IMG/VR virus record: IMGVR_UViG_3300019776_000550
Location: 27,499-91,498 of that record
Source of the DNA: a virus
DNA: 64,000 nt
Direction: 5' to 3' (one strand)
Shown here: piece by piece, positions 1-64,000 of the stretch
How positions within the stretch are numbered: the first letter of the stretch is position 1
Layout of the letters: each line of letters opens with the position of its first letter
Program-made: the position numbers and the translations under genes
Notes under the pieces: generated by a model
What the model saw: only the letters and a program-made list of their open reading frames with translations
Databases searched by the model: none
Told to the model about the DNA's origin: nothing

Positions 1-344
1 ATACTTTTTTCAGTTGCAAAATAAACATACTTTTCATCTACAACGTGGTTATCATTTACCCAATATTCTTTTAATAAATATCTATCCCATTCACTACTTA
101 ATACTTTATTTTTAATTTCTTCCTTTTCCAACTCTTCAATTGGAATATTAGTAAGAATAGATATAATTTGTTTAAGTTTAGTTCCAAACTGTTTTATTGT
201 CCAATCACTTGAATAATCAGAGGTGTAATGCCAATGTGGAACATTACTGTTTGAAATCTTTTTCTTATTTATAATAAGACTTTGAATTATTTCACCAACA
301 GTATCTTTACCTGATTGTTTTTTACCACTTATTGCAATTATCAT
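1..344 (-). CDS. deoxynucleoside monophosphate kinase (runs off window start)
   Basis: Not in ORF track. Own translation from ATG at 344: MIIAISGKKQSGKDTVGEII...WTIKQFGTKLKQIISIL, the P-loop N-terminus of phage dNMP kinases. Confidence 0.8.
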   Translation of the reverse strand, partial: MIIAISGKKQSGKDTVGEIIQSLIINKKKISNSNVPHWHYTSDYSSDWTIKQFGTKLKQIISILTNIPIEELEKEEIKNKVLSSEWDRYLLKEYWVNDNHVVDEKYVYFATEKS

Positions 345-598
345 AGTTTTATTTTGTTTAACATTTCTTTAAATGCTTTGAAAGCTTCTTCTTTTGTTTC
401 ATAAACATCAGTAAAATCATTCCATTCACATTCATCTTCGTTATTAGGGTAATAATCCTTTACTAAATATAAAGTTTTGCCTTTGCTAATTACAATTTCA
501 ACAATAGAAACCCTGTTTATAGAAACAGGGTAACTATTATGTTTGTTAATTGCATAGACTACATCACCAATAAGACCTTTTACATTAATTGTTTTCAT
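341..598 (-). CDS. hypothetical protein
   Basis: ORF track 341..694; likely start MKTINV at 598, overlapping the upstream gene end. Confidence 0.6.
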   Translation of the reverse strand: MKTINVKGLIGDVVYAINKHNSYPVSINRVSIVEIVISKGKTLYLVKDYYPNNEDECEWNDFTDVYETKEEAFKAFKEMLNKIKL

Positions 599-857
599 AA
601 ATTTGATTAGTCCAAATGCATTCTTGAAATTCATTACCTTCGTAAACTTCAACTGTAGGTTGATTGTTGTTTTCATTAGGATATAAATACTCATCAGCCT
701 CTGATAAGTATTCTAATTCTTCAAATTCTGATTCATAACATAAATCAAAAGGAAATGTATTTTCTTTTAACTTTTGTATTAAATCTTGCATGTTGGCATC
801 ATCATTAAAATGCAGTCTTTGCCAAGTTGTTATTTTAACATCTATATACTTATTCAT
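585..857 (-). CDS. hypothetical acidic protein
   Basis: ORF tightly packed in the minus-strand operon. Confidence 0.65.
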   Translation of the reverse strand: MNKYIDVKITTWQRLHFNDDANMQDLIQKLKENTFPFDLCYESEFEELEYLSEADEYLYPNENNNQPTVEVYEGNEFQECIWTNQIYENN

Positions 858-1143
858 AACCTTTTACATATTGTTTTAAAAATTCATGTACTTCTTCAAC
901 TGTATAATAAGAAGGTGTCCAACTATGTTTATGATAATCATCATAAACAAAGTCTTCTATATATACACTAAATTTTGTTGTTGTAAGTGATTCAATTTCA
1001 TTTTCATCAAGTGTTTCATTATAAAAATGTCCACTGTATCCAATTTGTTTTTCAGCAACAATATGTTTATCAGGAAATAAAAGTCTTAATTTATTTACAA
1101 TTGATGACATACTTAAAATCGATGATATACTTGCTTGTTCCAT
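850..1143 (-). CDS. hypothetical protein
   Basis: ORF with A-rich leader. Confidence 0.65.
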   Translation of the reverse strand: MEQASISSILSMSSIVNKLRLLFPDKHIVAEKQIGYSGHFYNETLDENEIESLTTTKFSVYIEDFVYDDYHKHSWTPSYYTVEEVHEFLKQYVKGYE

Positions 1144-1180
1144 TTTGATAGTTGTTTTAAAGTTTATAATATGAAATAAA

Positions 1181-1213
1181 AAATACCTATAAACTAAAAG
1201 TAAATAGGTATTT
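1181..1213 (-). terminator. intergenic hairpin, possible terminator
   Basis: AAATACCTAT/ATAGGTATTT inverted repeat. Confidence 0.45.
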
Positions 1214-1238
1214 AATCAATAAAGTGACTTAATAAATT

Positions 1239-1793
1239 TTATTTTTCAAGTTCTCTTCTTTCAGAATCTAAATCTCTATTAAGAGCTGCTTTTTCTGTAA
1301 ATTTATCAGGGTATCTAACTCTTAATTTGTCAATGTTATTCTGTAGAGCCTTATCAGTGTTAATTTCAAGCACATTTTCACCAATATAAACCCAATGATT
1401 AAAAAGTGCATTTAGATTATTAGAAGTAATGGTTTTGTTATAATTAGTTTTTATTCTAATTTGTTGCATTTGTTTAAATGAAATTACAACATCCATCAAA
1501 ATCTCTTCTATTGGGCAATTAACATAATGTTCTGCTAAATGATAATCTTCAAAGTTTAACAATACACCTGTTCTACAAGCTTCATTAGCTAAATACCAAG
1601 CTACATCAGCCCATTCTTCTGAAAGATTTACTTTATCAATTGGTTTATCATAAGCTAAATTCTTTTTATAAATGTCAATAATTTCACCTATTTCAGTAAT
1701 AACACCCATCATCATGTGACGAGCATTACTATTTTCTTCATAAAGACTTTTAAAAGTCCTATTAGCTAAGTTTTGATATTCGATGTAATTCAT
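1239..1793 (-). CDS. mazG: MazG-like nucleotide pyrophosphohydrolase
   Basis: GVITEIGEIIDIYKK...EEWADVAWYLA and NIDKLRVRYPDKF motifs. Confidence 0.85.
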   Translation of the reverse strand: MNYIEYQNLANRTFKSLYEENSNARHMMMGVITEIGEIIDIYKKNLAYDKPIDKVNLSEEWADVAWYLANEACRTGVLLNFEDYHLAEHYVNCPIEEILMDVVISFKQMQQIRIKTNYNKTITSNNLNALFNHWVYIGENVLEINTDKALQNNIDKLRVRYPDKFTEKAALNRDLDSERRELEK

Positions 1794-2179
1794 ATTAACT
1801 TTAGTTTGTTTTTCATTATATATTCAAAAATAGCAGGTTCTCTTTTGATTAATTGAACTTGCAAATAACTTTCTAAATAATCAGTAAGAAAAAGAACTTT
1901 ATCTTCTTCATCATGATTCTTTAGAAAATCAATAATGTCAACATCAATATCATATACTGGTTCTAATTCTTCAATTATACAGTTTGTTATTAATAAATCC
2001 ATTATCTCGTTGTAATACTTTTCAGTAGTACTATGTTCATTTGTATAAACATTTTTAGCTAATTGACCAATGTTAACAGTAATCTTAACATGAATTTTTT
2101 TCTTCTTGTTGTGAAACTGTTTTTCTGACAACTCTTTGAATGATGATTTAAGATTTTTGTATCTTTCTTCTATATTCAT
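1790..2179 (-). CDS. hypothetical protein
   Basis: ORF with ATGA overlap. Confidence 0.65.
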   Translation of the reverse strand: MNIEERYKNLKSSFKELSEKQFHNKKKKIHVKITVNIGQLAKNVYTNEHSTTEKYYNEIMDLLITNCIIEELEPVYDIDVDIIDFLKNHDEEDKVLFLTDYLESYLQVQLIKREPAIFEYIMKNKLKLI

Positions 2180-2183
2180 TATG

Positions 2184-2951
2184 TTATTCTTTTAACAAGT
2201 CAAAGTTAATTTCATTTAGCACTTCTTCTTCTGACCAAATTTTCACAACATTATCTTTTGCAATGTTGTTGTTATTTAATCTATGATTTTTAAATGCTGT
2301 ATCATGGTTTGAATAACCTCCTGACATATGATGAACTCCATTATTCCATTCATATATATAAGTAGCAGGTAGTTCTTTATCTACAATAATACCAGTAGAG
2401 CTTAAGCTTTTAATTAATCCTTCTTCGGGATATTGACTAGGTTCTTCAAATCCATTTAATAATAAAAACTTACTATCAATAAACCAACTACCTTCAAAAG
2501 TGTTAGATTCTAAAGTAGTTTTTTTACTTACACCATCACGATATATGGATTGAAAAGGTTTATATATCTCACCTCTAAAAGAATTACATGCGTTTAGATG
2601 ATTGTGCAAATACATATCATCATCTTGCCATAAACTTACTACATCTGATTGTTTTATATAATTTTGAAAATAATACAAACCATCATTATATATTTCTCCT
2701 AGATTATCATAATGATTTTCTGTATAAAGTGATATATGATTATTCCATAAAATAATATTATCTTCATACATAATTGAATCACCATCATTACGAATCTTTT
2801 TTAGCTCTAATTCAATATAATTAGGGCTGTTATTATATATACAAAGAGTTTTGTTAAGATAGTCTTGCATTAACCAACATCTAATACTTCTACCAAGAAG
2901 ATGAGGTCTATTATAAGTGTATAATAAAGCTACATGTTTACGATTCTCCAT
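2184..2951 (-). CDS. glycosyltransferase family 2-like (GT-A fold)
   Basis: TYNRPHLLGRSIRCWLMQDY N-terminus, LGEIYNDG, and WQDDDMY DxD-type motif. Confidence 0.75.
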   Translation of the reverse strand: MENRKHVALLYTYNRPHLLGRSIRCWLMQDYLNKTLCIYNNSPNYIELELKKIRNDGDSIMYEDNIILWNNHISLYTENHYDNLGEIYNDGLYYFQNYIKQSDVVSLWQDDDMYLHNHLNACNSFRGEIYKPFQSIYRDGVSKKTTLESNTFEGSWFIDSKFLLLNGFEEPSQYPEEGLIKSLSSTGIIVDKELPATYIYEWNNGVHHMSGGYSNHDTAFKNHRLNNNNIAKDNVVKIWSEEEVLNEINFDLLKE

Positions 2952-2981
2952 ATTTCCTAACGGGTTGTAGTAAGTTGTAAA

Positions 2982-3134
2982 TTATTCATTAGTTACAATA
3001 GTTATTAAATGCTTTTTATCACCTTCAATTCTATCAAGAGTTGATTTAAGAATTTTTAATTGTTTAAAACCTTTACCTTTTAAAGGTATTTTACAATTAA
3101 CATGAGTTCCTGTAACTTTGATGTACTTATTCAT
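2982..3134 (-). CDS. small basic hypothetical protein (50 aa)
   Basis: Own translation MNKYIKVTGTHVNCKIPLKGKG...VTNE*; TAATG coupling to the upstream gene. Confidence 0.5.
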   Translation of the reverse strand: MNKYIKVTGTHVNCKIPLKGKGFKQLKILKSTLDRIEGDKKHLITIVTNE

Positions 3135-3958
3135 TAGTTTAATAATGAAATATCTTTAACAAACACTTTTTGAAGAAGCATTACTTTAGTACTTTCAGTA
3201 AGAATGTTACTCTTTTTAATAGATTCAGTAACGCTGTTATACATATTCCAAACAGTTGTTTCATCATTTACAATACTATAACGTGATGAAGAATCCATTA
3301 AAGAACTAATAGCATCAGAAACTGGATTAATACCAAGTTCTTTATTCTTTTTAGCAAAGAACAAAAGTTCACCAGCAAGTTCATAAATTTGATTTTTATT
3401 AAGTTTCTGTTCATACATGTATTCAGCTACACGCTTATACTTTTGAACATCACCTAATGAATTATCAATATATCTTACTGTATCATCATAAACTCTATGA
3501 TAATTACCTGTAATTGATAATGAAGTAATATTATCAGCTCCAAAAATACATCCGTTGCTACAGTATGTAATTCGTTTACCTTTGTAAAGACGCATTTCAG
3601 GTTTTAATGAATTGAGATTATAAACTAATCCAATTTCACCTGTCATATCACGAAACAAAGAATCAATATCAGGAACTACACTAAAAGATTCAGGAAGTTT
3701 AGCTTTAGCAAGTATTGTACCATAGGCTACATTTTGAATACCTTCTGCATCTACATTAAGTTCTCCTGTTGACAATGTTTTTTCAGCATTAATAACTTTA
3801 TCATCTGCTTGAAAAGTCCATTCAACTGGAATATCTTGGAATTTATTAAGAAACGGTTCTAAATAATCCATAGGATGTTTAAAACGCAAGGTTTCTGATT
3901 TAGGGTGTACAAAGATTTTAGATTCCTCTAATTGCGAAAGTGTTAGTAAGTCTGCCAT
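3134..3958 (-). CDS. DUF932-like protein
   Basis: CSNGCIFG and TVWNMYNSVTE motifs as in DUF932-type proteins of crAss-like phages. Confidence 0.55.
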   Translation of the reverse strand: MADLLTLSQLEESKIFVHPKSETLRFKHPMDYLEPFLNKFQDIPVEWTFQADDKVINAEKTLSTGELNVDAEGIQNVAYGTILAKAKLPESFSVVPDIDSLFRDMTGEIGLVYNLNSLKPEMRLYKGKRITYCSNGCIFGADNITSLSITGNYHRVYDDTVRYIDNSLGDVQKYKRVAEYMYEQKLNKNQIYELAGELLFFAKKNKELGINPVSDAISSLMDSSSRYSIVNDETTVWNMYNSVTESIKKSNILTESTKVMLLQKVFVKDISLLN

Positions 3959-3981
3959 TTTTTATTGATATTTAAGATTTG

Positions 3982-4015
3982 AAAAAAAAATAGAGTGCCT
4001 TTTAAAGACACTCTA
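3982..4015 (-). terminator. rho-independent terminator
   Basis: TAGAGTG/CACTCTA stem followed by U9 on minus strand. Confidence 0.7.
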
Positions 4016-4049
4016 AATTATAAATAAAAAATTTAATTTGCAAGTAAAA

Positions 4050-4331
4050 TTATTTAATTCTTTTGATTACAAGTTGTCTCTTTGTGGTATCAACTTCCTT
4101 GTATATAATCGTACTTACTTTAAAATCAGAAGTAAGTTTAGATTGAACATATAATTTTGACCTCATGTGATTAGTAGGATTTTTAACTAATATCTTTTGA
4201 CCTACATTAAGTTTTTCAGATGCTTTGATTGCTAAATCAAGTCTACTTGTGTCAAAAGATACAAAGTCACCTACAAAAATTCCTTGTTCAGCTAGTTCAG
4301 CTAATTCTTCTTGTGTTAATTGATTATCCAT
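4050..4331 (-). CDS. hypothetical protein
   Basis: ORF. Confidence 0.6.
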   Translation of the reverse strand: MDNQLTQEELAELAEQGIFVGDFVSFDTSRLDLAIKASEKLNVGQKILVKNPTNHMRSKLYVQSKLTSDFKVSTIIYKEVDTTKRQLVIKRIK

Positions 4332-5296
4332 TTGATTGGTTGATTAAAAATATTTAAGATTTCATTTGTTTTTCTAAATACTCCTTCATGTTCCCAAGCA
4401 CGTTGTTCATAATTAGCTCTTGCAGGATGTTCGCAAGAAAGCGTAAAATGAAAAGTACTAATATACTTTTTAAAATATTGCGCTTTTGCCCCCATTAGGA
4501 TAAATACAACAGGTTGGGTTTGTCCATTTATAACCTCTATCACCTTTTGAATAAAAGGTTTCCATAATTCAGCATGTGAATTAGGTTCTCCTTTTCTAAC
4601 AGTCAAAGCAGAATTAAGAAGTAAAACACCTTGATTTGTTAAATGTGACAAAGAATTATCAAGATTAGCTGTTTCATCATAATCAAAATCAGCTTTTATT
4701 GCTTTTTCAATTAGTTGCAAAGAAACTGGTTTTTGTGATTTATGTGTAGCAAATGCAATACCTGTAGCATTATCATTGGGATAAGGGTCTTGAGCTAATA
4801 TAACTGCTTTTATTTTAGTAATATCTAACTCAAAAGATTTAAATACATTTTCTCTTGCAGGATGTACAGTATATGCATTTCTTTCAAGATTATTACATTT
4901 GTAATTAAGTTCTTTGAACCATTCTGTATTCAAAACTTCTCTCAATTCATTAAACCAAGACCAATGAAAACGTTTTAAAATTGCAGTTTCCCAAGTATTA
5001 ACATCTGGATTTGAGTTAATATTACTGTTATCAGGTTTAAAGATTAATCGATGATTTGAATAAACACCTTCTTGGTAATTAAATTTAGTATAAGGTACAA
5101 CCTCACTATCTAATTGTAAATCAAGAAATGTTTTTCTCATATTCAATCCTGTATTAGGATTATGAATAATAATATCTTTATCTTCTTTTTTTAATCTACC
5201 AACAACAGTACTTTTAATATAAAACTCACCTTTTTCAGAAATGTAATCAGGAACAAAAACACAATTATCAGACATCTTTAGTTTTAACTGTATCAT
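4316..5296 (-). CDS. ung: uracil-DNA glycosylase (family 1) with N-terminal extension
   Basis: VILAQDPYP, ATGIAF, QGVLLLNSALTV, SH, W.PF and EHPA motifs. Confidence 0.92.
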   Translation of the reverse strand: MIQLKLKMSDNCVFVPDYISEKGEFYIKSTVVGRLKKEDKDIIIHNPNTGLNMRKTFLDLQLDSEVVPYTKFNYQEGVYSNHRLIFKPDNSNINSNPDVNTWETAILKRFHWSWFNELREVLNTEWFKELNYKCNNLERNAYTVHPARENVFKSFELDITKIKAVILAQDPYPNDNATGIAFATHKSQKPVSLQLIEKAIKADFDYDETANLDNSLSHLTNQGVLLLNSALTVRKGEPNSHAELWKPFIQKVIEVINGQTQPVVFILMGAKAQYFKKYISTFHFTLSCEHPARANYEQRAWEHEGVFRKTNEILNIFNQPIKWIIN

Positions 5297-5789
5297 TTAG
5301 CTTGTTTGTTTCAAAAAAGTTAAAAAGATTTTCACTTTGTGATTTAGTAAGAGTTCCTGAATTGCAAAGGTTAAAAGCATTTGTTAAAATACTTTTATAT
5401 TTAGACAAAGCTTGTTTAGATGGTTGGTCAGCAAAACTTTTACCTTCTGCAAATTCTTCAAATTTCATTCTAGTCTTAGCAATATCAGTTAATTCTTCTT
5501 TTACTTCACCAAAAAAGTCTGTTACAGTGTCAACTTGCTTCCCAAGAGAATCAAGTTTTTGTGATAAAATGAAGTTATTTTTATCAGATTCAGCTAATTT
5601 AAGATTTAATTCAGCTTTAACAGCATCAGCTAATGATAATTCATTAGTTAAATACTCAACATCCCTTGCTAGATTTTCAACATCATTAGATTTTATTTTT
5701 GTTAATATAAACATTAGTATTAACAATATAGTGTAAGCTATAATAATAATCAATATGGTATGTGGTTGAATAACTGCTAAATTTAACAT
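5268..5789 (-). CDS. membrane-anchored coiled-coil protein
   Basis: N-terminal hydrophobic helix followed by a heptad-rich region. Confidence 0.6.
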   Translation of the reverse strand: MLNLAVIQPHTILIIIIAYTILLILMFILTKIKSNDVENLARDVEYLTNELSLADAVKAELNLKLAESDKNNFILSQKLDSLGKQVDTVTDFFGEVKEELTDIAKTRMKFEEFAEGKSFADQPSKQALSKYKSILTNAFNLCNSGTLTKSQSENLFNFFETNKLNDTVKTKDV

Positions 5790-5882
5790 TTGTTTATTTG
5801 TTTTAATTGTTTAAAAGATAAATTAACAAAATAGCAACTCAACAAAGTCAAGTTGCTATCTGACAATTGAACTCTCTGAAAC

Positions 5883-6437
5883 CTACCTAATAGTAAGATG
5901 TTGACTTTCAACAAGTTCAGCACCTACTATATCAACTCCCTGTTGAATTTCTTTCTTAATTTCAGTTTTGTTTACTTCTTTTTTGAAAGCTGTAGCATCA
6001 ATATTAAGTAATGAAGAAACAGCATTTGCATCATTTAAATCAAGTTTTGTAGATAATGTAAATCTACAAAATTTCGGATTAATCAAAGCTTCATCAACTT
6101 TAACACTTACAGACTTACCAATAGATAAACTAAAATCATCTACTTTAGCTTTACCTCCTCTTAATTGTAAGGAGTGCATTAAATAAGTTTTCAATCTACT
6201 AATTGTATTATCAGTAGCTTGATTCTTTTGTTTAAGTCTGTCAATTTCTGATTTACGAAGTTCAATAACTTGTTCTAAATTCTTAATAACCCATACATAA
6301 TCATTTGCTTTATCATTAAACTCGGATTGATTAATAGTAAGAATTTCATCAAGTTCGTCTGTTAACTCACCTTCATTTTCAATTAATTGTTGAAATGCAG
6401 TTTGTAAGTCTTTGTCAATCTCCCAAAGTGTCTTCAT
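5883..6437 (-). CDS. Siphovirus Gp157 family protein
   Basis: MKTLWEI...IKNLE...EIDRL...RLK.YL...K.EIKKEIQQGVDIVGAELVESQHLTIR pattern. Confidence 0.85.
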   Translation of the reverse strand: MKTLWEIDKDLQTAFQQLIENEGELTDELDEILTINQSEFNDKANDYVWVIKNLEQVIELRKSEIDRLKQKNQATDNTISRLKTYLMHSLQLRGGKAKVDDFSLSIGKSVSVKVDEALINPKFCRFTLSTKLDLNDANAVSSLLNIDATAFKKEVNKTEIKKEIQQGVDIVGAELVESQHLTIR

Positions 6438-7092
6438 AAGATTTGTATTTATAAATGTTAATAATAAGTTTTCGGTAATTTGAAACTGAATTTGGGTTGT
6501 TAGAAATTACAATTTCATGTTCAATTCTTTTAATGCAATGAACATTATCATTGAGTATAAATCCAACAGGATTTTTTTCTACTACCCCACGTTCAGTAAA
6601 TTCATGTTCTTGTATTACATCTAAAAATGTTTTTTCGTAATACTGTTTGTAATTATCTAAATCATCAATATTAGATTTTGTAGGAGCTACATCATCTAAA
6701 GTTGTGAAATAAATAAATTCTATTCTAATAGGTTCATTTATAATAGCAGAAGGTTTAAGACTTTTCTTAAAATAATCTTTAAGGTATCTTTTGATTGCTA
6801 TATAATTACCTAAATCCATTTGACTTTTTTTACTATTACCTTTAGTATGAAGCCCTTGTCCTGCAATTTTTAAAAAGCGTTGTGTACCAGCTTCTTTTGC
6901 ATTGCTTAAAATAGGTTCATAAGTAGACAAATCTACTAAAACACCTTTTTTATTAAAATCACAAGTATAACCAATTTCATTAGTTAACTTCTTAGGTATT
7001 TTTTTAGAAGATTTAGTGTAATACTTTGCTCTTATTATTCCTTTAGGAACATATCTTGGATAATCATGAAATACAAATTGTCGTAGTAGCAT
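6415..7092 (-). CDS. RusA-like Holliday junction resolvase
   Basis: DLDNY...KTFLDVI...GFILNDN acidic motif spacing of RusA. Confidence 0.6.
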   Translation of the reverse strand: MLLRQFVFHDYPRYVPKGIIRAKYYTKSSKKIPKKLTNEIGYTCDFNKKGVLVDLSTYEPILSNAKEAGTQRFLKIAGQGLHTKGNSKKSQMDLGNYIAIKRYLKDYFKKSLKPSAIINEPIRIEFIYFTTLDDVAPTKSNIDDLDNYKQYYEKTFLDVIQEHEFTERGVVEKNPVGFILNDNVHCIKRIEHEIVISNNPNSVSNYRKLIINIYKYKSYEDTLGD

Positions 7093-7093
7093 A

Positions 7094-7285
7094 TTAATCT
7101 AAATAAATTTCTTTAACATCTCCATTGTAAACAATTGATGTAACAGTTCCAAAAATATCAATTGAATCTTTAGATTCAAACCAGTAAGACACATTAAGTT
7201 CTTCGCCTACTCTTATAAGTTTAAGAATATCATAAAACTTAGTTGTGTGAGTGCGATACTCTTTATAAATTAGTTCAAATTTCAT
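7094..7285 (-). CDS. hypothetical protein
   Basis: ORF in operon. Confidence 0.55.
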   Translation of the reverse strand: MKFELIYKEYRTHTTKFYDILKLIRVGEELNVSYWFESKDSIDIFGTVTSIVYNGDVKEIYLD

Positions 7286-7479
7286 AATCTTGTTATAAAA
7301 TATCGCATTACGGTATGCAATTTACCTTTTTTAGTATCAATATCATAATTAGTTTCTTTGCCATGATAAGTATTAATAGTTCTTTTACCAACTATAACAC
7401 CTTCAACAGATTCAAGTTGACCTTTGTTTCCTTCAAAAACAGCGTCAACCATAACTTTTTGTCCTAGTTGTAGTTCCAT
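7282..7479 (-). CDS. hypothetical protein (SH3/KOW-like)
   Basis: ORF with LGQKVMV...GVIVG beta pattern. Confidence 0.55.
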   Translation of the reverse strand: MELQLGQKVMVDAVFEGNKGQLESVEGVIVGKRTINTYHGKETNYDIDTKKGKLHTVMRYFITRL

Positions 7480-7481
7480 TC

Positions 7482-7931
7482 TTAAATTGAGTTTTTAGTT
7501 AAAAAATCTATTACAAAATTTCGTTGATTATCAGGAAATGCATTATGTTTTTCATAATACAAAGACTGTCCAACAATGTCAGCATAAAGCAATAACTTTT
7601 CAAAATAATAATTATGATGTAATTGTGATTGCATTATATTATATACTTCTAATTCACCTTTTAATGTAAATGGTAAATCATGTTGTATATGAATAGCATC
7701 ATGCCAAGCTCTAAAAGCCAAGTTTGTATCTTTATTTCCAAAGATTGTATTTTCACAATTCAAATCAGTTATTCCATAAACACCATTAGTTTTATAAAAT
7801 AACTTAATATCATCAAATGTTAATAAATCATTGTTTATAACATAAGGATATTTATATTTATTATCACTAATAAATTGATTTAATTTTTGTGAAAAAGACC
7901 AATCTGATTTATACTTTTTAAACTCTATCAT
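7482..7931 (-). CDS. conserved phage protein with NxxFRAWHDxxH motif
   Basis: NLAFRAWHDAIH...FTLKGE motif; possible metal site. Confidence 0.6.
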   Translation of the reverse strand: MIEFKKYKSDWSFSQKLNQFISDNKYKYPYVINNDLLTFDDIKLFYKTNGVYGITDLNCENTIFGNKDTNLAFRAWHDAIHIQHDLPFTLKGELEVYNIMQSQLHHNYYFEKLLLYADIVGQSLYYEKHNAFPDNQRNFVIDFLTKNSI

Positions 7932-8917
7932 AATAAGTGATGTTTATAATATTCAATTAAATCAGTAGTAGCATCTTTACCAAATTTACTTAAAAATTCA
8001 GTAAAATCTTTGCTTTCATCTTCGTTAAAGAGTAACGGAATTGTATTAAATTCTTGTTTATATTTAATTGATTGTCGTTTACCAGTCCAATCATTATCAA
8101 AAAGTGTAAATATCTGAACATCACCCATTAGCAACAATAAGGGAGGTATAACATCAGATGCTCTAATCTTTTCATTAATAATAAAACAAGAATTAATACC
8201 AAATAACCTTAAATAAAAGGCATCTTTTTTACTCTTTGTAATAACAACATACTCAAATTCAGTATTTAAAAATTCAAAATCACCATATTTAATACCAGTA
8301 GGATTAATAAACCTTCTTTGATGTTTGTCTTTCAAAGGTGAATAAATTTGATATTTAAAAAGGTCACTTTCATCAGGAAAATAATAAGCAAATGTACATT
8401 TAAGATTATCATAAAATCTTTGTTCATTGTTAACATACTCCCAATAACATTCAATACTAAAAATACTATTGTCTTGAAGTACTTTATACGAAACATCTAA
8501 TCCTCCAATATTCCAAAAATCTAAATCTCGTTTAGAAAAATGTTTTCTTTTAATTCTTAAACCATATTTAGCTTTTACAGAAAGTAATTCTTTTCTAGCT
8601 TCAACAACTTTAGTATTTTTAATTAAACCAAAATCATTAGCTATAATCTCAAGAGCTTTGATAAAAGAAACTCCATATTTTTGTTTGACAACATCAAAAC
8701 AGTCAAATTGTCGCCAAGCAAAATCATTGAATATCAATCTGTTATCTGTATCTCTGACATAAAAAGAACATTTAGGAAAACTATCTTCTCTAAGTATGTT
8801 TGTATAAAACTTATTGAGAGATACACTAGATATTTCAAGATACCTTTCAAAAATATCAATTTCAGATACTTTAGAAAGTATATACTCTTTAGTGATTTCA
8901 AATTGAATTAATTTCAT
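7928..8917 (-). CDS. DNA primase (DnaG/TOPRIM, crAss type)
   Basis: ILSKVSEIDIF, LRED..P.C, FNDF, VITKSKKD, LFDNDWTG, KDFTE; start set to MKLIQ. Confidence 0.88.
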   Translation of the reverse strand: MKLIQFEITKEYILSKVSEIDIFERYLEISSVSLNKFYTNILREDSFPKCSFYVRDTDNRLIFNDFAWRQFDCFDVVKQKYGVSFIKALEIIANDFGLIKNTKVVEARKELLSVKAKYGLRIKRKHFSKRDLDFWNIGGLDVSYKVLQDNSIFSIECYWEYVNNEQRFYDNLKCTFAYYFPDESDLFKYQIYSPLKDKHQRRFINPTGIKYGDFEFLNTEFEYVVITKSKKDAFYLRLFGINSCFIINEKIRASDVIPPLLLLMGDVQIFTLFDNDWTGKRQSIKYKQEFNTIPLLFNEDESKDFTEFLSKFGKDATTDLIEYYKHHLL

Positions 8918-9195
8918 TTTGATACATAATCTAAATACCACACATTACCTATAATCTCTAATTTATATTTACCTTCTATCACATTACATGTTGTAGGTAT
9001 CCTATAATTATATCTATTAGGTTCTGTTGGATAATTTATAAAATACTTACCTTTATCATTAACAGTTAAATACAACTGTTTTTCATTAACTATGTAATAA
9101 ACAAAGGGTAAATCAGGATTAAAAGATGCGTATAATCTGTAAACATGACCTCCACCATCTTTAATTATTCTTAGAAAAACTTCATTATCTTCCAT
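8914..9195 (-). CDS. hypothetical protein
   Basis: ORF. Confidence 0.6.
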   Translation of the reverse strand: MEDNEVFLRIIKDGGGHVYRLYASFNPDLPFVYYIVNEKQLYLTVNDKGKYFINYPTEPNRYNYRIPTTCNVIEGKYKLEIIGNVWYLDYVSK

Positions 9196-9201
9196 AGTAA
9201 T

Positions 9202-9235
9202 AAAAAAAAAGGTGTAGAATTAACTACACCTTTTT
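9202..9235. terminator. bidirectional-type terminator
   Basis: A9-GGTGTAG-loop-CTACACC-T5. Confidence 0.75.
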
Positions 9236-9247
9236 GGAGTAAGTAAA

Positions 9248-9874
9248 TTAAATTAAATTGGTATTTGTTCTAGCAGCAGGTCTTTCACCATCAGGACTTT
9301 TGTCAGGACGTGTAAGTCTATTATAAGAAGGGTCAAGAGGAGAAAGTTCTCTTGTTTTATATTTGCTGCTAATTACATTTCCATAAGCTGGAAAATCAAT
9401 ATATCCTGTTTTAACAGAATAACCAATCATAATTTGAAATTCCATTTCTAGCAAATCAGATGCATAAAGTTGTTCACAAACTTCAAGAAAATCTTTAGCT
9501 CCATTAACATCAATATCATCTAACTTCTTATAGTTAGCATCTGTCATAAAACAACCAAAAATATGCTTTAGACGACTAAAGTTACCATTAATCATGTTAG
9601 CATATTTTGCATCTTCACTTCTATCCTTGCGATTAGCTTGAAGAAGTTTAGCTCCCTTTTCATATCGACTCATGTCAAATTTAAAAGGGTCTAACATACC
9701 CGTATTAAACTCATTGCCATCAGCATCTCTAAATGAAAAATTAATTTTAGCATATGCGTTACCATTACTACTTACAGCTTCTGTATATTCAGGTAGTCCT
9801 GCTAGAAATACTGTAACACCTTTTTCATTTGGTTGAATAAGACCACCTTGACCTTGAATATCTCCTAATTTCAT
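9248..9874 (-). CDS. putative single-stranded DNA-binding protein
   Basis: Lies between AAA ATPase and primase; SSNGNAYAKINFSF OB-like strand. Confidence 0.45.
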   Translation of the reverse strand: MKLGDIQGQGGLIQPNEKGVTVFLAGLPEYTEAVSSNGNAYAKINFSFRDADGNEFNTGMLDPFKFDMSRYEKGAKLLQANRKDRSEDAKYANMINGNFSRLKHIFGCFMTDANYKKLDDIDVNGAKDFLEVCEQLYASDLLEMEFQIMIGYSVKTGYIDFPAYGNVISSKYKTRELSPLDPSYNRLTRPDKSPDGERPAARTNTNLI

Positions 9875-9930
9875 TTTTTTTGTTTGTTTATTTTTATTGA
9901 AAATTTAAAAAAATCGGACTAAAAGATAAT

Positions 9931-9963
9931 AAAAAAGCCCTAAATATTGCTATGAAGGGCTTT
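9931..9963 (-). terminator. rho-independent terminator
   Basis: AAAGCCCT/AGGGCTTT stem with U-run on minus strand. Confidence 0.6.
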
Positions 9964-10031
9964 CTTTATTTTAAGAAATGATTGTAGAGCCTACCTACTT
10001 TTGCGAGGCATTAAAATACTTTTACAAAAGA

Positions 10032-10556
10032 TTATGATTCCCAACTGTCTTCATCATCTTCTTCTGACTCATCATCAAAATCTTCTGCAACTTGAGCTTC
10101 TACAGTAGTAGATTTTTCAGGTTTACGAATTAGTTCAGCAGGAGTAACTTCCCACACACTAATAACACCATCTACTTCTTCATCTGTATTACGAGTAAGG
10201 TTAAAACCATGCTTATCATCTTGGATGTTCAACAAAGACTCAAGTTCTTTGTAAACAAACTCTTGTGATTTCTTAGCACCTTTTTTACCCTTCATAATTG
10301 CACCATCTGTATCAGAAGGTACAACAATAAGAAATACGTTACCCGATTCATTCACACCTGCTGTAAGAGCATAATTATTCAAACCCATATCAGAAAACTT
10401 CTGATTTGAAACTTTAAAAACAATTTTGCTATTACCCTTCTCATCAACACGCTTACTTGCAGTAAGGTCATTAGTACGAATAAGGTTCTTCATTGCAGCT
10501 TTACCAGCTTCTGTGAAAGTTCTTTCAATTTTCCGAGTTACGATTGTAATACCCAT
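10032..10556 (-). CDS. hypothetical protein with acidic C-terminal tail
   Basis: Ends EDFDDESEEDDEDSWES. Confidence 0.7.
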   Translation of the reverse strand: MGITIVTRKIERTFTEAGKAAMKNLIRTNDLTASKRVDEKGNSKIVFKVSNQKFSDMGLNNYALTAGVNESGNVFLIVVPSDTDGAIMKGKKGAKKSQEFVYKELESLLNIQDDKHGFNLTRNTDEEVDGVISVWEVTPAELIRKPEKSTTVEAQVAEDFDDESEEDDEDSWES

Positions 10557-10632
10557 TGTTTTAATTGTTTAATTGGTTTGTAATTGATTATAATGTAAAG
10601 GTACTCTATTTTTGGATATTCTCCAAATGTTT

Positions 10633-11352
10633 TTAAGATTTCTTGTAATAATTTTTAATGGTTTCAATAACTAAACCCATATCATTGGGTATTTCATAAT
10701 CTGCAAAGCAACCTAAAGGACTTTTTGCAGTATTGTAACCATCATTTTGTGTATCAAACCAGTAATTTACTTTCTTTGCTACTTTATCTAATCTACTATT
10801 AGAGTAAAGTACAAATGTAAACATACCTTCTATATTAAGATACTGGTCTGTTAACTTTCCCGCAGTTTTTACACGCTTAAATCCGTCATTATCTTTGTCA
10901 AAGTGATACATAAAGATAATGTTTAAGTCTTCACGTTTGCAACCTTGTGCAGCTCTAATAGGCAGATAAGCAGCTTGTCCAATTTCACTAAACTTATCGT
11001 AACCTTTTTCGAGTATTTTATCCATAAACATCAGCAACTGAATATAAACAGCATCATCAACTACAATGTTTTTGATACCTTTAAATTTATCATCATTATC
11101 AATAGCTTCGATAAGTGATTTAATTGCAAATGGGTCATGTGTTTTAAAATGTCTTCCTCCCTGACTTAGTAATTTACCTAATGGGTAAGAAGCTTCTGCA
11201 TTAGGAGTAGGTAATGGTTTTCCACTAACATTGATAAGAACTGTTTCATTTGGATTTAGTCCTTTAATTTCAATGTTTTTGTCTTTGTAGGGAAATATAG
11301 ATGTACTTTTACCAGTACCAGTATTTCCTACTACCGCAATAAGAGTTGCCAT
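10633..11352 (-). CDS. AAA-domain ATPase (AAA_24/Sak4-like)
   Basis: Walker A GNTGTGKS, IVVDDA, GYDKF, KTAGK, EG.FT.VL, TAKSP. Confidence 0.85.
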   Translation of the reverse strand: MATLIAVVGNTGTGKSTSIFPYKDKNIEIKGLNPNETVLINVSGKPLPTPNAEASYPLGKLLSQGGRHFKTHDPFAIKSLIEAIDNDDKFKGIKNIVVDDAVYIQLLMFMDKILEKGYDKFSEIGQAAYLPIRAAQGCKREDLNIIFMYHFDKDNDGFKRVKTAGKLTDQYLNIEGMFTFVLYSNSRLDKVAKKVNYWFDTQNDGYNTAKSPLGCFADYEIPNDMGLVIETIKNYYKKS

Positions 11353-11354
11353 AA

Positions 11355-12536
11355 TTAATCTTTAAAAGTTCCAAGTTTTATTCTGTTAACAACTTCAACA
11401 GGTTTTTCATCTTTGATAATACCTTTTTTAGTAAGGTATTTAACGTAATCTCTGTCAGTCTTAAATTCTTCAACTTTAGGTAATTCTTCAAATGTACCTG
11501 TAGCTCCATTAAATAACATACCAATTCTAAGATTAGGTGCTGAATATCTACTTTTAAGAAGCTTTACACTTCTATAAGTATCTTTTAAGATTTCAATATT
11601 GTAACCTCCTTTTGGATGTTCTTTAATTTCATATCTATCAGGTGCAAATATACCAATTACTTCTGTTGCATCCCTTGCTGTAAGTTTATTGTCACCAAGA
11701 CCATCTAAAGAAGGTTCTAGCTTGGCTTCAATACTCTTACCGCTAAAATCATGTTCAACTCTTTCTTTATCAGCTGCTTGTTGTTGTACAACAATAAGAT
11801 GAGCTTGATAATAATTTTTAAGAGTTAAACCATAGTCAGATGAAAACTTAGACATAGCTTGATGAAGTGTCATAGTTTGATTAGTAGACTTATTAGTTTC
11901 AGGTTGAGTTAAACTAATATGGTCAACTATAACTTCTATAAAAACATTATCATCATCGTATCTCCAGTACTTCATTTCAGTACCTTCTTCATCTAATTTA
12001 ACATCTTCACGCCCTTTTACAGTGTTAATAATAACATCTCTACATTTTTTATACATACCATAAGGATTTTTGATATTAGTATAAATCCTAACATGTTTAT
12101 TGAAGAAATCTACATAATCTTGATAAGATTTAAGATATTCAATAATCTTAGAATTTACTTTAACATCTTCACCTTCTCCGTGAATAGAGAGCAACTCTCT
12201 ATAAGATATATCAATGTTATAATCACGTTTAAGAAATGCACATAGAATATCAGCTAAATATTCTTCTGCTGATAATTCTAATGAAAATATGATTATAACA
12301 ACATTTATATCAGGATTATTTTTTACAAAATCTAATACATTAGAAACATAAAAAAATCTTGTAAACTTACTTTTACCTACACCACTAGATGCCGTAACAA
12401 TAGTATAACTACTTTTAACAACTCCAGGAACATATTTGCTGAATCGTTTAAATCCAACAGGTATAAAGTTAAATCCTCCATCTAAATGTCTTTGATAATT
12501 ATTTTCAATATTATTAATGAGTCTCTCAAATATCAT
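11355..12536 (-). CDS. DnaB-like replicative helicase
   Basis: ASSGVGKS, FSLEL, VIVDHI, VVQQQ, LKSR. Confidence 0.9.
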   Translation of the reverse strand: MIFERLINNIENNYQRHLDGGFNFIPVGFKRFSKYVPGVVKSSYTIVTASSGVGKSKFTRFFYVSNVLDFVKNNPDINVVIIIFSLELSAEEYLADILCAFLKRDYNIDISYRELLSIHGEGEDVKVNSKIIEYLKSYQDYVDFFNKHVRIYTNIKNPYGMYKKCRDVIINTVKGREDVKLDEEGTEMKYWRYDDDNVFIEVIVDHISLTQPETNKSTNQTMTLHQAMSKFSSDYGLTLKNYYQAHLIVVQQQAADKERVEHDFSGKSIEAKLEPSLDGLGDNKLTARDATEVIGIFAPDRYEIKEHPKGGYNIEILKDTYRSVKLLKSRYSAPNLRIGMLFNGATGTFEELPKVEEFKTDRDYVKYLTKKGIIKDEKPVEVVNRIKLGTFKD

Positions 12537-13176
12537 CGTTAAATATTTTTAACTCTGTTTTATGTTGGTCTTCATACATAGCAGCTATACCATCAAAAGC
12601 TTTAAAATAACCTTCAATGTTATAAGGTGCTGAATTTGAATTACAATCATCTAAATAAAGTTTTGTTATTTCCATGAATCTTGTAAAAAGAATATTATTA
12701 TTACCCTTTAGGATATTAACTCTAAACATCTCTACAAGTTCATCTTTACTGTGTTTACCCCAAACAGAATATTTCTTGGGTTTAGTAAGACCATTAATAT
12801 CTTTAATATGTACTTGTTTAGGATAAATAGCAATAAACTGTTCAAAAGCATCTTCAACATCTGTGATGTAAAAATATTGAAGAAATTTATCTGTTACTTT
12901 TAAGTTAGTCAGTTTAATGTTTTCATCATTTCCCCATATTTCAAGATATTCCTTTTGTTCAAGATTTTTACATATTTGAATCCAGTTTATATCATGTCTG
13001 TCTTGATATTTTTGAGACAATTGACCAAATTCAATTATGTTTATGTCTCGTGGTACTTTAAATAAATTATCGTCGTAATTATTTTGATTAATCATTACAC
13101 GATAAAGTAACCAGTATTCTTCTGCTGTAATACAAAGTTCATCTAAGAACTTTGCTAGTTTGAAAGGTTCTACCAT
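12526..13176 (-). CDS. putative replication initiator / helicase-loader (winged helix)
   Basis: Directly upstream of DnaB; FEQFIAIYP motif typical of phage replisome organisers. Confidence 0.5.
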   Translation of the reverse strand: MVEPFKLAKFLDELCITAEEYWLLYRVMINQNNYDDNLFKVPRDINIIEFGQLSQKYQDRHDINWIQICKNLEQKEYLEIWGNDENIKLTNLKVTDKFLQYFYITDVEDAFEQFIAIYPKQVHIKDINGLTKPKKYSVWGKHSKDELVEMFRVNILKGNNNILFTRFMEITKLYLDDCNSNSAPYNIEGYFKAFDGIAAMYEDQHKTELKIFNDDI

Positions 13177-13574
13177 TTAAGCATTTTTAAAAGTTTCATT
13201 TCTTCTTTATGAACATCAATAGCATCTGTAATTGTATAATTCTTTAAAGGATGTGTGCAACAAAATGTATAAGTTGTAGATTCAAGTTTATACTGAAATT
13301 TAATCAACCAGTTATCTACTCTTAATGCTGATAAATCCTTAATTAGTTTAACTCTTCTTTTCTTGCTAAGTCTGATTCTAGTATAAAGTCTTTTAAAACT
13401 ATCAGGTGACATAGCAATAGTTATATTTTTACAATTACAATCATTTACTAACCATATCATGTTGCCAATCTCAACGTTCTTTTTTATAAACTGAATAGCA
13501 ACTGTATATCGGTTTCTGTCTTCTATAAACTGTTCAAAATCTGTCTTGTTATTTAACTCGTTTACATCATTCAT
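13170..13574 (-). CDS. hypothetical protein
   Basis: ORF. Confidence 0.6.
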   Translation of the reverse strand: MNDVNELNNKTDFEQFIEDRNRYTVAIQFIKKNVEIGNMIWLVNDCNCKNITIAMSPDSFKRLYTRIRLSKKRRVKLIKDLSALRVDNWLIKFQYKLESTTYTFCCTHPLKNYTITDAIDVHKEEMKLLKMLKW

Positions 13575-14857
13575 ATCAGTTCTTTTAGTTCTTCTAAAGT
13601 GATTGTTTTAGTAAACTGTCCTTTTAAACTTGAAGCTAACCAAACCTTTTCTTGACTTAGTATGGTATCTGCACCAAGTTTAAAATCATCAATGAAGAAA
13701 TTAATCATAATAGGTGCTTTATCAGGATTGTCTTCATCAAATCTGATAATTCTACCTAATTGCTGAACAGCATCTAAATCATTAGATGTATAAGAAACTC
13801 TTAATCCAATTCTACAAGATTTAATATCAAAACCTTCTTTGAGAGAATCAATAGAAATTAAATGAGGTTTTTGATTAGAATAGAATTGATTTAGTACTTC
13901 TTCTTTACTCTTCTTTTTAAGTTTAGAATGATAAGAAATACTATTAGGGTTAGCATCTTCAAGCTGTTTAGCAAAATCGATAGTGCTACAAAATATAAGA
14001 GCTTTTTCTTTTACAACTGAAAGTAAATCAAGTGTAGCTAAATATTTAGATTGTGTATTTTGTAAAATCTGTTTTCTAACAGAAATAGCTTTTTGCCATT
14101 TCATAAGCATACCAAATACAGCACCTTCTTTTTGATTAAGCTGATTAGCAATACGTTCTCTTTCTTTTTTTGCATTAGGTGCAATTAAATTATAAGGAGA
14201 GTAATGTCCTACACCTGCAAAATAAGCACTATACTTTTTGTGTTCATTATGAGCATGAAGATAATCAGATTTTTCTCTAAGAGTTAGTTCAAGTGGCACA
14301 TTATAAATTTGTGTTGCTGGAACTAATCCTTTTTTAAATCCCCAATACAAACTAATTTGATATTTTTCAACTGATTTACCTTTTTTAACCATTTCTTGTC
14401 TAAGAAATGATTCATATTCAGGTTTCAAAGTAGCTGTAAGAAATAATGATTTTTTAAATACAGCATTTTGAATAGCTGTACTAAAATATTCACTACTTTT
14501 GTTCAATGCTCTATGTACTTCATCAATAATAAGTAAATCACATTGATTATTCTTATTATTCATCGTGTAAGAGTTTATTATAAAGATTTCTATTCTTACT
14601 AATGGGTAATCTTTATATAAATTCTTAGTAGCTTCTGTCCAAGATTCTTTTAGATGTTCTTTAGGTACAATAATATGTACATTAAGATAAGGATTGGCAG
14701 CAGCTTCTTTTGCTATCTTTTTTGTACCAATGTAAGTTTTTCCAAAACCTGTATATGCTTCACAAAGAAGATTATCAGATTCATTGTTAACAATATCATC
14801 TTGTACAAAATTCTTTAAATGGATTCCTTCAAGAGTTGATTCAGGAGGTCTAATCAT
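13571..14857 (-). CDS. superfamily 2 (DExH) helicase
   Basis: TGFGKT, IIDEVH, LTAT, EGFD, QQLGRIIR. Confidence 0.9.
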   Translation of the reverse strand: MIRPPESTLEGIHLKNFVQDDIVNNESDNLLCEAYTGFGKTYIGTKKIAKEAAANPYLNVHIIVPKEHLKESWTEATKNLYKDYPLVRIEIFIINSYTMNNKNNQCDLLIIDEVHRALNKSSEYFSTAIQNAVFKKSLFLTATLKPEYESFLRQEMVKKGKSVEKYQISLYWGFKKGLVPATQIYNVPLELTLREKSDYLHAHNEHKKYSAYFAGVGHYSPYNLIAPNAKKERERIANQLNQKEGAVFGMLMKWQKAISVRKQILQNTQSKYLATLDLLSVVKEKALIFCSTIDFAKQLEDANPNSISYHSKLKKKSKEEVLNQFYSNQKPHLISIDSLKEGFDIKSCRIGLRVSYTSNDLDAVQQLGRIIRFDEDNPDKAPIMINFFIDDFKLGADTILSQEKVWLASSLKGQFTKTITLEELKELI

Positions 14858-15065
14858 AAATTATATCATCAGTTATAATACGTTTCTTATGCTTACTTAC
14901 AACTTTTAATACAAGATAATCATGTGAATTATCTCTTGTAAATTCCTTTGCTTTTTCAGTAGCAATATTTCTATCAGTAGTTACTGTTTCTGAAATCAGT
15001 TGAGCAACTCCTTCTTTTTCTTTTGCTACATAATAAATTGATTTTTCAGGTTCGTTATTTGACAT
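14850..15065 (-). CDS. hypothetical protein
   Basis: ORF. Confidence 0.55.
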   Translation of the reverse strand: MSNNEPEKSIYYVAKEKEGVAQLISETVTTDRNIATEKAKEFTRDNSHDYLVLKVVSKHKKRIITDDIIYD

Positions 15066-15070
15066 ACATG

Positions 15071-17002
15071 TTAAAATAGTTTTAATTGATTTTTGTTAAC
15101 TTTTTTATTCTTACTTTTATAATCTTGTTCAATATCATCAATAAGCTTTTGAGCTTCTTGAATATAATATCTAAAATCTATATCAGTAGGAAAATCATCA
15201 GGTAATCTGTTAATTAATTCTACATTAAATCCTGAAACTATTTGAGATATTCTACCATCTTCAAATACTTTTTTAAGTTTCTTATAAGATTTAGCTACAT
15301 AAAATCTAACAGTTCTTGATACTTCTTCTTCTTGAATAGAAACACCGTTATAAACTTGAATAACAAGTTTATCTTTTTTGTTACAACGTTCTTTTAAACA
15401 AAACTTTTTAATATCATAACAAGTTGTTATAGTTTCTCTAATAGAAATATTGTTTACAAAATAGTTAATAGCTGCAATTACACTAATTTGATTGCTATAA
15501 TCTTTATGATAAGGGTCAGGTACTGAATCTGATTTTAAATCAGGTACATAAGCTCCTTTGTACTTATATTTATTTTCTTTAGTTATAGCAAAATAATTAT
15601 TTACATCTCTAATAAACATGGCTTTATAAAAAACTTCTTCTAATTCCATGTTAAAAAAAGATTCCCATTGATTACATATCTTTCTAAAATTGTCAATTTG
15701 ATTATTATTAACATAAACGGTAATACCATCTGTATTAGCTTGTATAATTTGACAATCTTCTATTTCTGATATATCTTCTAATAACTTTAATAATCTAAGT
15801 TGACCATTAATAGTTACTTTAAATGTACACGCAATATCATACAAAAAACTATACTTATCCTTAAATTTGCCATAAACACTATTAAGTGCTTTTTTATAAG
15901 TATCAGATTGAATTTTAGCATTTTTATCACTTTTAATAAGTGATTTATTTTGCTTTCTCCAAGTAACTTGTGATTTAGCAACTTTAAGAAAAGATTCTTT
16001 ATTAAGATGTTCAGGCACTGCTTCTAAATCTATATAAAGTGAAGGATATAGTGATGCTACATCTACATCAATTATACTATGAGTAGAAGACTCTTTGAAA
16101 ACACCTTTTAAAGAACCATGAATACCACCTTTTTTAACATCTAATTTAAGTTCTTTAATATATACATCAAATGCAACTTTATTTTCAATGCTATCTTTAT
16201 TATCATTGCTATTATAAATAACAACTTTTTTAAGTTCGTGTTGAAGTTCTTTTAAATGATTTTGTTTAAAGTTGATATGTTGTATTATATCTTTTAAATT
16301 AACAAAATCTCTATTAGTTCTTCTTTGTAGAACTTCTTGTGGGTTCTCATTTGTTTCTTTACAATAATAATATAAAAAAAGATGTTCTCCTAACTTAGAA
16401 TCTGACCAATTAATACAATCTAAATTTGTATTTTGTTTGATATTTTGTCTAAGTCTTATGTTATCAACCATTTTTAAGAAAAACTGATAAGTAGCTTGAA
16501 CATCATTAAGATTGTATTCAAGTATTTTATTTTGTTCTTCTATCTTTGTAATTGTAGAAGTATAATGATAAGGCATATCTTCTACATTAGGCAATTCTAA
16601 AGCAACTTCTAATTGTTTTAAAGAAGTTCTTCTTGCTGGATTATCAAAATGAGCTATACTAAATACATCAATCTGACTAAATATAGGATTTCTAATCCTA
16701 TTGAATTTAGGAGTTTCGGTATTTACAAGTCTTTGACTTTCTTTATATAACAAATCATTCATTTCTTCTAATGGGAGATTACCAACTATATTGAAAAGAT
16801 AATCTAAAAGTGGATAATCATAGTTTAAGTTATTAAAACCTATACCTATTATACCACTATTTACAAAATCTTTATATTCTTGATAATCATTATTAAATAT
16901 AGATAAGGTGAAGCTTTTAACTTCACCTGTATCTATATCTAACCACGTTGAACAATGAAAATTTTTAAATTGCTCAATATCATATACCCAAATATTTCTC
17001 AT
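15071..17002 (-). CDS. polB: DNA polymerase family B with 3'-5' exonuclease
   Basis: YDIE, GFNNLNYD, YNLNDV exonuclease motifs; DVASLYPS, KKALNSVYGK, NTDG polymerase motifs. Confidence 0.93.
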   Translation of the reverse strand: MRNIWVYDIEQFKNFHCSTWLDIDTGEVKSFTLSIFNNDYQEYKDFVNSGIIGIGFNNLNYDYPLLDYLFNIVGNLPLEEMNDLLYKESQRLVNTETPKFNRIRNPIFSQIDVFSIAHFDNPARRTSLKQLEVALELPNVEDMPYHYTSTITKIEEQNKILEYNLNDVQATYQFFLKMVDNIRLRQNIKQNTNLDCINWSDSKLGEHLFLYYYCKETNENPQEVLQRRTNRDFVNLKDIIQHINFKQNHLKELQHELKKVVIYNSNDNKDSIENKVAFDVYIKELKLDVKKGGIHGSLKGVFKESSTHSIIDVDVASLYPSLYIDLEAVPEHLNKESFLKVAKSQVTWRKQNKSLIKSDKNAKIQSDTYKKALNSVYGKFKDKYSFLYDIACTFKVTINGQLRLLKLLEDISEIEDCQIIQANTDGITVYVNNNQIDNFRKICNQWESFFNMELEEVFYKAMFIRDVNNYFAITKENKYKYKGAYVPDLKSDSVPDPYHKDYSNQISVIAAINYFVNNISIRETITTCYDIKKFCLKERCNKKDKLVIQVYNGVSIQEEEVSRTVRFYVAKSYKKLKKVFEDGRISQIVSGFNVELINRLPDDFPTDIDFRYYIQEAQKLIDDIEQDYKSKNKKVNKNQLKLF

Positions 17003-17004
17003 AA

Positions 17005-17301
17005 TTACTGATTTAGTGATTGATAAACTTCAAACACTCCAAGTTTTTCTAATAAAACTCGTAAAGGTTCTCCACCAAAAGAAAATCGTGTATGATTCCA
17101 TGATATTTCTAATGATTCATGTTCGTCGAGATGTACAACAAAATAATTAGATTTATTAAGAATTATACTATTTACAGTATATTCTTTATTTTCTATTATA
17201 GGTAATTCTCCTGATGCTATAATCATAGAAATTATATCATCAGGAATACCTTTATCATTTGTACAAACTACTTTTAATTCACTACTAGGCTTAATTATCA
17301 T
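17005..17301 (-). CDS. hypothetical protein
   Basis: ORF. Confidence 0.6.
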   Translation of the reverse strand: MIIKPSSELKVVCTNDKGIPDDIISMIIASGELPIIENKEYTVNSIILNKSNYFVVHLDEHESLEISWNHTRFSFGGEPLRVLLEKLGVFEVYQSLNQ

Positions 17302-17470
17302 CTAAATCCTTTTTGACACCTATGATAATTAAAACTAATACTGTTCCATAGATTAAACCATGTATTACAGCTAATGTTGGATTATGCTGAATAGCATAAA
17401 TTGTATCTGTAATCCATAAAAACAGCACTAGTGTTAATGCTGCCAAGAATAAGCTCATAATAGTTTTCAT
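17291..17470 (-). CDS. small two-TM membrane protein (59 aa)
   Basis: Own translation MKTIMSLFLAALTLVLFLWIT...GLIYGTVLVLIIIGVKKDLDDN*. Confidence 0.55.
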   Translation of the reverse strand: MKTIMSLFLAALTLVLFLWITDTIYAIQHNPTLAVIHGLIYGTVLVLIIIGVKKDLDDN

Positions 17471-17521
17471 TATTAAAATTATTATTGGTTACTGATTAAT
17501 TAACTGCTGTAATTTAACAAT

Positions 17522-17547
17522 AAAAAGGGAGTTTTTCAACTCCCTTT
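17522..17547 (-). terminator. rho-independent terminator
   Basis: AAAGGGAGTT/AACTCCCTTT directly after the 17555 gene. Confidence 0.75.
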
Positions 17548-17554
17548 GATTTAA

Positions 17555-18388
17555 TTATGCGTTGATTTCTGTTAACATACCAAGATTACGAACTGCATAT
17601 TGGTTTTGTAACCACTCTTGAAATTCAGCATTAAACAATGCACCTTGTTTTACTGCAACAGGAACACTATCAGCAGGGATAACATCATCATGCTTAAATT
17701 CAGCATTATTTTTCAATTCATTTGCTCTAAAACCTGCTAAAGACGCTTGTATGTCAGTAGTAGGTCTTACTACTAATGTAGTAAATTGAAAAATGAGTTT
17801 ATTATTTAATAACAAAACATCACCTCCTTTACCACTACGCTTGGGTTCAAGTGTAATCAAACCTGTTGTGGTAAGCTGTGGCATTTGAAGAGTTGTTGTG
17901 TTATTACGAACAATATACGTAACAAAATTCTTCTTTACTAAACTTTCACTAAAGTTAAATCCATCTTTAATACCATTAGCTTCACAAAAAGCCAATGTTG
18001 TAGTTTGCCAAAAATACTTTTGGCGACTTGAATTTGACACTCTACCCATTAGGAAATAACCTAACAGACTAGAACTGTCTTCAATTTCATCACTTGATTC
18101 AACATTTTGAGTAAACTCAAGTTGAAACGTAAGTGCATTAATACATGTAATACGTTTTTCTTCTTTTGAAGAATTTACAAATGCAGCATTAGGTTCTGCA
18201 TTAAATATTTGTTTATATACAAAACCAAGTTCTTCATGGCTTTTATCAATAAACAAAGCATTTTTACTGGCTTTGATTTCTTCATAAGAAGTCATTCCAG
18301 TAGCTGCAATAGTAGGTTTTGTTATTTTAACTTTGTTAACAATAACTGGATTTGTGATTTCGAACGGATTTGAAATTTCAGTTGACAT
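17555..18388 (-). CDS. hypothetical protein
   Basis: 277-aa ORF with its own terminator. Confidence 0.8.
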   Translation of the reverse strand: MSTEISNPFEITNPVIVNKVKITKPTIAATGMTSYEEIKASKNALFIDKSHEELGFVYKQIFNAEPNAAFVNSSKEEKRITCINALTFQLEFTQNVESSDEIEDSSSLLGYFLMGRVSNSSRQKYFWQTTTLAFCEANGIKDGFNFSESLVKKNFVTYIVRNNTTTLQMPQLTTTGLITLEPKRSGKGGDVLLLNNKLIFQFTTLVVRPTTDIQASLAGFRANELKNNAEFKHDDVIPADSVPVAVKQGALFNAEFQEWLQNQYAVRNLGMLTEINA

Positions 18389-18441
18389 AGTTTGATTTAT
18401 TTAAGTTGGTTTGAAAAAAAAAAAAAAAAAAATATAAGATG

Positions 18442-18696
18442 TTAATATACTACATTGTTCAATCTCAATGATTTAAGATTTTGTTTCTTAATCCATTGTG
18501 AATTATTGAGAACAGATAAAATCTGTTTACGTGCGTCATAATATGACTTAGCATGTACAGATATGACAAATTCATATCTAGTATTTCCAAACTGTTTATC
18601 TTTACTTTCTGTTTCTCTACCTGTATAACTACAAGTATTTACTTTAGAAATTGAAATTTGTTTACCAAATAAATCTACAATACCCGTGTATATCAT
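18442..18696 (-). CDS. hypothetical protein
   Basis: ORF. Confidence 0.6.
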   Translation of the reverse strand: MIYTGIVDLFGKQISISKVNTCSYTGRETESKDKQFGNTRYEFVISVHAKSYYDARKQILSVLNNSQWIKKQNLKSLRLNNVVY

Positions 18697-18929
18697 AATT
18701 TAAAATAATTGTTTTCAATTTCTTTTTCATATTCAACATGTTCAATAGCTTGTTCTATGTTATGAGGACATGTACTTTGTACTCTTTGATTGTTTCTCAC
18801 AATCATTTTAAGAGTATTACGTAGATGATTGATGTCCATAGCATCAATATCTACATATTTTCCATCTTTAGTTCTCCAATATACTTTTTCCATTGTCATA
18901 AATTTTTTAAAAAGGAAGTGATTTTTCAC
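18693..18929 (-). CDS. hypothetical protein (W.TKDG...I..M...HL.N family)
   Basis: Recurrent small phage motif WRTKDGKYVDIDAMDINHLRN; true start probably downstream of 18929. Confidence 0.6.
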   Translation of the reverse strand: MKNHFLFKKFMTMEKVYWRTKDGKYVDIDAMDINHLRNTLKMIVRNNQRVQSTCPHNIEQAIEHVEYEKEIENNYFKL

Positions 18930-18944
18930 TTCCTTTTGTTTGAT

Positions 18945-19289
18945 TTACATCAACCACTTATTTGCATTTTGTTGATGGTATTCAACCATCAAGTTAGCTT
19001 TTTGTGGATTCAAATAAATCCACATTTGCTTCGCCGTTTTGTACTCATCGTACACTTTCTTTGCATTTATGCAAGTAAATTCGTACATGTCAATAACATG
19101 TACAACTTGCTCTACGTTTTCTCCTCCTGCTGCTTTAGGAAGAGTGAAGTAGAATACCATTTCTCCTATACAAGCGGCAATTTGAAAATTGCCCTTGCAG
19201 AAAATCTTTCCTGTTGGAAATACAGCGGTGAAATTTAATTCACCATTTCCAAACGTCTTTGTGATTTTAATTCCGTTAATGTTATTCAT
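18945..19289 (-). CDS. hypothetical protein
   Basis: ORF. Confidence 0.6.
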   Translation of the reverse strand: MNNINGIKITKTFGNGELNFTAVFPTGKIFCKGNFQIAACIGEMVFYFTLPKAAGGENVEQVVHVIDMYEFTCINAKKVYDEYKTAKQMWIYLNPQKANLMVEYHQQNANKWLM

Positions 19290-19479
19290 GTTCTTCTATG
19301 TTTAGTGATGTTAAAAATGAAACCATACCCACGATACATAAGTTGTATGTGGCAAAAAATAATTTAACATAAGAGACATGAATGTCTATTACATTAAAAA
19401 ATAAATATTCTGCTAATATCAATAACACATATATAAAAAGTGTCATTAATATTATAAAAATTAATCTTGTTATTTTCAT
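19282..19479 (-). CDS. small membrane protein
   Basis: Two hydrophobic segments; poly-A leader. Confidence 0.6.
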   Translation of the reverse strand: MKITRLIFIILMTLFIYVLLILAEYLFFNVIDIHVSYVKLFFATYNLCIVGMVSFLTSLNIEEHE

Positions 19480-19502
19480 TTTTTTTTTGTGATTAAAATA
19501 AA

Positions 19503-19535
19503 ATATTCCTATTCAGTAAAACTAAATAGGAATAT
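19503..19535 (-). terminator. hairpin / terminator
   Basis: ATATTCCTATT/AATAGGAATAT. Confidence 0.55.
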
Positions 19536-19552
19536 AATCATTTGTCCATCAT

Positions 19553-19768
19553 TTATCTGAAATATACGAAAATGTCGTCGTATATTTCAGATACAACCAC
19601 TACTGCTCCAATAAGAGCAAACATTAGACCGCCACCTATTAAATAGGCGACTGACATTATTACTTCATGGTAATTAATGTCAAATATAAGACTGATAAAG
19701 GCTGCAGGAATTACGAATAGAATAGACCATACAGCTACAAATCCAATAAGACAAATTAATGCTTTCAT
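19553..19768 (-). CDS. small two-TM membrane protein
   Basis: Two hydrophobic helices; A14 leader. Confidence 0.65.
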   Translation of the reverse strand: MKALICLIGFVAVWSILFVIPAAFISLIFDINYHEVIMSVAYLIGGGLMFALIGAVVVVSEIYDDIFVYFR

Positions 19769-19800
19769 TTTATTTTTTTTTTTTTTAAGGTTTATGTTCT

Positions 19801-19871
19801 TTTTTCTTCACTCTGCTTTTTACAAGGACTTGTGACCTTCTATATTAAATATAGGTAGCATTAAAGAAAAA
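19801..19871 (-). ncRNA. twister self-cleaving ribozyme (type P1)
   Basis: Minus RNA UUUUUCUU-UAA-UGCU-ACC-UAUAUUUAAUAUAG-AAGG-UCAC-AAG-U-CCUU-GUAAAA-AGCA-GA-GUG-AAGAAAAA. P1 (8 bp), P2, P3, P4 and both pseudoknots (CAC/GUG; AC/GU) align with the twister consensus. Predicted cut U19863/A19862. Confidence 0.92.
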
Positions 19872-19897
19872 GCATCTATTCTCCCAACAGATGCTTT
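19869..19897 (-). terminator. terminator-like hairpin overlapping twister P1
   Basis: AAAGCAUCUGUU-GGGAG-AAUAGAUGCUUU followed by UUCUUU. Confidence 0.55.
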
Positions 19898-19908
19898 GAA
19901 TAGTTGTG

Positions 19909-20049
19909 CTACACTTTTACACAACTAAGAATCAAGGAACTTTCATCCTTAATAATAGAAATAGCTTCCATAACAGAAGAAGCTTCAATTTCCATATTAA
20001 GAACAATAATTCCTGTTCTCAGACGGTAACTTACTAAATACTTGTTCAT
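19909..20049 (-). CDS. small hypothetical protein (46 aa)
   Basis: Own translation MNKYLVSYRLRTGIIVLNMEIEASSVMEAISII... Confidence 0.55.
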   Translation of the reverse strand: MNKYLVSYRLRTGIIVLNMEIEASSVMEAISIIKDESSLILSCVKV

Positions 20050-20082
20050 AGTATTAGGTTTAAATGTAAGAAAATAGAATTA

Positions 20083-20253
20083 CTATTGAATTTTAATAAT
20101 TCCGTCATAATCTACGGAATATATCAAAAATCTTTTATCTCTTATCTCTCTCCAGATAGAAGCATTTTTCAGAGTTTTTAATCTTTCTAACGCATCTTCT
20201 AATGATTCAAACCATATATATTCATAGTCTGAATTAAATATAAAGTATTCCAT
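20083..20253 (-). CDS. small hypothetical protein (56 aa)
   Basis: Own translation MEYFIFNSDYEYIWFESLEDALERLK... Confidence 0.55.
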   Translation of the reverse strand: MEYFIFNSDYEYIWFESLEDALERLKTLKNASIWREIRDKRFLIYSVDYDGIIKIQ

Positions 20254-20326
20254 AATAAACAATTAAAAATGAATAAAACAGAATTGTGACAGTTTCTAAG
20301 ATAACTGACAAAACTTATTGTTTGCA

Positions 20327-20548
20327 TTACAATATTGTAACACCTGTTAAAACTCTTGAAGTTGTATTATTTACAACTTCATAAAATTCCCAAACCATGT
20401 CTCCATTGTTATAATTAAACATAGAGACATAAATAGAATTAGAATCATAACATTCTAATTCTATAAATTCTTTCCATGCTTTTTCCAAACCATTTTCATG
20501 GTTTGTATGAGTTGGGAAAAATTCAATAAATTTCAATTCTTTCAACAT
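20327..20548 (-). CDS. hypothetical protein
   Basis: ORF. Confidence 0.6.
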   Translation of the reverse strand: MLKELKFIEFFPTHTNHENGLEKAWKEFIELECYDSNSIYVSMFNYNNGDMVWEFYEVVNNTTSRVLTGVTIL

Positions 20549-20742
20549 AAATCTTCTATTTTTAAATCTAAAACTGGAAGTTCTTTTACTATTTTGTAAT
20601 AATAACTTTCTGAGTCATCAGTAGGTTGATTATTAACAAAATTCTGAACTTTTTCTAAGTCTTTTTCTTGTATCTTACCTAGTAAGATATTTTCATCACA
20701 GTGTCCTTTACCGTGATAATAATATTTGAATAAATACATCAT
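20542..20742 (-). CDS. hypothetical protein
   Basis: ORF with poly-A leader. Confidence 0.6.
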   Translation of the reverse strand: MMYLFKYYYHGKGHCDENILLGKIQEKDLEKVQNFVNNQPTDDSESYYYKIVKELPVLDLKIEDLC

Positions 20743-20781
20743 TTTTTTTTTTTTGATTTAATTACACAGCTTAAAATAAAA

Positions 20782-21650
20782 TAATTACAATTGTATGATT
20801 TAATGCAAGTAGTTTGATTAACTTCTCGGAACTAACTTTCATAAGAATTTCTTCTTATAACCAGTACATCCTTTGCACATACAATTGTAATTAATTGTTT
20901 TTAAATGTTCGGTTGTGTCTGTTTTGTATATCACAACTTTATCTTACACATCTATTGAGAAACCTCCAATGTCTCAAATGTTTTTCAATGTGTAAACCAG
21001 ATGCTTTACTTCAAACATTTCAAAGCTTCAATGGAGTTTGTAAGCTTTGAATAACAATGACCTTTTAACTTACATGATTTTCTCATGTAAAACTTTTATA
21101 AAAGTAGTTTCAAGATTTATTTAGACACGTTTATCTCATCATCAGATTGTTTTCGTGTATATTTTAATTCAAAACTTAATAATAAAACAACAACTCTAGG
21201 TGTACATATCATAGGTAGTGAGCCTATGTACATATTTTTCACAGTTGAGCGTTGTTGCTTTATTATCTACTTCTAATAACATCAGTTGTCTTTTGTTATT
21301 AGATTCACCTTCTGTTCACTCTAAGCAAGTACGTGTTATTGTATTAACACAATGCGATATGAGCATAAACAGTTTTCATCTCCTTATTTAAGGGAAACTA
21401 GGTTAGTCAAAAAAAAAAGAAGTAGTTTATTCTTTCAGATGTCTTTTAAAAAGACGGAAAGATGGACACAGCTGACATTGTAAGCAGTCCTACTTCTTTT
21501 ACGTAATCCTACCATCATGTCACTAGGTAGGTTTCCCACTCAACCTTCTATCATTATGATAGCTAACCCTTGTGAAGTTAGAATGAGGTTTTAAGAATCG
21601 TTAGTTTTATTCTGTTGCCAAGAAAAACTAACAAAAAACTCCGAATCTTA
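20782..21650 (-). ncRNA. ORF-free tract of tandem structured RNA elements
   Basis: At least nine consecutive stem-loop or junction modules; G-U pairs favour the minus strand. Confidence 0.65.
21049..21158 (-). ncRNA. type I hammerhead ribozyme (variant core)
   Basis: Minus: stem I AACAAU/AUUGUU; CUGAUGA (21145-21139) plus extra U; stem II GAGAU/AUCUU; GAAAC; long stem III; GUC (21061-21059); ACACG/CGUGU pseudoknot. Confidence 0.7.
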
Positions 21651-21651
21651 T

Positions 21652-22002
21652 TCAGTCGCAGAGTTCAGACCTAACACAACCTGAATGTGCAAATGGAAAT
21701 CCATCATACATTCCACCTCCGCAATGACTACAAGTAGTCTCTGCAAAAGTGTCATGGATTTTTTCCATTGCTTCATTGGTTGCTGGTTCAGACATCAACT
21801 CTAGCAATACTTTCCTTAAATCATAAGGATTATGGACTTTGTAAGTATTATGCTCACAATCCATAGCGTATGCAGAGTCAATATTCTCATGCGTTATGTT
21901 TATACACTTATTATTGTAATAAGCTGATAAGCAATAAACATGAGGTAGTCTGTGACCATTAAAGTCTAAACCAAACTGCTCTACAAGGACTAATTCTGTC
22001 AT
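21652..22002 (-). CDS. hypothetical protein with C-terminal Zn-finger-like CxxC...HxxC
   Basis: Track ORF 21652..22041; start MTELV after A-rich leader; CSHC...HSGC. Confidence 0.65.
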   Translation of the reverse strand: MTELVLVEQFGLDFNGHRLPHVYCLSAYYNNKCINITHENIDSAYAMDCEHNTYKVHNPYDLRKVLLELMSEPATNEAMEKIHDTFAETTCSHCGGGMYDGFPFAHSGCVRSELCD

Positions 22003-22144
22003 TGTTTTACAATTTAATTTAAAAAGTTTTTCTACTAACATAACTTCTAGTAGATAAAGTGATACTAATTACCTGTTGATTCTCAAGATGTATCAAGTCT
22101 TGATTCCTTATACTCAGTTAGCAGGTTCTGAGTTTAGGATTGAG

Positions 22145-22510
22145 TTACAGAGTAACCACTTTCTCTCTCAAATTACGAGAGACATGGTTTCTCAATGTCT
22201 GCAAATCTGCCTGTTCTTTACAGACAAACTCTCCATTTGCTTCTCTAACAAGAGTAGCAATAATAGGAAAGTTCCCTGTAAGTCCATGCAGTGCTACTAA
22301 TACCATAGTAGCTAATGCAGACATTCCTGGAACTGCTACCGTAACAACAGTATTACTTTCAACCCCTAAAGATTGAAGATACTTTGTTACAGCTTCCAAA
22401 TTTTCCCCAAATGGTTTTTCAGGGTTAATTTGAACAGTTCCATGAAACTCAAATCCTAATTCATCAAGACTCTTGTTAAAGTGTCCTGACAAGTTAAGTT
22501 TCTTGTTCAT
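22145..22510 (-). CDS. Csx15-like protein (CARF-related, type III CRISPR-associated family)
   Basis: LNLSGH...INPEKPF.E...PGMSALA..VL..LHG.TG.FP.I..L.R...DLQ.LR...R..R matches the Csx15 pattern over the full length. Confidence 0.75.
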   Translation of the reverse strand: MNKKLNLSGHFNKSLDELGFEFHGTVQINPEKPFGENLEAVTKYLQSLGVESNTVVTVAVPGMSALATMVLVALHGLTGNFPIIATLVREANGEFVCKEQADLQTLRNHVSRNLREKVVTL

Positions 22511-22683
22511 TTTTAAGGAACGTAGGAAACTAATGTGTTCTATTCTAAGTAAGAACACTTAACTTGCAACCACTAAAGTAGGTTACTTTCACTTTGTAGC
22601 ATATTTAAAAATCTGGAGGTAATGCTACTTAACCTCACTGTTAGCTTTTTATATAAAAAAGCTAAAAAAACAAAAACAAAAAG

Positions 22684-22710
22684 AAAAAAAAGCTAGGATT
22701 AACCTAGCTT
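22684..22710 (-). terminator. rho-independent terminator of first early gene
   Basis: AAGCTAGG/CCTAGCTT overlapping the stop codon, followed by a U-run. Confidence 0.7.
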
Positions 22711-22929
22711 GAATTTCTGGATGATAGCGTCTAACACGCTATCAGCAACACCGTAACCATTTGCGTATTCAATAACACTGACTTCTGCATCAGTGAATTT
22801 CTCCGCGATACATATTAACGTTTGCGAAGCTTTTGACAGCTTCTCGTAAATTTCGTCGGTGACTTCCACACCTTTTCTGCCCGATACCTTTCTATCGGTA
22901 TCTTTAACATCTAACTTTATCTGAGCCAT
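22699..22929 (-). CDS. hypothetical protein, first gene of leftward unit
   Basis: ORF with A-rich leader and its own terminator. Confidence 0.7.
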   Translation of the reverse strand: MAQIKLDVKDTDRKVSGRKGVEVTDEIYEKLSKASQTLICIAEKFTDAEVSVIEYANGYGVADSVLDAIIQKFKLG

Positions 22930-23317
22930 TTTCTTTTTTGTTTAAAGTTTATTGGGGGTACAACCCCTCGCAATTTCAGTAGGGGGTGGCTAAGGTAAGT
23001 AGTTCCTCAATCAGCAAATTTCCACAACTTCTATTAAAATTATGATGTCTTCATTCAGCAAATCTTTTTGTAGCACTATAATCAGCTAGGGGGGTCTTTT
23101 AGTATATTAATCCAAAGTACCTTCTTTTGTAGTAGGGATATTAGGTATATCATGTTCAGCAAGTGTATTTTTAATGTCAATTCTATTGTTCTAATGGGGG
23201 TTATTCAGTAGGTTTTTGCTGTTTTTGGCTGTTTTCATTTTAAAATAGTTTTTTTAAGTATATGGAAAACGGTCATTTTAAGCTACTTTTAGAGTTAACT
23301 GCCTGATTATCAATCAG

Positions 23318-23362
23318 TTTACTATGTCAAAATTATAATTTTACTATGTCAATATTTTGACA
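23318..23362 (+). repeat. 13-bp direct repeat plus palindrome
   Basis: TTTACTATGTCAA at 23318 and 23340; TGTCAA-TATT-TTGACA at 23347-23362. Confidence 0.75.
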
Positions 23363-23372
23363 GTTTTTTCGC

Positions 23373-23380
23373 TATATTTG
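23373..23380 (+). promoter_or_regulatory. Bacteroidota -7 promoter box
   Basis: TATATTTG matches TAnnTTTG, 19 nt before the ATG at 23400; no well-spaced -33 box. Confidence 0.45.
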
Positions 23381-23399
23381 TACAAATCATTTGATAAAA

Positions 23400-23933
23400 A
23401 TGAAGATAAAAGAAGTAATAAAAATCAATAAAGTAGCTGTAAAAGTAAGAGATGTAGATATAGGTGTTAATCCTTTCATGAAAGATGTAAATATTAAAGT
23501 ATCTGTAGTAAATTTAGAAGGTGATTATGTTAAAGAGGATGATTTATACTTACCAAATAACACTTATATTGAATCAGAACCTTATACAAAGATTTTTATA
23601 AATGCTGAAAACAGAAAAATTGTTAATAAATTAACACAACGAGGTAAAGATTTGCTATTATGGTTGCTTTATGAGATGGAAGCTGGTCAAGATTTTATTA
23701 AAATTAATAAAGTTAGATATATGAAAGAATTAAGTATCAAATCTGTTAATACTTATAAAACAGCTTTATCAGAATTAATAAGATATGGTATGTTAAAGGA
23801 GTCAAAAGCAAAAGATATATACTGGATTAATTCACAATTCTTTTTTAATGGTAATAGAATCAAGAAATATAAAAAACAACTGATAAATAAAGATGGCAAT
23901 AGAATTAATAATAAAGAGAAAGGCGTTTCCTGA
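23400..23933 (+). CDS. RepL-like winged-helix replication/regulatory protein
   Basis: LLLWLLY...SVNTYKTALSELIRYGML...IYWINSQFFFNGNRI, the C-terminal motif of RepL-like proteins. Confidence 0.75.
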   Translation: MKIKEVIKINKVAVKVRDVDIGVNPFMKDVNIKVSVVNLEGDYVKEDDLYLPNNTYIESEPYTKIFINAENRKIVNKLTQRGKDLLLWLLYEMEAGQDFIKINKVRYMKELSIKSVNTYKTALSELIRYGMLKESKAKDIYWINSQFFFNGNRIKKYKKQLINKDGNRINNKEKGVS

Positions 23934-24186
23934 AAGAGAAAAACTAGAGTTAAGGTTAAAAGAAATGGGATTTAAGAATAAAATTGATTCTAAACCTTAT
24001 ACTGCTTGGAAAATATGGAATAGTTTTTTGGTTATTCGTACTTACGGTAACTATTATACAGTACATACTAACGGAGATATAGACCATTATGAAGTTAAAA
24101 AATGTGCTTATCAAGGTATTAGTTACGAAATGAACAATTTTGATTTTTTAGGTCAACTTTTAACAAAAAAAGATATAGAACAATGA
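23893..24186 (+). CDS. hypothetical protein
   Basis: ORF. Confidence 0.55.
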   Translation: MAIELIIKRKAFPEREKLELRLKEMGFKNKIDSKPYTAWKIWNSFLVIRTYGNYYTVHTNGDIDHYEVKKCAYQGISYEMNNFDFLGQLLTKKDIEQ

Positions 24187-24377
24187 ACTTAGAAGAAGTA
24201 ACAAAGATAAGAGTAAGAATCAAAGCTCTTCAATTGCAAGTTGATACTGCCAATAGTATCATAGAAAAAGCTGAACTAATGGATGAAATTGAAGATTTAA
24301 AAATTCAAGTTGGTGATTTTGAAAGAAAAGTAAGAGATATTAGTGATGATTTAGATTGTGAAAACTGTAGCGGATAA
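24183..24377 (+). CDS. hypothetical protein with C-terminal CxxCSG
   Basis: Coiled coil ending DCENCSG. Confidence 0.6.
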   Translation: MNLEEVTKIRVRIKALQLQVDTANSIIEKAELMDEIEDLKIQVGDFERKVRDISDDLDCENCSG

Positions 24378-24378
24378 T

Positions 24379-25146
24379 ATGAAATACTTTATAGACACTG
24401 AATTTCTTGAAGGAACGCAAGATAAAACTATATTTGGAATTAAATATGGTAAAACGAAGCCTACAATTGATTTAATATCAATAGGTATAGTAGCAGAAGA
24501 TGGTAGAGAATATTATGCTATTAGCAAAGATTTTAATTTAAAAGAAGCTTGGAATAGGTATGATTTAAAAATCAATAAACATTTTCCACAAGGTTCTGAA
24601 TATAATAAAGAATATTGGATTAGAGACAATGTGTTATTTTCAATTTGGAAAGAACTTGTAGCTAAAGATGTACAATGGTACAAAGATATGTGGAGAAAAG
24701 TTCCAACTTATACAAATGCTTATAATCCTAAAGACCATTACTTTAATTACAGTAACCTTAAAAGACTTATTAATGATTACGGCAAAACAAATAAACAAAT
24801 AGCAGAAGAAGTTAAAGAATTTGTTTATAAAAATAATAAACCTGAGTTTTATGGTTATTATTCAGATTATGATTGGGTAGCTTTTTGCTGGTTATTTGGG
24901 AAAATGATAGATTTACCTAAAGAGTTTCCTCAATATTGTATTGATTTAAAACAAGAATTAGATAATAAAGTTAAAACTTATTTTGCACAAAGAGATGATG
25001 ATTATATATTAAATGTTTATGGTTATGAAGGCGTATTAAATAAAGTTAAACAGTTGCCTGATTACCCAAAGCAAATTAATGAACATCATGCTTTAGCGGA
25101 TGCTAAATGGAATAAAGAGTTATATGATTTTTTTGACTTTTATTGA
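24379..25146 (+). CDS. DEDDh 3'-5' exoribonuclease (Rv2179c-like)
   Basis: FIDTEF, DLISIGIVAEDGREYYA, YYSDYDWV, HHALADAKW. Confidence 0.85.
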   Translation: MKYFIDTEFLEGTQDKTIFGIKYGKTKPTIDLISIGIVAEDGREYYAISKDFNLKEAWNRYDLKINKHFPQGSEYNKEYWIRDNVLFSIWKELVAKDVQWYKDMWRKVPTYTNAYNPKDHYFNYSNLKRLINDYGKTNKQIAEEVKEFVYKNNKPEFYGYYSDYDWVAFCWLFGKMIDLPKEFPQYCIDLKQELDNKVKTYFAQRDDDYILNVYGYEGVLNKVKQLPDYPKQINEHHALADAKWNKELYDFFDFY

Positions 25147-25172
25147 ATAATTAAAACTTAACTTATAATATT

Positions 25173-25367
25173 ATGTGGCAAACATGTCCTATATGTAAAG
25201 GGATTGGTAAAGTCAATCATTCTTATATAAATAATTCAAATACTTCTCTTTGTGAAACTTGTGATGGCAAAGGGATAATTAGTGAATTAACTGGATTATC
25301 ACCTGTTAAAGCCAATAATCAAAATATTAAATATAAAAACTTAAAACAATTTACAAGATGGAAATAA
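25173..25367 (+). CDS. DnaJ-type zinc finger protein
   Basis: CPICKGIG and CETCDGKG (CxxCxGxG x2). Confidence 0.7.
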   Translation: MWQTCPICKGIGKVNHSYINNSNTSLCETCDGKGIISELTGLSPVKANNQNIKYKNLKQFTRWK

Positions 25368-25630
25368 AGCAAACTTTTGGGCAAAAAGCAGTAGGTTTAA
25401 CTTTTAATCCTAGTGACAACGATAAAGTAGGTAAAGCTAAACAACTAGCTGCTGACTTAATTGATTTAGTAGAGTTAGATTATTATGAAAAAACTACTCT
25501 TCCAACAGATGAAAAAATTAATCAACTTGGCAAATCAAGTTGGTTAACTAATGTTTTTCGTACAGCAGCGTTTAATACAATTATAGCTGCACAAATGGCA
25601 GTAGTTAAATTTTTAACTTGGAAAGATTAA
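25358..25630 (+). CDS. Acb2/Tad1-like helical hairpin protein
   Basis: FGQKAVGLTFNPS...K...ADLID...AA...I..AQMAVVKFLTWKD. Confidence 0.65.
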   Translation: MEIKQTFGQKAVGLTFNPSDNDKVGKAKQLAADLIDLVELDYYEKTTLPTDEKINQLGKSSWLTNVFRTAAFNTIIAAQMAVVKFLTWKD

Positions 25631-25653
25631 TTAGGGTTTGAAAAATAAAACTG

Positions 25654-25687
25654 ATAGGTTATGATATTTTATTATAACCTATTTTTT
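25654..25687 (+). terminator. rho-independent terminator
   Basis: ATAGGTTAT/ATAACCTAT followed by a T-run. Confidence 0.7.
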
Positions 25688-25701
25688 ATATTTACAATAT
25701 T

Positions 25702-26649
25702 ATGAGATTAGGAAACATAGGAAATACAAGTTCTGCAACTGATGTTTTTGTAAAAACTGTAGTTGATAGAAATAATTTGCATATTGAAAAAGCAAAAGAA
25801 AGTTCTAATGGTCAAATATCATTTAGAGATGATATACATGAATATAGAAGTGTACATTCAAAAAATGTATATACTTCTGTAACTACTTTTATTGGACAGT
25901 TTCAGAAACCTTTTAAGGCTGAATACTGGAGTTATTATAAAGCTTTAGAAAGTGTTGTAATTGCAACTTATGGTCAACAAACATGGTATGCTATTAAAAG
26001 AAAGTTAAAAGAATTTAGAGCTTTAGATAGAGAAGATGATGGTGTAGTTTACATGAAAGATGTAATTAAACAATTTAACATACCACAAGTTCATACTAAA
26101 GTTGAACATCTTAGACAACAATGGGATAAAAAGAGAGATGATGCTTGTGCTAAAGGAACTGCGTTTCATAACAAAAAAGAAGAAGAATCTTATTCTAATG
26201 GGTATGATTCGATTAATAATATGATAGTTCCTACATCATTGAAATACTCTTTTGACTTATCTAAATTAGAAGATGGATTTCATGCTGAATTACTTGTTTA
26301 TAATGATTACTTTCAGATAGCTGGCAAGATTGATAAATGTATCATTAAAACAGAAGGTAATAAGAGATATGTTTATATTGATGATTATAAGACTAATGAA
26401 AAGATAACTAAGAGAAATGAATTTCAAAGTCTTAAACCTCCTATAAGTCACTTGGATGATTGTAAATGGAATATTTATAGATTGCAGCTATCAATGTATG
26501 GAGTTTTGTTAGAATTAGCAGGATATGAAGTTAAACATTTACAACTTACTCATTGTACTGACTTTGGTGAATTTCCTGAACCATTCACTATTTTAAGAGA
26601 TGAAATACATACTATTTTAGAATATAGAGCAAGTCAATTATACAATTAA
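25702..26649 (+). CDS. PD-(D/E)XK exonuclease
   Basis: SVTT, KGTAFH, AGKID, DDYKTN, YRLQLSMY. Confidence 0.88.
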   Translation: MRLGNIGNTSSATDVFVKTVVDRNNLHIEKAKESSNGQISFRDDIHEYRSVHSKNVYTSVTTFIGQFQKPFKAEYWSYYKALESVVIATYGQQTWYAIKRKLKEFRALDREDDGVVYMKDVIKQFNIPQVHTKVEHLRQQWDKKRDDACAKGTAFHNKKEEESYSNGYDSINNMIVPTSLKYSFDLSKLEDGFHAELLVYNDYFQIAGKIDKCIIKTEGNKRYVYIDDYKTNEKITKRNEFQSLKPPISHLDDCKWNIYRLQLSMYGVLLELAGYEVKHLQLTHCTDFGEFPEPFTILRDEIHTILEYRASQLYN

Positions 26650-26664
26650 ATTAAGCATTCAATT

Positions 26665-26931
26665 ATGTTAAAAGATTATATTGTATCAGCAAATTCTGCT
26701 AATGTTACAGTAACTAACACTTGTTATACAACTAAATTAGAAACAACAAAACCTGATTTTTATGAATACTGGTGGTTAAACTTAACTGATAACAATGAAG
26801 TTGTAGTAACTCATTCAGGTAAAGCTTATGGTTTTAAAGATGATTTAGAAAAACAATTACTTATTGAATTTGCAAGAAAATTTCCTGATGTAGAAGTATC
26901 AGATTATATTTTTAAAATGAGAATGTTATGA
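26665..26931 (+). CDS. hypothetical protein
   Basis: ORF. Confidence 0.55.
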   Translation: MLKDYIVSANSANVTVTNTCYTTKLETTKPDFYEYWWLNLTDNNEVVVTHSGKAYGFKDDLEKQLLIEFARKFPDVEVSDYIFKMRML

Positions 26932-27329
26932 TAAATGTAAAAGATTTAAAGAAAGGTGTTTCAATCGAAGATGTTTGTAATACACTTTTAGAAGCAAGAG
27001 TTCAAATACAACTCTATCATTGGGCTGCAAAACCTGCTATTAACTTTGCATTACATGAAGCCTTAGGAGCTTTGTATAATGATATTGATGGTAAACTAGA
27101 TGGCTTTGTGGAAACCTCACAAGGAACTTATGGCAAAGTGTTTATGTTAAAAACAAAACCATTAGCAACAAGTAATGGAGTAGTTGCAACTCAAGCATTG
27201 TCTTATGTAAAAGGTTTAAATGAGTTTCTTATATCTGCCAGAAGTAGCATTACACATAGTCATCTACAAAACGAGATAGATGATTTTATTAATATTGTAA
27301 ATTTAGCATTGTATAAGCTTACACCTTAG
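26928..27329 (+). CDS. Dps/ferritin-like protein
   Basis: YHW...LHEALGALY...DGFVE ferroxidase-type motif. Confidence 0.75.
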   Translation: MINVKDLKKGVSIEDVCNTLLEARVQIQLYHWAAKPAINFALHEALGALYNDIDGKLDGFVETSQGTYGKVFMLKTKPLATSNGVVATQALSYVKGLNEFLISARSSITHSHLQNEIDDFINIVNLALYKLTP

Positions 27330-27454
27330 TTTATAAAGGTGTAGTTGATTTATTTACTTATTTTTGGGTTAATTTCAGTTGATTATTTGAAAGCTAGATT
27401 AACCTAATTCCATTCTATTATCCTAATGGGCATACCAATTTAACACTTATAAAA

Positions 27455-27790
27455 ATGGCATCTTTAACATTAACAGAAGTAGCAATTGAATCATTAATTC
27501 CTAACCCCAATCAGCTTGTTCTTGAATTACCAAAGGATTATGATAAGGGAAAGTTTAACATTCAACGTCAAGATAAACATTTAAGAACTGACCTATTATA
27601 TAAAGTAGAAAAAATAGGTCAAAATGCAAAAGACTTTCTTGGTATTGATAAAAATTATTTCATACTTTTACAACCTAACCTTACTGTAATAACAATTTTG
27701 ATAGAAGGGCTTACTTATATCTTAATTGACATGACAGATGTGTTAGTAGCATTTAAAGAAAAAAAGCAATTAGTACATGTTGAACAATAA
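27455..27790 (+). CDS. GroES-like protein
   Basis: IPNPNQLVL...VEKIG...EGLTYILIDMTDVLV pattern. Confidence 0.45.
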   Translation: MASLTLTEVAIESLIPNPNQLVLELPKDYDKGKFNIQRQDKHLRTDLLYKVEKIGQNAKDFLGIDKNYFILLQPNLTVITILIEGLTYILIDMTDVLVAFKEKKQLVHVEQ

Positions 27791-27995
27791 TGCAGTTACA
27801 GCTAGATTTATTAAAGAGATAAGTGAAGAACTTAATATTGATGAAGCTAAAGTTGCTGAAATATTAAATAATTTCTTTGATACTATTATTAACTTTGCAA
27901 GCCAAAAGAAAGCTATTTTCTTTTGGCTTACTGGTTTTGGTAAGATTTATTATAGAAAATATAAAAAACCTGATGTAAGGAGGAAATCAAAATGA
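27777..27995 (+). CDS. HU/IHF-like DNA-binding protein
   Basis: IKEISEEL...VAEILNNFFDTI...LTGFGK. Confidence 0.7.
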   Translation: MLNNNAVTARFIKEISEELNIDEAKVAEILNNFFDTIINFASQKKAIFFWLTGFGKIYYRKYKKPDVRRKSK

Positions 27996-28141
27996 GATAT
28001 TTAATACCATTTTATTTTTTATATGAATTTATAAAAAATGATTTTGAACTACCTGTTTATACTAATGTCAATATTATATATACAACTATTATGTTATTAT
28101 ATATAATAGCGGTTTTACTATTAAATTGTAAATTATGCTAG
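27992..28141 (+). CDS. small membrane protein (49 aa)
   Basis: Own translation MRYLIPFYFLYEF...IMLLYIIAVLLLNCKLC*; overlaps both neighbours. Confidence 0.45.
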   Translation: MRYLIPFYFLYEFIKNDFELPVYTNVNIIYTTIMLLYIIAVLLLNCKLC

Positions 28142-28788
28142 ACGAATGGTTTGAATTAAAATACGATTTACCTGTTCTTAAAACAGAATGTAGAAATGTT
28201 GAATATCTTAAAAAGATATACACACGAGATAATGGTGATGTAACTAGTGAACCAGGTGGTAAAAGTGTTAGAGTAAAAAAGACAGCAGCTAAAGAAATAG
28301 CTTATATTTACTTTACTTTAAGCACTAATCATTTTCAAGGATATAAAGGTAAACAACGAGATTCAATAATTAAAGAACGTGTAGGACTACCTTTAAACTG
28401 GACACCTGATGAAGAAATTAAAAATGCAATTAGATTCTTAAAAGAAGATACTACTATTATTGAAGAAAAATTACTTAATACAATTGAAAGTAATTTACAA
28501 ACTAATAGAGAGTTGTTTGAAGAAGTTGAAACTAATAACAAAAAAGTATTAGAATTTCTTCAAAAAGAAGTAAATGAATTAACAACAGAACAGCTTAGTG
28601 AAAGAAAGATTTTAATTGATAATCTTAAAAATGATTTTAGAATCATGTTAGGTTTTATCAATGATTTAGGTAGTGCTTTTGAAAAAGTTAAAAAGCTTAG
28701 AATTGACTTAAATCAAGCTAAGCGAAAGCAAGGTAAAGAATTAAGTACTATAGAAACTGACAGAAGTTTTTATCAAAGAAATAGATAA
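28135..28788 (+). CDS. conserved crAss-like protein upstream of terminase (possible small subunit)
   Basis: KEIAYIYF...GLP.NW.PD motif and position. Confidence 0.55.
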   Translation: MLDEWFELKYDLPVLKTECRNVEYLKKIYTRDNGDVTSEPGGKSVRVKKTAAKEIAYIYFTLSTNHFQGYKGKQRDSIIKERVGLPLNWTPDEEIKNAIRFLKEDTTIIEEKLLNTIESNLQTNRELFEEVETNNKKVLEFLQKEVNELTTEQLSERKILIDNLKNDFRIMLGFINDLGSAFEKVKKLRIDLNQAKRKQGKELSTIETDRSFYQRNR

Positions 28789-30954
28789 ATGTTTACAGGA
28801 ATTAATTATTTTAGAGAACTTGCTTTATATTATGATAAGCATGGATATTACCCTTATGCAAATGAATATCAAGAAATTTATAATGAATTAAACCCTGCCA
28901 ATAGCAAATTAAAAGTACCTGTTCCCTTTGATGCTTTACCTTATTACATGCAAGATTTTGCAAAGGAAACTATTACAAAATTTGTAAATGGAGATAGTCA
29001 TGGTGATACTATTATTACAGGAGAACATTTCTTTTATCTCAATGCTGTTAATATTGAAAGAACTGTAGTTAATCAACCTGGAATACATAAGAATAACACA
29101 ACTAATGCTAGAAAAGTAGGTAGTAGAAAATTTGCATTTCCTGATTTTTGGGATGAAGATTGGAGATACTTTTGGGCTTGTGATATAGCAAGACACGGAT
29201 TAAAAGAAGGATATGAATTAGAAGAATATAATAGAATATGCAAACCATGTAGTTTACAACTCATTACAACTCCTGAAAACTTTAGTGGAGGATTAGATAT
29301 TTTTTATCTTAAACCTAGAGGTGTAGGAGCAAGTTGGAAAGGTGGCTCTTATGCTAATTATAATCAATTTTTAATTCCTGACAGTAATACTTTTATTATG
29401 GCTGAAACTCAAGAATACCTTTTGAAAGATGGTATTTTTGATAAGTTTAATAAGATAAGAAGTTTTATTCAAAGTAAATGTTGGTGGTTAAGCAAACATT
29501 TTTATAAAGAAAGTTTAAGTAACTTTGAATATAGCACAGGATTAAAACAAATCATTAATGGAGCAAATGTAACACAAGGCTTTAACACTACCGTTGCAGG
29601 TGTTACAATAGATGGTAGTGCAGACAAAGCTCGTGGTAAAAGAGGTAATATTATATTTGAAGAAGCAGGTTCATTTCCTTCATTAGCAAGAGTATGGGAA
29701 GTAAGTGAAGCTTCTGTAAATGAATATGGTGTTATATATGGACAAAGAAGAGCTTTTGGTACAGGAGGTGATGAAGGAGGTCATTTTGCTTTTATGGAAG
29801 AAGTTACTAATAATCCACAAGATTATAGAGTAATTCAATGTGAAAATATATATGATGAATTTCAAAAACCTATTACATTCTTTACTCCTTGTTATACTAA
29901 CATTACAGATAAAGATGAAAATGGAAATAGTGACAAGGAGTTAGCTAAAAAGAAATTTGACAAAATAGAAGAAGAGTTAAATAAAAGTGATAATATTACA
30001 AGGTTAGACCAGCATAAAGCTGAATTTCCTAGAAAACCATCAGATGCTTTTAGAACATTAGCTGATAATTTATTACCATCAGCTAAGGCTAAACAAAGGT
30101 TGGAATATCTTGAAAAAACAAATATAGATAGAGCAGTTTGTACTTATGGTACTTTAGAAACTAATACAAAAGAAATTATATTTCTACCTGACAATGTTTT
30201 ACCTTTTGAGCAATATCCTGTAAAATCTGATGGTAAGAGTAAAAAAGGTTGTATTGCTATATTTCAACAACCTTTTAAAGTTCGCAATACAGTACCTGAC
30301 GATTTGTATATTCTTTATGTAGATGCTTATACGCAAGATGAATCTCAATCAGGTTCAGTAGGAGCTGCTTATGTATATGAACAACCTAATAGATATACTA
30401 GATTTAAAGGAGGTATAAGTCCTGCTTGGTATGTAAGTAGACCTGAGGGATTTAATGGTTCTACAGAATTTGCTAAAAATGTATTTTTACTTGCTGAATT
30501 TTACAATGCTAAGATTAGTTTAGAAAATGACCAAGTAGGAGATTTAGTAAGTTATGCAAAAAAGAATAGAGATACTAAAGGTAGAAAGCTTACTTTGTAT
30601 TTAAGTGAACAGTTTGATTTAGGTTTTGATGAAAAATTAGCTACTAAAGCATCTATGAAAAGAAGTTTTGGTATGCACATGACAGAACCTAGAAAACGAC
30701 AAGGTTTGAAGTATTTAGATGAATGGTTAACTACTCCAAGAGGTATAAATGAAGATGGTCAGATTATTTATAATATCGATATGATTTATGATAGAGGACT
30801 ACTTAAAGAAATTAAATATTATAAGTATGGAGTAAACGCTGATAGAATTTCTAGTTGGTTAATTGGTATGTATCATATCAAAGAAGAAGAATATCAAGAA
30901 ACTAAAAGAAGAAGACGAGAACACAATAGTTTAGAAAACCTAAGATTATACTAA
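28789..30954 (+). CDS. terL: terminase large subunit
   Basis: ITGEHFFYLN, KPRGVGAS, FEEAG, FGTGG; nuclease VDAY...NADRIS. Confidence 0.93.
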   Translation: MFTGINYFRELALYYDKHGYYPYANEYQEIYNELNPANSKLKVPVPFDALPYYMQDFAKETITKFVNGDSHGDTIITGEHFFYLNAVNIERTVVNQPGIHKNNTTNARKVGSRKFAFPDFWDEDWRYFWACDIARHGLKEGYELEEYNRICKPCSLQLITTPENFSGGLDIFYLKPRGVGASWKGGSYANYNQFLIPDSNTFIMAETQEYLLKDGIFDKFNKIRSFIQSKCWWLSKHFYKESLSNFEYSTGLKQIINGANVTQGFNTTVAGVTIDGSADKARGKRGNIIFEEAGSFPSLARVWEVSEASVNEYGVIYGQRRAFGTGGDEGGHFAFMEEVTNNPQDYRVIQCENIYDEFQKPITFFTPCYTNITDKDENGNSDKELAKKKFDKIEEELNKSDNITRLDQHKAEFPRKPSDAFRTLADNLLPSAKAKQRLEYLEKTNIDRAVCTYGTLETNTKEIIFLPDNVLPFEQYPVKSDGKSKKGCIAIFQQPFKVRNTVPDDLYILYVDAYTQDESQSGSVGAAYVYEQPNRYTRFKGGISPAWYVSRPEGFNGSTEFAKNVFLLAEFYNAKISLENDQVGDLVSYAKKNRDTKGRKLTLYLSEQFDLGFDEKLATKASMKRSFGMHMTEPRKRQGLKYLDEWLTTPRGINEDGQIIYNIDMIYDRGLLKEIKYYKYGVNADRISSWLIGMYHIKEEEYQETKRRRREHNSLENLRLY

Positions 30955-33374
30955 TGAACGGCACATTACCTTTACAGAAAATACCTAAGAATAAAAAGGA
31001 TAGAGAGTGGAAAGTTAATAACTTAAAATATTACAATACATTTGCGTATAGTAATAATTCACTTTCTTACAACAAAGCTATTGAAAGATTATTTAAAATA
31101 GCTGCTGGTATTATGGATGTAACTGATTATAGTCACATTCAAAATCCTTATCATTTAATAGGTGAACAGTATAAAAAGTACCCTGAAAAACTTCGTAGAT
31201 ATGATATTGTAAGTCCTTTGTTTTTAAGAGCATTAAGAGAATTTAAGAAAAGACCATTTGAACCTGTTGTTTATACTCAAAATAGTAATTTTGATAGTAT
31301 GAAACAACAAGCTGAAAAAGCATTAATAGAAGAAAGTTTACAAAGGAAGTTTGTTAATATGTTAATTCAAACAGGTCAGCTACAAGAACAAGAACCTGTT
31401 GAAGAAATTAGTCCTGATGTTATTAAGCAAAAAGTCAGTACTTTAAAAGATATTGAAACTATATCTGGACAAAAAGTATTAGATTATATACTATCAAAAG
31501 AAGATATTTACTCTCAATATGTGAGAGAATTTTATCATTTTATATGCAGTAACAGATGTAGTAGTTATGCAGATGTAAGGTATGATAATATCATAAGATA
31601 TTCAGTACATCCTATGATTATTGATTCATATGGCAGTAAAAATAATAGGTTGTTAGAAGATGCTAACGTAGTTAGAGCTAGATATAATTTTACTTACGAA
31701 GAAGTTATTGATATATTTCAAGGAGAAGATTTGAGTGAATATCCTGATTTCTTTGAATATCTTGAAAGATATAATACTAATAGAACTACAAGTAATTCTG
31801 ATTTTTATGATGATAGAGTTACTAATTATCTATCGCAGTATATGTATAACAGGTATGGAATTACAAGAAATGATACTGCTATTAGTAATACAAAGTATAT
31901 AAATGTAAATCATATTCAATGGACTAGTTTTAGACTTGTACACTTTATTCCTAATGGGGATTCTTTTATTGAAGTAGATGAAGATTATCAAGGTAATGAT
32001 ATTATATACAGTGAGTGGAAAGAAGAAGTTAGAGAAGGTTATGTAGTAGCTAACAAGTATTTTATTGGAGGTGATTGTTTAGAATTTCCTCGATATGATT
32101 TTAATAATCCATTTAAAGCAAAAAACAGTTATTGTGGAATTACTTTTATGGATGATTTAGTTCAACAAATTAGTATTCCTGAAAAAATAGTACAGTATCA
32201 AGAAGCTTATGATGTTGTTAAATTTAAAATTCAATATACAATAAATAAAAACAAAGATAAAATAGCCACAATACCTTTAAGTTTGATTAGAGGTTCTATG
32301 CCTATTGATTCTTCTAAAGATAAATTTGAACATACATTTGGTGAAGATGAAGATAAAGACTTGCAGTTTTTACAAAAAGAAATGGAGAGAGGTAGGAATC
32401 ATCCATTGGCAGAAGCTATGTATTTTGCTGATACTACTCAAATGCTTTTTGTAGATGATACTAGTGAAACTGCTGCTACTGCTGTACAAATGTTAAAACA
32501 AATAGATTTAAGCTTAGGTAATTATATTGGGTTTTTAATGGATTACGCTCGTAGCATTAAAGCAGAAGCAGAAGACTTATTTGGATTTAATAGATTTGTT
32601 AATGGTGATATAGGTCAAAGAGATTCTGTTAGAAATGTTCAACAGGGTTTAGAACAATCTACAGCTATTATTGATTTATATTATGATGAATTTGAAAGGT
32701 ATCAAGCTTGTGATTTGCAGAGATTATTAGATTTAAGTAGATATGCTTTTAGAACAGGTAAGAATCTTACTTATGTGAGAGATAATACTGACATTGAAAG
32801 ACTACAGATTCCTGATAATTATCAACACTTGTCTTATGGTATATTTGTTCGCAATAGTGCTAAGACAAAAGAAGTATTAGATAGACTTAAAAATCTTGCA
32901 AATGAGTTTATTCAAAATGGAATGAAACCTTCTGTTTATGGAAAATTAATTTCACAATCTTCTAATTATGCTAGTATTATAAAAGAGATTGAAGACAAAG
33001 AAATTGAAATGCAAAAGCAACAAGAAATGCAAGCTCAAGCTGATAGAGATAATCAAATTAAGCTTCAAGAAATGCAAATGCAAGATAAACAAGCTGATAG
33101 AGATATTGAAAAATATAAAATAGATACAAATGCAGAAGTTGCGATTAATAAAACAATTGCTACTTTGCAATCTATGAGTATTGGCAATGATGATGATAAT
33201 GCTGTTTTAGAGTTAGAAAAGATAAGAATGGCTCAAATAACAGAACTTCAAAATAACATGATTAAGAAAGAAGATATTAAGACTAAAAAAGAAATAGCAA
33301 AAGCTAATAATGATACTAAAAGATTTGTAGCTGAACAATCATTAAAAGTAGCTAAAGAAAATAAAGGTAAGTAA
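30954..33374 (+). CDS. portal protein
   Basis: LPLQKIP..KKD.EW N-terminus, 806 aa, follows TerL, Q-rich C-terminal coiled coil. Confidence 0.9.
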   Translation: MNGTLPLQKIPKNKKDREWKVNNLKYYNTFAYSNNSLSYNKAIERLFKIAAGIMDVTDYSHIQNPYHLIGEQYKKYPEKLRRYDIVSPLFLRALREFKKRPFEPVVYTQNSNFDSMKQQAEKALIEESLQRKFVNMLIQTGQLQEQEPVEEISPDVIKQKVSTLKDIETISGQKVLDYILSKEDIYSQYVREFYHFICSNRCSSYADVRYDNIIRYSVHPMIIDSYGSKNNRLLEDANVVRARYNFTYEEVIDIFQGEDLSEYPDFFEYLERYNTNRTTSNSDFYDDRVTNYLSQYMYNRYGITRNDTAISNTKYINVNHIQWTSFRLVHFIPNGDSFIEVDEDYQGNDIIYSEWKEEVREGYVVANKYFIGGDCLEFPRYDFNNPFKAKNSYCGITFMDDLVQQISIPEKIVQYQEAYDVVKFKIQYTINKNKDKIATIPLSLIRGSMPIDSSKDKFEHTFGEDEDKDLQFLQKEMERGRNHPLAEAMYFADTTQMLFVDDTSETAATAVQMLKQIDLSLGNYIGFLMDYARSIKAEAEDLFGFNRFVNGDIGQRDSVRNVQQGLEQSTAIIDLYYDEFERYQACDLQRLLDLSRYAFRTGKNLTYVRDNTDIERLQIPDNYQHLSYGIFVRNSAKTKEVLDRLKNLANEFIQNGMKPSVYGKLISQSSNYASIIKEIEDKEIEMQKQQEMQAQADRDNQIKLQEMQMQDKQADRDIEKYKIDTNAEVAINKTIATLQSMSIGNDDDNAVLELEKIRMAQITELQNNMIKKEDIKTKKEIAKANNDTKRFVAEQSLKVAKENKGK

Positions 33375-33454
33375 ATAAAATTAGCTTAAAAAATAATTTT
33401 AATTTATTGTTGTATAAATTTGGAAATGTAGTTACAAACTTAAATATTTGAAAT

Positions 33455-34435
33455 ATGAATGAGTTACTAGAAGGATTAGAAAAAATCACAAAAGTAGAAC
33501 CACTGTTAACATCAGTTAATGCAGAAACAAATGATAATGCTGCTTCTTTTGAAAATAATCAAATAGCAGAACCTCAACCTACAGCAACAGAAACTTCTGT
33601 TGGAGATAACGGTTTTGAATCAGAAGAAGACCTTATTAATTATGTAGCTGCTAATTTAGAAATAGACGATTTTAAACCTAGCAAATCAGGTATTGATGCT
33701 ATAGTTGAATTAGCTCAATATAAGCTTAACAGTATTCAAGAACAATACAGGTCTTTTGAAAATCAAGAATTACTTGAATACAAAGAACATCTTGAAAACG
33801 GAGGTAATTACGAAACATTTAAACAAATTCAAAGTCTTGACAATGAATATGCTAAAATTGTAGTAATGGAAGATGATATTGAAGGACAAGAAGCTTTGGC
33901 AAAACATATTTACGATTTACAAGGTTTAGATGAAGTTGATATTGAATCATTGATTGAAAAAAGAAAAGATAATGGTACTCTTTTTGATTTTGCATATCAA
34001 GGTTTAAATAGATTAGCTGAAATTAGAGAAGCTGAAGTACAAGAAGCTAGAAATCGTATTTCTGCTGAAATAGAAGCTAACAATAGAGCTGCTATGCAAT
34101 TTCAGCAAGAAATTGAAAATGCTTTAAAAACAAACAATTTTAATGGAGTTCGTTTAGATAATAATGTGTTGAGAGAAGTTGAAAAGCAACTCACGATTGA
34201 TGCTAATGGGCAAATACCTTTGCAAGAAACTGTAAATAATTTTAACGGAACTCAACATACTTTAATGAATTACTTTGCTTATTGTTTAGCAAATAATCTA
34301 CCAATTGAATATAAACCTGTTAATGCAAGACCTGTAGGTAATAACAAACCTATACACTCTATTTTAAATAAACAATCATCTATTCAAGAAAAACAAGGTA
34401 AATTAGAAGATTTATTGCCACTTATAAAACCATAA
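33455..34435 (+). CDS. putative scaffolding protein
   Basis: Acidic helical protein between portal and capsid; HLENGG motif. Confidence 0.65.
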   Translation: MNELLEGLEKITKVEPLLTSVNAETNDNAASFENNQIAEPQPTATETSVGDNGFESEEDLINYVAANLEIDDFKPSKSGIDAIVELAQYKLNSIQEQYRSFENQELLEYKEHLENGGNYETFKQIQSLDNEYAKIVVMEDDIEGQEALAKHIYDLQGLDEVDIESLIEKRKDNGTLFDFAYQGLNRLAEIREAEVQEARNRISAEIEANNRAAMQFQQEIENALKTNNFNGVRLDNNVLREVEKQLTIDANGQIPLQETVNNFNGTQHTLMNYFAYCLANNLPIEYKPVNARPVGNNKPIHSILNKQSSIQEKQGKLEDLLPLIKP

Positions 34436-34444
34436 TATAATAAC

Positions 34445-35965
34445 ATGTATCCTTTTAAATCCGACATAGTTCTAGGTGAAGGAATCTACAACGATAATGA
34501 ATATGCAGGTATTCAAAGACTTGATGCTATTCGTCAATCTAGTGGTATTGACCCTGCCATTAAAGAACTTTTAAACAGTCAAGCAGTTTATGCTTTTGGT
34601 AATGATGCTCAATTTGGTAGCAAAAACTTTCCTATTCTTATGCAAACGCAAGGTATGGGAAGAAAACGTGCTGTAACATCTTATGATGGGCAAGTTTATA
34701 ATATGATTTTTGGTAAACCAAAGAAAGTATCTGTAATTGCTCGTACTATTCAATATGGTACTGATACAGTAGGTTTAAATTACAATCCTTTTTATATTAT
34801 TTTTAAAGACCGTCATTTCATGAAAAATCAAATTATCATGGCTGGTGGTATTATGGGTAATGTTCAAGTACAACTCAAAGATGGTGGAGTTAAAGAAGGT
34901 GCTGGTTGGAAATACCAATGTGTTGTTTTTGGTAAAGTAACTGATTTTGTTCGTTCAAGTTATCTTCGTGCTAATCAAGTATGGGCAGAAGGAGTTGTTA
35001 AAGTTTCTCAAGAACACTCACGAGGAACTGAACATCGTAGTTATGGCCCTTCACGTGTACAAAATCAACTATCTTTGATTCGTCAATCTATTAAAGTAGC
35101 TGGTAACATTGCTAACAAAGTACTTAACTTTACTATCAATGTTGATGGTAAGTCTATTAAGAGTTTTGTTGAGTGGGAAAAGTATTTGACAGAACTTGCG
35201 TTTAACGAAAAGAAAGAAACTGATATTCTACTTTCTAAATCAAATCGTGGAGAAGATGGTTTTGTACAAAACTTTGATGCTGACAGTAACAAACCTGTAG
35301 TTTCAGGTCACGGTATTATCAATCAAATTCCTGATACACACGTTCTTTCATATACACGTATGACAGAAAAGAAACTTGATACTTTCCTTACAGATACACT
35401 TGATATTAGTATGAATCTTGATACAGATTTGACTAAGACTAAGGTTGTTGATATTATGGGAGGTTATGGTTTGTTCCAAGAATTTGATTATGCTATGAAG
35501 CGTAATATGAATACTCTTGTACCAATGCTTAATTCTGATTTGTTTATTCAAAAGAATGGAGAAGGTGGTCTTACTTATGGTGGTTACTTTACTCAATACA
35601 AACACCGTTCAGGAGCTGTTTATCGCTTTACACATCACCCATTCTTTGAAAATAGTGCTGTAGCTCAATCTGCTCCTCGTCACCCTGTTACAAATCGTCC
35701 TATTACTTCTTACGAAGGTATTATTTTGAACTTTGCTGAAATTTCAATGGGTGAAGGTAAAACAGCACCAAATATTGAGTTTCTTTATGAAGAAGGTCGT
35801 GAATACATTGAAGGTACTGTAAGAGGTATGGCTAAGATTGAAGGTCGTCAAGGTGGTGATATTAGCACTGATATTGATGCTTCATCATTGGAGATGATGT
35901 GTTCACAAGGAGTACACGTAAACCAACCACTAGGTCTTGGTTATGTTAGATGTAAACTATCTTAA
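34445..35965 (+). CDS. major capsid protein
   Basis: 506 aa at the crAss capsid position; strongly biased codons (CGT, GGT); G.G...QI and YGGYFT.Y motifs. Confidence 0.88.
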   Translation: MYPFKSDIVLGEGIYNDNEYAGIQRLDAIRQSSGIDPAIKELLNSQAVYAFGNDAQFGSKNFPILMQTQGMGRKRAVTSYDGQVYNMIFGKPKKVSVIARTIQYGTDTVGLNYNPFYIIFKDRHFMKNQIIMAGGIMGNVQVQLKDGGVKEGAGWKYQCVVFGKVTDFVRSSYLRANQVWAEGVVKVSQEHSRGTEHRSYGPSRVQNQLSLIRQSIKVAGNIANKVLNFTINVDGKSIKSFVEWEKYLTELAFNEKKETDILLSKSNRGEDGFVQNFDADSNKPVVSGHGIINQIPDTHVLSYTRMTEKKLDTFLTDTLDISMNLDTDLTKTKVVDIMGGYGLFQEFDYAMKRNMNTLVPMLNSDLFIQKNGEGGLTYGGYFTQYKHRSGAVYRFTHHPFFENSAVAQSAPRHPVTNRPITSYEGIILNFAEISMGEGKTAPNIEFLYEEGREYIEGTVRGMAKIEGRQGGDISTDIDASSLEMMCSQGVHVNQPLGLGYVRCKLS

Positions 35966-35974
35966 TTAAATTAT

Positions 35975-36907
35975 ATGACTGCACAAACCGTAGAAAGAAA
36001 AGCTATTGCATTCGCTTGTTTTAACAATGCTTATTTACCAAAAAAGTTTGTTGAAGAGTTTGACAATAAGCAAGTACCCTATACTATAGGATACGGAGAA
36101 TTTGGAATTAACAGACCTATACCTCTTGAAACAGAAACTAAAGTTCCTGCGTTTGCTAAATTAGTAGGAGTAGACTTTAACAATCCTAATTGGACAGAGC
36201 GAGTTGAAGACTTTTTAGCTGAATGGGAAATTAAAATCCCATTAGGAGAAATGAAAGGTTCTAAAGTAGATGGAGGAATGATTTTAGATGGTGGATATAG
36301 ACAAGATGAAAATGGTATTATTCATCCAAACGACATCAATGCTTATATTGCACTTAATCTTATGAGTCAGGATGGTGAAGTTGGTAAAGATGTTGATAGT
36401 TACAAATACAAATCTCAATACAAGTTTTTCTGTTTAGATGTTACAAAACAAAAAGCAGAAGAAATTGCATCTATTGAGAATGAGAAAAAGAATTATCAAC
36501 GTACTGCTAAATTATTATCTGCTAAAGATAATGATGACCAACTTAAATTCATTCTTCAAGTTTATAATAAAGAAGTAAGTCCTATTGAAATTAGCGGCTA
36601 TACTCGCATTCAACTTGAAGATGGTATTATTGAGTTGTCTAAAAAGAATCCTAAAGCTATTGCAGAAGCAACAAGTGAAGGTTTTGAACTAGCTCAAAAG
36701 GCGTTCTTAACAGAACTTGTTCATAGTGGAGCAGTTCAGCAACAAGGAAACGCTTACTTCTTTAAATCACAGCTTTTAGCAAATGATGATGAACAAATGA
36801 TAATTTGGTTAAAGAATCCTGCTAATAGTGGAGATATTGCTAAGATGCAAGCTATTATTCTTAATTACAAAGCTACTAATGTTAACCGTACAGGAAATAC
36901 ACTTTAA
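35975..36907 (+). CDS. conserved crAss capsid-module protein
   Basis: Follows MCP; C-terminal WLKNPAN motif. Confidence 0.65.
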   Translation: MTAQTVERKAIAFACFNNAYLPKKFVEEFDNKQVPYTIGYGEFGINRPIPLETETKVPAFAKLVGVDFNNPNWTERVEDFLAEWEIKIPLGEMKGSKVDGGMILDGGYRQDENGIIHPNDINAYIALNLMSQDGEVGKDVDSYKYKSQYKFFCLDVTKQKAEEIASIENEKKNYQRTAKLLSAKDNDDQLKFILQVYNKEVSPIEISGYTRIQLEDGIIELSKKNPKAIAEATSEGFELAQKAFLTELVHSGAVQQQGNAYFFKSQLLANDDEQMIIWLKNPANSGDIAKMQAIILNYKATNVNRTGNTL

Positions 36908-37640
36908 TATACTTAATGAGTTAACTTTAGGTTCTTATAGTATAAGAGACTATGAGCTTGAAGAACTTGATGCTATTATTAACCAAGAAGTTTATACTGT
37001 ACTTAATAGAATTAATAGTAAGAAGGCAAATGATAGAACTGAAGTAGAAGATAGTATAATAAGGTCTTTAACAAGAAATTATTGTACTACTTCTACGGAA
37101 GTAAATGGTGTATATGTCAGTGATTTACCTGATGATTACAGTTCTTTAATTAGAGGTAATTCATTAGTTTATGATAAATCATGTAAGACACCTGTTAGTA
37201 AAATTGAAGAAGGTTCTATTTATAGAGCTAGCGAAGATGTTTTGTATAATTCAACTTGGTATAAACCATGCGAAGTATTTACTGGAGGTAATGTTTCAGA
37301 AGTTTATGGTTCTGTAGATAAGTTAGCTAGTAAATATCAACCTTCAAGTTATGTTGATTATAACATATTTGATACTTATAATCCAAGTATCAGACCTATT
37401 TTTACAATAGAAGGTGATGAAGTAAAAATTAAATCTAAACTACCTGTTTCTAAATTTTGTTTAACTTATACAGGGCAATTTAGAAATGAAGATGAAATAA
37501 ATTATTGCCAAGGAACTACACTTAATTTTCCTGATAACATACAACGATTTTTTATTCAACAAGTAGTTTTAAAATTATCTATTATAGCTGACGATTCTCA
37601 ACAAAAAGTAATTAATCTCAAATCTGAAAATATAAAATAA
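36879..37640 (+). CDS. putative head-tail ring protein
   Basis: MLTVQEIH...EELDAIIN; crAss synteny. Confidence 0.55.
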   Translation: MLTVQEIHFNILNELTLGSYSIRDYELEELDAIINQEVYTVLNRINSKKANDRTEVEDSIIRSLTRNYCTTSTEVNGVYVSDLPDDYSSLIRGNSLVYDKSCKTPVSKIEEGSIYRASEDVLYNSTWYKPCEVFTGGNVSEVYGSVDKLASKYQPSSYVDYNIFDTYNPSIRPIFTIEGDEVKIKSKLPVSKFCLTYTGQFRNEDEINYCQGTTLNFPDNIQRFFIQQVVLKLSIIADDSQQKVINLKSENIK

Positions 37641-37641
37641 A

Positions 37642-38574
37642 ATGAACGCACAATTGTTTCTAGTAAATAGCGTTAGTACAAATAAAGCTATTGAAACTTT
37701 ATCTCCAAATGAATTAGGAATTTATGGTTTGGATAGTGTTAATATGCAAACTATCAATGCTTCTTCTACTAGTAAAGTAGATGCTCTTTATCTAGGTCTT
37801 GGTAAAGTTAGTGGAGGAGCTTGGTTAAGTCGCCATGTTCAAAGTCCTCGTAATCGTAATTTTGAACTTCGTAAATTTCCTTATCGTGATGCTGTTAAAC
37901 AAGTTAAAGTAGCTTCTATTAACTGTTTGGGTACTTCACCTTATGATGAATTTATCCTAAAGATTAGTACAAGGGCTGCTTATGAAGGTTTTCATGGACT
38001 AGCTTATTACACAAAATCATTTAGTGTAACAGGTAAATTTGCAAATGCAACAGCTCTTTATACAGCTCTTGCAAATGAACTTACAACTACTATTGCTGAT
38101 GGATTTATTGATAGTGTTGTTCCAACATCAACTGGTATTCAAATTGTAGCTAAAGTAGGTCAAGTACTTGATGTATCTTTGGTTATGATTCGCGATGAAG
38201 CAGATACTTGTAATCCATGTATTACATGTGAAGCAGTTGTTACTACTCTTAATGCAGGAGATACTGGTTCAGGTACTTATCAACATGTACTATCTATGCA
38301 AAAAGCTTGGGGTGTTTGGACAGGTAGAGGTTATATGACTGATAGAATGTTTAAACTTCCTAATGATGATTTTCCTATTAATCCTGCTACTAAATGGGAC
38401 TTGTACTACATGAAGTGGACTAATGAAAATCAACCTAATGAAGATAACGGTTCTGTTTTTAATGTTTATCAAGAGTATATGATTGCTGTACCACAAGGTA
38501 CTGATATGAGTTATTATGTACAAACTGTAGAAGGTATTACTGGTAAAACACATCTTATTACTACATCTGCCTAA
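37642..38574 (+). CDS. putative auxiliary capsid / structural protein
   Basis: Synteny; GSGTY..V motif and C-terminal IAVP. Confidence 0.55.
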   Translation: MNAQLFLVNSVSTNKAIETLSPNELGIYGLDSVNMQTINASSTSKVDALYLGLGKVSGGAWLSRHVQSPRNRNFELRKFPYRDAVKQVKVASINCLGTSPYDEFILKISTRAAYEGFHGLAYYTKSFSVTGKFANATALYTALANELTTTIADGFIDSVVPTSTGIQIVAKVGQVLDVSLVMIRDEADTCNPCITCEAVVTTLNAGDTGSGTYQHVLSMQKAWGVWTGRGYMTDRMFKLPNDDFPINPATKWDLYYMKWTNENQPNEDNGSVFNVYQEYMIAVPQGTDMSYYVQTVEGITGKTHLITTSA

Positions 38575-39227
38575 TGATTAATTTCAAATGTGAAGATAAT
38601 TGTGAAACACAACAACTTGATATTTGGGATAACAGTACAGAATTTGATTATCAAAAAGCTATTATTAAAATAGATGATATTCAATTTAAAAAAGAAATCA
38701 ATCAATCTACTAATCCTAGATTGATTGATTTTTTAAATCCAAATCTTAATACCAAGTTATCAGTTGATGTTAAAGATGATGGTCTTGTCAAAGTAGATTA
38801 TTATTTATTTAAATCAGTAGAAGCTGTTATATATGAAGTAGGTTCAAACATTGTTGCAGCACCTAACATATATAACAGCTTTATTGGTTTTGATTATATC
38901 TACATTGATGATGTGTATGAAATAGATAAATCTAAGAGTAGTACACACACGTTATTTTTAAAACAACCTGTTAAAGCAACTTCTTCATTATATTACAAAG
39001 GTAAAAAAGCTACTGATTATGTAGCTTATTTATGTAATACAAAAAAAGAAGTTACAAAAAGAGTTTTAAAATTAAGTGTTTGTAAGAATTGTGGTTGTGA
39101 GTATTCTGATTTGAGCAAATCTCTTATTCAGATTTCTCTAATGGGCAAAAGCAATAACATAACGTTAGATAATAAAAAAGCCATAGTTAAAGAATTACTT
39201 AATAGATATGGTACTGGAAAATGTTAA
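38574..39227 (+). CDS. structural-module protein
   Basis: ORF with CKNCGC. Confidence 0.65.
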   Translation: MINFKCEDNCETQQLDIWDNSTEFDYQKAIIKIDDIQFKKEINQSTNPRLIDFLNPNLNTKLSVDVKDDGLVKVDYYLFKSVEAVIYEVGSNIVAAPNIYNSFIGFDYIYIDDVYEIDKSKSSTHTLFLKQPVKATSSLYYKGKKATDYVAYLCNTKKEVTKRVLKLSVCKNCGCEYSDLSKSLIQISLMGKSNNITLDNKKAIVKELLNRYGTGKC

Positions 39228-39561
39228 CTTGCAACTACAACAATACTTATTAAGTTTATATGAGAAAGATATAAGCTTAAAAAAATATTTAATAAAAGAT
39301 AAAGAAATACAATGCAAAATATTTATCTTAGAATCACTATATCAAATTCATGACTGGCTTGTTTATAGTGATTTTGCTGCTTATACAGAATTAGTAAAGT
39401 CTATATGTGAAGATACAATAGAAGACAATAATCCTTTAGAAGTAGAAGTTCCTGTATCACCTTATCATTTTTTTGAAGAAGTTTGGGCTGGAGCTAATTA
39501 TTGTTGTGAACAATATGAAGAAGAATGGGAGGGTACTCAACCTATTTGTGAATTAACTTAA
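39208..39561 (+). CDS. hypothetical protein
   Basis: ORF. Confidence 0.55.
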   Translation: MVLENVNLQLQQYLLSLYEKDISLKKYLIKDKEIQCKIFILESLYQIHDWLVYSDFAAYTELVKSICEDTIEDNNPLEVEVPVSPYHFFEEVWAGANYCCEQYEEEWEGTQPICELT

Positions 39562-39576
39562 ATAAACTAACTAACT

Positions 39577-39735
39577 ATGACAAACTTAGAAGCATTGCAA
39601 ATCTTAGACAACATTGCTGCTCAAACAGCTTTAGTTCGCAAGGATGCTGTTTTAGTACAAACAGCTATTGATACACTAGCAAAACTGATTGCAAGTGTTG
39701 AAATTCCTGATAACCAATCAAATCAATCTGAATAA
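39577..39735 (+). CDS. small hypothetical protein (52 aa)
   Basis: Own translation MTNLEALQILDNIAAQTALVRKDAVLVQTAIDTL...; TAATG coupling. Confidence 0.6.
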   Translation: MTNLEALQILDNIAAQTALVRKDAVLVQTAIDTLAKLIASVEIPDNQSNQSE

Positions 39736-41216
39736 TGAATACTGGTAGAGTTATATATACACATCTAAGAAAGGTATATAAAGGGATTACCGATGAGTAT
39801 GGTAACTCTATTCCTGTATTAGATTGTTTTGGCAATGAAATTAAAAAGTGTAATGTAGAAGGTGATGTTGATTACATCCCTCCTACATTAAACCCTTTGT
39901 TGTGTCCTACAGATTTTCCTGTTACTACTACAGTTAATTTTACTACAACTACAAGTAATTTTACAACAACAGTAACAACCACAAGTAATGCAACAACTAC
40001 TGCAAATTGTAATTTCAATATCAATAGTGCTGATTTTGATTGTAGCAATCCATCTTATATAACAATAGAAGTAAATACAACAATAACTAGCGGAACAGTA
40101 AATGCATTGATTGTAAACACTGAAACTAGTATTACTAGAAATAACTTAACTGTTGTTAATGGGTCAGTTTATTTTAACTTACCTTATAGCATGGTAGGTG
40201 ATAATATTATAGAAATTAATTATATGGGTTGCACACGGTTAATTCAGTTAAGTATTTTGTGTAATAATATACTAAATTGCAATTTATTAAATATAATTTG
40301 CAATCAAAGTACTACATCTAGCACAAGTACGACTACAACTACAACATCATCAACGTCAACAACTTCAACAACGTCAACAACAGTTGATGTTACTTGTAAT
40401 TTGACATCAGTAACAGCATCTCAAATATTACCTAATCAAATAAAGATTGATTATGTTGGAACTAATGTTTCTAGTTGGAGTTGGCAAGTTTTACAATCAG
40501 GTACTATATTAGAAGCTGGAAATGTAACAAGCTGGACAGGAAATACATTTTATTTAAATTTACTGACTCCACTATGTAATGGTACATATACAGTTAAAAT
40601 TACACCTTCAAATTGTGCAACTTTATTTAAAGAAACATCAGTAACAATAACTGATAGTATATGTTGTACAGTAGCTATAACATCAGTAACTAATTTATCA
40701 CCTACTAAAACTAGAGTAGTTTATACAGTTACTGGAGTTGCTAATATTGATTGGGAAATTATAGAAGGAACAACATCTGTTCAAGCAGGTGCAGTAAATG
40801 TAGTTAGTGGTATTAATACAACTGAATTTGACCACGTACCTTTAGTTAATGGTAATTATGCATTTAAGTTAAGTAAAGGAGTAGCTTGTTTTGATACAGA
40901 AGCATTTGCTGTAAATACAACTACAGTTACACCTTGTTTATTTACATTAAATACACCAATTGTAACTTTAGCTAGTAGTGGTTTATCTTATGATTTTAAT
41001 ATTCCAATAAGTAATTCTCAACCTAATTATACTATTACAATATTTACAGAAAATATGTTATTAGTATCAGTGCAAGGTTCTCCTAATGGAGTATTTAGTT
41101 TGCTTAAAAACATGGGAGGTATTGATATAAGTAACAAAGTTCTTACTATTCAATTCTTATCTGAACCTGTAGGATGTACAAAATCTGTAGATGTAAATAT
41201 GGCAACAGTCTCTTAA
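39735..41216 (+). CDS. Cys-containing beta-domain protein with poly-Thr/Ser linkers
   Basis: Ig-like segments separated by T/S tracts. Confidence 0.75.
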   Translation: MNTGRVIYTHLRKVYKGITDEYGNSIPVLDCFGNEIKKCNVEGDVDYIPPTLNPLLCPTDFPVTTTVNFTTTTSNFTTTVTTTSNATTTANCNFNINSADFDCSNPSYITIEVNTTITSGTVNALIVNTETSITRNNLTVVNGSVYFNLPYSMVGDNIIEINYMGCTRLIQLSILCNNILNCNLLNIICNQSTTSSTSTTTTTTSSTSTTSTTSTTVDVTCNLTSVTASQILPNQIKIDYVGTNVSSWSWQVLQSGTILEAGNVTSWTGNTFYLNLLTPLCNGTYTVKITPSNCATLFKETSVTITDSICCTVAITSVTNLSPTKTRVVYTVTGVANIDWEIIEGTTSVQAGAVNVVSGINTTEFDHVPLVNGNYAFKLSKGVACFDTEAFAVNTTTVTPCLFTLNTPIVTLASSGLSYDFNIPISNSQPNYTITIFTENMLLVSVQGSPNGVFSLLKNMGGIDISNKVLTIQFLSEPVGCTKSVDVNMATVS

Positions 41217-41229
41217 ACAAAAAAAAGAA

Positions 41230-41946
41230 ATGAATTTACAACCTGTAGAAGTAGATAGTGCTGGTATTTATTGTATTAAGTTTTTAACTAGTGGAGATGT
41301 TGAATTAACTGGTTATAATCAAAATCAATGTCGAAATAGCACTACTATACCTGATGTAAACGGCAAGTTTATTGTAAGTTTTGATTTACCTAATGGAAAT
41401 TATATAATACCAAAAATAAGAGTGTATAAAGATTCTCTTGTTGGTTATTACAAAGATTTTTTAAATATAGCTGTAAATTGCGAACCTGTAACTACAAGTA
41501 CTTCTACAACAACAAGTACTTCTACAAGCACTTCTACTACAGTAACTACAACTGATGTTCCTACTACAAGTCCTCCTGTAGAAGGAGCATTAAAAGTTTT
41601 ATTATATGAAGCTGACACTAATGATGATAATTTCTTTCAATTATCAGTAACTCCAAATAACAATGGTACTTTTATAATTACTGATACAGGAAACAATCAA
41701 GGTTTAAAAGTTTATTATAAAATAAATGGAGCTTCTAATTTTACAGATGCAAGAACCTTATCATCTACACCAATACCTGGAAATGAAGAATTTCATATAA
41801 TTAAATATGGTTATGATGCATCTATTACAAATGTAAATGACCCTAATGACATTGGATGGAGAATGTATTATGATAGTACTAGTCCACTATCTTGTAAAAT
41901 TGCTAGTTATACAGCTTATATTGAAACAACTACACCTATTGCATAA
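41230..41946 (+). CDS. two-domain protein with Thr/Ser/Pro linker
   Basis: PVTTSTSTTTSTSTSTSTTVTTTDVPTTSPP. Confidence 0.75.
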   Translation: MNLQPVEVDSAGIYCIKFLTSGDVELTGYNQNQCRNSTTIPDVNGKFIVSFDLPNGNYIIPKIRVYKDSLVGYYKDFLNIAVNCEPVTTSTSTTTSTSTSTSTTVTTTDVPTTSPPVEGALKVLLYEADTNDDNFFQLSVTPNNNGTFIITDTGNNQGLKVYYKINGASNFTDARTLSSTPIPGNEEFHIIKYGYDASITNVNDPNDIGWRMYYDSTSPLSCKIASYTAYIETTTPIA

Positions 41947-44900
41947 TGCCTACACTTACTCAAATATTACAAGCTCCTCAATCTTTATGGACTAATGTAG
42001 TTCCTACAGATTTAAGTATATTTAATGATTTACCTGCTTTTTCTGTTGCTCCTAAAACTTATGGTAGTGGTAGCAACTTAGAAGATGAATCTGTTTTTAA
42101 CAAAAATAAAGTTAATGGTAATTTTGGTAATGGTTTTTTTCATACTTATTATGCTGGTGCAGTTGTAAGTTGGATGTCAGCTCTCGGTAAGAATAATCCT
42201 AATGGGGTACAAACATTTACAACTAACGAATTGAATAATTTAGTAGATACTTATATTGTAGGACAAGCTCCTGTTAATGCTAAATTTATCATTGTGGATT
42301 TTGAACCAGCCGACCCAACTAATCAAAGTTGGATGTGGGATTATGCACATTCTAATTTTAAAGCAACAATGGTAGCTATTGCACAACGAGTTGAAAGTGT
42401 GCATGGAAAGTATTTTTATGATTGGATTACAAATGAATTTAAATTTACATTTAATGGTGAAAATTATGATTTAAATGGAGCTAACAATGATGGATTTGCT
42501 AATAATAATAGTTCTACTAATAGTTCAGCAAAAATTTTAGCTGTACATAGAAATACAACAGGCGTAAGTAACATTATAAGTTCAACTATTAATCAAGTAG
42601 GTTTAGGTTATACTGCTATTACATATAATGCAGGTGCTAATTCTACAGGAATTTTAGATAATACTAAATGGAGAGGTGTTGAAAATACAGTACTTAAAAG
42701 TATTGACGGACTTTCTCTTAAAGCTAAACTTACACCTAATACTAAAACAGTAGCTTACTATTGGCCTTTAGAAGATAAACCTGTAAGTAATCCAGGACGA
42801 AGAAGTAATATTTATACTAAATTTAAACCCAATAGTAAAACATCAGCTTATCCTCAAAATTTAAGTGGTAAAGTTACTGTAAATGATAATAGGCTTACTT
42901 ATCCTTCTAATATTATAGAAGATAGTATTTTGGTACAAATGACATATCCAAACGTTATTCATGCTGAATACTGGTTACATGGAAGTAGTTATAATCCATA
43001 TGCTCAAATACGATATAGTAGCATAAATGGAAGTAGTACTTCTTGTATAGGAGGCTCTTTTAAGACAGGTAATTATCAAGGAAATGAATCTAGTTTACCA
43101 TGTCCTAGTGATTTAGGTGATTATATAGGTACTGAAAACAGAACTTTAACAGCGTTTATTAAAGGTGTTTATAGATATGCAGCTAGCGGAATCAAAGATG
43201 TTTTAAATGGTACACAAGTACAAGAAGTTTATCAATTTCAATATAAAAGAACTATAAACGGAGTTCTGCAAACTAATTTTAATACTTCTGTATTTGAAAA
43301 TCATACTGGACAAGCAGCTTTAGCTTGGGAACATTCACAACCTCTTTTGTTAGTTTGGAGAAAACCTAGTACAAATGAAAGAGTTATTATATTTTGGGAT
43401 GTTTTTGCAGATGCTTATGCACCTACTACATTTAAATTTAATATAGGAGCAACTGAATATACAGGTACAACAAAAGGTAATAGAGCTTATGTAGCTTATT
43501 TAGCAGATGGTGAAACAACTACTTTACCCGCAACTACAACAACAACTATTACAACAACTGTTGCTTCTGGACAATTAAACCCTGCAATAAGACCTTTTTC
43601 TGAAAGAAAAGTAGTTTGGAATGGTGCTGATATTAACAGTACAACTTTGTGGTATGATGCTATTAATCATGGAGTACAATGCTTTTCTTATTTAGATTTT
43701 TATTGGGGAATGATTGAAAGAACACAAGGTGTTTATAATTTTGATGAATTAGATTGGTTATTAAATAAGTTTAATAATGATGGAGTTAAATTAATTTTAA
43801 ATTTTAGAGCTGTAATGGCTACTCCTAATGCTATTAATCTTTGGACAATTCATAATAAAGTAGGAAACTCTTTTGTAACACAATCTTTATCACCAAGTAC
43901 TACATCGTATTTTCCTGAATCTTCTTATGATTTAGATAGATATGGCAATAAAGCTAATTATAATGCAAACTTAGGAGCTGCTGCATGTTTTGCTTATCAC
44001 GATACTTTTATAAGAAATAGATTTTTTGAGTATGTAGCACGAGTTTGTGATTATATTCATAACCATCCGCTTAAAGGAGTGGTAGAAGGTATAATGTTAA
44101 TTGACGGAGGTCTAACAGAAACTGGATTTAATGTTCAGTATGATGGTATAATGACTGATATAGGTTATAATGATAGTAATATTGCAGTATATAGAACTTT
44201 TTTACAAAGTAAATATGGTAGTATATCAAGTTTAAATTCAGCTTGGGGAAGTAATTTTGGTAGTTTTAATGAAATTAACAGAAGTAATATGCCAAAGACT
44301 GCTGATAATACTTATGATATGACATATAATGAAGGAGAAGGTCAAAGAGATTGGTACAGATTTAAACTTAAAACTCATAGAGAGTTTTATCAACAATTTG
44401 TAAATACAGTTAAAAATCCTTCATTGCAAGTAAATAGTTTAGCTACAGCAACAGGACTTAATACATTTGCTTATTTAACAGAAAACTTTAGTAGTGGTCA
44501 AGGTAGAACTTGGGGGGTTGCTGCATTTAGATATATGTATGAAATGTTTGATTGTTATTTCTCTTCTACAACATCAGGAACAAGTCCTAATCATACAAAT
44601 AGCTTCTTAGGTGATGTACAATTAAGAAACATGTTGCTTCTTGGTACATTTGGTAATAAACCAAGAGGACAAGAACAAGATAACGACCCTGTAGATTCAG
44701 CAACAGGTCAATCAAGAACAGCTAAACTTACTTTTGATACTGGTGCTAAATATACTATAGTAGCATTACAAAATGATTCTAATGCATGGTTAAGAAATGT
44801 ATTAAGTGATGATGGTGTTACAAGAACTTATAAAGAAGATGTTTTAAGAACTAAAACATTATATTGTACAAATCAAACACCTACTCCTATAACACCCGCT

Positions 44901-45056
44901 GTTACATTAAATTATTATGATGCTGATATTTTAACAGCTCCTCACAATCCTACTAATGTTGTAGAAGCTTGGAAAACAGCTACTAACATTAATAGCAATT
45001 CTAATGGAACAATGAGTCAAGTAGTAGCTATAAACTGTATTTCAAATCTTGTATAA
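41946..45056 (+). CDS. putative virion glycoside hydrolase (C-terminal GH42-like domain)
   Basis: WGMIE...G.YNFDELD and FLQSKYGSISSLNSAWG..F.SFNEI...DWYRF. Confidence 0.7.
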   Translation: MPTLTQILQAPQSLWTNVVPTDLSIFNDLPAFSVAPKTYGSGSNLEDESVFNKNKVNGNFGNGFFHTYYAGAVVSWMSALGKNNPNGVQTFTTNELNNLVDTYIVGQAPVNAKFIIVDFEPADPTNQSWMWDYAHSNFKATMVAIAQRVESVHGKYFYDWITNEFKFTFNGENYDLNGANNDGFANNNSSTNSSAKILAVHRNTTGVSNIISSTINQVGLGYTAITYNAGANSTGILDNTKWRGVENTVLKSIDGLSLKAKLTPNTKTVAYYWPLEDKPVSNPGRRSNIYTKFKPNSKTSAYPQNLSGKVTVNDNRLTYPSNIIEDSILVQMTYPNVIHAEYWLHGSSYNPYAQIRYSSINGSSTSCIGGSFKTGNYQGNESSLPCPSDLGDYIGTENRTLTAFIKGVYRYAASGIKDVLNGTQVQEVYQFQYKRTINGVLQTNFNTSVFENHTGQAALAWEHSQPLLLVWRKPSTNERVIIFWDVFADAYAPTTFKFNIGATEYTGTTKGNRAYVAYLADGETTTLPATTTTTITTTVASGQLNPAIRPFSERKVVWNGADINSTTLWYDAINHGVQCFSYLDFYWGMIERTQGVYNFDELDWLLNKFNNDGVKLILNFRAVMATPNAINLWTIHNKVGNSFVTQSLSPSTTSYFPESSYDLDRYGNKANYNANLGAAACFAYHDTFIRNRFFEYVARVCDYIHNHPLKGVVEGIMLIDGGLTETGFNVQYDGIMTDIGYNDSNIAVYRTFLQSKYGSISSLNSAWGSNFGSFNEINRSNMPKTADNTYDMTYNEGEGQRDWYRFKLKTHREFYQQFVNTVKNPSLQVNSLATATGLNTFAYLTENFSSGQGRTWGVAAFRYMYEMFDCYFSSTTSGTSPNHTNSFLGDVQLRNMLLLGTFGNKPRGQEQDNDPVDSATGQSRTAKLTFDTGAKYTIVALQNDSNAWLRNVLSDDGVTRTYKEDVLRTKTLYCTNQTPTPITPAVTLNYYDADILTAPHNPTNVVEAWKTATNINSNSNGTMSQVVAINCISNLV

Positions 45057-45077
45057 TGATATTAAAATAAATATAAA

Positions 45078-45563
45078 ATGAGTGTAACAACAACTACTGT
45101 ACCTCAACCAATTGCAACTAACCAAACAGCTACGTTTCCTATTGCAACTAGACAATCGTTGAATTTATCAACAGGTGATACTCCTTGTTCAGGAAGTTTT
45201 ACAAGTTATGCTGTTAAATCAAATTCTATTGTAGGATTAAGTAACATAACTCTAGTAGATAATATAGCATCTTTTGATGTAATAGGAGCTTTAGGTTATT
45301 TTATTAAGCAAATGTATTGCAATGGGATACTAGTTGCAGAAGCTGTTATTACTATTACAGGTACAGCTAATACAACTTTACCTTGTGGTTGTAATCCTTG
45401 TAACAATCAAGATGCTACTCCTATTTGGCAGTTTTTTAAACAAGTAGGTAGTAGTTATATTTATAAAGATATTAATAGTTGTTCACCTACATATGGTAGT
45501 GAACAATCTATGGGTAACTGTAATTCTTCTATACCTTTAAATAACTGTGGTTGCAGATGTTAA
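45078..45563 (+). CDS. Cys-rich structural-module protein
   Basis: CGCNPC, CGCRC, N-terminal TTTT. Confidence 0.7.
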   Translation: MSVTTTTVPQPIATNQTATFPIATRQSLNLSTGDTPCSGSFTSYAVKSNSIVGLSNITLVDNIASFDVIGALGYFIKQMYCNGILVAEAVITITGTANTTLPCGCNPCNNQDATPIWQFFKQVGSSYIYKDINSCSPTYGSEQSMGNCNSSIPLNNCGCRC

Positions 45564-48500
45564 ACAATTCTAACCAAATACATCAACTACAGACAGATGT
45601 CTGTTGTTTAAAAGATTTAATTAAATCTTTAGAAGCTAAAGTTAATAGTTCATGTTCTACTCCTTCATCATTAAAGATTAAGAATGATGGGATTGATATT
45701 ACACCTATTAATTTTAAAAGTCTTGATTTTATAGGAGATTTACAGGCTGCAAGTTACGGAAATGATGTAAAGATATTCGCTAATCTTACTAATGGGCAAG
45801 GTTCAGTGATTTCTGTAGCTGGAAAAACAGGAGCTGTAATACTCGATAAAACAGATGTTGGTTTAAATAATGTTGATAATACAACAGATTTATTAAAACC
45901 TATATCTACAGCTACACAAACTGCTTTAAATTTAAAACAGAACACTTTAGTAAGTGGAACTAATATAAAGACAATTAATGGACAAAGTCTGTTAGGTTCA
46001 GGTGATGTAACTATTTCAGCAGGAGGTGGAGGTACAGTAAGTTCTGTAGCACTAGACGTTCCTGTTGGATTTGCTGTATCGGGTAGTCCTATTACAACAA
46101 GTGGTATTATCGGATTGTCATTTGCAACAGGTTATTCGTTGCCTACTAATGCAAATCAATCTAATTGGACTAATGCTTATAACAATAGAATATCAGCGTT
46201 AACTACCAGTGGTAATTCAGGAGTTGCTACATTATCAAATAATACTTTAAATATTCCAAATTACACCTTAGCTGGTTTAGGAGGTCAACCTCTTAATTCT
46301 AATTTAACAACTATAGCTTCATTAACAGGTGCTAGTGGATTTTTAAAGACAAACGGTAGTGGAACATGGACAGTTGATACTAATAGCTATATTACAGGAA
46401 ATCAAAATATTACTTTAAGTGGACAAGCTATAGGTAGTGGCACAACTAATATAAGTATTACCTTAGACAATAATGCTGTAATAAATAAAGTATTAACAGG
46501 GTTTACTTCTGCTACAGGTACAATTTCAGCTACTGATAGTATACTTCAAGCAATACAAAAATTAGATGGTAACTTAGCTTCTGCAACAGCAGGGGGAATA
46601 AGTAGTGTTACAGGAACTCCAAATAGAATTACATCTACTGGAGGAAGCAATCCTATATTAGATATAAGCAGCAATTATGTAGGTCAAAGTAGCATTAATA
46701 CTTTAGGTACAGTCACTACAGGTGTTTGGAATGGCACATCTATTTCTGATACTTATATTAGCAGCGCATCAGTTTGGAATAGTAAACAATCAGGAATACA
46801 GTTTCAAGATGAAGGAGCTAATTTAGATTCTAGTGGTACAGTAAATACTGTTAATTTTACAGGAAACCATGTAACAGCTTCAAGAACTGGCAATGTATTA
46901 ACATTAGATTTTTCAGGAGGAGGTGGCAGTGGCACAACTAATTTATCATATACAGCTTCTTCAACGAATGGTATTGTAGTATCAGATACAGGAACAGATG
47001 CTACAATCCCATTAGGAAGTAGTACAAATGCAGGGTTAATCTCTCCATCACAAGTTGATAAATTAGGATTTATTTCAGTAACACAACCTGTTAACCTAGA
47101 CCAATTAGAAACAGATGTAGCTGCAAATAATGCTAAAGTAAGCAATGCTACTCACACAGGAGATGTAACAGGTAGTACAGTATTAACGTTAGCTACTGTT
47201 AACTCAAATATAGGAAACTTTAATACTGTTACAGTTAATGCTAAAGGTTTAGTAACTGCTGCAACTAATATTTCTTACTTAACAAGTAACCAAAACATAA
47301 CATTATTAGGAGAAGCTAGTGGAAGTGGCGCAACATCAATTGCTGTCACATTAAGTAACAGTGCTGTAATCAATAAAGTTCTTACAGGGTTTACATCAGC
47401 TACTGGTACTATACTTGCAACAGATACTATTCTACAAGCTATACAAAAACTTAACGGTAATTTAGCAGCAGCTACTGCTGGCGGAATATCTTCTGTTTCA
47501 GGTACTACAAATCGAATAACTTCTACAGGTGGTAGCAACCCTATACTTGACATTTCAGCTTCTTATGTAGGACAAACAAGCATTACAACACTTGGTACTG
47601 TTACAACAGGTACATGGAATGGAACTGCAATATCAGATTCTTATATTTCAAGTGCATCTACTTGGAACGCTAAGCAAACAGCTTATGCTAATTTAACAGC
47701 TATTGGTTCATTAGCAAATTCAGCAGGAGTACTTACAAATAATGGAACTGGTACATTTAGTTATACAACAGTAACAAGTAATGCTACACATACAGGAGAT
47801 GCTACAGGAGCAACTGCATTGACTGTAGTAGGTATCAATGGTACAAATTTAGCATCGTTAGGTACAGGTATTCTTAAAAATACAACTGGTACAGGAGTTC
47901 CAAGTATTGCTACAGCATCAGACTTTCCAACTTTAAATCAAAATACTACAGGAAGTGCCGCAACATTAGCTGTAGGAAGAACTATTTCTATAACAGGAGA
48001 TTTGACTTATACTTCTCCTGTTTTTAATGGAAGTACAAATATTACAGCAGTTGGTACATTAGCTACTGTAAATGCTAATATAGGTAGTTACGGTAGTAGT
48101 ACACAAGTAGCTACATTTACAGTAAATGCTAAAGGTTTAGTTACAGCAGCAGGAAGCGTTAATATATCATTAGCTGGATTAGGAGGACAAGCTCAATTAA
48201 GTGGAACAGGTTTCGTTAAAGTATCAGGAACTACTGTAACTTATGATAACAGTGTATATTTAACAGCTAATCAGAATATAACCCTATCTGGAGAAGCAAC
48301 AGGAAGCGGAACAACTTCTATAGGAGTAACATTAAGCAATAGTGCTGTAATTAACAAGGTACTTACTGGTTTTACTAGTTCTACTGGTACGATATTAGCT
48401 ACAGATACTATCTTACAAGCAATTCAGAAGTTAAATGGAAACTTAGCAGCAGCTACAGCAGGAGGTATTAGCAGCGTTAGTGGTACAACTAATAGAATTA

Positions 48501-49393
48501 CCTCAACTGGAGGCAGTAATCCAATAATTGATATTTCTGCATCTTACGTAGGACAGTCTTCTATTACTACATTAGGAACTATTACTACTGGTATATGGCA
48601 AGGAACAGCTATAGCAGATACATATATTTCTTCTGCAACAACATGGAATAACAAACAAGCTGGTATTCAGTTTAAAGATGAAGGTGTTAATTTAGGTACT
48701 TCAAATACAGTAACGGAAGTTAACTTTACTGGAGCTGGTATAACAGCATCAAGAGTAGGGAACGTAGTTACTGTAGATGTAGGAGCTACATCTGGAGTAA
48801 CAAACTTATCATACACTACATCAGCTACTAATGGAATTGTAGTTTCTGACACTGGTACTGACGCTACAATATTAGCAGCTTCAGGAACAATTGCAGGTTT
48901 AATGTTACCTGCCGACTTTACTAAATTATCTAATATTACAATTACACAACCTGTAAACTTAGATGATTTAGAATTAGATGTTGCTGATTTAACTACATTA
49001 TCAGGAGTTGCATCTAATGCTACAACACTCGGTACTTTTACAGGAACTACAATTCCTGACAATAGCACAATAAAAGCAGCTTTACAAAGTTTAGAAACTT
49101 CTTTAGAAAGTTCTTCGGGAACAGGTTCTACTCAAACTAAGATAAGAGTTGTTAATGCAAGTACAACATTAGTTGCTGCAACTGATGGAACTGTAGTATT
49201 TGATACAGCAGGAACTGTTGCTACATTACCTACTCCTGTAAATGAAAAACAACTAGTTGTAAAAAATGTAAGTACTGGTAATATAACTGTAACTGGACAT
49301 ATCGACGGAAGTTCAGCTCAAACATTTACTGTAGCTACATTAGAATCATTTAGATTTCATAGTAACGGAACAACTTGGTATTTAATTTCTTAA
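45551..49393 (+). CDS. long tail fibre protein with internal repeats
   Basis: SVAGKTGAV.L.K.DVGL.NVDNT, NIKTINGQSLLGSGD and TVNAKGLVT fibre motifs; G/S/T-rich. Confidence 0.85.
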   Translation: MQMLNNSNQIHQLQTDVCCLKDLIKSLEAKVNSSCSTPSSLKIKNDGIDITPINFKSLDFIGDLQAASYGNDVKIFANLTNGQGSVISVAGKTGAVILDKTDVGLNNVDNTTDLLKPISTATQTALNLKQNTLVSGTNIKTINGQSLLGSGDVTISAGGGGTVSSVALDVPVGFAVSGSPITTSGIIGLSFATGYSLPTNANQSNWTNAYNNRISALTTSGNSGVATLSNNTLNIPNYTLAGLGGQPLNSNLTTIASLTGASGFLKTNGSGTWTVDTNSYITGNQNITLSGQAIGSGTTNISITLDNNAVINKVLTGFTSATGTISATDSILQAIQKLDGNLASATAGGISSVTGTPNRITSTGGSNPILDISSNYVGQSSINTLGTVTTGVWNGTSISDTYISSASVWNSKQSGIQFQDEGANLDSSGTVNTVNFTGNHVTASRTGNVLTLDFSGGGGSGTTNLSYTASSTNGIVVSDTGTDATIPLGSSTNAGLISPSQVDKLGFISVTQPVNLDQLETDVAANNAKVSNATHTGDVTGSTVLTLATVNSNIGNFNTVTVNAKGLVTAATNISYLTSNQNITLLGEASGSGATSIAVTLSNSAVINKVLTGFTSATGTILATDTILQAIQKLNGNLAAATAGGISSVSGTTNRITSTGGSNPILDISASYVGQTSITTLGTVTTGTWNGTAISDSYISSASTWNAKQTAYANLTAIGSLANSAGVLTNNGTGTFSYTTVTSNATHTGDATGATALTVVGINGTNLASLGTGILKNTTGTGVPSIATASDFPTLNQNTTGSAATLAVGRTISITGDLTYTSPVFNGSTNITAVGTLATVNANIGSYGSSTQVATFTVNAKGLVTAAGSVNISLAGLGGQAQLSGTGFVKVSGTTVTYDNSVYLTANQNITLSGEATGSGTTSIGVTLSNSAVINKVLTGFTSSTGTILATDTILQAIQKLNGNLAAATAGGISSVSGTTNRITSTGGSNPIIDISASYVGQSSITTLGTITTGIWQGTAIADTYISSATTWNNKQAGIQFKDEGVNLGTSNTVTEVNFTGAGITASRVGNVVTVDVGATSGVTNLSYTTSATNGIVVSDTGTDATILAASGTIAGLMLPADFTKLSNITITQPVNLDDLELDVADLTTLSGVASNATTLGTFTGTTIPDNSTIKAALQSLETSLESSSGTGSTQTKIRVVNASTTLVAATDGTVVFDTAGTVATLPTPVNEKQLVVKNVSTGNITVTGHIDGSSAQTFTVATLESFRFHSNGTTWYLIS
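46390..48660 (+). repeat. three ~130-aa protein repeats in tail fibre
   Basis: NQNITL.G.A.GSG...AVINKVLTGFTS...YISSA..WN.KQ at about 46390, 47280 and 48260. Confidence 0.85.
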
Positions 49394-49404
49394 TATATAA
49401 AAAA

Positions 49405-49848
49405 ATGGACAAAAGACTTTATCAATCAGGAAATATAGCTATTCCTTTATTAATTAATCCTGAACATGCAGTAAATCCACAACCTAATTTTCTTATCATT
49501 GAAGATATTAGAGGTAAAACTAAAGTGGAACTTCCTGTATTAGGAGATACTGTTTGTAAAATTGCTCAATATAAAATTGTATATAGAGAGATTCTTGAAG
49601 CTTCTGTAGAGTTACATCGAATGGAAGAGATGCGAGAAATTGTTTATGAAAGTGCCTACCAACCAGTACCTACAGGAATAGTGGAAGCGTTAACTGATTA
49701 TTCATTTTTGATAAATAAAGTTGACGAAGTAAATTACATGCTTAATTTATTTCAATTCAGAGGTGTATTGTACAATTATCAACTAATTATTGATACAGAA
49801 AAGCTACAAGATATTATTGATACAGAAAATCCACCAATAACAGCTTAA
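49405..49848 (+). CDS. hypothetical protein (possible fibre chaperone)
   Basis: ORF between fibre and spike; start MDKRLY. Confidence 0.6.
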   Translation: MDKRLYQSGNIAIPLLINPEHAVNPQPNFLIIEDIRGKTKVELPVLGDTVCKIAQYKIVYREILEASVELHRMEEMREIVYESAYQPVPTGIVEALTDYSFLINKVDEVNYMLNLFQFRGVLYNYQLIIDTEKLQDIIDTENPPITA

Positions 49849-49852
49849 TTAA

Positions 49853-52471
49853 ATGAAATTAGGAGAAAACAAAACTGTTAGTGAAGTAAGAGCTTTTACA
49901 GCACAAGATGTAAAGCTTAATAGAATTGTATATATAACAGATGTTGATAAAGAAGGAGAGTTTGTATTAGATAGTACAGACACTACTTCTACTGATAATC
50001 TAGGTACAATTCTTGTAACAAATAGTGGAGCAAGATATAAAAGAAGATATACAGGTGCTGTAAATGTCAGATGGTTTAATGCTAAAGGGGATGGAACTAC
50101 TAATGATACTACAGCTATACAATACTGTATAAGTAATATAGATTCTGTTTATATTCCTAAAGGTACTTATAAAGTAGATACTTTAACTCTTAGGTCAGGT
50201 GTTAAACTAGTTGGTGATGGTGCTTCTACAATATTAAAAGCTAATTCAGATTTTACAAAAGTTATTAATATTTATACAGCAGGTTCTGTTACCAGTAATG
50301 TTACAGTTTCTGATTTATCAATAGATGGAGGTGGGCAAACAACTGACAAATATACAGGAATAAAACGTGCTTATGGAGTATATATTTCTAATGCACAAAA
50401 TATTACAGTTGAACGTTTGTATATTTATAAATGTGGTGTAATGAATCCTTCATCTGTTATAGATGATGTGAATTTTGGAGGTTATGGTATTTTTGGAGAA
50501 TCTCGAAATGGAGAAATTAGAAACATAATAGTTTCTGGTTGTACTGTAACTGATATTGCTGGTGGTGGAATGCAAATGGGTGATGGTATTATGTTTAATG
50601 GATTTAATGATAATACATCTATTGTTCCTAATCACATAACCATAGAAAACTGTCATGTTGAAAGAGTAGGAAGACACTGTTATAGTGTTGGAGGAGAACC
50701 TCCTCAAAGTTTAGCTCAAAATGTATATTTAACAAATCTTTACGGAAAAGATGCTTCTCTTTGTGGTATTGATTTTGAAGAAGGAGTACAATGTACATTA
50801 GATGGCTTTAAATTTGAAAATTGTGGCAATTATACATATTATTATGATATGTCAGCAATTGCTCAATATGGTTCTCAATATCATTTAAGTAGTGGTATTG
50901 CTATTGGTAATCTATGTGAAGGTACTACCATGAGAAATGGTCATATAAGAAACTCTAACTACGGAATAACATTTGGTGGTTCTAGTAATATACTATATGA
51001 AAACATTAGAATTGAAGGTAGTACTCAAGCTGATATGGCTTTGCGTTTAGCGCGTATAGGAGACAATACTGTATTAAGAAACATTAGATGTTTAACAGCA
51101 AATAAGACTGTATCTTTTTATAGTTCTACAGTAAATTCAAACATATTGATTGATAGTTGTTACTTTGCTAATGGGGCTAACATCGCTGGATTACAAGGAG
51201 CTAGATTTAGCAACTGCTCTTTCGCAAATCCGCTAACTTTATCAGGTCAATATGATACTAAAAATGTTATTATTCAAGGTTGTAATTTTTCAGGAGCAAG
51301 AGGTATAAATTTTATAAATACAGCTTATGCAGAAGATATAACAATTACTAATTGTAATTTTATTGGTAATACAGAATATGGTATTTATCTTACATGGAAT
51401 AGTGTACTCAGAACAAAAATTATAAATAATGAATTTAGAAATATTACTGGAACATCAGCAGGTGCTGCTATAACTCATGCTAATTCTGATAGTCAAGATG
51501 CAATAAGTTCAATTGTTAATAATAAATTTGTAAATTGCAAAGCAGGAATATTTTTAAATCAAGGTTGTAAAAATAATACTATTTCTTCAAACTCATTTAA
51601 TCAGATTTCAGGATGGTGTATAGATACAGGTACATTAGCTGCTGTTAATGGATTGTTTAATGTCAGAATAACAGGAAACCATGCGGATAATACTTGTGTA
51701 AACGGTCTTAGAATTTTAGTAGGTGGTTTTGGAGCTTTATCTTATGATTATTGTATTATTACTGATAATTCATTTAATGTAAGTGGAACTGCTTACAATG
51801 TTAACTCAGGTAATATTAATGGTTATTTTATTACAGAACGTAATGTACAATTTAATCAACAGGGAGGTGCTGATTATACAATAGGTTATTATGACCCATA
51901 TAGACTTGTAGAACTTAATGGGTCGTCTGCATATACCTTAAACATACCTCCCGAGAGTTCTGTAAACTTTCCAATAGGAACTATTATAAATGGAGTTCAG
52001 CTTGGTACAGGACAAGTTACTGTAGTAGCAGGTTCAGGAGTTACAGTATTAAGTAGAGGAGGAATATTAAAAACAAATGGTCAGTATTCTAACTTTTCAC
52101 TTATTAAAAGAGCTTCTAATACTTGGTATTTGTATGGAGACTTAGAAAGGTCTGCTCCTCAAGTACAGAGTGCAGTTTCAACTGCTACATTTACTTTTAA
52201 TTGGAGTAGTAATGATATAAGTGTTATAACAGCACAATCTGTAGCACTTACTGTTGCAGAACCTACAGGAACTCCTTCTCAAGGAAGACCTTTTATATTA
52301 AGAGTAAAAGATAATGGAACTGCTAGAGCAATTACATGGAATGGTATTTTTAGAGGAGTTGGGGTTACATTACCTACAACAACAGTAGCTAATAAAACTA
52401 CTTATGTTTCAGGGTATTATAATAGTACAGACACAAGAGTTGACATTGTTGGAGTATTGACTGAAAGTTAA
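49853..52471 (+). CDS. tailspike, pectate-lyase-like right-handed beta-helix
   Basis: VNVRWFNAKGDGTTNDTTAIQ...VYIPKGTY, followed by Asn/Cys-ladder coils. Confidence 0.88.
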   Translation: MKLGENKTVSEVRAFTAQDVKLNRIVYITDVDKEGEFVLDSTDTTSTDNLGTILVTNSGARYKRRYTGAVNVRWFNAKGDGTTNDTTAIQYCISNIDSVYIPKGTYKVDTLTLRSGVKLVGDGASTILKANSDFTKVINIYTAGSVTSNVTVSDLSIDGGGQTTDKYTGIKRAYGVYISNAQNITVERLYIYKCGVMNPSSVIDDVNFGGYGIFGESRNGEIRNIIVSGCTVTDIAGGGMQMGDGIMFNGFNDNTSIVPNHITIENCHVERVGRHCYSVGGEPPQSLAQNVYLTNLYGKDASLCGIDFEEGVQCTLDGFKFENCGNYTYYYDMSAIAQYGSQYHLSSGIAIGNLCEGTTMRNGHIRNSNYGITFGGSSNILYENIRIEGSTQADMALRLARIGDNTVLRNIRCLTANKTVSFYSSTVNSNILIDSCYFANGANIAGLQGARFSNCSFANPLTLSGQYDTKNVIIQGCNFSGARGINFINTAYAEDITITNCNFIGNTEYGIYLTWNSVLRTKIINNEFRNITGTSAGAAITHANSDSQDAISSIVNNKFVNCKAGIFLNQGCKNNTISSNSFNQISGWCIDTGTLAAVNGLFNVRITGNHADNTCVNGLRILVGGFGALSYDYCIITDNSFNVSGTAYNVNSGNINGYFITERNVQFNQQGGADYTIGYYDPYRLVELNGSSAYTLNIPPESSVNFPIGTIINGVQLGTGQVTVVAGSGVTVLSRGGILKTNGQYSNFSLIKRASNTWYLYGDLERSAPQVQSAVSTATFTFNWSSNDISVITAQSVALTVAEPTGTPSQGRPFILRVKDNGTARAITWNGIFRGVGVTLPTTTVANKTTYVSGYYNSTDTRVDIVGVLTES

Positions 52472-52476
52472 ATATT

Positions 52477-53265
52477 ATGTATATTCGTTTTCCAAGTTTA
52501 GTAATGGCAGGTAGTCCTGCCATTACATATGATACTGACGCACAAGCTTTTATAACAGCAGCAAACATCACAAATACTACTCAAAGAAATGCTATTAATC
52601 AATTAGTAAATAGTCTAAAAAGTAATGGTGTTTGGGCTAAATGTTTAGCTATTTATCCTTTTGTAGGTGGAACAGAAGCATCTCATAAATTTAATTTAAA
52701 AAATCCATTAGATACTAATGCAGCTTTCAGGTTAGTTTTTCAAACAGGTTGGACACATTCTTCTGGAGGAGCTGTTCCTAATGGTTCTACTTATGCTAAT
52801 ACATTTTTAGTACCAAGTGCTTCATTAGGCTTAAATAATAAACATCTTTCTTATTTTAGTACATCTAGCGGAAGCACTGCTTCTCTAATGGGAGTTGATG
52901 ATGGAAGTAATACAGATGGATTAATTCCTAACTTTTCTAATACTGGAGATAATTACAGTACTTTATCTTCTTCTGTAAGTTTAAAAAGTGGAGGTGTTTC
53001 TTTAGGATTTCATTTGATTACTAGAACAGTTTCTACCAGCCATTCTTATTTTAGAAATGGAGCTAATAAATTAACTACAACTGATAATAGTGTAGGTAAT
53101 TCAAATTCATCTATTTATTTAGGTGCTAGAAATTTAAATGGAGGAGGTTCTCAAGGTACAACAAGAGGATGTAGTTTTGCTTCTATAGGTTCAGGATTAA
53201 CAGATACAGAAGTATCTAATTTTTATACTGCTGTTCAAGCATTTCAAACTTCTTTAGGAAGATAA
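52477..53265 (+). CDS. fibre-associated beta-sandwich protein
   Basis: YDTDAQAFITAA.IT...AIYPFVGG...HKFNLK, a recurrent phage fibre domain. Confidence 0.65.
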   Translation: MYIRFPSLVMAGSPAITYDTDAQAFITAANITNTTQRNAINQLVNSLKSNGVWAKCLAIYPFVGGTEASHKFNLKNPLDTNAAFRLVFQTGWTHSSGGAVPNGSTYANTFLVPSASLGLNNKHLSYFSTSSGSTASLMGVDDGSNTDGLIPNFSNTGDNYSTLSSSVSLKSGGVSLGFHLITRTVSTSHSYFRNGANKLTTTDNSVGNSNSSIYLGARNLNGGGSQGTTRGCSFASIGSGLTDTEVSNFYTAVQAFQTSLGR

Positions 53266-53276
53266 AATATAATAAA

Positions 53277-53717
53277 ATGTTATTAATATTGGCAATCTGG
53301 CTTGCAAGTATTTTAATACCTATTGGGTTTATATATAGTGTGATAAGACATTTAAACGGAATATTAAAAGTAGGAAATAATGCAGCTTATTTAATTGATG
53401 TTATAGGAAATGTTATTTGCGCTGAATTATTTAATGATTTGTTAGTTATTAATAAAAAGATGCATCCTTTTGGTGATAGAAATGAAACCATAAGTGAAGC
53501 TTTAGGTATTAATTATTTTTGGAAAAATTTAACTAAATTAGGGTATCACTTATTTGCTTTAATTGAATTACATGATTATAAACATTTTCACAAAGCGTTA
53601 AATGTTCCATATAATAAAGAGACAAGTAAAGAAAAAAGAAAAAGAATTTTTAAATTAATTATAGGTTACTTTATTTTAAGTCTTGTAGTTTTATTATTAA
53701 TGCTTTATGAAAATTAA
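53277..53717 (+). CDS. conserved phage membrane protein
   Basis: D..GN...FG...ETIS..LG motif; N- and C-terminal TM helices. Confidence 0.65.
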   Translation: MLLILAIWLASILIPIGFIYSVIRHLNGILKVGNNAAYLIDVIGNVICAELFNDLLVINKKMHPFGDRNETISEALGINYFWKNLTKLGYHLFALIELHDYKHFHKALNVPYNKETSKEKRKRIFKLIIGYFILSLVVLLLMLYEN

Positions 53718-54042
53718 ATATATCAATACTCCAACATTTCAATTAGATGATTTATCATTCAATCATAATATTGGAATTGTTTCAGATACAGTTTTTAACA
53801 CTATATCAGAAGCTTATAATAATTTACATACTTCTTATACAACAACTGTTGCTGTTGGATTAAGAAATACAGATGAATATTTATCACTAAGCGTAAAAAA
53901 ATTCATACCTTTAGTGGGTAATAGGGTAGCTAAATTTGCAAATGATTTTGAAATTTCTTATTATTACCTTATTTTAGATGGCAACGGAAAATTAATTGAT
54001 AAAAAGTTAATACATAAAACAAATATTGAAAATGAAAACTAG
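53707..54042 (+). CDS. hypothetical protein
   Basis: ORF. Confidence 0.55.
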   Translation: MKIKYINTPTFQLDDLSFNHNIGIVSDTVFNTISEAYNNLHTSYTTTVAVGLRNTDEYLSLSVKKFIPLVGNRVAKFANDFEISYYYLILDGNGKLIDKKLIHKTNIENEN

Positions 54043-54526
54043 TGCATCATTAGTAGAACAAAACGATTATGATAATGTAATAGTAACTATAAGTACTACT
54101 ACGTTTAATGTCACAACAACAACTTGTTCTTGTACTCCTATTTCACATAACGTATCAAAGACATTGTGTAGAAATGATGGATTTGTTTATGTAGAAACAC
54201 CACAATATAGAGTACCTAGTTGTGGAGATTCTACATTTCTTTCTTATCGTATTACACAACTTCCTGTTGGTGGTAGCTTGCAAGTAGATGGTGTTAATGT
54301 AACTTTAAATCAAGATTTGTCTAAACAACAAATGGCAAAACTTGTTTACAAACTTAATTATAGCAATGTAAACTCTGACACAGCTAAGTTTACAGTAAGA
54401 CTTTCTTGTGGAACATCAGCAGCTAATACTATTACATTTACAATTACAGATTGTGAATCAGCAGGTTGTCAAGATTGTGCTACTACTACTGTTCTTCCAT
54501 TGATTACAACAACTACTGGAGCTTAA
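54032..54526 (+). CDS. Ig/cadherin-like domain protein flanked by Thr tracts
   Basis: YRITQLPVGGSLQVDGVNVTLNQ...KLVY; TTTT at both ends. Confidence 0.65.
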   Translation: MKTSASLVEQNDYDNVIVTISTTTFNVTTTTCSCTPISHNVSKTLCRNDGFVYVETPQYRVPSCGDSTFLSYRITQLPVGGSLQVDGVNVTLNQDLSKQQMAKLVYKLNYSNVNSDTAKFTVRLSCGTSAANTITFTITDCESAGCQDCATTTVLPLITTTTGA

Positions 54527-55200
54527 TGTTATTATCTGATTTAGCTAATTTTATTGCTAAGAAGCAGGGTATAAGTGAGGATTTGATAGCTGTAGACTTA
54601 CTAAAGCATCAAATTCTTGCTTATAACGCTGTTGTTATAAAACAACAATATGATAAAAGCGGACTTATTGCAGAATCTTTATCTCAAACTATTAGATGTG
54701 TTAATGTTAATAAAGTTAATTCAGCAGCTTGTGGTTTAGGTGTAGATAATGACTTTGTATTGAGAACAAGTTCTAAAGTACCAAAACCTTTGATTTTAAA
54801 AAGACGAGTTCCTTTTTTATCAGTTTATAATACAGTAACTTCATCCAAAAGAGTTAGTTTAGATTATATATCACCCAATGAACTTGAGTATATTCAAGAT
54901 AGACGTTTTACAAAAAATAATATGTTTTATACTTATGAAAACGATTATGTCTATATTGTTAATGCTCTTGAAAAAGGTATTGATTTAAATACAGTTAGTA
55001 TTAGAGCTATTTGGGACAATCCATTAGAAGTAAAGCTGTTTGCAGAAAACGAAAAAATAACAGGCTGTAATCAATTATGCCAAGATTGTAGCAATGAAGA
55101 ATCTACATGTTTTCAAGATGGAGATTATAACATAGCAAGTTCAATAGAAGGACTTATATTATCTTTCTTTTTAAATGATAACATTAATAAAGCCGAATAA
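54526..55200 (+). CDS. putative tail ring protein
   Basis: crAss synteny; Q.I.CV....V...C and V.IRAIWDNP motifs. Confidence 0.6.
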   Translation: MLLSDLANFIAKKQGISEDLIAVDLLKHQILAYNAVVIKQQYDKSGLIAESLSQTIRCVNVNKVNSAACGLGVDNDFVLRTSSKVPKPLILKRRVPFLSVYNTVTSSKRVSLDYISPNELEYIQDRRFTKNNMFYTYENDYVYIVNALEKGIDLNTVSIRAIWDNPLEVKLFAENEKITGCNQLCQDCSNEESTCFQDGDYNIASSIEGLILSFFLNDNINKAE

Positions 55201-55627
55201 CAAAGTTATGGTACTTTTAGAGTACTATAAAGAATATCACGATAATGTAGATAGTAAAGTCAGCATTATTACTTATAGCAGTGTAGTTAAACTTTTTTTT
55301 AAAAAGTGTAAAGAATATATTTTTACAGGAGAAACTTTACATTTACCTATTGGTAAATTTAAAGTTAATCAAATTGTAAGAGACATTTCAGAAAAGAAAG
55401 TTTGTTTTCCTGGTACTAAAAAAGCAAGAATAGAAGCTGCTAAACAAGGTAAGTCAGAAGAAGAAATTAAATCAATTATTGTTTATAGAACTAATACTTC
55501 TTATGCAGCTTTACAGTGGAAACAAAGTACGTTATTTAATAAGAATAATCTTGACTTTGTATTTTCTACTATAAGAAACTTACATAGAGATTTACCTAAG
55601 TATTTTAATTATTCAGATTATAACTAA
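55175..55627 (+). CDS. IHF-like protein of crAss tail module
   Basis: Y..VVK.F...I..G..L.LP.G.F pattern and synteny. Confidence 0.6.
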   Translation: MITLIKPNNKVMVLLEYYKEYHDNVDSKVSIITYSSVVKLFFKKCKEYIFTGETLHLPIGKFKVNQIVRDISEKKVCFPGTKKARIEAAKQGKSEEEIKSIIVYRTNTSYAALQWKQSTLFNKNNLDFVFSTIRNLHRDLPKYFNYSDYN

Positions 55628-56427
55628 TGAATCACTCTTTAATTTCAAGTCGGTCTATTATACAAAGAATTATCAGTAGATATAACATTACTATATCTAA
55701 AAGTGAAGCTATTGAGTGGGTAGGTGATGGAATTGAAGAAATAGGTTATCATGCTGGGTTTTTTAATAAGGTTAAAAAAGTAAATGTAATTAATTATAAA
55801 ATAGATATTCCTTGTGATTTTGTTAGTTTAAATTATTTTATTTATGAAGGTAAAAAATTAAATTATGGATTGCCTAAATCGCATAATTATCCAAAGTCTG
55901 TTAATGCAGCAGAAGTAGATTTAGTAACTAACATGATAGCTAATTCTACAATAAAGCTTGATTTAAATGCATGTTGTGAAGATAGTGAATTAGAAGAAAA
56001 AGTTTATCATATAGATATACTTGAAAAGAGAGCAAGTTATCTTACTGATACTTTTAAATATACAGACCCTTCTGATGATTATTATTACACTAATTCAGGC
56101 GATGGATATAGCACTAATGCTAAAGATGAAGTTTATATTTTCTACAAAGCTTTTCCTCTTGATGATGAAAATTACCCTTTGATTATCAATGAAATCAAAT
56201 ACAGAAATGCAATAACTCATTACTTATTACTATGTTATTTAAGTAGTGGTCACAAACATCCTGTATTAGATTATGAAACTGTAAAGTTAGAAAGCAGAAG
56301 ACTCATTCAAGTTGCTGCAAATGAACACTTTAAGATGACAGTTAAAGATATGGAGAAATTTGCGGATAATTGGACAAATATGTTATTTAGAATATCTAAT
56401 AATTATAATTATTACAGTAATGGCTGA
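55627..56427 (+). CDS. tail tubular/ring protein (P22 gp4-like)
   Basis: IEWVGDGIEEIG, IPCD, YKAFPLDDENYPLI. Confidence 0.75.
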   Translation: MNHSLISSRSIIQRIISRYNITISKSEAIEWVGDGIEEIGYHAGFFNKVKKVNVINYKIDIPCDFVSLNYFIYEGKKLNYGLPKSHNYPKSVNAAEVDLVTNMIANSTIKLDLNACCEDSELEEKVYHIDILEKRASYLTDTFKYTDPSDDYYYTNSGDGYSTNAKDEVYIFYKAFPLDDENYPLIINEIKYRNAITHYLLLCYLSSGHKHPVLDYETVKLESRRLIQVAANEHFKMTVKDMEKFADNWTNMLFRISNNYNYYSNG

Positions 56428-56581
56428 CCAAATCTTAGAGCAACTTCCTCAAATATTAATGGGAATTTACTTATTTTATAAAAAAATTGACAGTACTCCA
56501 ACTAATCTTGATGATTTAAAATCAGAAATAGAAAATCTTAAAAATGAAGTTAGTTTTTTAAAAGGTAAATTATCAAAATGA
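56420..56581 (+). CDS. small membrane/coiled-coil protein (possible lysis accessory)
   Basis: Start MADQIL; hydrophobic N-terminus then heptads. Confidence 0.45.
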   Translation: MADQILEQLPQILMGIYLFYKKIDSTPTNLDDLKSEIENLKNEVSFLKGKLSK

Positions 56582-56889
56582 CATCACGACAAATAGCACT
56601 TGGACTAGCTTTTGTTATATCTATTATAATTTCTTCTTACGTAAGAAAGAATAGAAATACAGTAGTAGCAAAAAGTATTCAATCTAAAATTGATACACTT
56701 ACTAAAATTAATGATAGTACTTATGTAAGTTTAGAACTTGTATCAATAAAAGATACTGTAGTATTGCGAGAAGGTGTTTATATACAACATCCTAAAGAAC
56801 TAATTATAAGATTGAGTGCTGTTTCAAATAATATTGATGTAGATTCTACTAAAAAAACTTTAGCGTTTCAACTTAAATCAAAGCTATGA
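56578..56889 (+). CDS. membrane-anchored protein (possible i-spanin)
   Basis: N-terminal TM helix; Bacteroidota-type IDTL/KDTV segments. Confidence 0.45.
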   Translation: MTSRQIALGLAFVISIIISSYVRKNRNTVVAKSIQSKIDTLTKINDSTYVSLELVSIKDTVVLREGVYIQHPKELIIRLSAVSNNIDVDSTKKTLAFQLKSKL

Positions 56890-59800
56890 AGTATAAAGGA
56901 ATGTGGTTAGATGGTAATCCTAACCAACAATCACCTAATACAACAAGAAAGAATAAAAATGTTGTTGTTTCTGAAAGATTAGGTAGTTGGACTAATGAAA
57001 AAGGTTTTTTAAAAATAAGAGATTTTTCGTTATTTCCTAATGGGGTCATTCCTTTAAATAGGAATGACTTTGTTGTTTTTAGTACTAATGATACTAATAG
57101 CGAAATAGGACTAATTGATTCTAATAATCAATATCGAGTTATTGTAAATAATAATCAACTTGGTTTTAAAAAGAATAATCCTATTCATGGTGAGTTTTTT
57201 ATTAATAATAAAAATGAAAGAATCATAACATGGACTGATGGAAACAAAACTCCTAAATGTCTTAATATTGATAATGTACCTGCTAATTTTACAACAGGTA
57301 AATTAGAATTATTTAATTATTCATATTCACCAAATGTAGTTAGTTCTTTAGAAGAATCAGGTTCATTATTAACAGGAGCATATTATATAGCATTGCAGTA
57401 TGTAAGAGATGATAATAGTACTAGCAATTGGTTTAAAAATTATAATCCTATATTTCTTACTAATAGTTCATCTAGTACAATTTATGCTAATTATTCAGGT
57501 TCAGAAGCTGAATTGTATAGTGGTAAAAGTATAAGATTAAATTTGACAAATGTAAATACTGATTATAAATATGTTAGAGTAGCTTATATTTATCAAGCAA
57601 ATGGAGTCAAAAAAGCATTTAAAATTAAAGATACTTTAATAAACGGAACATCTTTAAATTTAGTTATTACAGGTGATGAACAAAAAGAAACTTTAGAAAT
57701 AGATGAAATTATTATAGATAAAGCTATTTATAAATCAGTAAAACACCTTACAGATTTTAAAGGTACTTTGTATGGATTAGATGTTACTCAATATAACGAA
57801 CCTAATCAGCAGTCCTTTGTTAATAATCTTACTTTTAATTGGTGTTCTTATTTAATTAATCCTACTATTGATAATATTCCAGGTATAACAACTAATGTTA
57901 AAAACTCTTATAAATATCATAATTACAATAATCAACAAAGAAGTTTTTGTCATGATGAAGTTTATGTTATTTACATAAGATTTAAATATTATTGGGGTAG
58001 TGGTAAATGGTGGGTTTGTTCAGGTAGACCTGCTGTTGGAACAGAAAAAGATAATTCACAAGAAATAAAAGAAGTTGTAAATGGAGTAACTAAGTATTAT
58101 AAAAACTATCAAGTAAATGATACTTGTAGTTTAGTAGGTGATTATCTTGGTGGTAAAGAAGGTACATTTAGTTATTGGGAGAATGAAAACGAACCTTACC
58201 CTTCAACAGGATATTATCCTAATGGAAATGTTAGACATTTCAAGTTTCCTTCATTAAATTGGATGCGAAATAATGTTTATAACAATCAATTTTATGGGAC
58301 TGTATATATGGATATATTAGGTCTTAAATTAAATAATCTTAATTTATCATTATTTAAAGATTCAGAAGGTAATCCTGCTATAGGTTATGAAATAGGCTAT
58401 GCACAAAGAGATAATAACAATAGAGTAATATCACAATCATTAGGTATTAAAAGTTGGTTTAGAACTCTTAATGTTGGTAAATCAGAATTAGTTAGTCTGG
58501 GTGGTAACTGGTCTACATCAACAAATGGTTATTCTGAATCAGGAGCTTCTGCTTTTGAAAATTATTTGAGAACATATCCATTTGAATTGCTTTATACAAA
58601 AAATAATATTAAAGCAAATAGATTTAGATTAGAATATAAAATGAATACAACAGCTTCTGTTAATAAAAGACGTGTCAATACTAGTTATTACACTGGAACA
58701 GACGATAATCTTATAACAAGTTATTCTAAAGCAGTTGGTGTAGATTTTATAGAAAATGCATCTGTTAGTTCTATAGAATCTTATAAATTATATGAAGTAC
58801 TTAATCAAGAATATATTCCTACAAATATTTTTGATAATAACAAAAATAATATATTCGGAGAAGAGCATTATCTTATTAAATATAGTTCTATAAGTCCTAT
58901 ATTTTCTAATTTAGATAATTTTAATACAAAAGTAGACCAATTAGACCTTAATGCAACAACAGGTCAAATAAGAGAAGAAAATGGATTAATTACATTATTA
59001 AATATAAGTACAGATTATTATTACGATTTTAGAAAACAAAATATAATTAATACAGGTTATCAATTCAATATTTATTCTAATGATATTATTTGGGGAGGAG
59101 ATTCTTATATTTGTGATAATAATTTTAACACATATGGTATAAATTTAAATTCTAATTATGAAAATAAATATAGTCTTGATAGTATTGAAAATTCATCTGA
59201 AAAATATGATGATAAATGGAATGGTATAAGAACCTATCATAGATATTTATGTGAAAGTAGATATAATATCAATCTTAGATATATTAATCCTAAAAATAAA
59301 ACTTATACTACTTATTTTCCAAATACTGACCAATTTAATAAATTATCTTTTTTACATATTATGGAAAGAGATAATGACCCTAATATGTTTCAACAAGGTT
59401 ATTCTAAAGATTATCATGCTCAAAATAATATTGAATTTTCAACTATTTTTGATTATCAAGCTGAATATAATACTGTACAACCCTTTAGGATAATTAGGAG
59501 TGCGCCTATAAACAAAGAATTTGATATAAACAACTGGAGAGACTGGAGACAAAATGATTATTTTGAAATAACCAAAAACAAAGGTAAAGCTAAAAACATT
59601 GAAGCTAATAAAGACTTTATATATATACACTTTGAAAGAGAACTTTTAAGAACTGTAGGTAGAGAGAAATTTGATGTAGCTGGTAAAAATGTATTCATTG
59701 GATATGGAGATATATTTGAATCAGAACCAGAAGCTATAATTTATGATTCAAATGGTTATCTTGGTACACAACATAAATGGAGTTGTTTATCTACAATGTA

Positions 59801-60122
59801 TGGTTATGTTTTTTATGATGCTGAAAAAGGTATTTGGTGGTTAATTAGTGATAAACCTACTCCTATTTCTTCAAATGGATTCATGGATTTCTTTAGAAAT
59901 GTTGATACAGTTGAATTAGATAATCCTTTTAATGCTTATGGTATTATAACTTCATTTGATGAAGAGTACAAAAGATTACTTATTACTTTTAAAAACAAAG
60001 TTCTTAAAGCTCAATATAAAAATAAATTTAAAGGTGTTTGGAAAGATGAGCAAAATTTTATAAATTCATTGCGAAGTGGAGATATAGTTTTGAAAGACAA
60101 TAAATACATGAGAATACAATGA
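56886..60122 (+). CDS. tail stabilization/muzzle protein (P22 gp10-like), N-terminal part
   Basis: KGM..D, NEKG, WTDG...P..LNID, GSL..G.Y, RSF...EVY, RH.KFP, GGDSYI, GTQHKWS. Confidence 0.85.
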   Translation: MKYKGMWLDGNPNQQSPNTTRKNKNVVVSERLGSWTNEKGFLKIRDFSLFPNGVIPLNRNDFVVFSTNDTNSEIGLIDSNNQYRVIVNNNQLGFKKNNPIHGEFFINNKNERIITWTDGNKTPKCLNIDNVPANFTTGKLELFNYSYSPNVVSSLEESGSLLTGAYYIALQYVRDDNSTSNWFKNYNPIFLTNSSSSTIYANYSGSEAELYSGKSIRLNLTNVNTDYKYVRVAYIYQANGVKKAFKIKDTLINGTSLNLVITGDEQKETLEIDEIIIDKAIYKSVKHLTDFKGTLYGLDVTQYNEPNQQSFVNNLTFNWCSYLINPTIDNIPGITTNVKNSYKYHNYNNQQRSFCHDEVYVIYIRFKYYWGSGKWWVCSGRPAVGTEKDNSQEIKEVVNGVTKYYKNYQVNDTCSLVGDYLGGKEGTFSYWENENEPYPSTGYYPNGNVRHFKFPSLNWMRNNVYNNQFYGTVYMDILGLKLNNLNLSLFKDSEGNPAIGYEIGYAQRDNNNRVISQSLGIKSWFRTLNVGKSELVSLGGNWSTSTNGYSESGASAFENYLRTYPFELLYTKNNIKANRFRLEYKMNTTASVNKRRVNTSYYTGTDDNLITSYSKAVGVDFIENASVSSIESYKLYEVLNQEYIPTNIFDNNKNNIFGEEHYLIKYSSISPIFSNLDNFNTKVDQLDLNATTGQIREENGLITLLNISTDYYYDFRKQNIINTGYQFNIYSNDIIWGGDSYICDNNFNTYGINLNSNYENKYSLDSIENSSEKYDDKWNGIRTYHRYLCESRYNINLRYINPKNKTYTTYFPNTDQFNKLSFLHIMERDNDPNMFQQGYSKDYHAQNNIEFSTIFDYQAEYNTVQPFRIIRSAPINKEFDINNWRDWRQNDYFEITKNKGKAKNIEANKDFIYIHFERELLRTVGREKFDVAGKNVFIGYGDIFESEPEAIIYDSNGYLGTQHKWSCLSTMYGYVFYDAEKGIWWLISDKPTPISSNGFMDFFRNVDTVELDNPFNAYGIITSFDEEYKRLLITFKNKVLKAQYKNKFKGVWKDEQNFINSLRSGDIVLKDNKYMRIQ

Positions 60123-61426
60123 TTTTTCTTTCTGCACAACCTGATGATACTTATTTTATATGGCAATTACAAGTACTAACTAACAACCTTAAAGAGTTAG
60201 AAGTAGATAGAGAAAGTATTCATATTTTAGTAGGTTATAAAAAAGAAATTAATCCTCTTTGGGTTGAACATATAGATACTGTTTATGGTAATGTTCATTT
60301 TATAAAAGATGAAAGAGTTTCATCTACTTATTTATCTTCTATTAGACCTCATATTATTAAAAAGTTTATGATGGCTAACAGCAAATATTTAGATGAATAT
60401 ATATTTTATCATGATGCAGATATTCTATTCGGAGAAATACCTTTGTTTGAAGGTATGGAAGATGGTAGAGTTCATGTAAGTAGAACTTCATACATTGACT
60501 ATAGTTATATTACAAGTAAAAATTCACCTTCTTTGCTTAAAGACATGCTTAATGTAGTAGGTATTGATGAAACTACAGTAGCTGAAAGACAAAATAATAC
60601 AGGTGGAGCGCAATATTATTTCAAAGGATTAGGTTATAACTTTTGGGACAAGGTAGAAAGAGATTGTGAAATAATGTACAAAATGTATTTTAACAATCTT
60701 GATACTTATAAAAAAGAATTTGCTAGTGCAGGTAGAAGTATTGATGAATATGATTTTCAAATATGGACTACTGATATGTGGGTAGTTCTTTGGAATATTT
60801 GGTTATTAGGTTATAAAACTTATGCTAACAATGAATTAGACTTTGCTTGGCCTACTACTGATAAAAATGAATGGATTAAAAAGTATAAGATATTTCATAA
60901 TTCAGGAGTAAGTTCAAAAGAAAGATTTGATTTTTTATACAAGCAAGATTTTCATAATGTATTTCCTTATGGTCAAATTTCTCATTTACATCCACAAATT
61001 AAATTTGATAACGGGGTAGTAATAGATGTTACTCAACAAGTTTATATAGAAGCAATTAATAAAACAGGTGATATAATAAAAGGTTTAAACAAACTTAATA
61101 AAAATGTTATATCATGTGTATTAATTGTTAAAATTGATAATTTTGATTCTATAAAAGAATCAGTTGATAGTTTTATAAATCAAACTTATGCTAGCAAAGA
61201 ACTTATAATATTTAATATTAATGAAACAAATATTACACTACCTGAATCTTACAAAAAAAGAGGCATTAGGTTTATTAACATTACTCGCAGCTTTGTATCT
61301 AATGCGCCTTATGTTTCTTTAGAAAATGCTAGAAATGATGCTAATTCATTAGCTTTTGGTAGTAAAATTATTAGATGGGATAATATGTCTTATTTATCTG
61401 ATTATTTAGAAAAATTACATGGATAA
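60119..61426 (+). CDS. glycosyltransferase (GT-A, HDAD motif) fused to a truncated GT2-like domain
   Basis: SAQPDD.YF.WQ, Y.SSIRPH, FYHDADI, GGAQY, W..DMW..LWN.W, IFHNSGV; C-terminal ISCV...SF.NQTY..KELII. Confidence 0.75.
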   Translation: MIFLSAQPDDTYFIWQLQVLTNNLKELEVDRESIHILVGYKKEINPLWVEHIDTVYGNVHFIKDERVSSTYLSSIRPHIIKKFMMANSKYLDEYIFYHDADILFGEIPLFEGMEDGRVHVSRTSYIDYSYITSKNSPSLLKDMLNVVGIDETTVAERQNNTGGAQYYFKGLGYNFWDKVERDCEIMYKMYFNNLDTYKKEFASAGRSIDEYDFQIWTTDMWVVLWNIWLLGYKTYANNELDFAWPTTDKNEWIKKYKIFHNSGVSSKERFDFLYKQDFHNVFPYGQISHLHPQIKFDNGVVIDVTQQVYIEAINKTGDIIKGLNKLNKNVISCVLIVKIDNFDSIKESVDSFINQTYASKELIIFNINETNITLPESYKKRGIRFINITRSFVSNAPYVSLENARNDANSLAFGSKIIRWDNMSYLSDYLEKLHG

Positions 61427-62129
61427 TAATACTTATGTTGAAGTTGATTCATCATGGTTGGTAGATGTTAGTTTTACTATGTCTTATCAACCTGATGCTG
61501 ATTTATGGATTAGTTACCATGATTATATTCCTGATTTTGCATTTCATTTAAGGAATAATAAACTTCTCAGCTTCAATGCTAAAGGGTTGTATTTACATAA
61601 TCACGATAACAGATGTATTTTTTATAATAATCAAAGATTTGAAACTTACATTACACCTGTATTCACACCTTATTTAAAAGATAAAGAAGAAGTAGTTTAT
61701 CCATTTGTATTAAATGGTTTGAAATGGCTTACTGATGTTTTTGATTCAGAAAGAAGAAGGATAGATTCTACTTGGACGCATATTAGTTTACATAACTCAC
61801 TTCAATCTACTATTAAAATACCAATTGTAGTTTATAATAGTAGTTGCTCAAAAGTATCTCAATATGGAATTTACAATGTAAAACGAGTAATGAATCATTG
61901 GACTTTTTCAAGATTTAGAGATAATGTTGTGGCAAGAAATTTAAAGTCGCTTGACACACAAATAGACGATGAAGTTGAGGTTAATGTTAGCAAAGTGAAT
62001 TGCAATAATGTGCTAAAAGCTAGATTTAGAGATGATTACGTTTTAGTTAAGTTAAGTTATAATAATGTATCACAACATTTGTTGTGTTTTAATGAATTGC
62101 TTTTTGACTTTACTCCTGTAAAAATATGA
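61419..62129 (+). CDS. tail stabilization/muzzle protein, C-terminal part
   Basis: SFTMSY.....WISYHDYIP and terminal RFRDDYVLVKLSYNN, which normally form the muzzle C-terminus. Confidence 0.75.
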   Translation: MDNNTYVEVDSSWLVDVSFTMSYQPDADLWISYHDYIPDFAFHLRNNKLLSFNAKGLYLHNHDNRCIFYNNQRFETYITPVFTPYLKDKEEVVYPFVLNGLKWLTDVFDSERRRIDSTWTHISLHNSLQSTIKIPIVVYNSSCSKVSQYGIYNVKRVMNHWTFSRFRDNVVARNLKSLDTQIDDEVEVNVSKVNCNNVLKARFRDDYVLVKLSYNNVSQHLLCFNELLFDFTPVKI

Positions 62130-64000
62130 AAATAGATTCTGTAGATAGCGTTACATCTTATGAAACTGAAAGCAAACCATTAGATAATGGTGAAAAGTTT
62201 CAGATGTCTAATAAACCTAAAATTAAAGTAGGTAGTAGTCTTAGCGCACCTATTTATATACCTTATAAACCTGTAAATCCTAATCAACAAGCTAAAAAAG
62301 CTTATAACTATTATATAGGTAGAGGTGTAAAACCTAATGTAGCTGCTGGTATTGTAGGTAATTTGTATAAAGAGTCAGGCTTAAATCCAAATGCTGTAGG
62401 TGATAAAGGTACTGCATATGGAGTAGCTCAATGGAGAGGTAATAGGTTAAGCAATTTAAAAAATTATGCAGCTAAAAAAGGTAGGTCATATTCAGATTTA
62501 AATACTCAACTTGATTATATTTTAGATGAGCAAGGTGAAAATAATGTGTTAAAAGAAATGAACAATCAAACACCTGAACAAGCAGCTATGACTTTTGCAA
62601 ATAAATATGAAAGACCTAATCCTAAATATGCAGATTATAGTACACGTAGTTCAGTAGCTAAACAATTAGGACAAATGAAATATGGTGGTAATATTCCTAG
62701 ATTACAAGTAGGTGGTAAAACTCCAAGATATAAACCTCTTAAATACAAATATGATAATAAAGGTCGTAAAATAGCACTACTTAATGATAAAAATGAAGTT
62801 ATAAGAGAAATTGACCCTGCTACTGGAAGACCTAAGTATGGTAATCCTTTTAAAAAAGTAGGAGAACTATTAGGAGAAGCTAAGGATTATTTAGGTAAAA
62901 CCTATGATAAAGATGGTGTGTTAGGAGTAGTGGATGAAGTTATGTCTGCTCCTGCTAGAGGTGTAACTAAAGCTATTACAGGTAAATATCAAGACCCAAG
63001 TACAGCATTAGATATTAAAAATCCTTATGCTAAAATGGCAGTAGATATGGTATTAGACCCTACTAATTTATTACCCACGGCAGTATTAACCAAAGCTCTA
63101 AAAGTAGTTAAAGGAGCTAAAACAGTTAAAACTATTACGTTGGCGGCTGACCCTGCTTTTCAAGCATTAAGAAAAGCAGCTAAACAACATAATGTAGCTC
63201 GAAGAATATTGCAAGAGGGAGAGCATTTTACTAATATGAGAAAATATGCTGAAAATTTAGGATTTAATGCTGGAAATGCCGCTAAACCATATAAAAATAT
63301 TGAAGTAGCTAGAAAAATGAGTAAAGCTGACCCCCTTAAAGCAGGTTCAGCTTTACTTAATGATTTAATTAACATAGACAAACCTGATTCTAACAAACCT
63401 ACTATTAATAATAATCCTAATATTATATTTAATACTGTTAATTCTAATACTCCAAATAGAAAGAAATTACCTTCTTTATCTAATAATACAACCGCAGTAC
63501 AAAATAAACCTCAATACTCTATTCCAAAAAGTACAGAAGTACAAAATACTAATTCAATAGTAAAACCAGAGGCTTCTATTGATTCTGTTTCTTTACCAAG
63601 TGAAGAAATTTATATACAACCCACTCCTAAAAGAAGACCTCGTAGACATTCAGAATCTATTCGAGATTATGAGGATAGCTTTAAAAATAAACCATCAACA
63701 TCAGGTCAACACCATTACGAATTAATGGATGATTATTATAAAAGACTTCATAAAGAACATGTATACGGAATTAAAGAAGCTCCAAAATTAATTAGAAATC
63801 GATATGAGAGTCCTAAATATCCATATGGAGGAAATCTTAAATCATTAGATACTAATTACTTTGATAAATGGTATAGAAAAGGTAGATTGGGTCAATTAGT
63901 AAATAATCCTCCTAAAATAACTAAAAAAGCATTAGGTGGTTATTTACCCAAACATGGTTTAGGAGCAGGTACTATTTTAAATTTAATTTCAGGTGCATCT
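62126..64000 (+). CDS. virion cargo protein with phage-tail lysozyme domain (runs off window end)
   Basis: Not in track. Own translation from ATG 62126: AAGIVGNLYKESGLNP...AYGVAQWRGNR...QLDYI...FANKYERP; no stop seen in the parts translated (start and end of the ORF). Confidence 0.85.
   Translation, partial: MKIDSVDSVTSYETESKPLDNGEKFQMSNKPKIKVGSSLSAPIYIPYKPVNPNQQAKKAYNYYIGRGVKPNVAAGIVGNLYKESGLNPNAVGDKGTAYGVAQWRGNRLSNLKNYAAKKGRSYSDLNTQLDYILDEQGENNVLKEMNNQTPEQAAMTFANKYERPNPKYADYSTRSSVAKQLGQMKYGGNIPRLQVGGKTPRYKPLKYKYDNKGRKIALLNDKNEVIREIDPATGRPKYGNPFKKVGELLGEAKDYLGKTYDKDGVLGVVDEVMSAPARGVTKAITGKYQDPSTALDIKNPYAKMAVDMVLDPTNLLPTAVLTKALKVVKGAKTVKTITLAADPAFQALRKAAKQHNVARRILQEGEHFTNMRKYAENLGFNAGNAAKPYKNIEVARKMSKADPLKAGSALLNDLINIDKPDSNKPTINNNPNIIFNTVNSNTPNRKKLPSLSNNTTAVQNKPQYSIPKSTEVQNTNSIVKPEASIDSVSLPSEEIYIQPTPKRRPRRHSESIRDYEDSFKNKPSTSGQHHYELMDDYYKRLHKEHVYGIKEAPKLIRNRYESPKYPYGGNLKSLDTNYFDKWYRKGRLGQLVNNPPKITKKALGGYLPKHGLGAGTILNLISGAS

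Follow-up and report, generated by a model that had tools for sequence, protein, structure and literature searches.

The DNA analysed here comes from a freshwater crAss-like phage with a complete 91.5-kb genome (IMG/VR record IMGVR_UViG_3300019776_000550), of which positions 27,499 to 91,498, a stretch of 64,000 nucleotides, constitute the window. An earlier note on this stretch had proposed that a GT-A glycosyltransferase (GT) of the late operon decorates Thr/Ser tracts in five virion-module proteins with mucin-like O-glycans, and the features that bear on the proposal are as follows, in window coordinates.

39735..41216, plus strand: tract protein 1, 493 aa, with tracts at nt 39924-40013 and 40302-40388
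41230..41946, plus strand: tract protein 2, 238 aa, whose two domains flank a Thr/Ser tract (nt 41485-41556)
41946..45056, plus strand: tract protein 3, 1036 aa, in which a Thr tract (nt 43515-43565) separates an N-terminal part from a glycoside-hydrolase-like TIM-barrel domain
45078..45563, plus strand: marginal candidate, 161 aa, with one T4 run at nt 45087-45098
54026..54526, plus strand: weak candidate substrate of 166 aa, read from a TTG start, whose Thr runs (four, of 3-4 residues each) lie at nt 54089-54133 and 54479-54523
56886..60122, plus strand: muzzle-like virion protein, 1078 aa (PF25731 crAss_MUZ, E 2.5e-17 over the N-terminal 240 residues)
60119..61426, plus strand: predicted glycosyltransferase gene, 435 aa (phrog_4417 match, AF2 model)
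60119..61093, plus strand: predicted catalytic GT-A domain of GT8-like fold, residues 1-325 (VIA-align and Foldseek)
60410..60421, plus strand: predicted DxD metal/nucleotide-sugar motif H98-D99-A100-D101, following a beta strand (conservation among 51 homologues)
61100..61426, plus strand: predicted degenerate C-terminal half of a second domain, of GT2 type, residues 328-435, truncated at the DxD position

The tracts lie where the earlier note had placed them, and three of the five proteins, encoded consecutively in the late operon, proved solid: within-protein shuffles gave Thr clustering far beyond composition, with at most 11 Thr in 16 aa, for the products of 39735 (p 0.002), 41230 (p <0.0002) and 41946 (p <0.0002). 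The product of 54026 is a weak case (p 0.0005 for the sum of the runs but 0.08 for local density) and that of 45078 a marginal one (p 0.03-0.10), and no further ORF of the window contains a 10-aa segment with at least 80% Ser/Thr. At 11-29 aa the tracts of this phage are short beside those of many relatives. Their codons are mixed, ACT, ACA, ACC and ACG occurring with AGT, TCT, TCA and AGC, so that, as the earlier note had stated, they are not simple microsatellites.

In tract protein 1 an N-terminal module is followed by a Thr tract, a beta domain, a Thr/Ser tract and three Ig-like beta domains, and its BFVD matches are phage proteins with Big-1, FN3 or SprB repeats. The AF2 model places the tracts in low-confidence segments (residues 27-91 and 175-219) flanked by beta domains with pLDDT of about 80-88, and for this reason we read the tracts as linkers. 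Both tract positions are kept in four homologues, with length and sequence varying. Similarly, the ortholog of tract protein 2 in contig L165 has a Thr tract at the same position, and one natural population carries an in-frame 12-nt insertion (T-S-T-S) after nt 41529. Tract protein 3 matches PF02449 Glyco_hydro_42 (E 5e-11) and PF01373 (E 5.5e-5) over residues 575-868. Given the site of these genes between capsid and tail-fibre genes, the tandem Ig-like beta domains and the glycoside-hydrolase-like domain, we consider the three products to be putative virion proteins of the appendage type. None of the tract proteins has a signal peptide or hydrophobic segment (maximum 19-aa hydropathy <= 1.37).

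The product of 60119-61426 is, on its predicted structure, a soluble glycosyltransferase with a single Rossmann-like alpha/beta/alpha GT-A domain, for which sugar transfer is predicted. By sequence its residues 1-286 match positions 1-270 of the 293-position profile phrog_4417, a family of unknown function (E 1.5e-45), while no PDB chain matches it at E <= 10, no Pfam family matches the N-domain at E <= 0.01 in any of 51 members, and the Pfam GT8 profile (Glyco_transf_8) does not include it. No transmembrane segment or signal peptide was found. The AF2 model has a pLDDT of 93, and VIA-align of residues 1-325 gave its highest score with glycogenin (Z 15.0, rmsd 3.3, 222 residues aligned), followed by AgtA (14.3), UGGT (14.1), LgtC (13.9), GlyE (12.6) and PBCV-1 A64R (10.6); Foldseek agreed on the fold, with more than 250 PDB matches at E <= 1e-3. 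Several of the best matches are protein-directed enzymes (glycogenin, the Skp1 enzyme AgtA, UGGT, the serine-rich-repeat enzyme GlyE and the PBCV-1 capsid enzyme A64R), but LgtC and WbbM, enzymes of lipo-oligosaccharide and O-antigen, score as high, and the acceptor is therefore not fixed by fold similarity.

The HDAD motif that the earlier note had singled out in this GT-A enzyme held up well: D99 and D101, together with H260 and K275, are invariant among the 51 homologues, H98 is conserved in at least 90% of them, and all 17 family-invariant residues of the N-domain are present. The gene itself is retained at 99% identity or more in freshwater samples from four studies, and the family comprises 713 representative clusters in 1.84 billion proteins.

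The second domain is in a different state. Residues 328-435 match only the first ~100 residues of CgT, TarS, ArnC and GtrB (Z 8.5-9.7), and in the alignment the protein reads W-D-N-M where its full-length relatives (P0009 and P0011) read D-D-D-D and continue for ~190 further residues. PF00535 has no match anywhere in the genome, nor was a second GT2-type enzyme found there. The truncated architecture is common to relatives at 55-72% identity. In relatives with an intact GT2-type domain this domain probably lengthens the glycan; with the domain truncated and its DxD lost, the phage would add only what the first domain adds.

The GT gene is tightly packed among virion genes, its start overlapping by 4 nt the stop of the muzzle-like gene directly upstream, and its end overlapping by 8 nt the start of the next gene, a 236-aa virion-type ORF. 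The muzzle-like protein has no Thr tract, and the tract genes 39735, 41230 and 41946 sit 15-20 kb upstream. The window thus holds both a GT-family enzyme and poly-Thr proteins, in an arrangement that is atypical of the family in that the presumed substrates do not adjoin the enzyme. In two other crAss-like contigs (L039 and L034) the GT again stands behind a muzzle-type gene, which there carries poly-Thr tracts.

The earlier note had suggested asking whether this GT family co-occurs with poly-Thr structural proteins across phages, and the answer is clear. A poly-Thr ORF lies within 10 kb of the GT homologue in 64 of 80 IMG/VR loci (111 of 1152 ORFs). After dereplication of the 80 loci to 30 clusters, a tract was present in the -1 gene in 15 (50%), as against 9 of 308 genes (2.9%) at least five genes away (Fisher p 2.8e-12), and in the +1 gene in none of the 30; in the window the -1 gene is the tractless muzzle-like gene. 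In a control of 80 crAss-like loci centred on the capsid gene only 7 of 1087 ORFs passed the tract criterion, mostly as borderline cases, and the GT profile was absent from 25 of the 26 control records. Runs of six Thr occur in 22 of 26 GT-positive but 0 of 10 GT-negative crAss-like records (p 3.9e-6), a comparison matched for phylogeny only in the crAss-like set and in the Firmicute pair described below. All six near-complete GT-positive records have such runs; the four GT-positive records without one are fragments, of which three have mixed Ser/Thr tracts near the GT and one has none. In phages of 366 and 362 kb the six-Thr runs are without exception 1-2 kb away from the GT. The co-occurrence is strong, and we found no published description of the pairing.

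Cultured phages show the same pairing. In Enterococcus phage phiFL1A the GT follows the major tail protein and precedes the tail chaperones. A poly-Thr tail closes the capsid protein as well as the tail protein, and that genome has no other six-Thr runs. The Streptococcus and Lactobacillus homologues from phages that have no GT lack such tails, as is seen in Javan47, whose tail protein is 60% identical, and in phiJL-1. The pairing recurs in bIL285, Planchet, Clostridium phage FA88 and Chryseobacterium phage MA9V-3; in bIL285 and Planchet the poly-Thr tag seems to be reached only via stop-codon read-through or frameshifting where the capsid gene ends. Bacterial two-domain paralogues of the GT lie amid radical-SAM, LanC-like, C39-peptidase and thioredoxin genes, neighbourhoods that are, judged by gene content, peptide-modification (RiPP-like) clusters with few poly-Thr neighbours.

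Given the family-wide coupling, the phiFL1A contrast and the paralogues in peptide-modification clusters, the best reading is that the enzyme of 60119-61426 O-glycosylates the Thr tracts of the virion, to which we assign a probability of roughly 0.7. The central proposal of the earlier note gains strong support from the co-occurrence test, through adjacency in the family, presence or absence across records and the Firmicute siphophages, and is tempered by the distance in this phage between the GT and its presumed substrates. The GT, soluble and metal-dependent, would be produced together with the late (structural) genes and, in the cytoplasm of the infected cell, would move a sugar from a host nucleotide-sugar to Thr/Ser hydroxyls of the tracts. 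At least three appendage-type proteins (39735, 41230 and 41946), and possibly 54026, would offer acceptors in their disordered linkers, and the modified proteins would then be assembled into a particle bearing mucin-like O-glycosylated linkers. GT8-like folds are those of retaining enzymes. We infer the transfer to Thr/Ser, the donor sugar, the anomeric outcome and the benefit, which might lie in extended, protease-resistant or shielding linkers. Across the family the coupling takes in bona fide capsid, tail-tube and muzzle proteins with poly-Thr, and it seems rather probable that poly-Thr together with this GT-A family makes up a "glyco-tag" system, portable and self-contained, by which many tailed-phage lineages attach mucin-like O-glycans to their capsid, tail-tube, muzzle and fibre proteins. 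The lineages concerned are crAss-like podophages, jumbo phages, Bacteroidota myophages and Firmicute siphophages.

The location of the GT also invites the thought that the tracts are unmodified flexible linkers and that the enzyme acts on another phage target, be it muzzle or cargo proteins encoded nearby or a small peptide, which may also be the kind of target that the bacterial paralogues in RiPP-like clusters modify. The GT is flanked in the window by the muzzle-like gene and the 236-aa virion-type ORF, not by tract genes, and the bacterial paralogues sit in peptide-modification clusters where poly-Thr neighbours are few. Against this, the family-wide coupling to poly-Thr is positional and strand-specific, tails and GT have been gained or lost jointly between phiFL1A on the one hand and Javan47 and phiJL-1 on the other, and in crAss-like relatives the muzzle-type protein adjoining the GT itself carries poly-Thr, so that we regard another phage target as unlikely. 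It is more improbable still that the GT acts during infection on glycans of the host envelope (LPS, capsule or S-layer glycan), for instance to keep out superinfecting phages or to help release. Alteration of O-antigen by GT-A enzymes of phages is well established, and the top fold matches include LgtC and WbbM, but this GT is soluble, has no membrane partner genes nearby, and is encoded among the late structural genes of a crAss-like phage, in translational coupling with virion genes; nor would a role in host glycans offer any reason for the co-occurrence with poly-Thr.

A decaying or purely structural remnant, in which the fold is kept and catalysis lost as in the C-terminal domain, is a reading that the truncated second domain with its missing DxD might suggest. 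We give it very little credence, since the N-domain retains 17 of 17 invariant residues, the DxD included, the model confidence is very high (AF2 pLDDT 93), the truncated architecture is kept in relatives at 55-72% identity, and sequences at least 99% identical recur in freshwater samples of four studies. Glycosylation of the phage DNA at a hypermodified base, as an anti-restriction measure, is the hardest of all to credit. Phage DNA glycosyltransferases are indeed diverse (Pyle et al. 2024, as cited in PMC12619734), but the GT gene lies in the structural, not the replication, block, and in small temperate siphophages, phiFL1A and bIL285 among them, its homologues are flanked by capsid or tail genes. 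Glycosylation of hydroxymethyl bases in DNA moreover needs a thymidylate-synthase-type gene, and no gene of thymidylate-synthase/hydroxymethylase type was found in the complete 91.5-kb genome.

To our knowledge, glycosylation of phage particles has been shown experimentally in only a few mycobacteriophages, whose virions it protects against antibodies. The present enzyme family is a different one, with an easily recognised acceptor signature, poly-Thr, and it spans some 700 representative clusters in crAss-like, jumbo, Enterococcus, Lactococcus, Lactobacillus, Staphylococcus and Clostridium phages. If O-glycosylation of the tracts is true, sequence data would suffice to predict which virions are glycosylated, an explanation would be at hand for many "low-complexity" linkers of structural proteins in phages, and there would be a bearing on phage stability, mucus adherence, immune recognition and the design of phage therapy; if the glyco-tag extends across lineages as suggested, glycosylated virions would be common and recognisable from the genome, and no longer a curiosity of mycobacteriophages. 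The question can be put directly to the test, since phiFL1A, bIL285, Planchet and MA9V-3 are carriers in culture.

Among known systems, a close precedent is that of mycobacteriophages Che8, Corndog and Myrna, whose virions are glycosylated by phage-encoded glycosyltransferases (Freeman et al. 2023, as relayed in PMC12363180 and PMC12619734). There the phage's enzymes modify its own particle proteins, as is proposed here, and as in that system the presumed acceptors in Firmicute members are C-terminal tails of capsid or tail-tube subunits. The enzyme family differs, for the 75 phage records that tblastn matched at E <= 1e-5 include no Mycobacterium phage; the presumed acceptors here are poly-Thr tracts, in this phage internal linkers, and the hosts are of Bacteroidota type or Firmicutes.

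With respect to the enzyme, the structure search that had been suggested bore out a GT-A fold, with GT8-type enzymes (glycogenin, LgtC, GlyE; Z 12.6-15) as the closest solved structures, which share the DxD and a downstream invariant His but to which the protein has no sequence-level affiliation (no Pfam GT8, no PDB sequence match). Several of these have proteins as acceptors. One is GlyE, from the pneumococcal serine-rich-repeat pathway, whose substrate is a Ser-rich repeat adhesin and which extends an existing GlcNAc and does not start the chain. The GT95/GT96-like motif layout that had been perceived in the sequence proved remote. Plant and algal GT95/GT96 enzymes (hydroxyproline O-arabinosyltransferase, HPAT, and peptidyl-serine galactosyltransferase) are peptide-directed and GT-A-like, acting on extended proteins rich in Ser or Hyp, and those of plants are Golgi membrane proteins. 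A loose link to them came from ESM-Atlas, which listed, without alignment or E-value, Chlorophyta HPAT/ShK proteins at TM 0.73 by query, and whose look-alike search placed PF23452 on 10-12% of the members of two related viral clusters. PF23452 itself matched nothing anywhere in the genome at E <= 10, in a search whose sensitivity is uncalibrated because the control genomes hold no PF23452 member, and no solved GT95/GT96 structure was among the fold matches.

Bacteroidota general O-glycosylation shares the probable host phylum and Thr/Ser acceptors, but that system is periplasmic, recognises the motif D-S/T-A/I/L/V/M/T and acts on exported proteins. The tract proteins carry no export signal, so that a cytoplasmic enzyme encoded by the phage would be needed in its place. 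Such an enzyme has its likeness in chlorovirus PBCV-1 (A64R) and in the fibril systems of giant viruses, where virus-encoded cytoplasmic GT-A enzymes glycosylate virion proteins with no need of host machinery, although those are viruses of eukaryotes, with atypical N-linked or other linkages and no poly-Thr acceptor logic.

The window is the final 64 kb of a complete virus record (91,498 bp, direct terminal repeats). Its G+C content is ~28%, and its gene products include a large terminase, a portal and a major capsid protein, all of crAss type (capsid family PF23898). All genes from ~23.4 kb to the window end lie on the + strand as one late block. Both GC skew and gene orientation switch at 22000-23400, with genes on the minus strand to its left and on the plus strand to its right, and this is a divergent-transcription or origin-type region. 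At least six studies besides the possible source contain near-identical DNA, in metagenomes from freshwater, aquatic and aquaculture settings; contigs from four of them span 39700-45600 and differ there by no more than a few dozen substitutions. RNA runs contained just small parts of the window. The late-block genes considered here are:

39735-41216, 41230-41946 and 41946-45056, + strand: proteins with Thr/Ser tracts
45078-45563 and 54026-54526, + strand: proteins with weaker Thr runs
56886-60122, + strand: muzzle-like protein, 1078 aa
60119-61426, + strand: glycosyltransferase (GT), 435 aa
61419-62129, + strand: 236-aa ORF

Five virion-module proteins had been claimed to carry Thr/Ser tracts, and we found tracts, in mixed codons, at the positions reported in the earlier note. 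When residues were shuffled within each protein, tract density was far above that expected from composition in three of them, ORFs 39735-41216 (two tracts of 20-29 aa), 41230-41946 (24 aa) and 41946-45056 (16 aa, 11 of them Thr), for which the claim is solid; by the same shuffling it is weak for ORF 54026-54526, with four short Thr runs, and marginal for ORF 45078-45563, with a lone T4 run. No further window ORF reached a threshold of at least 80% S/T over 10 residues. A fibre-like protein of 1280 aa (45551-49393) is 17% Thr yet without Thr runs, and is built of three near-identical ~300-aa modules, each with N-Q-N-I-T-L-S-G... and ...I-L-Q-A-I-Q-K-L-[DN]-G-N-L-A.

A moderately confident AF2 model of ORF 39735-41216 (pLDDT 64.5, 5-sequence alignment) places both tracts in low-confidence segments that separate well-predicted all-beta domains similar to phage structural-protein repeats of the Ig-like, FN3 and Big-1 types, and in ORF 41946-45056 a glycoside-hydrolase-like barrel lies C-terminal to the tract. 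From gene position and domain type, we infer that the tract proteins of this phage reside in the virion. Tract positions are kept in orthologues (the closest relative, L165, and four database proteins) while length and sequence vary, and in one freshwater population (run X5) 12 nt are inserted in frame at 41529, adding T-S-T-S to the ORF 41230-41946 tract, while the 5.9 kb around it differ by point substitutions alone. In this the tracts behave like linkers under selection that tolerate changes in length. Metagenome contig depth at nt 40341-40382 is meaningless, since short pieces from unrelated organisms are attracted there.

Immediately before the first Thr tract, several GT-bearing phages, the cultured Chryseobacterium phage MA9V-3 among them, have a conserved N-terminal module of ~50 aa (M..TG[RK]..Y..L ... 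DPDY[IV].P ... CP), possibly a shared virion-attachment domain; of the 80 control crAss-like loci, that of the window's own relative alone had it. The likeness of the window protein to the other modules was judged by eye, BLAST connecting it only with L165. Instances on the window and on other contigs (L numbers) are:

Window 39735-39920, + strand
L082 9606-9760 and 10709-10870
L048 8713-8860
L132 7187-7330
L155 9063-9200

The GT was modelled with very high confidence (pLDDT 93). Residues 1-325 form a GT-A domain whose top solved-structure matches are glycogenin (Z 15.0), the Skp1 galactosyltransferase AgtA, the UGGT catalytic domain, LgtC, WbbM and GlyE; the chlorovirus capsid enzyme A64R gave Z 10.6. 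The description of the gene product as a GT-A enzyme with an HDAD motif holds, as the fold is that of the model and 51 homologues show no variation at D99 and D101 of H-D-A-D or at H260 and K275. Its proposed resemblance to GT95/GT96 fared less well: a look-alike search gives a loose likeness, the HPAT profile (PF23452) for these families gave no match, and the best solved matches are glycogenin and the others named. The GT has no Pfam family and no hydrophobic segment, and matches phrog_4417, a PHROG of no assigned function. Residues 328-435 correspond to the first half of a GT2 domain, which in full-length relatives runs on through D-D-D-D for ~190 residues further; the window GT and its nearest relatives end at that point and have lost the motif, and the PF00535 profile matched nothing in the genome, the GT2 remnant included. 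In a phmmer search of 1.84 billion representatives, the N-domain matched 713 clusters.

The GT gene overlaps both of its neighbours: its start shares 4 nt with the stop of the muzzle-like gene, and its end shares 8 nt with the start of the next gene. The crassvirus muzzle profile PF25731 matches the muzzle-like protein in its N-terminal 240 residues only, where just the N-terminal fifth of the profile is covered. On two other crAss-like contigs, L039 and L034, the GT lies directly behind a muzzle-type protein (assigned by PF25731 on L039 and by phrog_14478 on both) that itself bears poly-Thr tracts; the GT thus keeps its place after the muzzle gene, whereas in the window phage the tracts have other carriers. 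The 236-aa ORF downstream of the GT weakly matches PHROGs of large virion structural proteins in their C-terminal regions (phrog_37948, positions 2056-2195 of 2289, E 2e-4), and a formerly unbroken muzzle gene may lie in two pieces on either side of the GT (56886-62129); pairwise BLASTP of the muzzle-like protein and the 236-aa ORF against the L039 muzzle protein gave no match. The ORF that follows, 62126-64000, runs past the window end, its remainder probably lying at the beginning of the circularly permuted record; with a lysozyme/tape-measure-type domain (phrog_9570, E 1e-23; phrog_20388 endolysin, E 9e-11), its product is probably ejected cargo or a cell-wall-degrading protein.

The earlier note had proposed examining whether this GT family co-occurs with poly-Thr proteins, and both adjacency and presence/absence counts support that it does. 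We found 433 viral contigs with a GT homologue and analysed 80; in 64 of these a strong poly-Thr ORF lies no more than 10 kb from it. After dereplication at 60% identity to 30 clusters, a tract-bearing gene was present at -1 of the GT in 15/30, as against 0/30 at +1 and 9/308 at least five genes away (p 2.8e-12). In 80 control crAss-like loci centred on the capsid gene, 7 of 1087 ORFs passed the poly-Thr criterion, nearly all borderline, the sole strong one coming from the window's closest relative. (These loci were gathered with a capsid alignment; a single capsid protein as query for viral contigs matched nothing.) The GT profile was absent from 25 of the 26 control records of at least 20 kb, and its lone match was confined to the GT2 part. 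Runs of six Thr codons were found in none of 10 GT-negative crAss-like records (56-98% complete) and in 22/26 GT-positive records, nearly always on the strand of the enzyme; the window genome has one, in ORF 39735-41216, and in two ~365-kb jumbo phages every such run lies within 2 kb of the GT gene.

Phages with annotated virion proteins provide a natural experiment on this coupling. In Enterococcus phage phiFL1A the GT homologue, gp51, follows the major tail protein and precedes the tail chaperones, and the only six-Thr runs of the genome are the poly-Thr C-terminal tails of the major head and major tail proteins. Streptococcus phage Javan47, with a tail protein 60% identical to that of phiFL1A and a capsid C-terminus that aligns up to the same point, and Lactobacillus phage phiJL-1, a further homologue, have no GT anywhere in the genome and no Thr tails. 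In Lactococcus prophage bIL285 the GT is immediately 3' of the capsid gene and the C-terminus of the tail protein is K-T9-R-H-D; in Clostridium phage FA88 it follows the tail-tube-position gene, whose product shares one T-rich end tag with a head-module protein; and in MA9V-3, the paper on which mentions neither glycosylation nor threonine, long internal tracts occur in genes -1 and -3 of the GT. The tags are alike within a phage and unlike between phages. In bIL285 (L248 6944-6985), the major head protein frame past its TAA stop reads N-D-K-T6-R-H-D, the end tag of the major tail protein, and in Enterococcus phage Planchet (L249 6703-6885) a Thr-rich extension of ~45 aa is encoded in another frame, which overlaps the capsid gene end, in the gap that precedes the GT gene. 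Both are candidates for programmed read-through or frameshifting, by which a minority of capsid subunits would gain a poly-Thr tail.

Bacterial members, mostly from Chitinophagaceae and Sphingobacteriaceae, are two-domain proteins of ~580 aa with few poly-Thr neighbours. At the two loci inspected the neighbours encode a radical-SAM enzyme, a LanC-like protein, a C39 peptidase/VKOR/thioredoxin fusion and a GT1, and such peptide-modification neighbourhoods fit a peptide- or protein-directed enzyme family. Both are candidate glycosylated-RiPP gene clusters, from Chitinophaga and Sphingobacterium:

L094 6562-14104
L085 6815-12364

The best reading, to which we give a probability of roughly 0.7, is that the GT would O-glycosylate Thr/Ser linkers of particle proteins in the cytoplasm, before or during assembly; the benefit would presumably be extended, protease-resistant or shielding linkers. 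Host general O-glycosylation targets exported proteins and the tract proteins have no signal peptides, so that the host pathway cannot reach them. That the tracts are left bare and the GT acts on something else is unlikely, though conceivable in the window phage, with its 15-20 kb between GT and tract genes; the family-level coupling speaks against it. Modification of host glycans is more doubtful still, as it fits poorly with the place of the gene and leaves the coupling to poly-Thr without a reason. Glycosylation of phage DNA meets both objections and is very improbable, the PF00303 profile having detected no hydroxymethylase-type gene in the genome.

The window GT has a GT8-like fold but is not a GT8 member by sequence. 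Among known systems, virion glycosylation in mycobacteriophages comes closest in function. Its enzyme family is another one, since no Mycobacterium phage is among the tblastn matches, and its acceptor signature differs from the poly-Thr of the GT family. Our literature search found no publication on this enzyme family or on the pairing of poly-Thr with a glycosyltransferase in phages. Phage-encoded virion glycosylation is an already known kind of system, of which the pairing in the window would be a variant, and the window phage is a somewhat atypical member, with an enzyme that is not adjacent to the tract genes and a truncated second domain.
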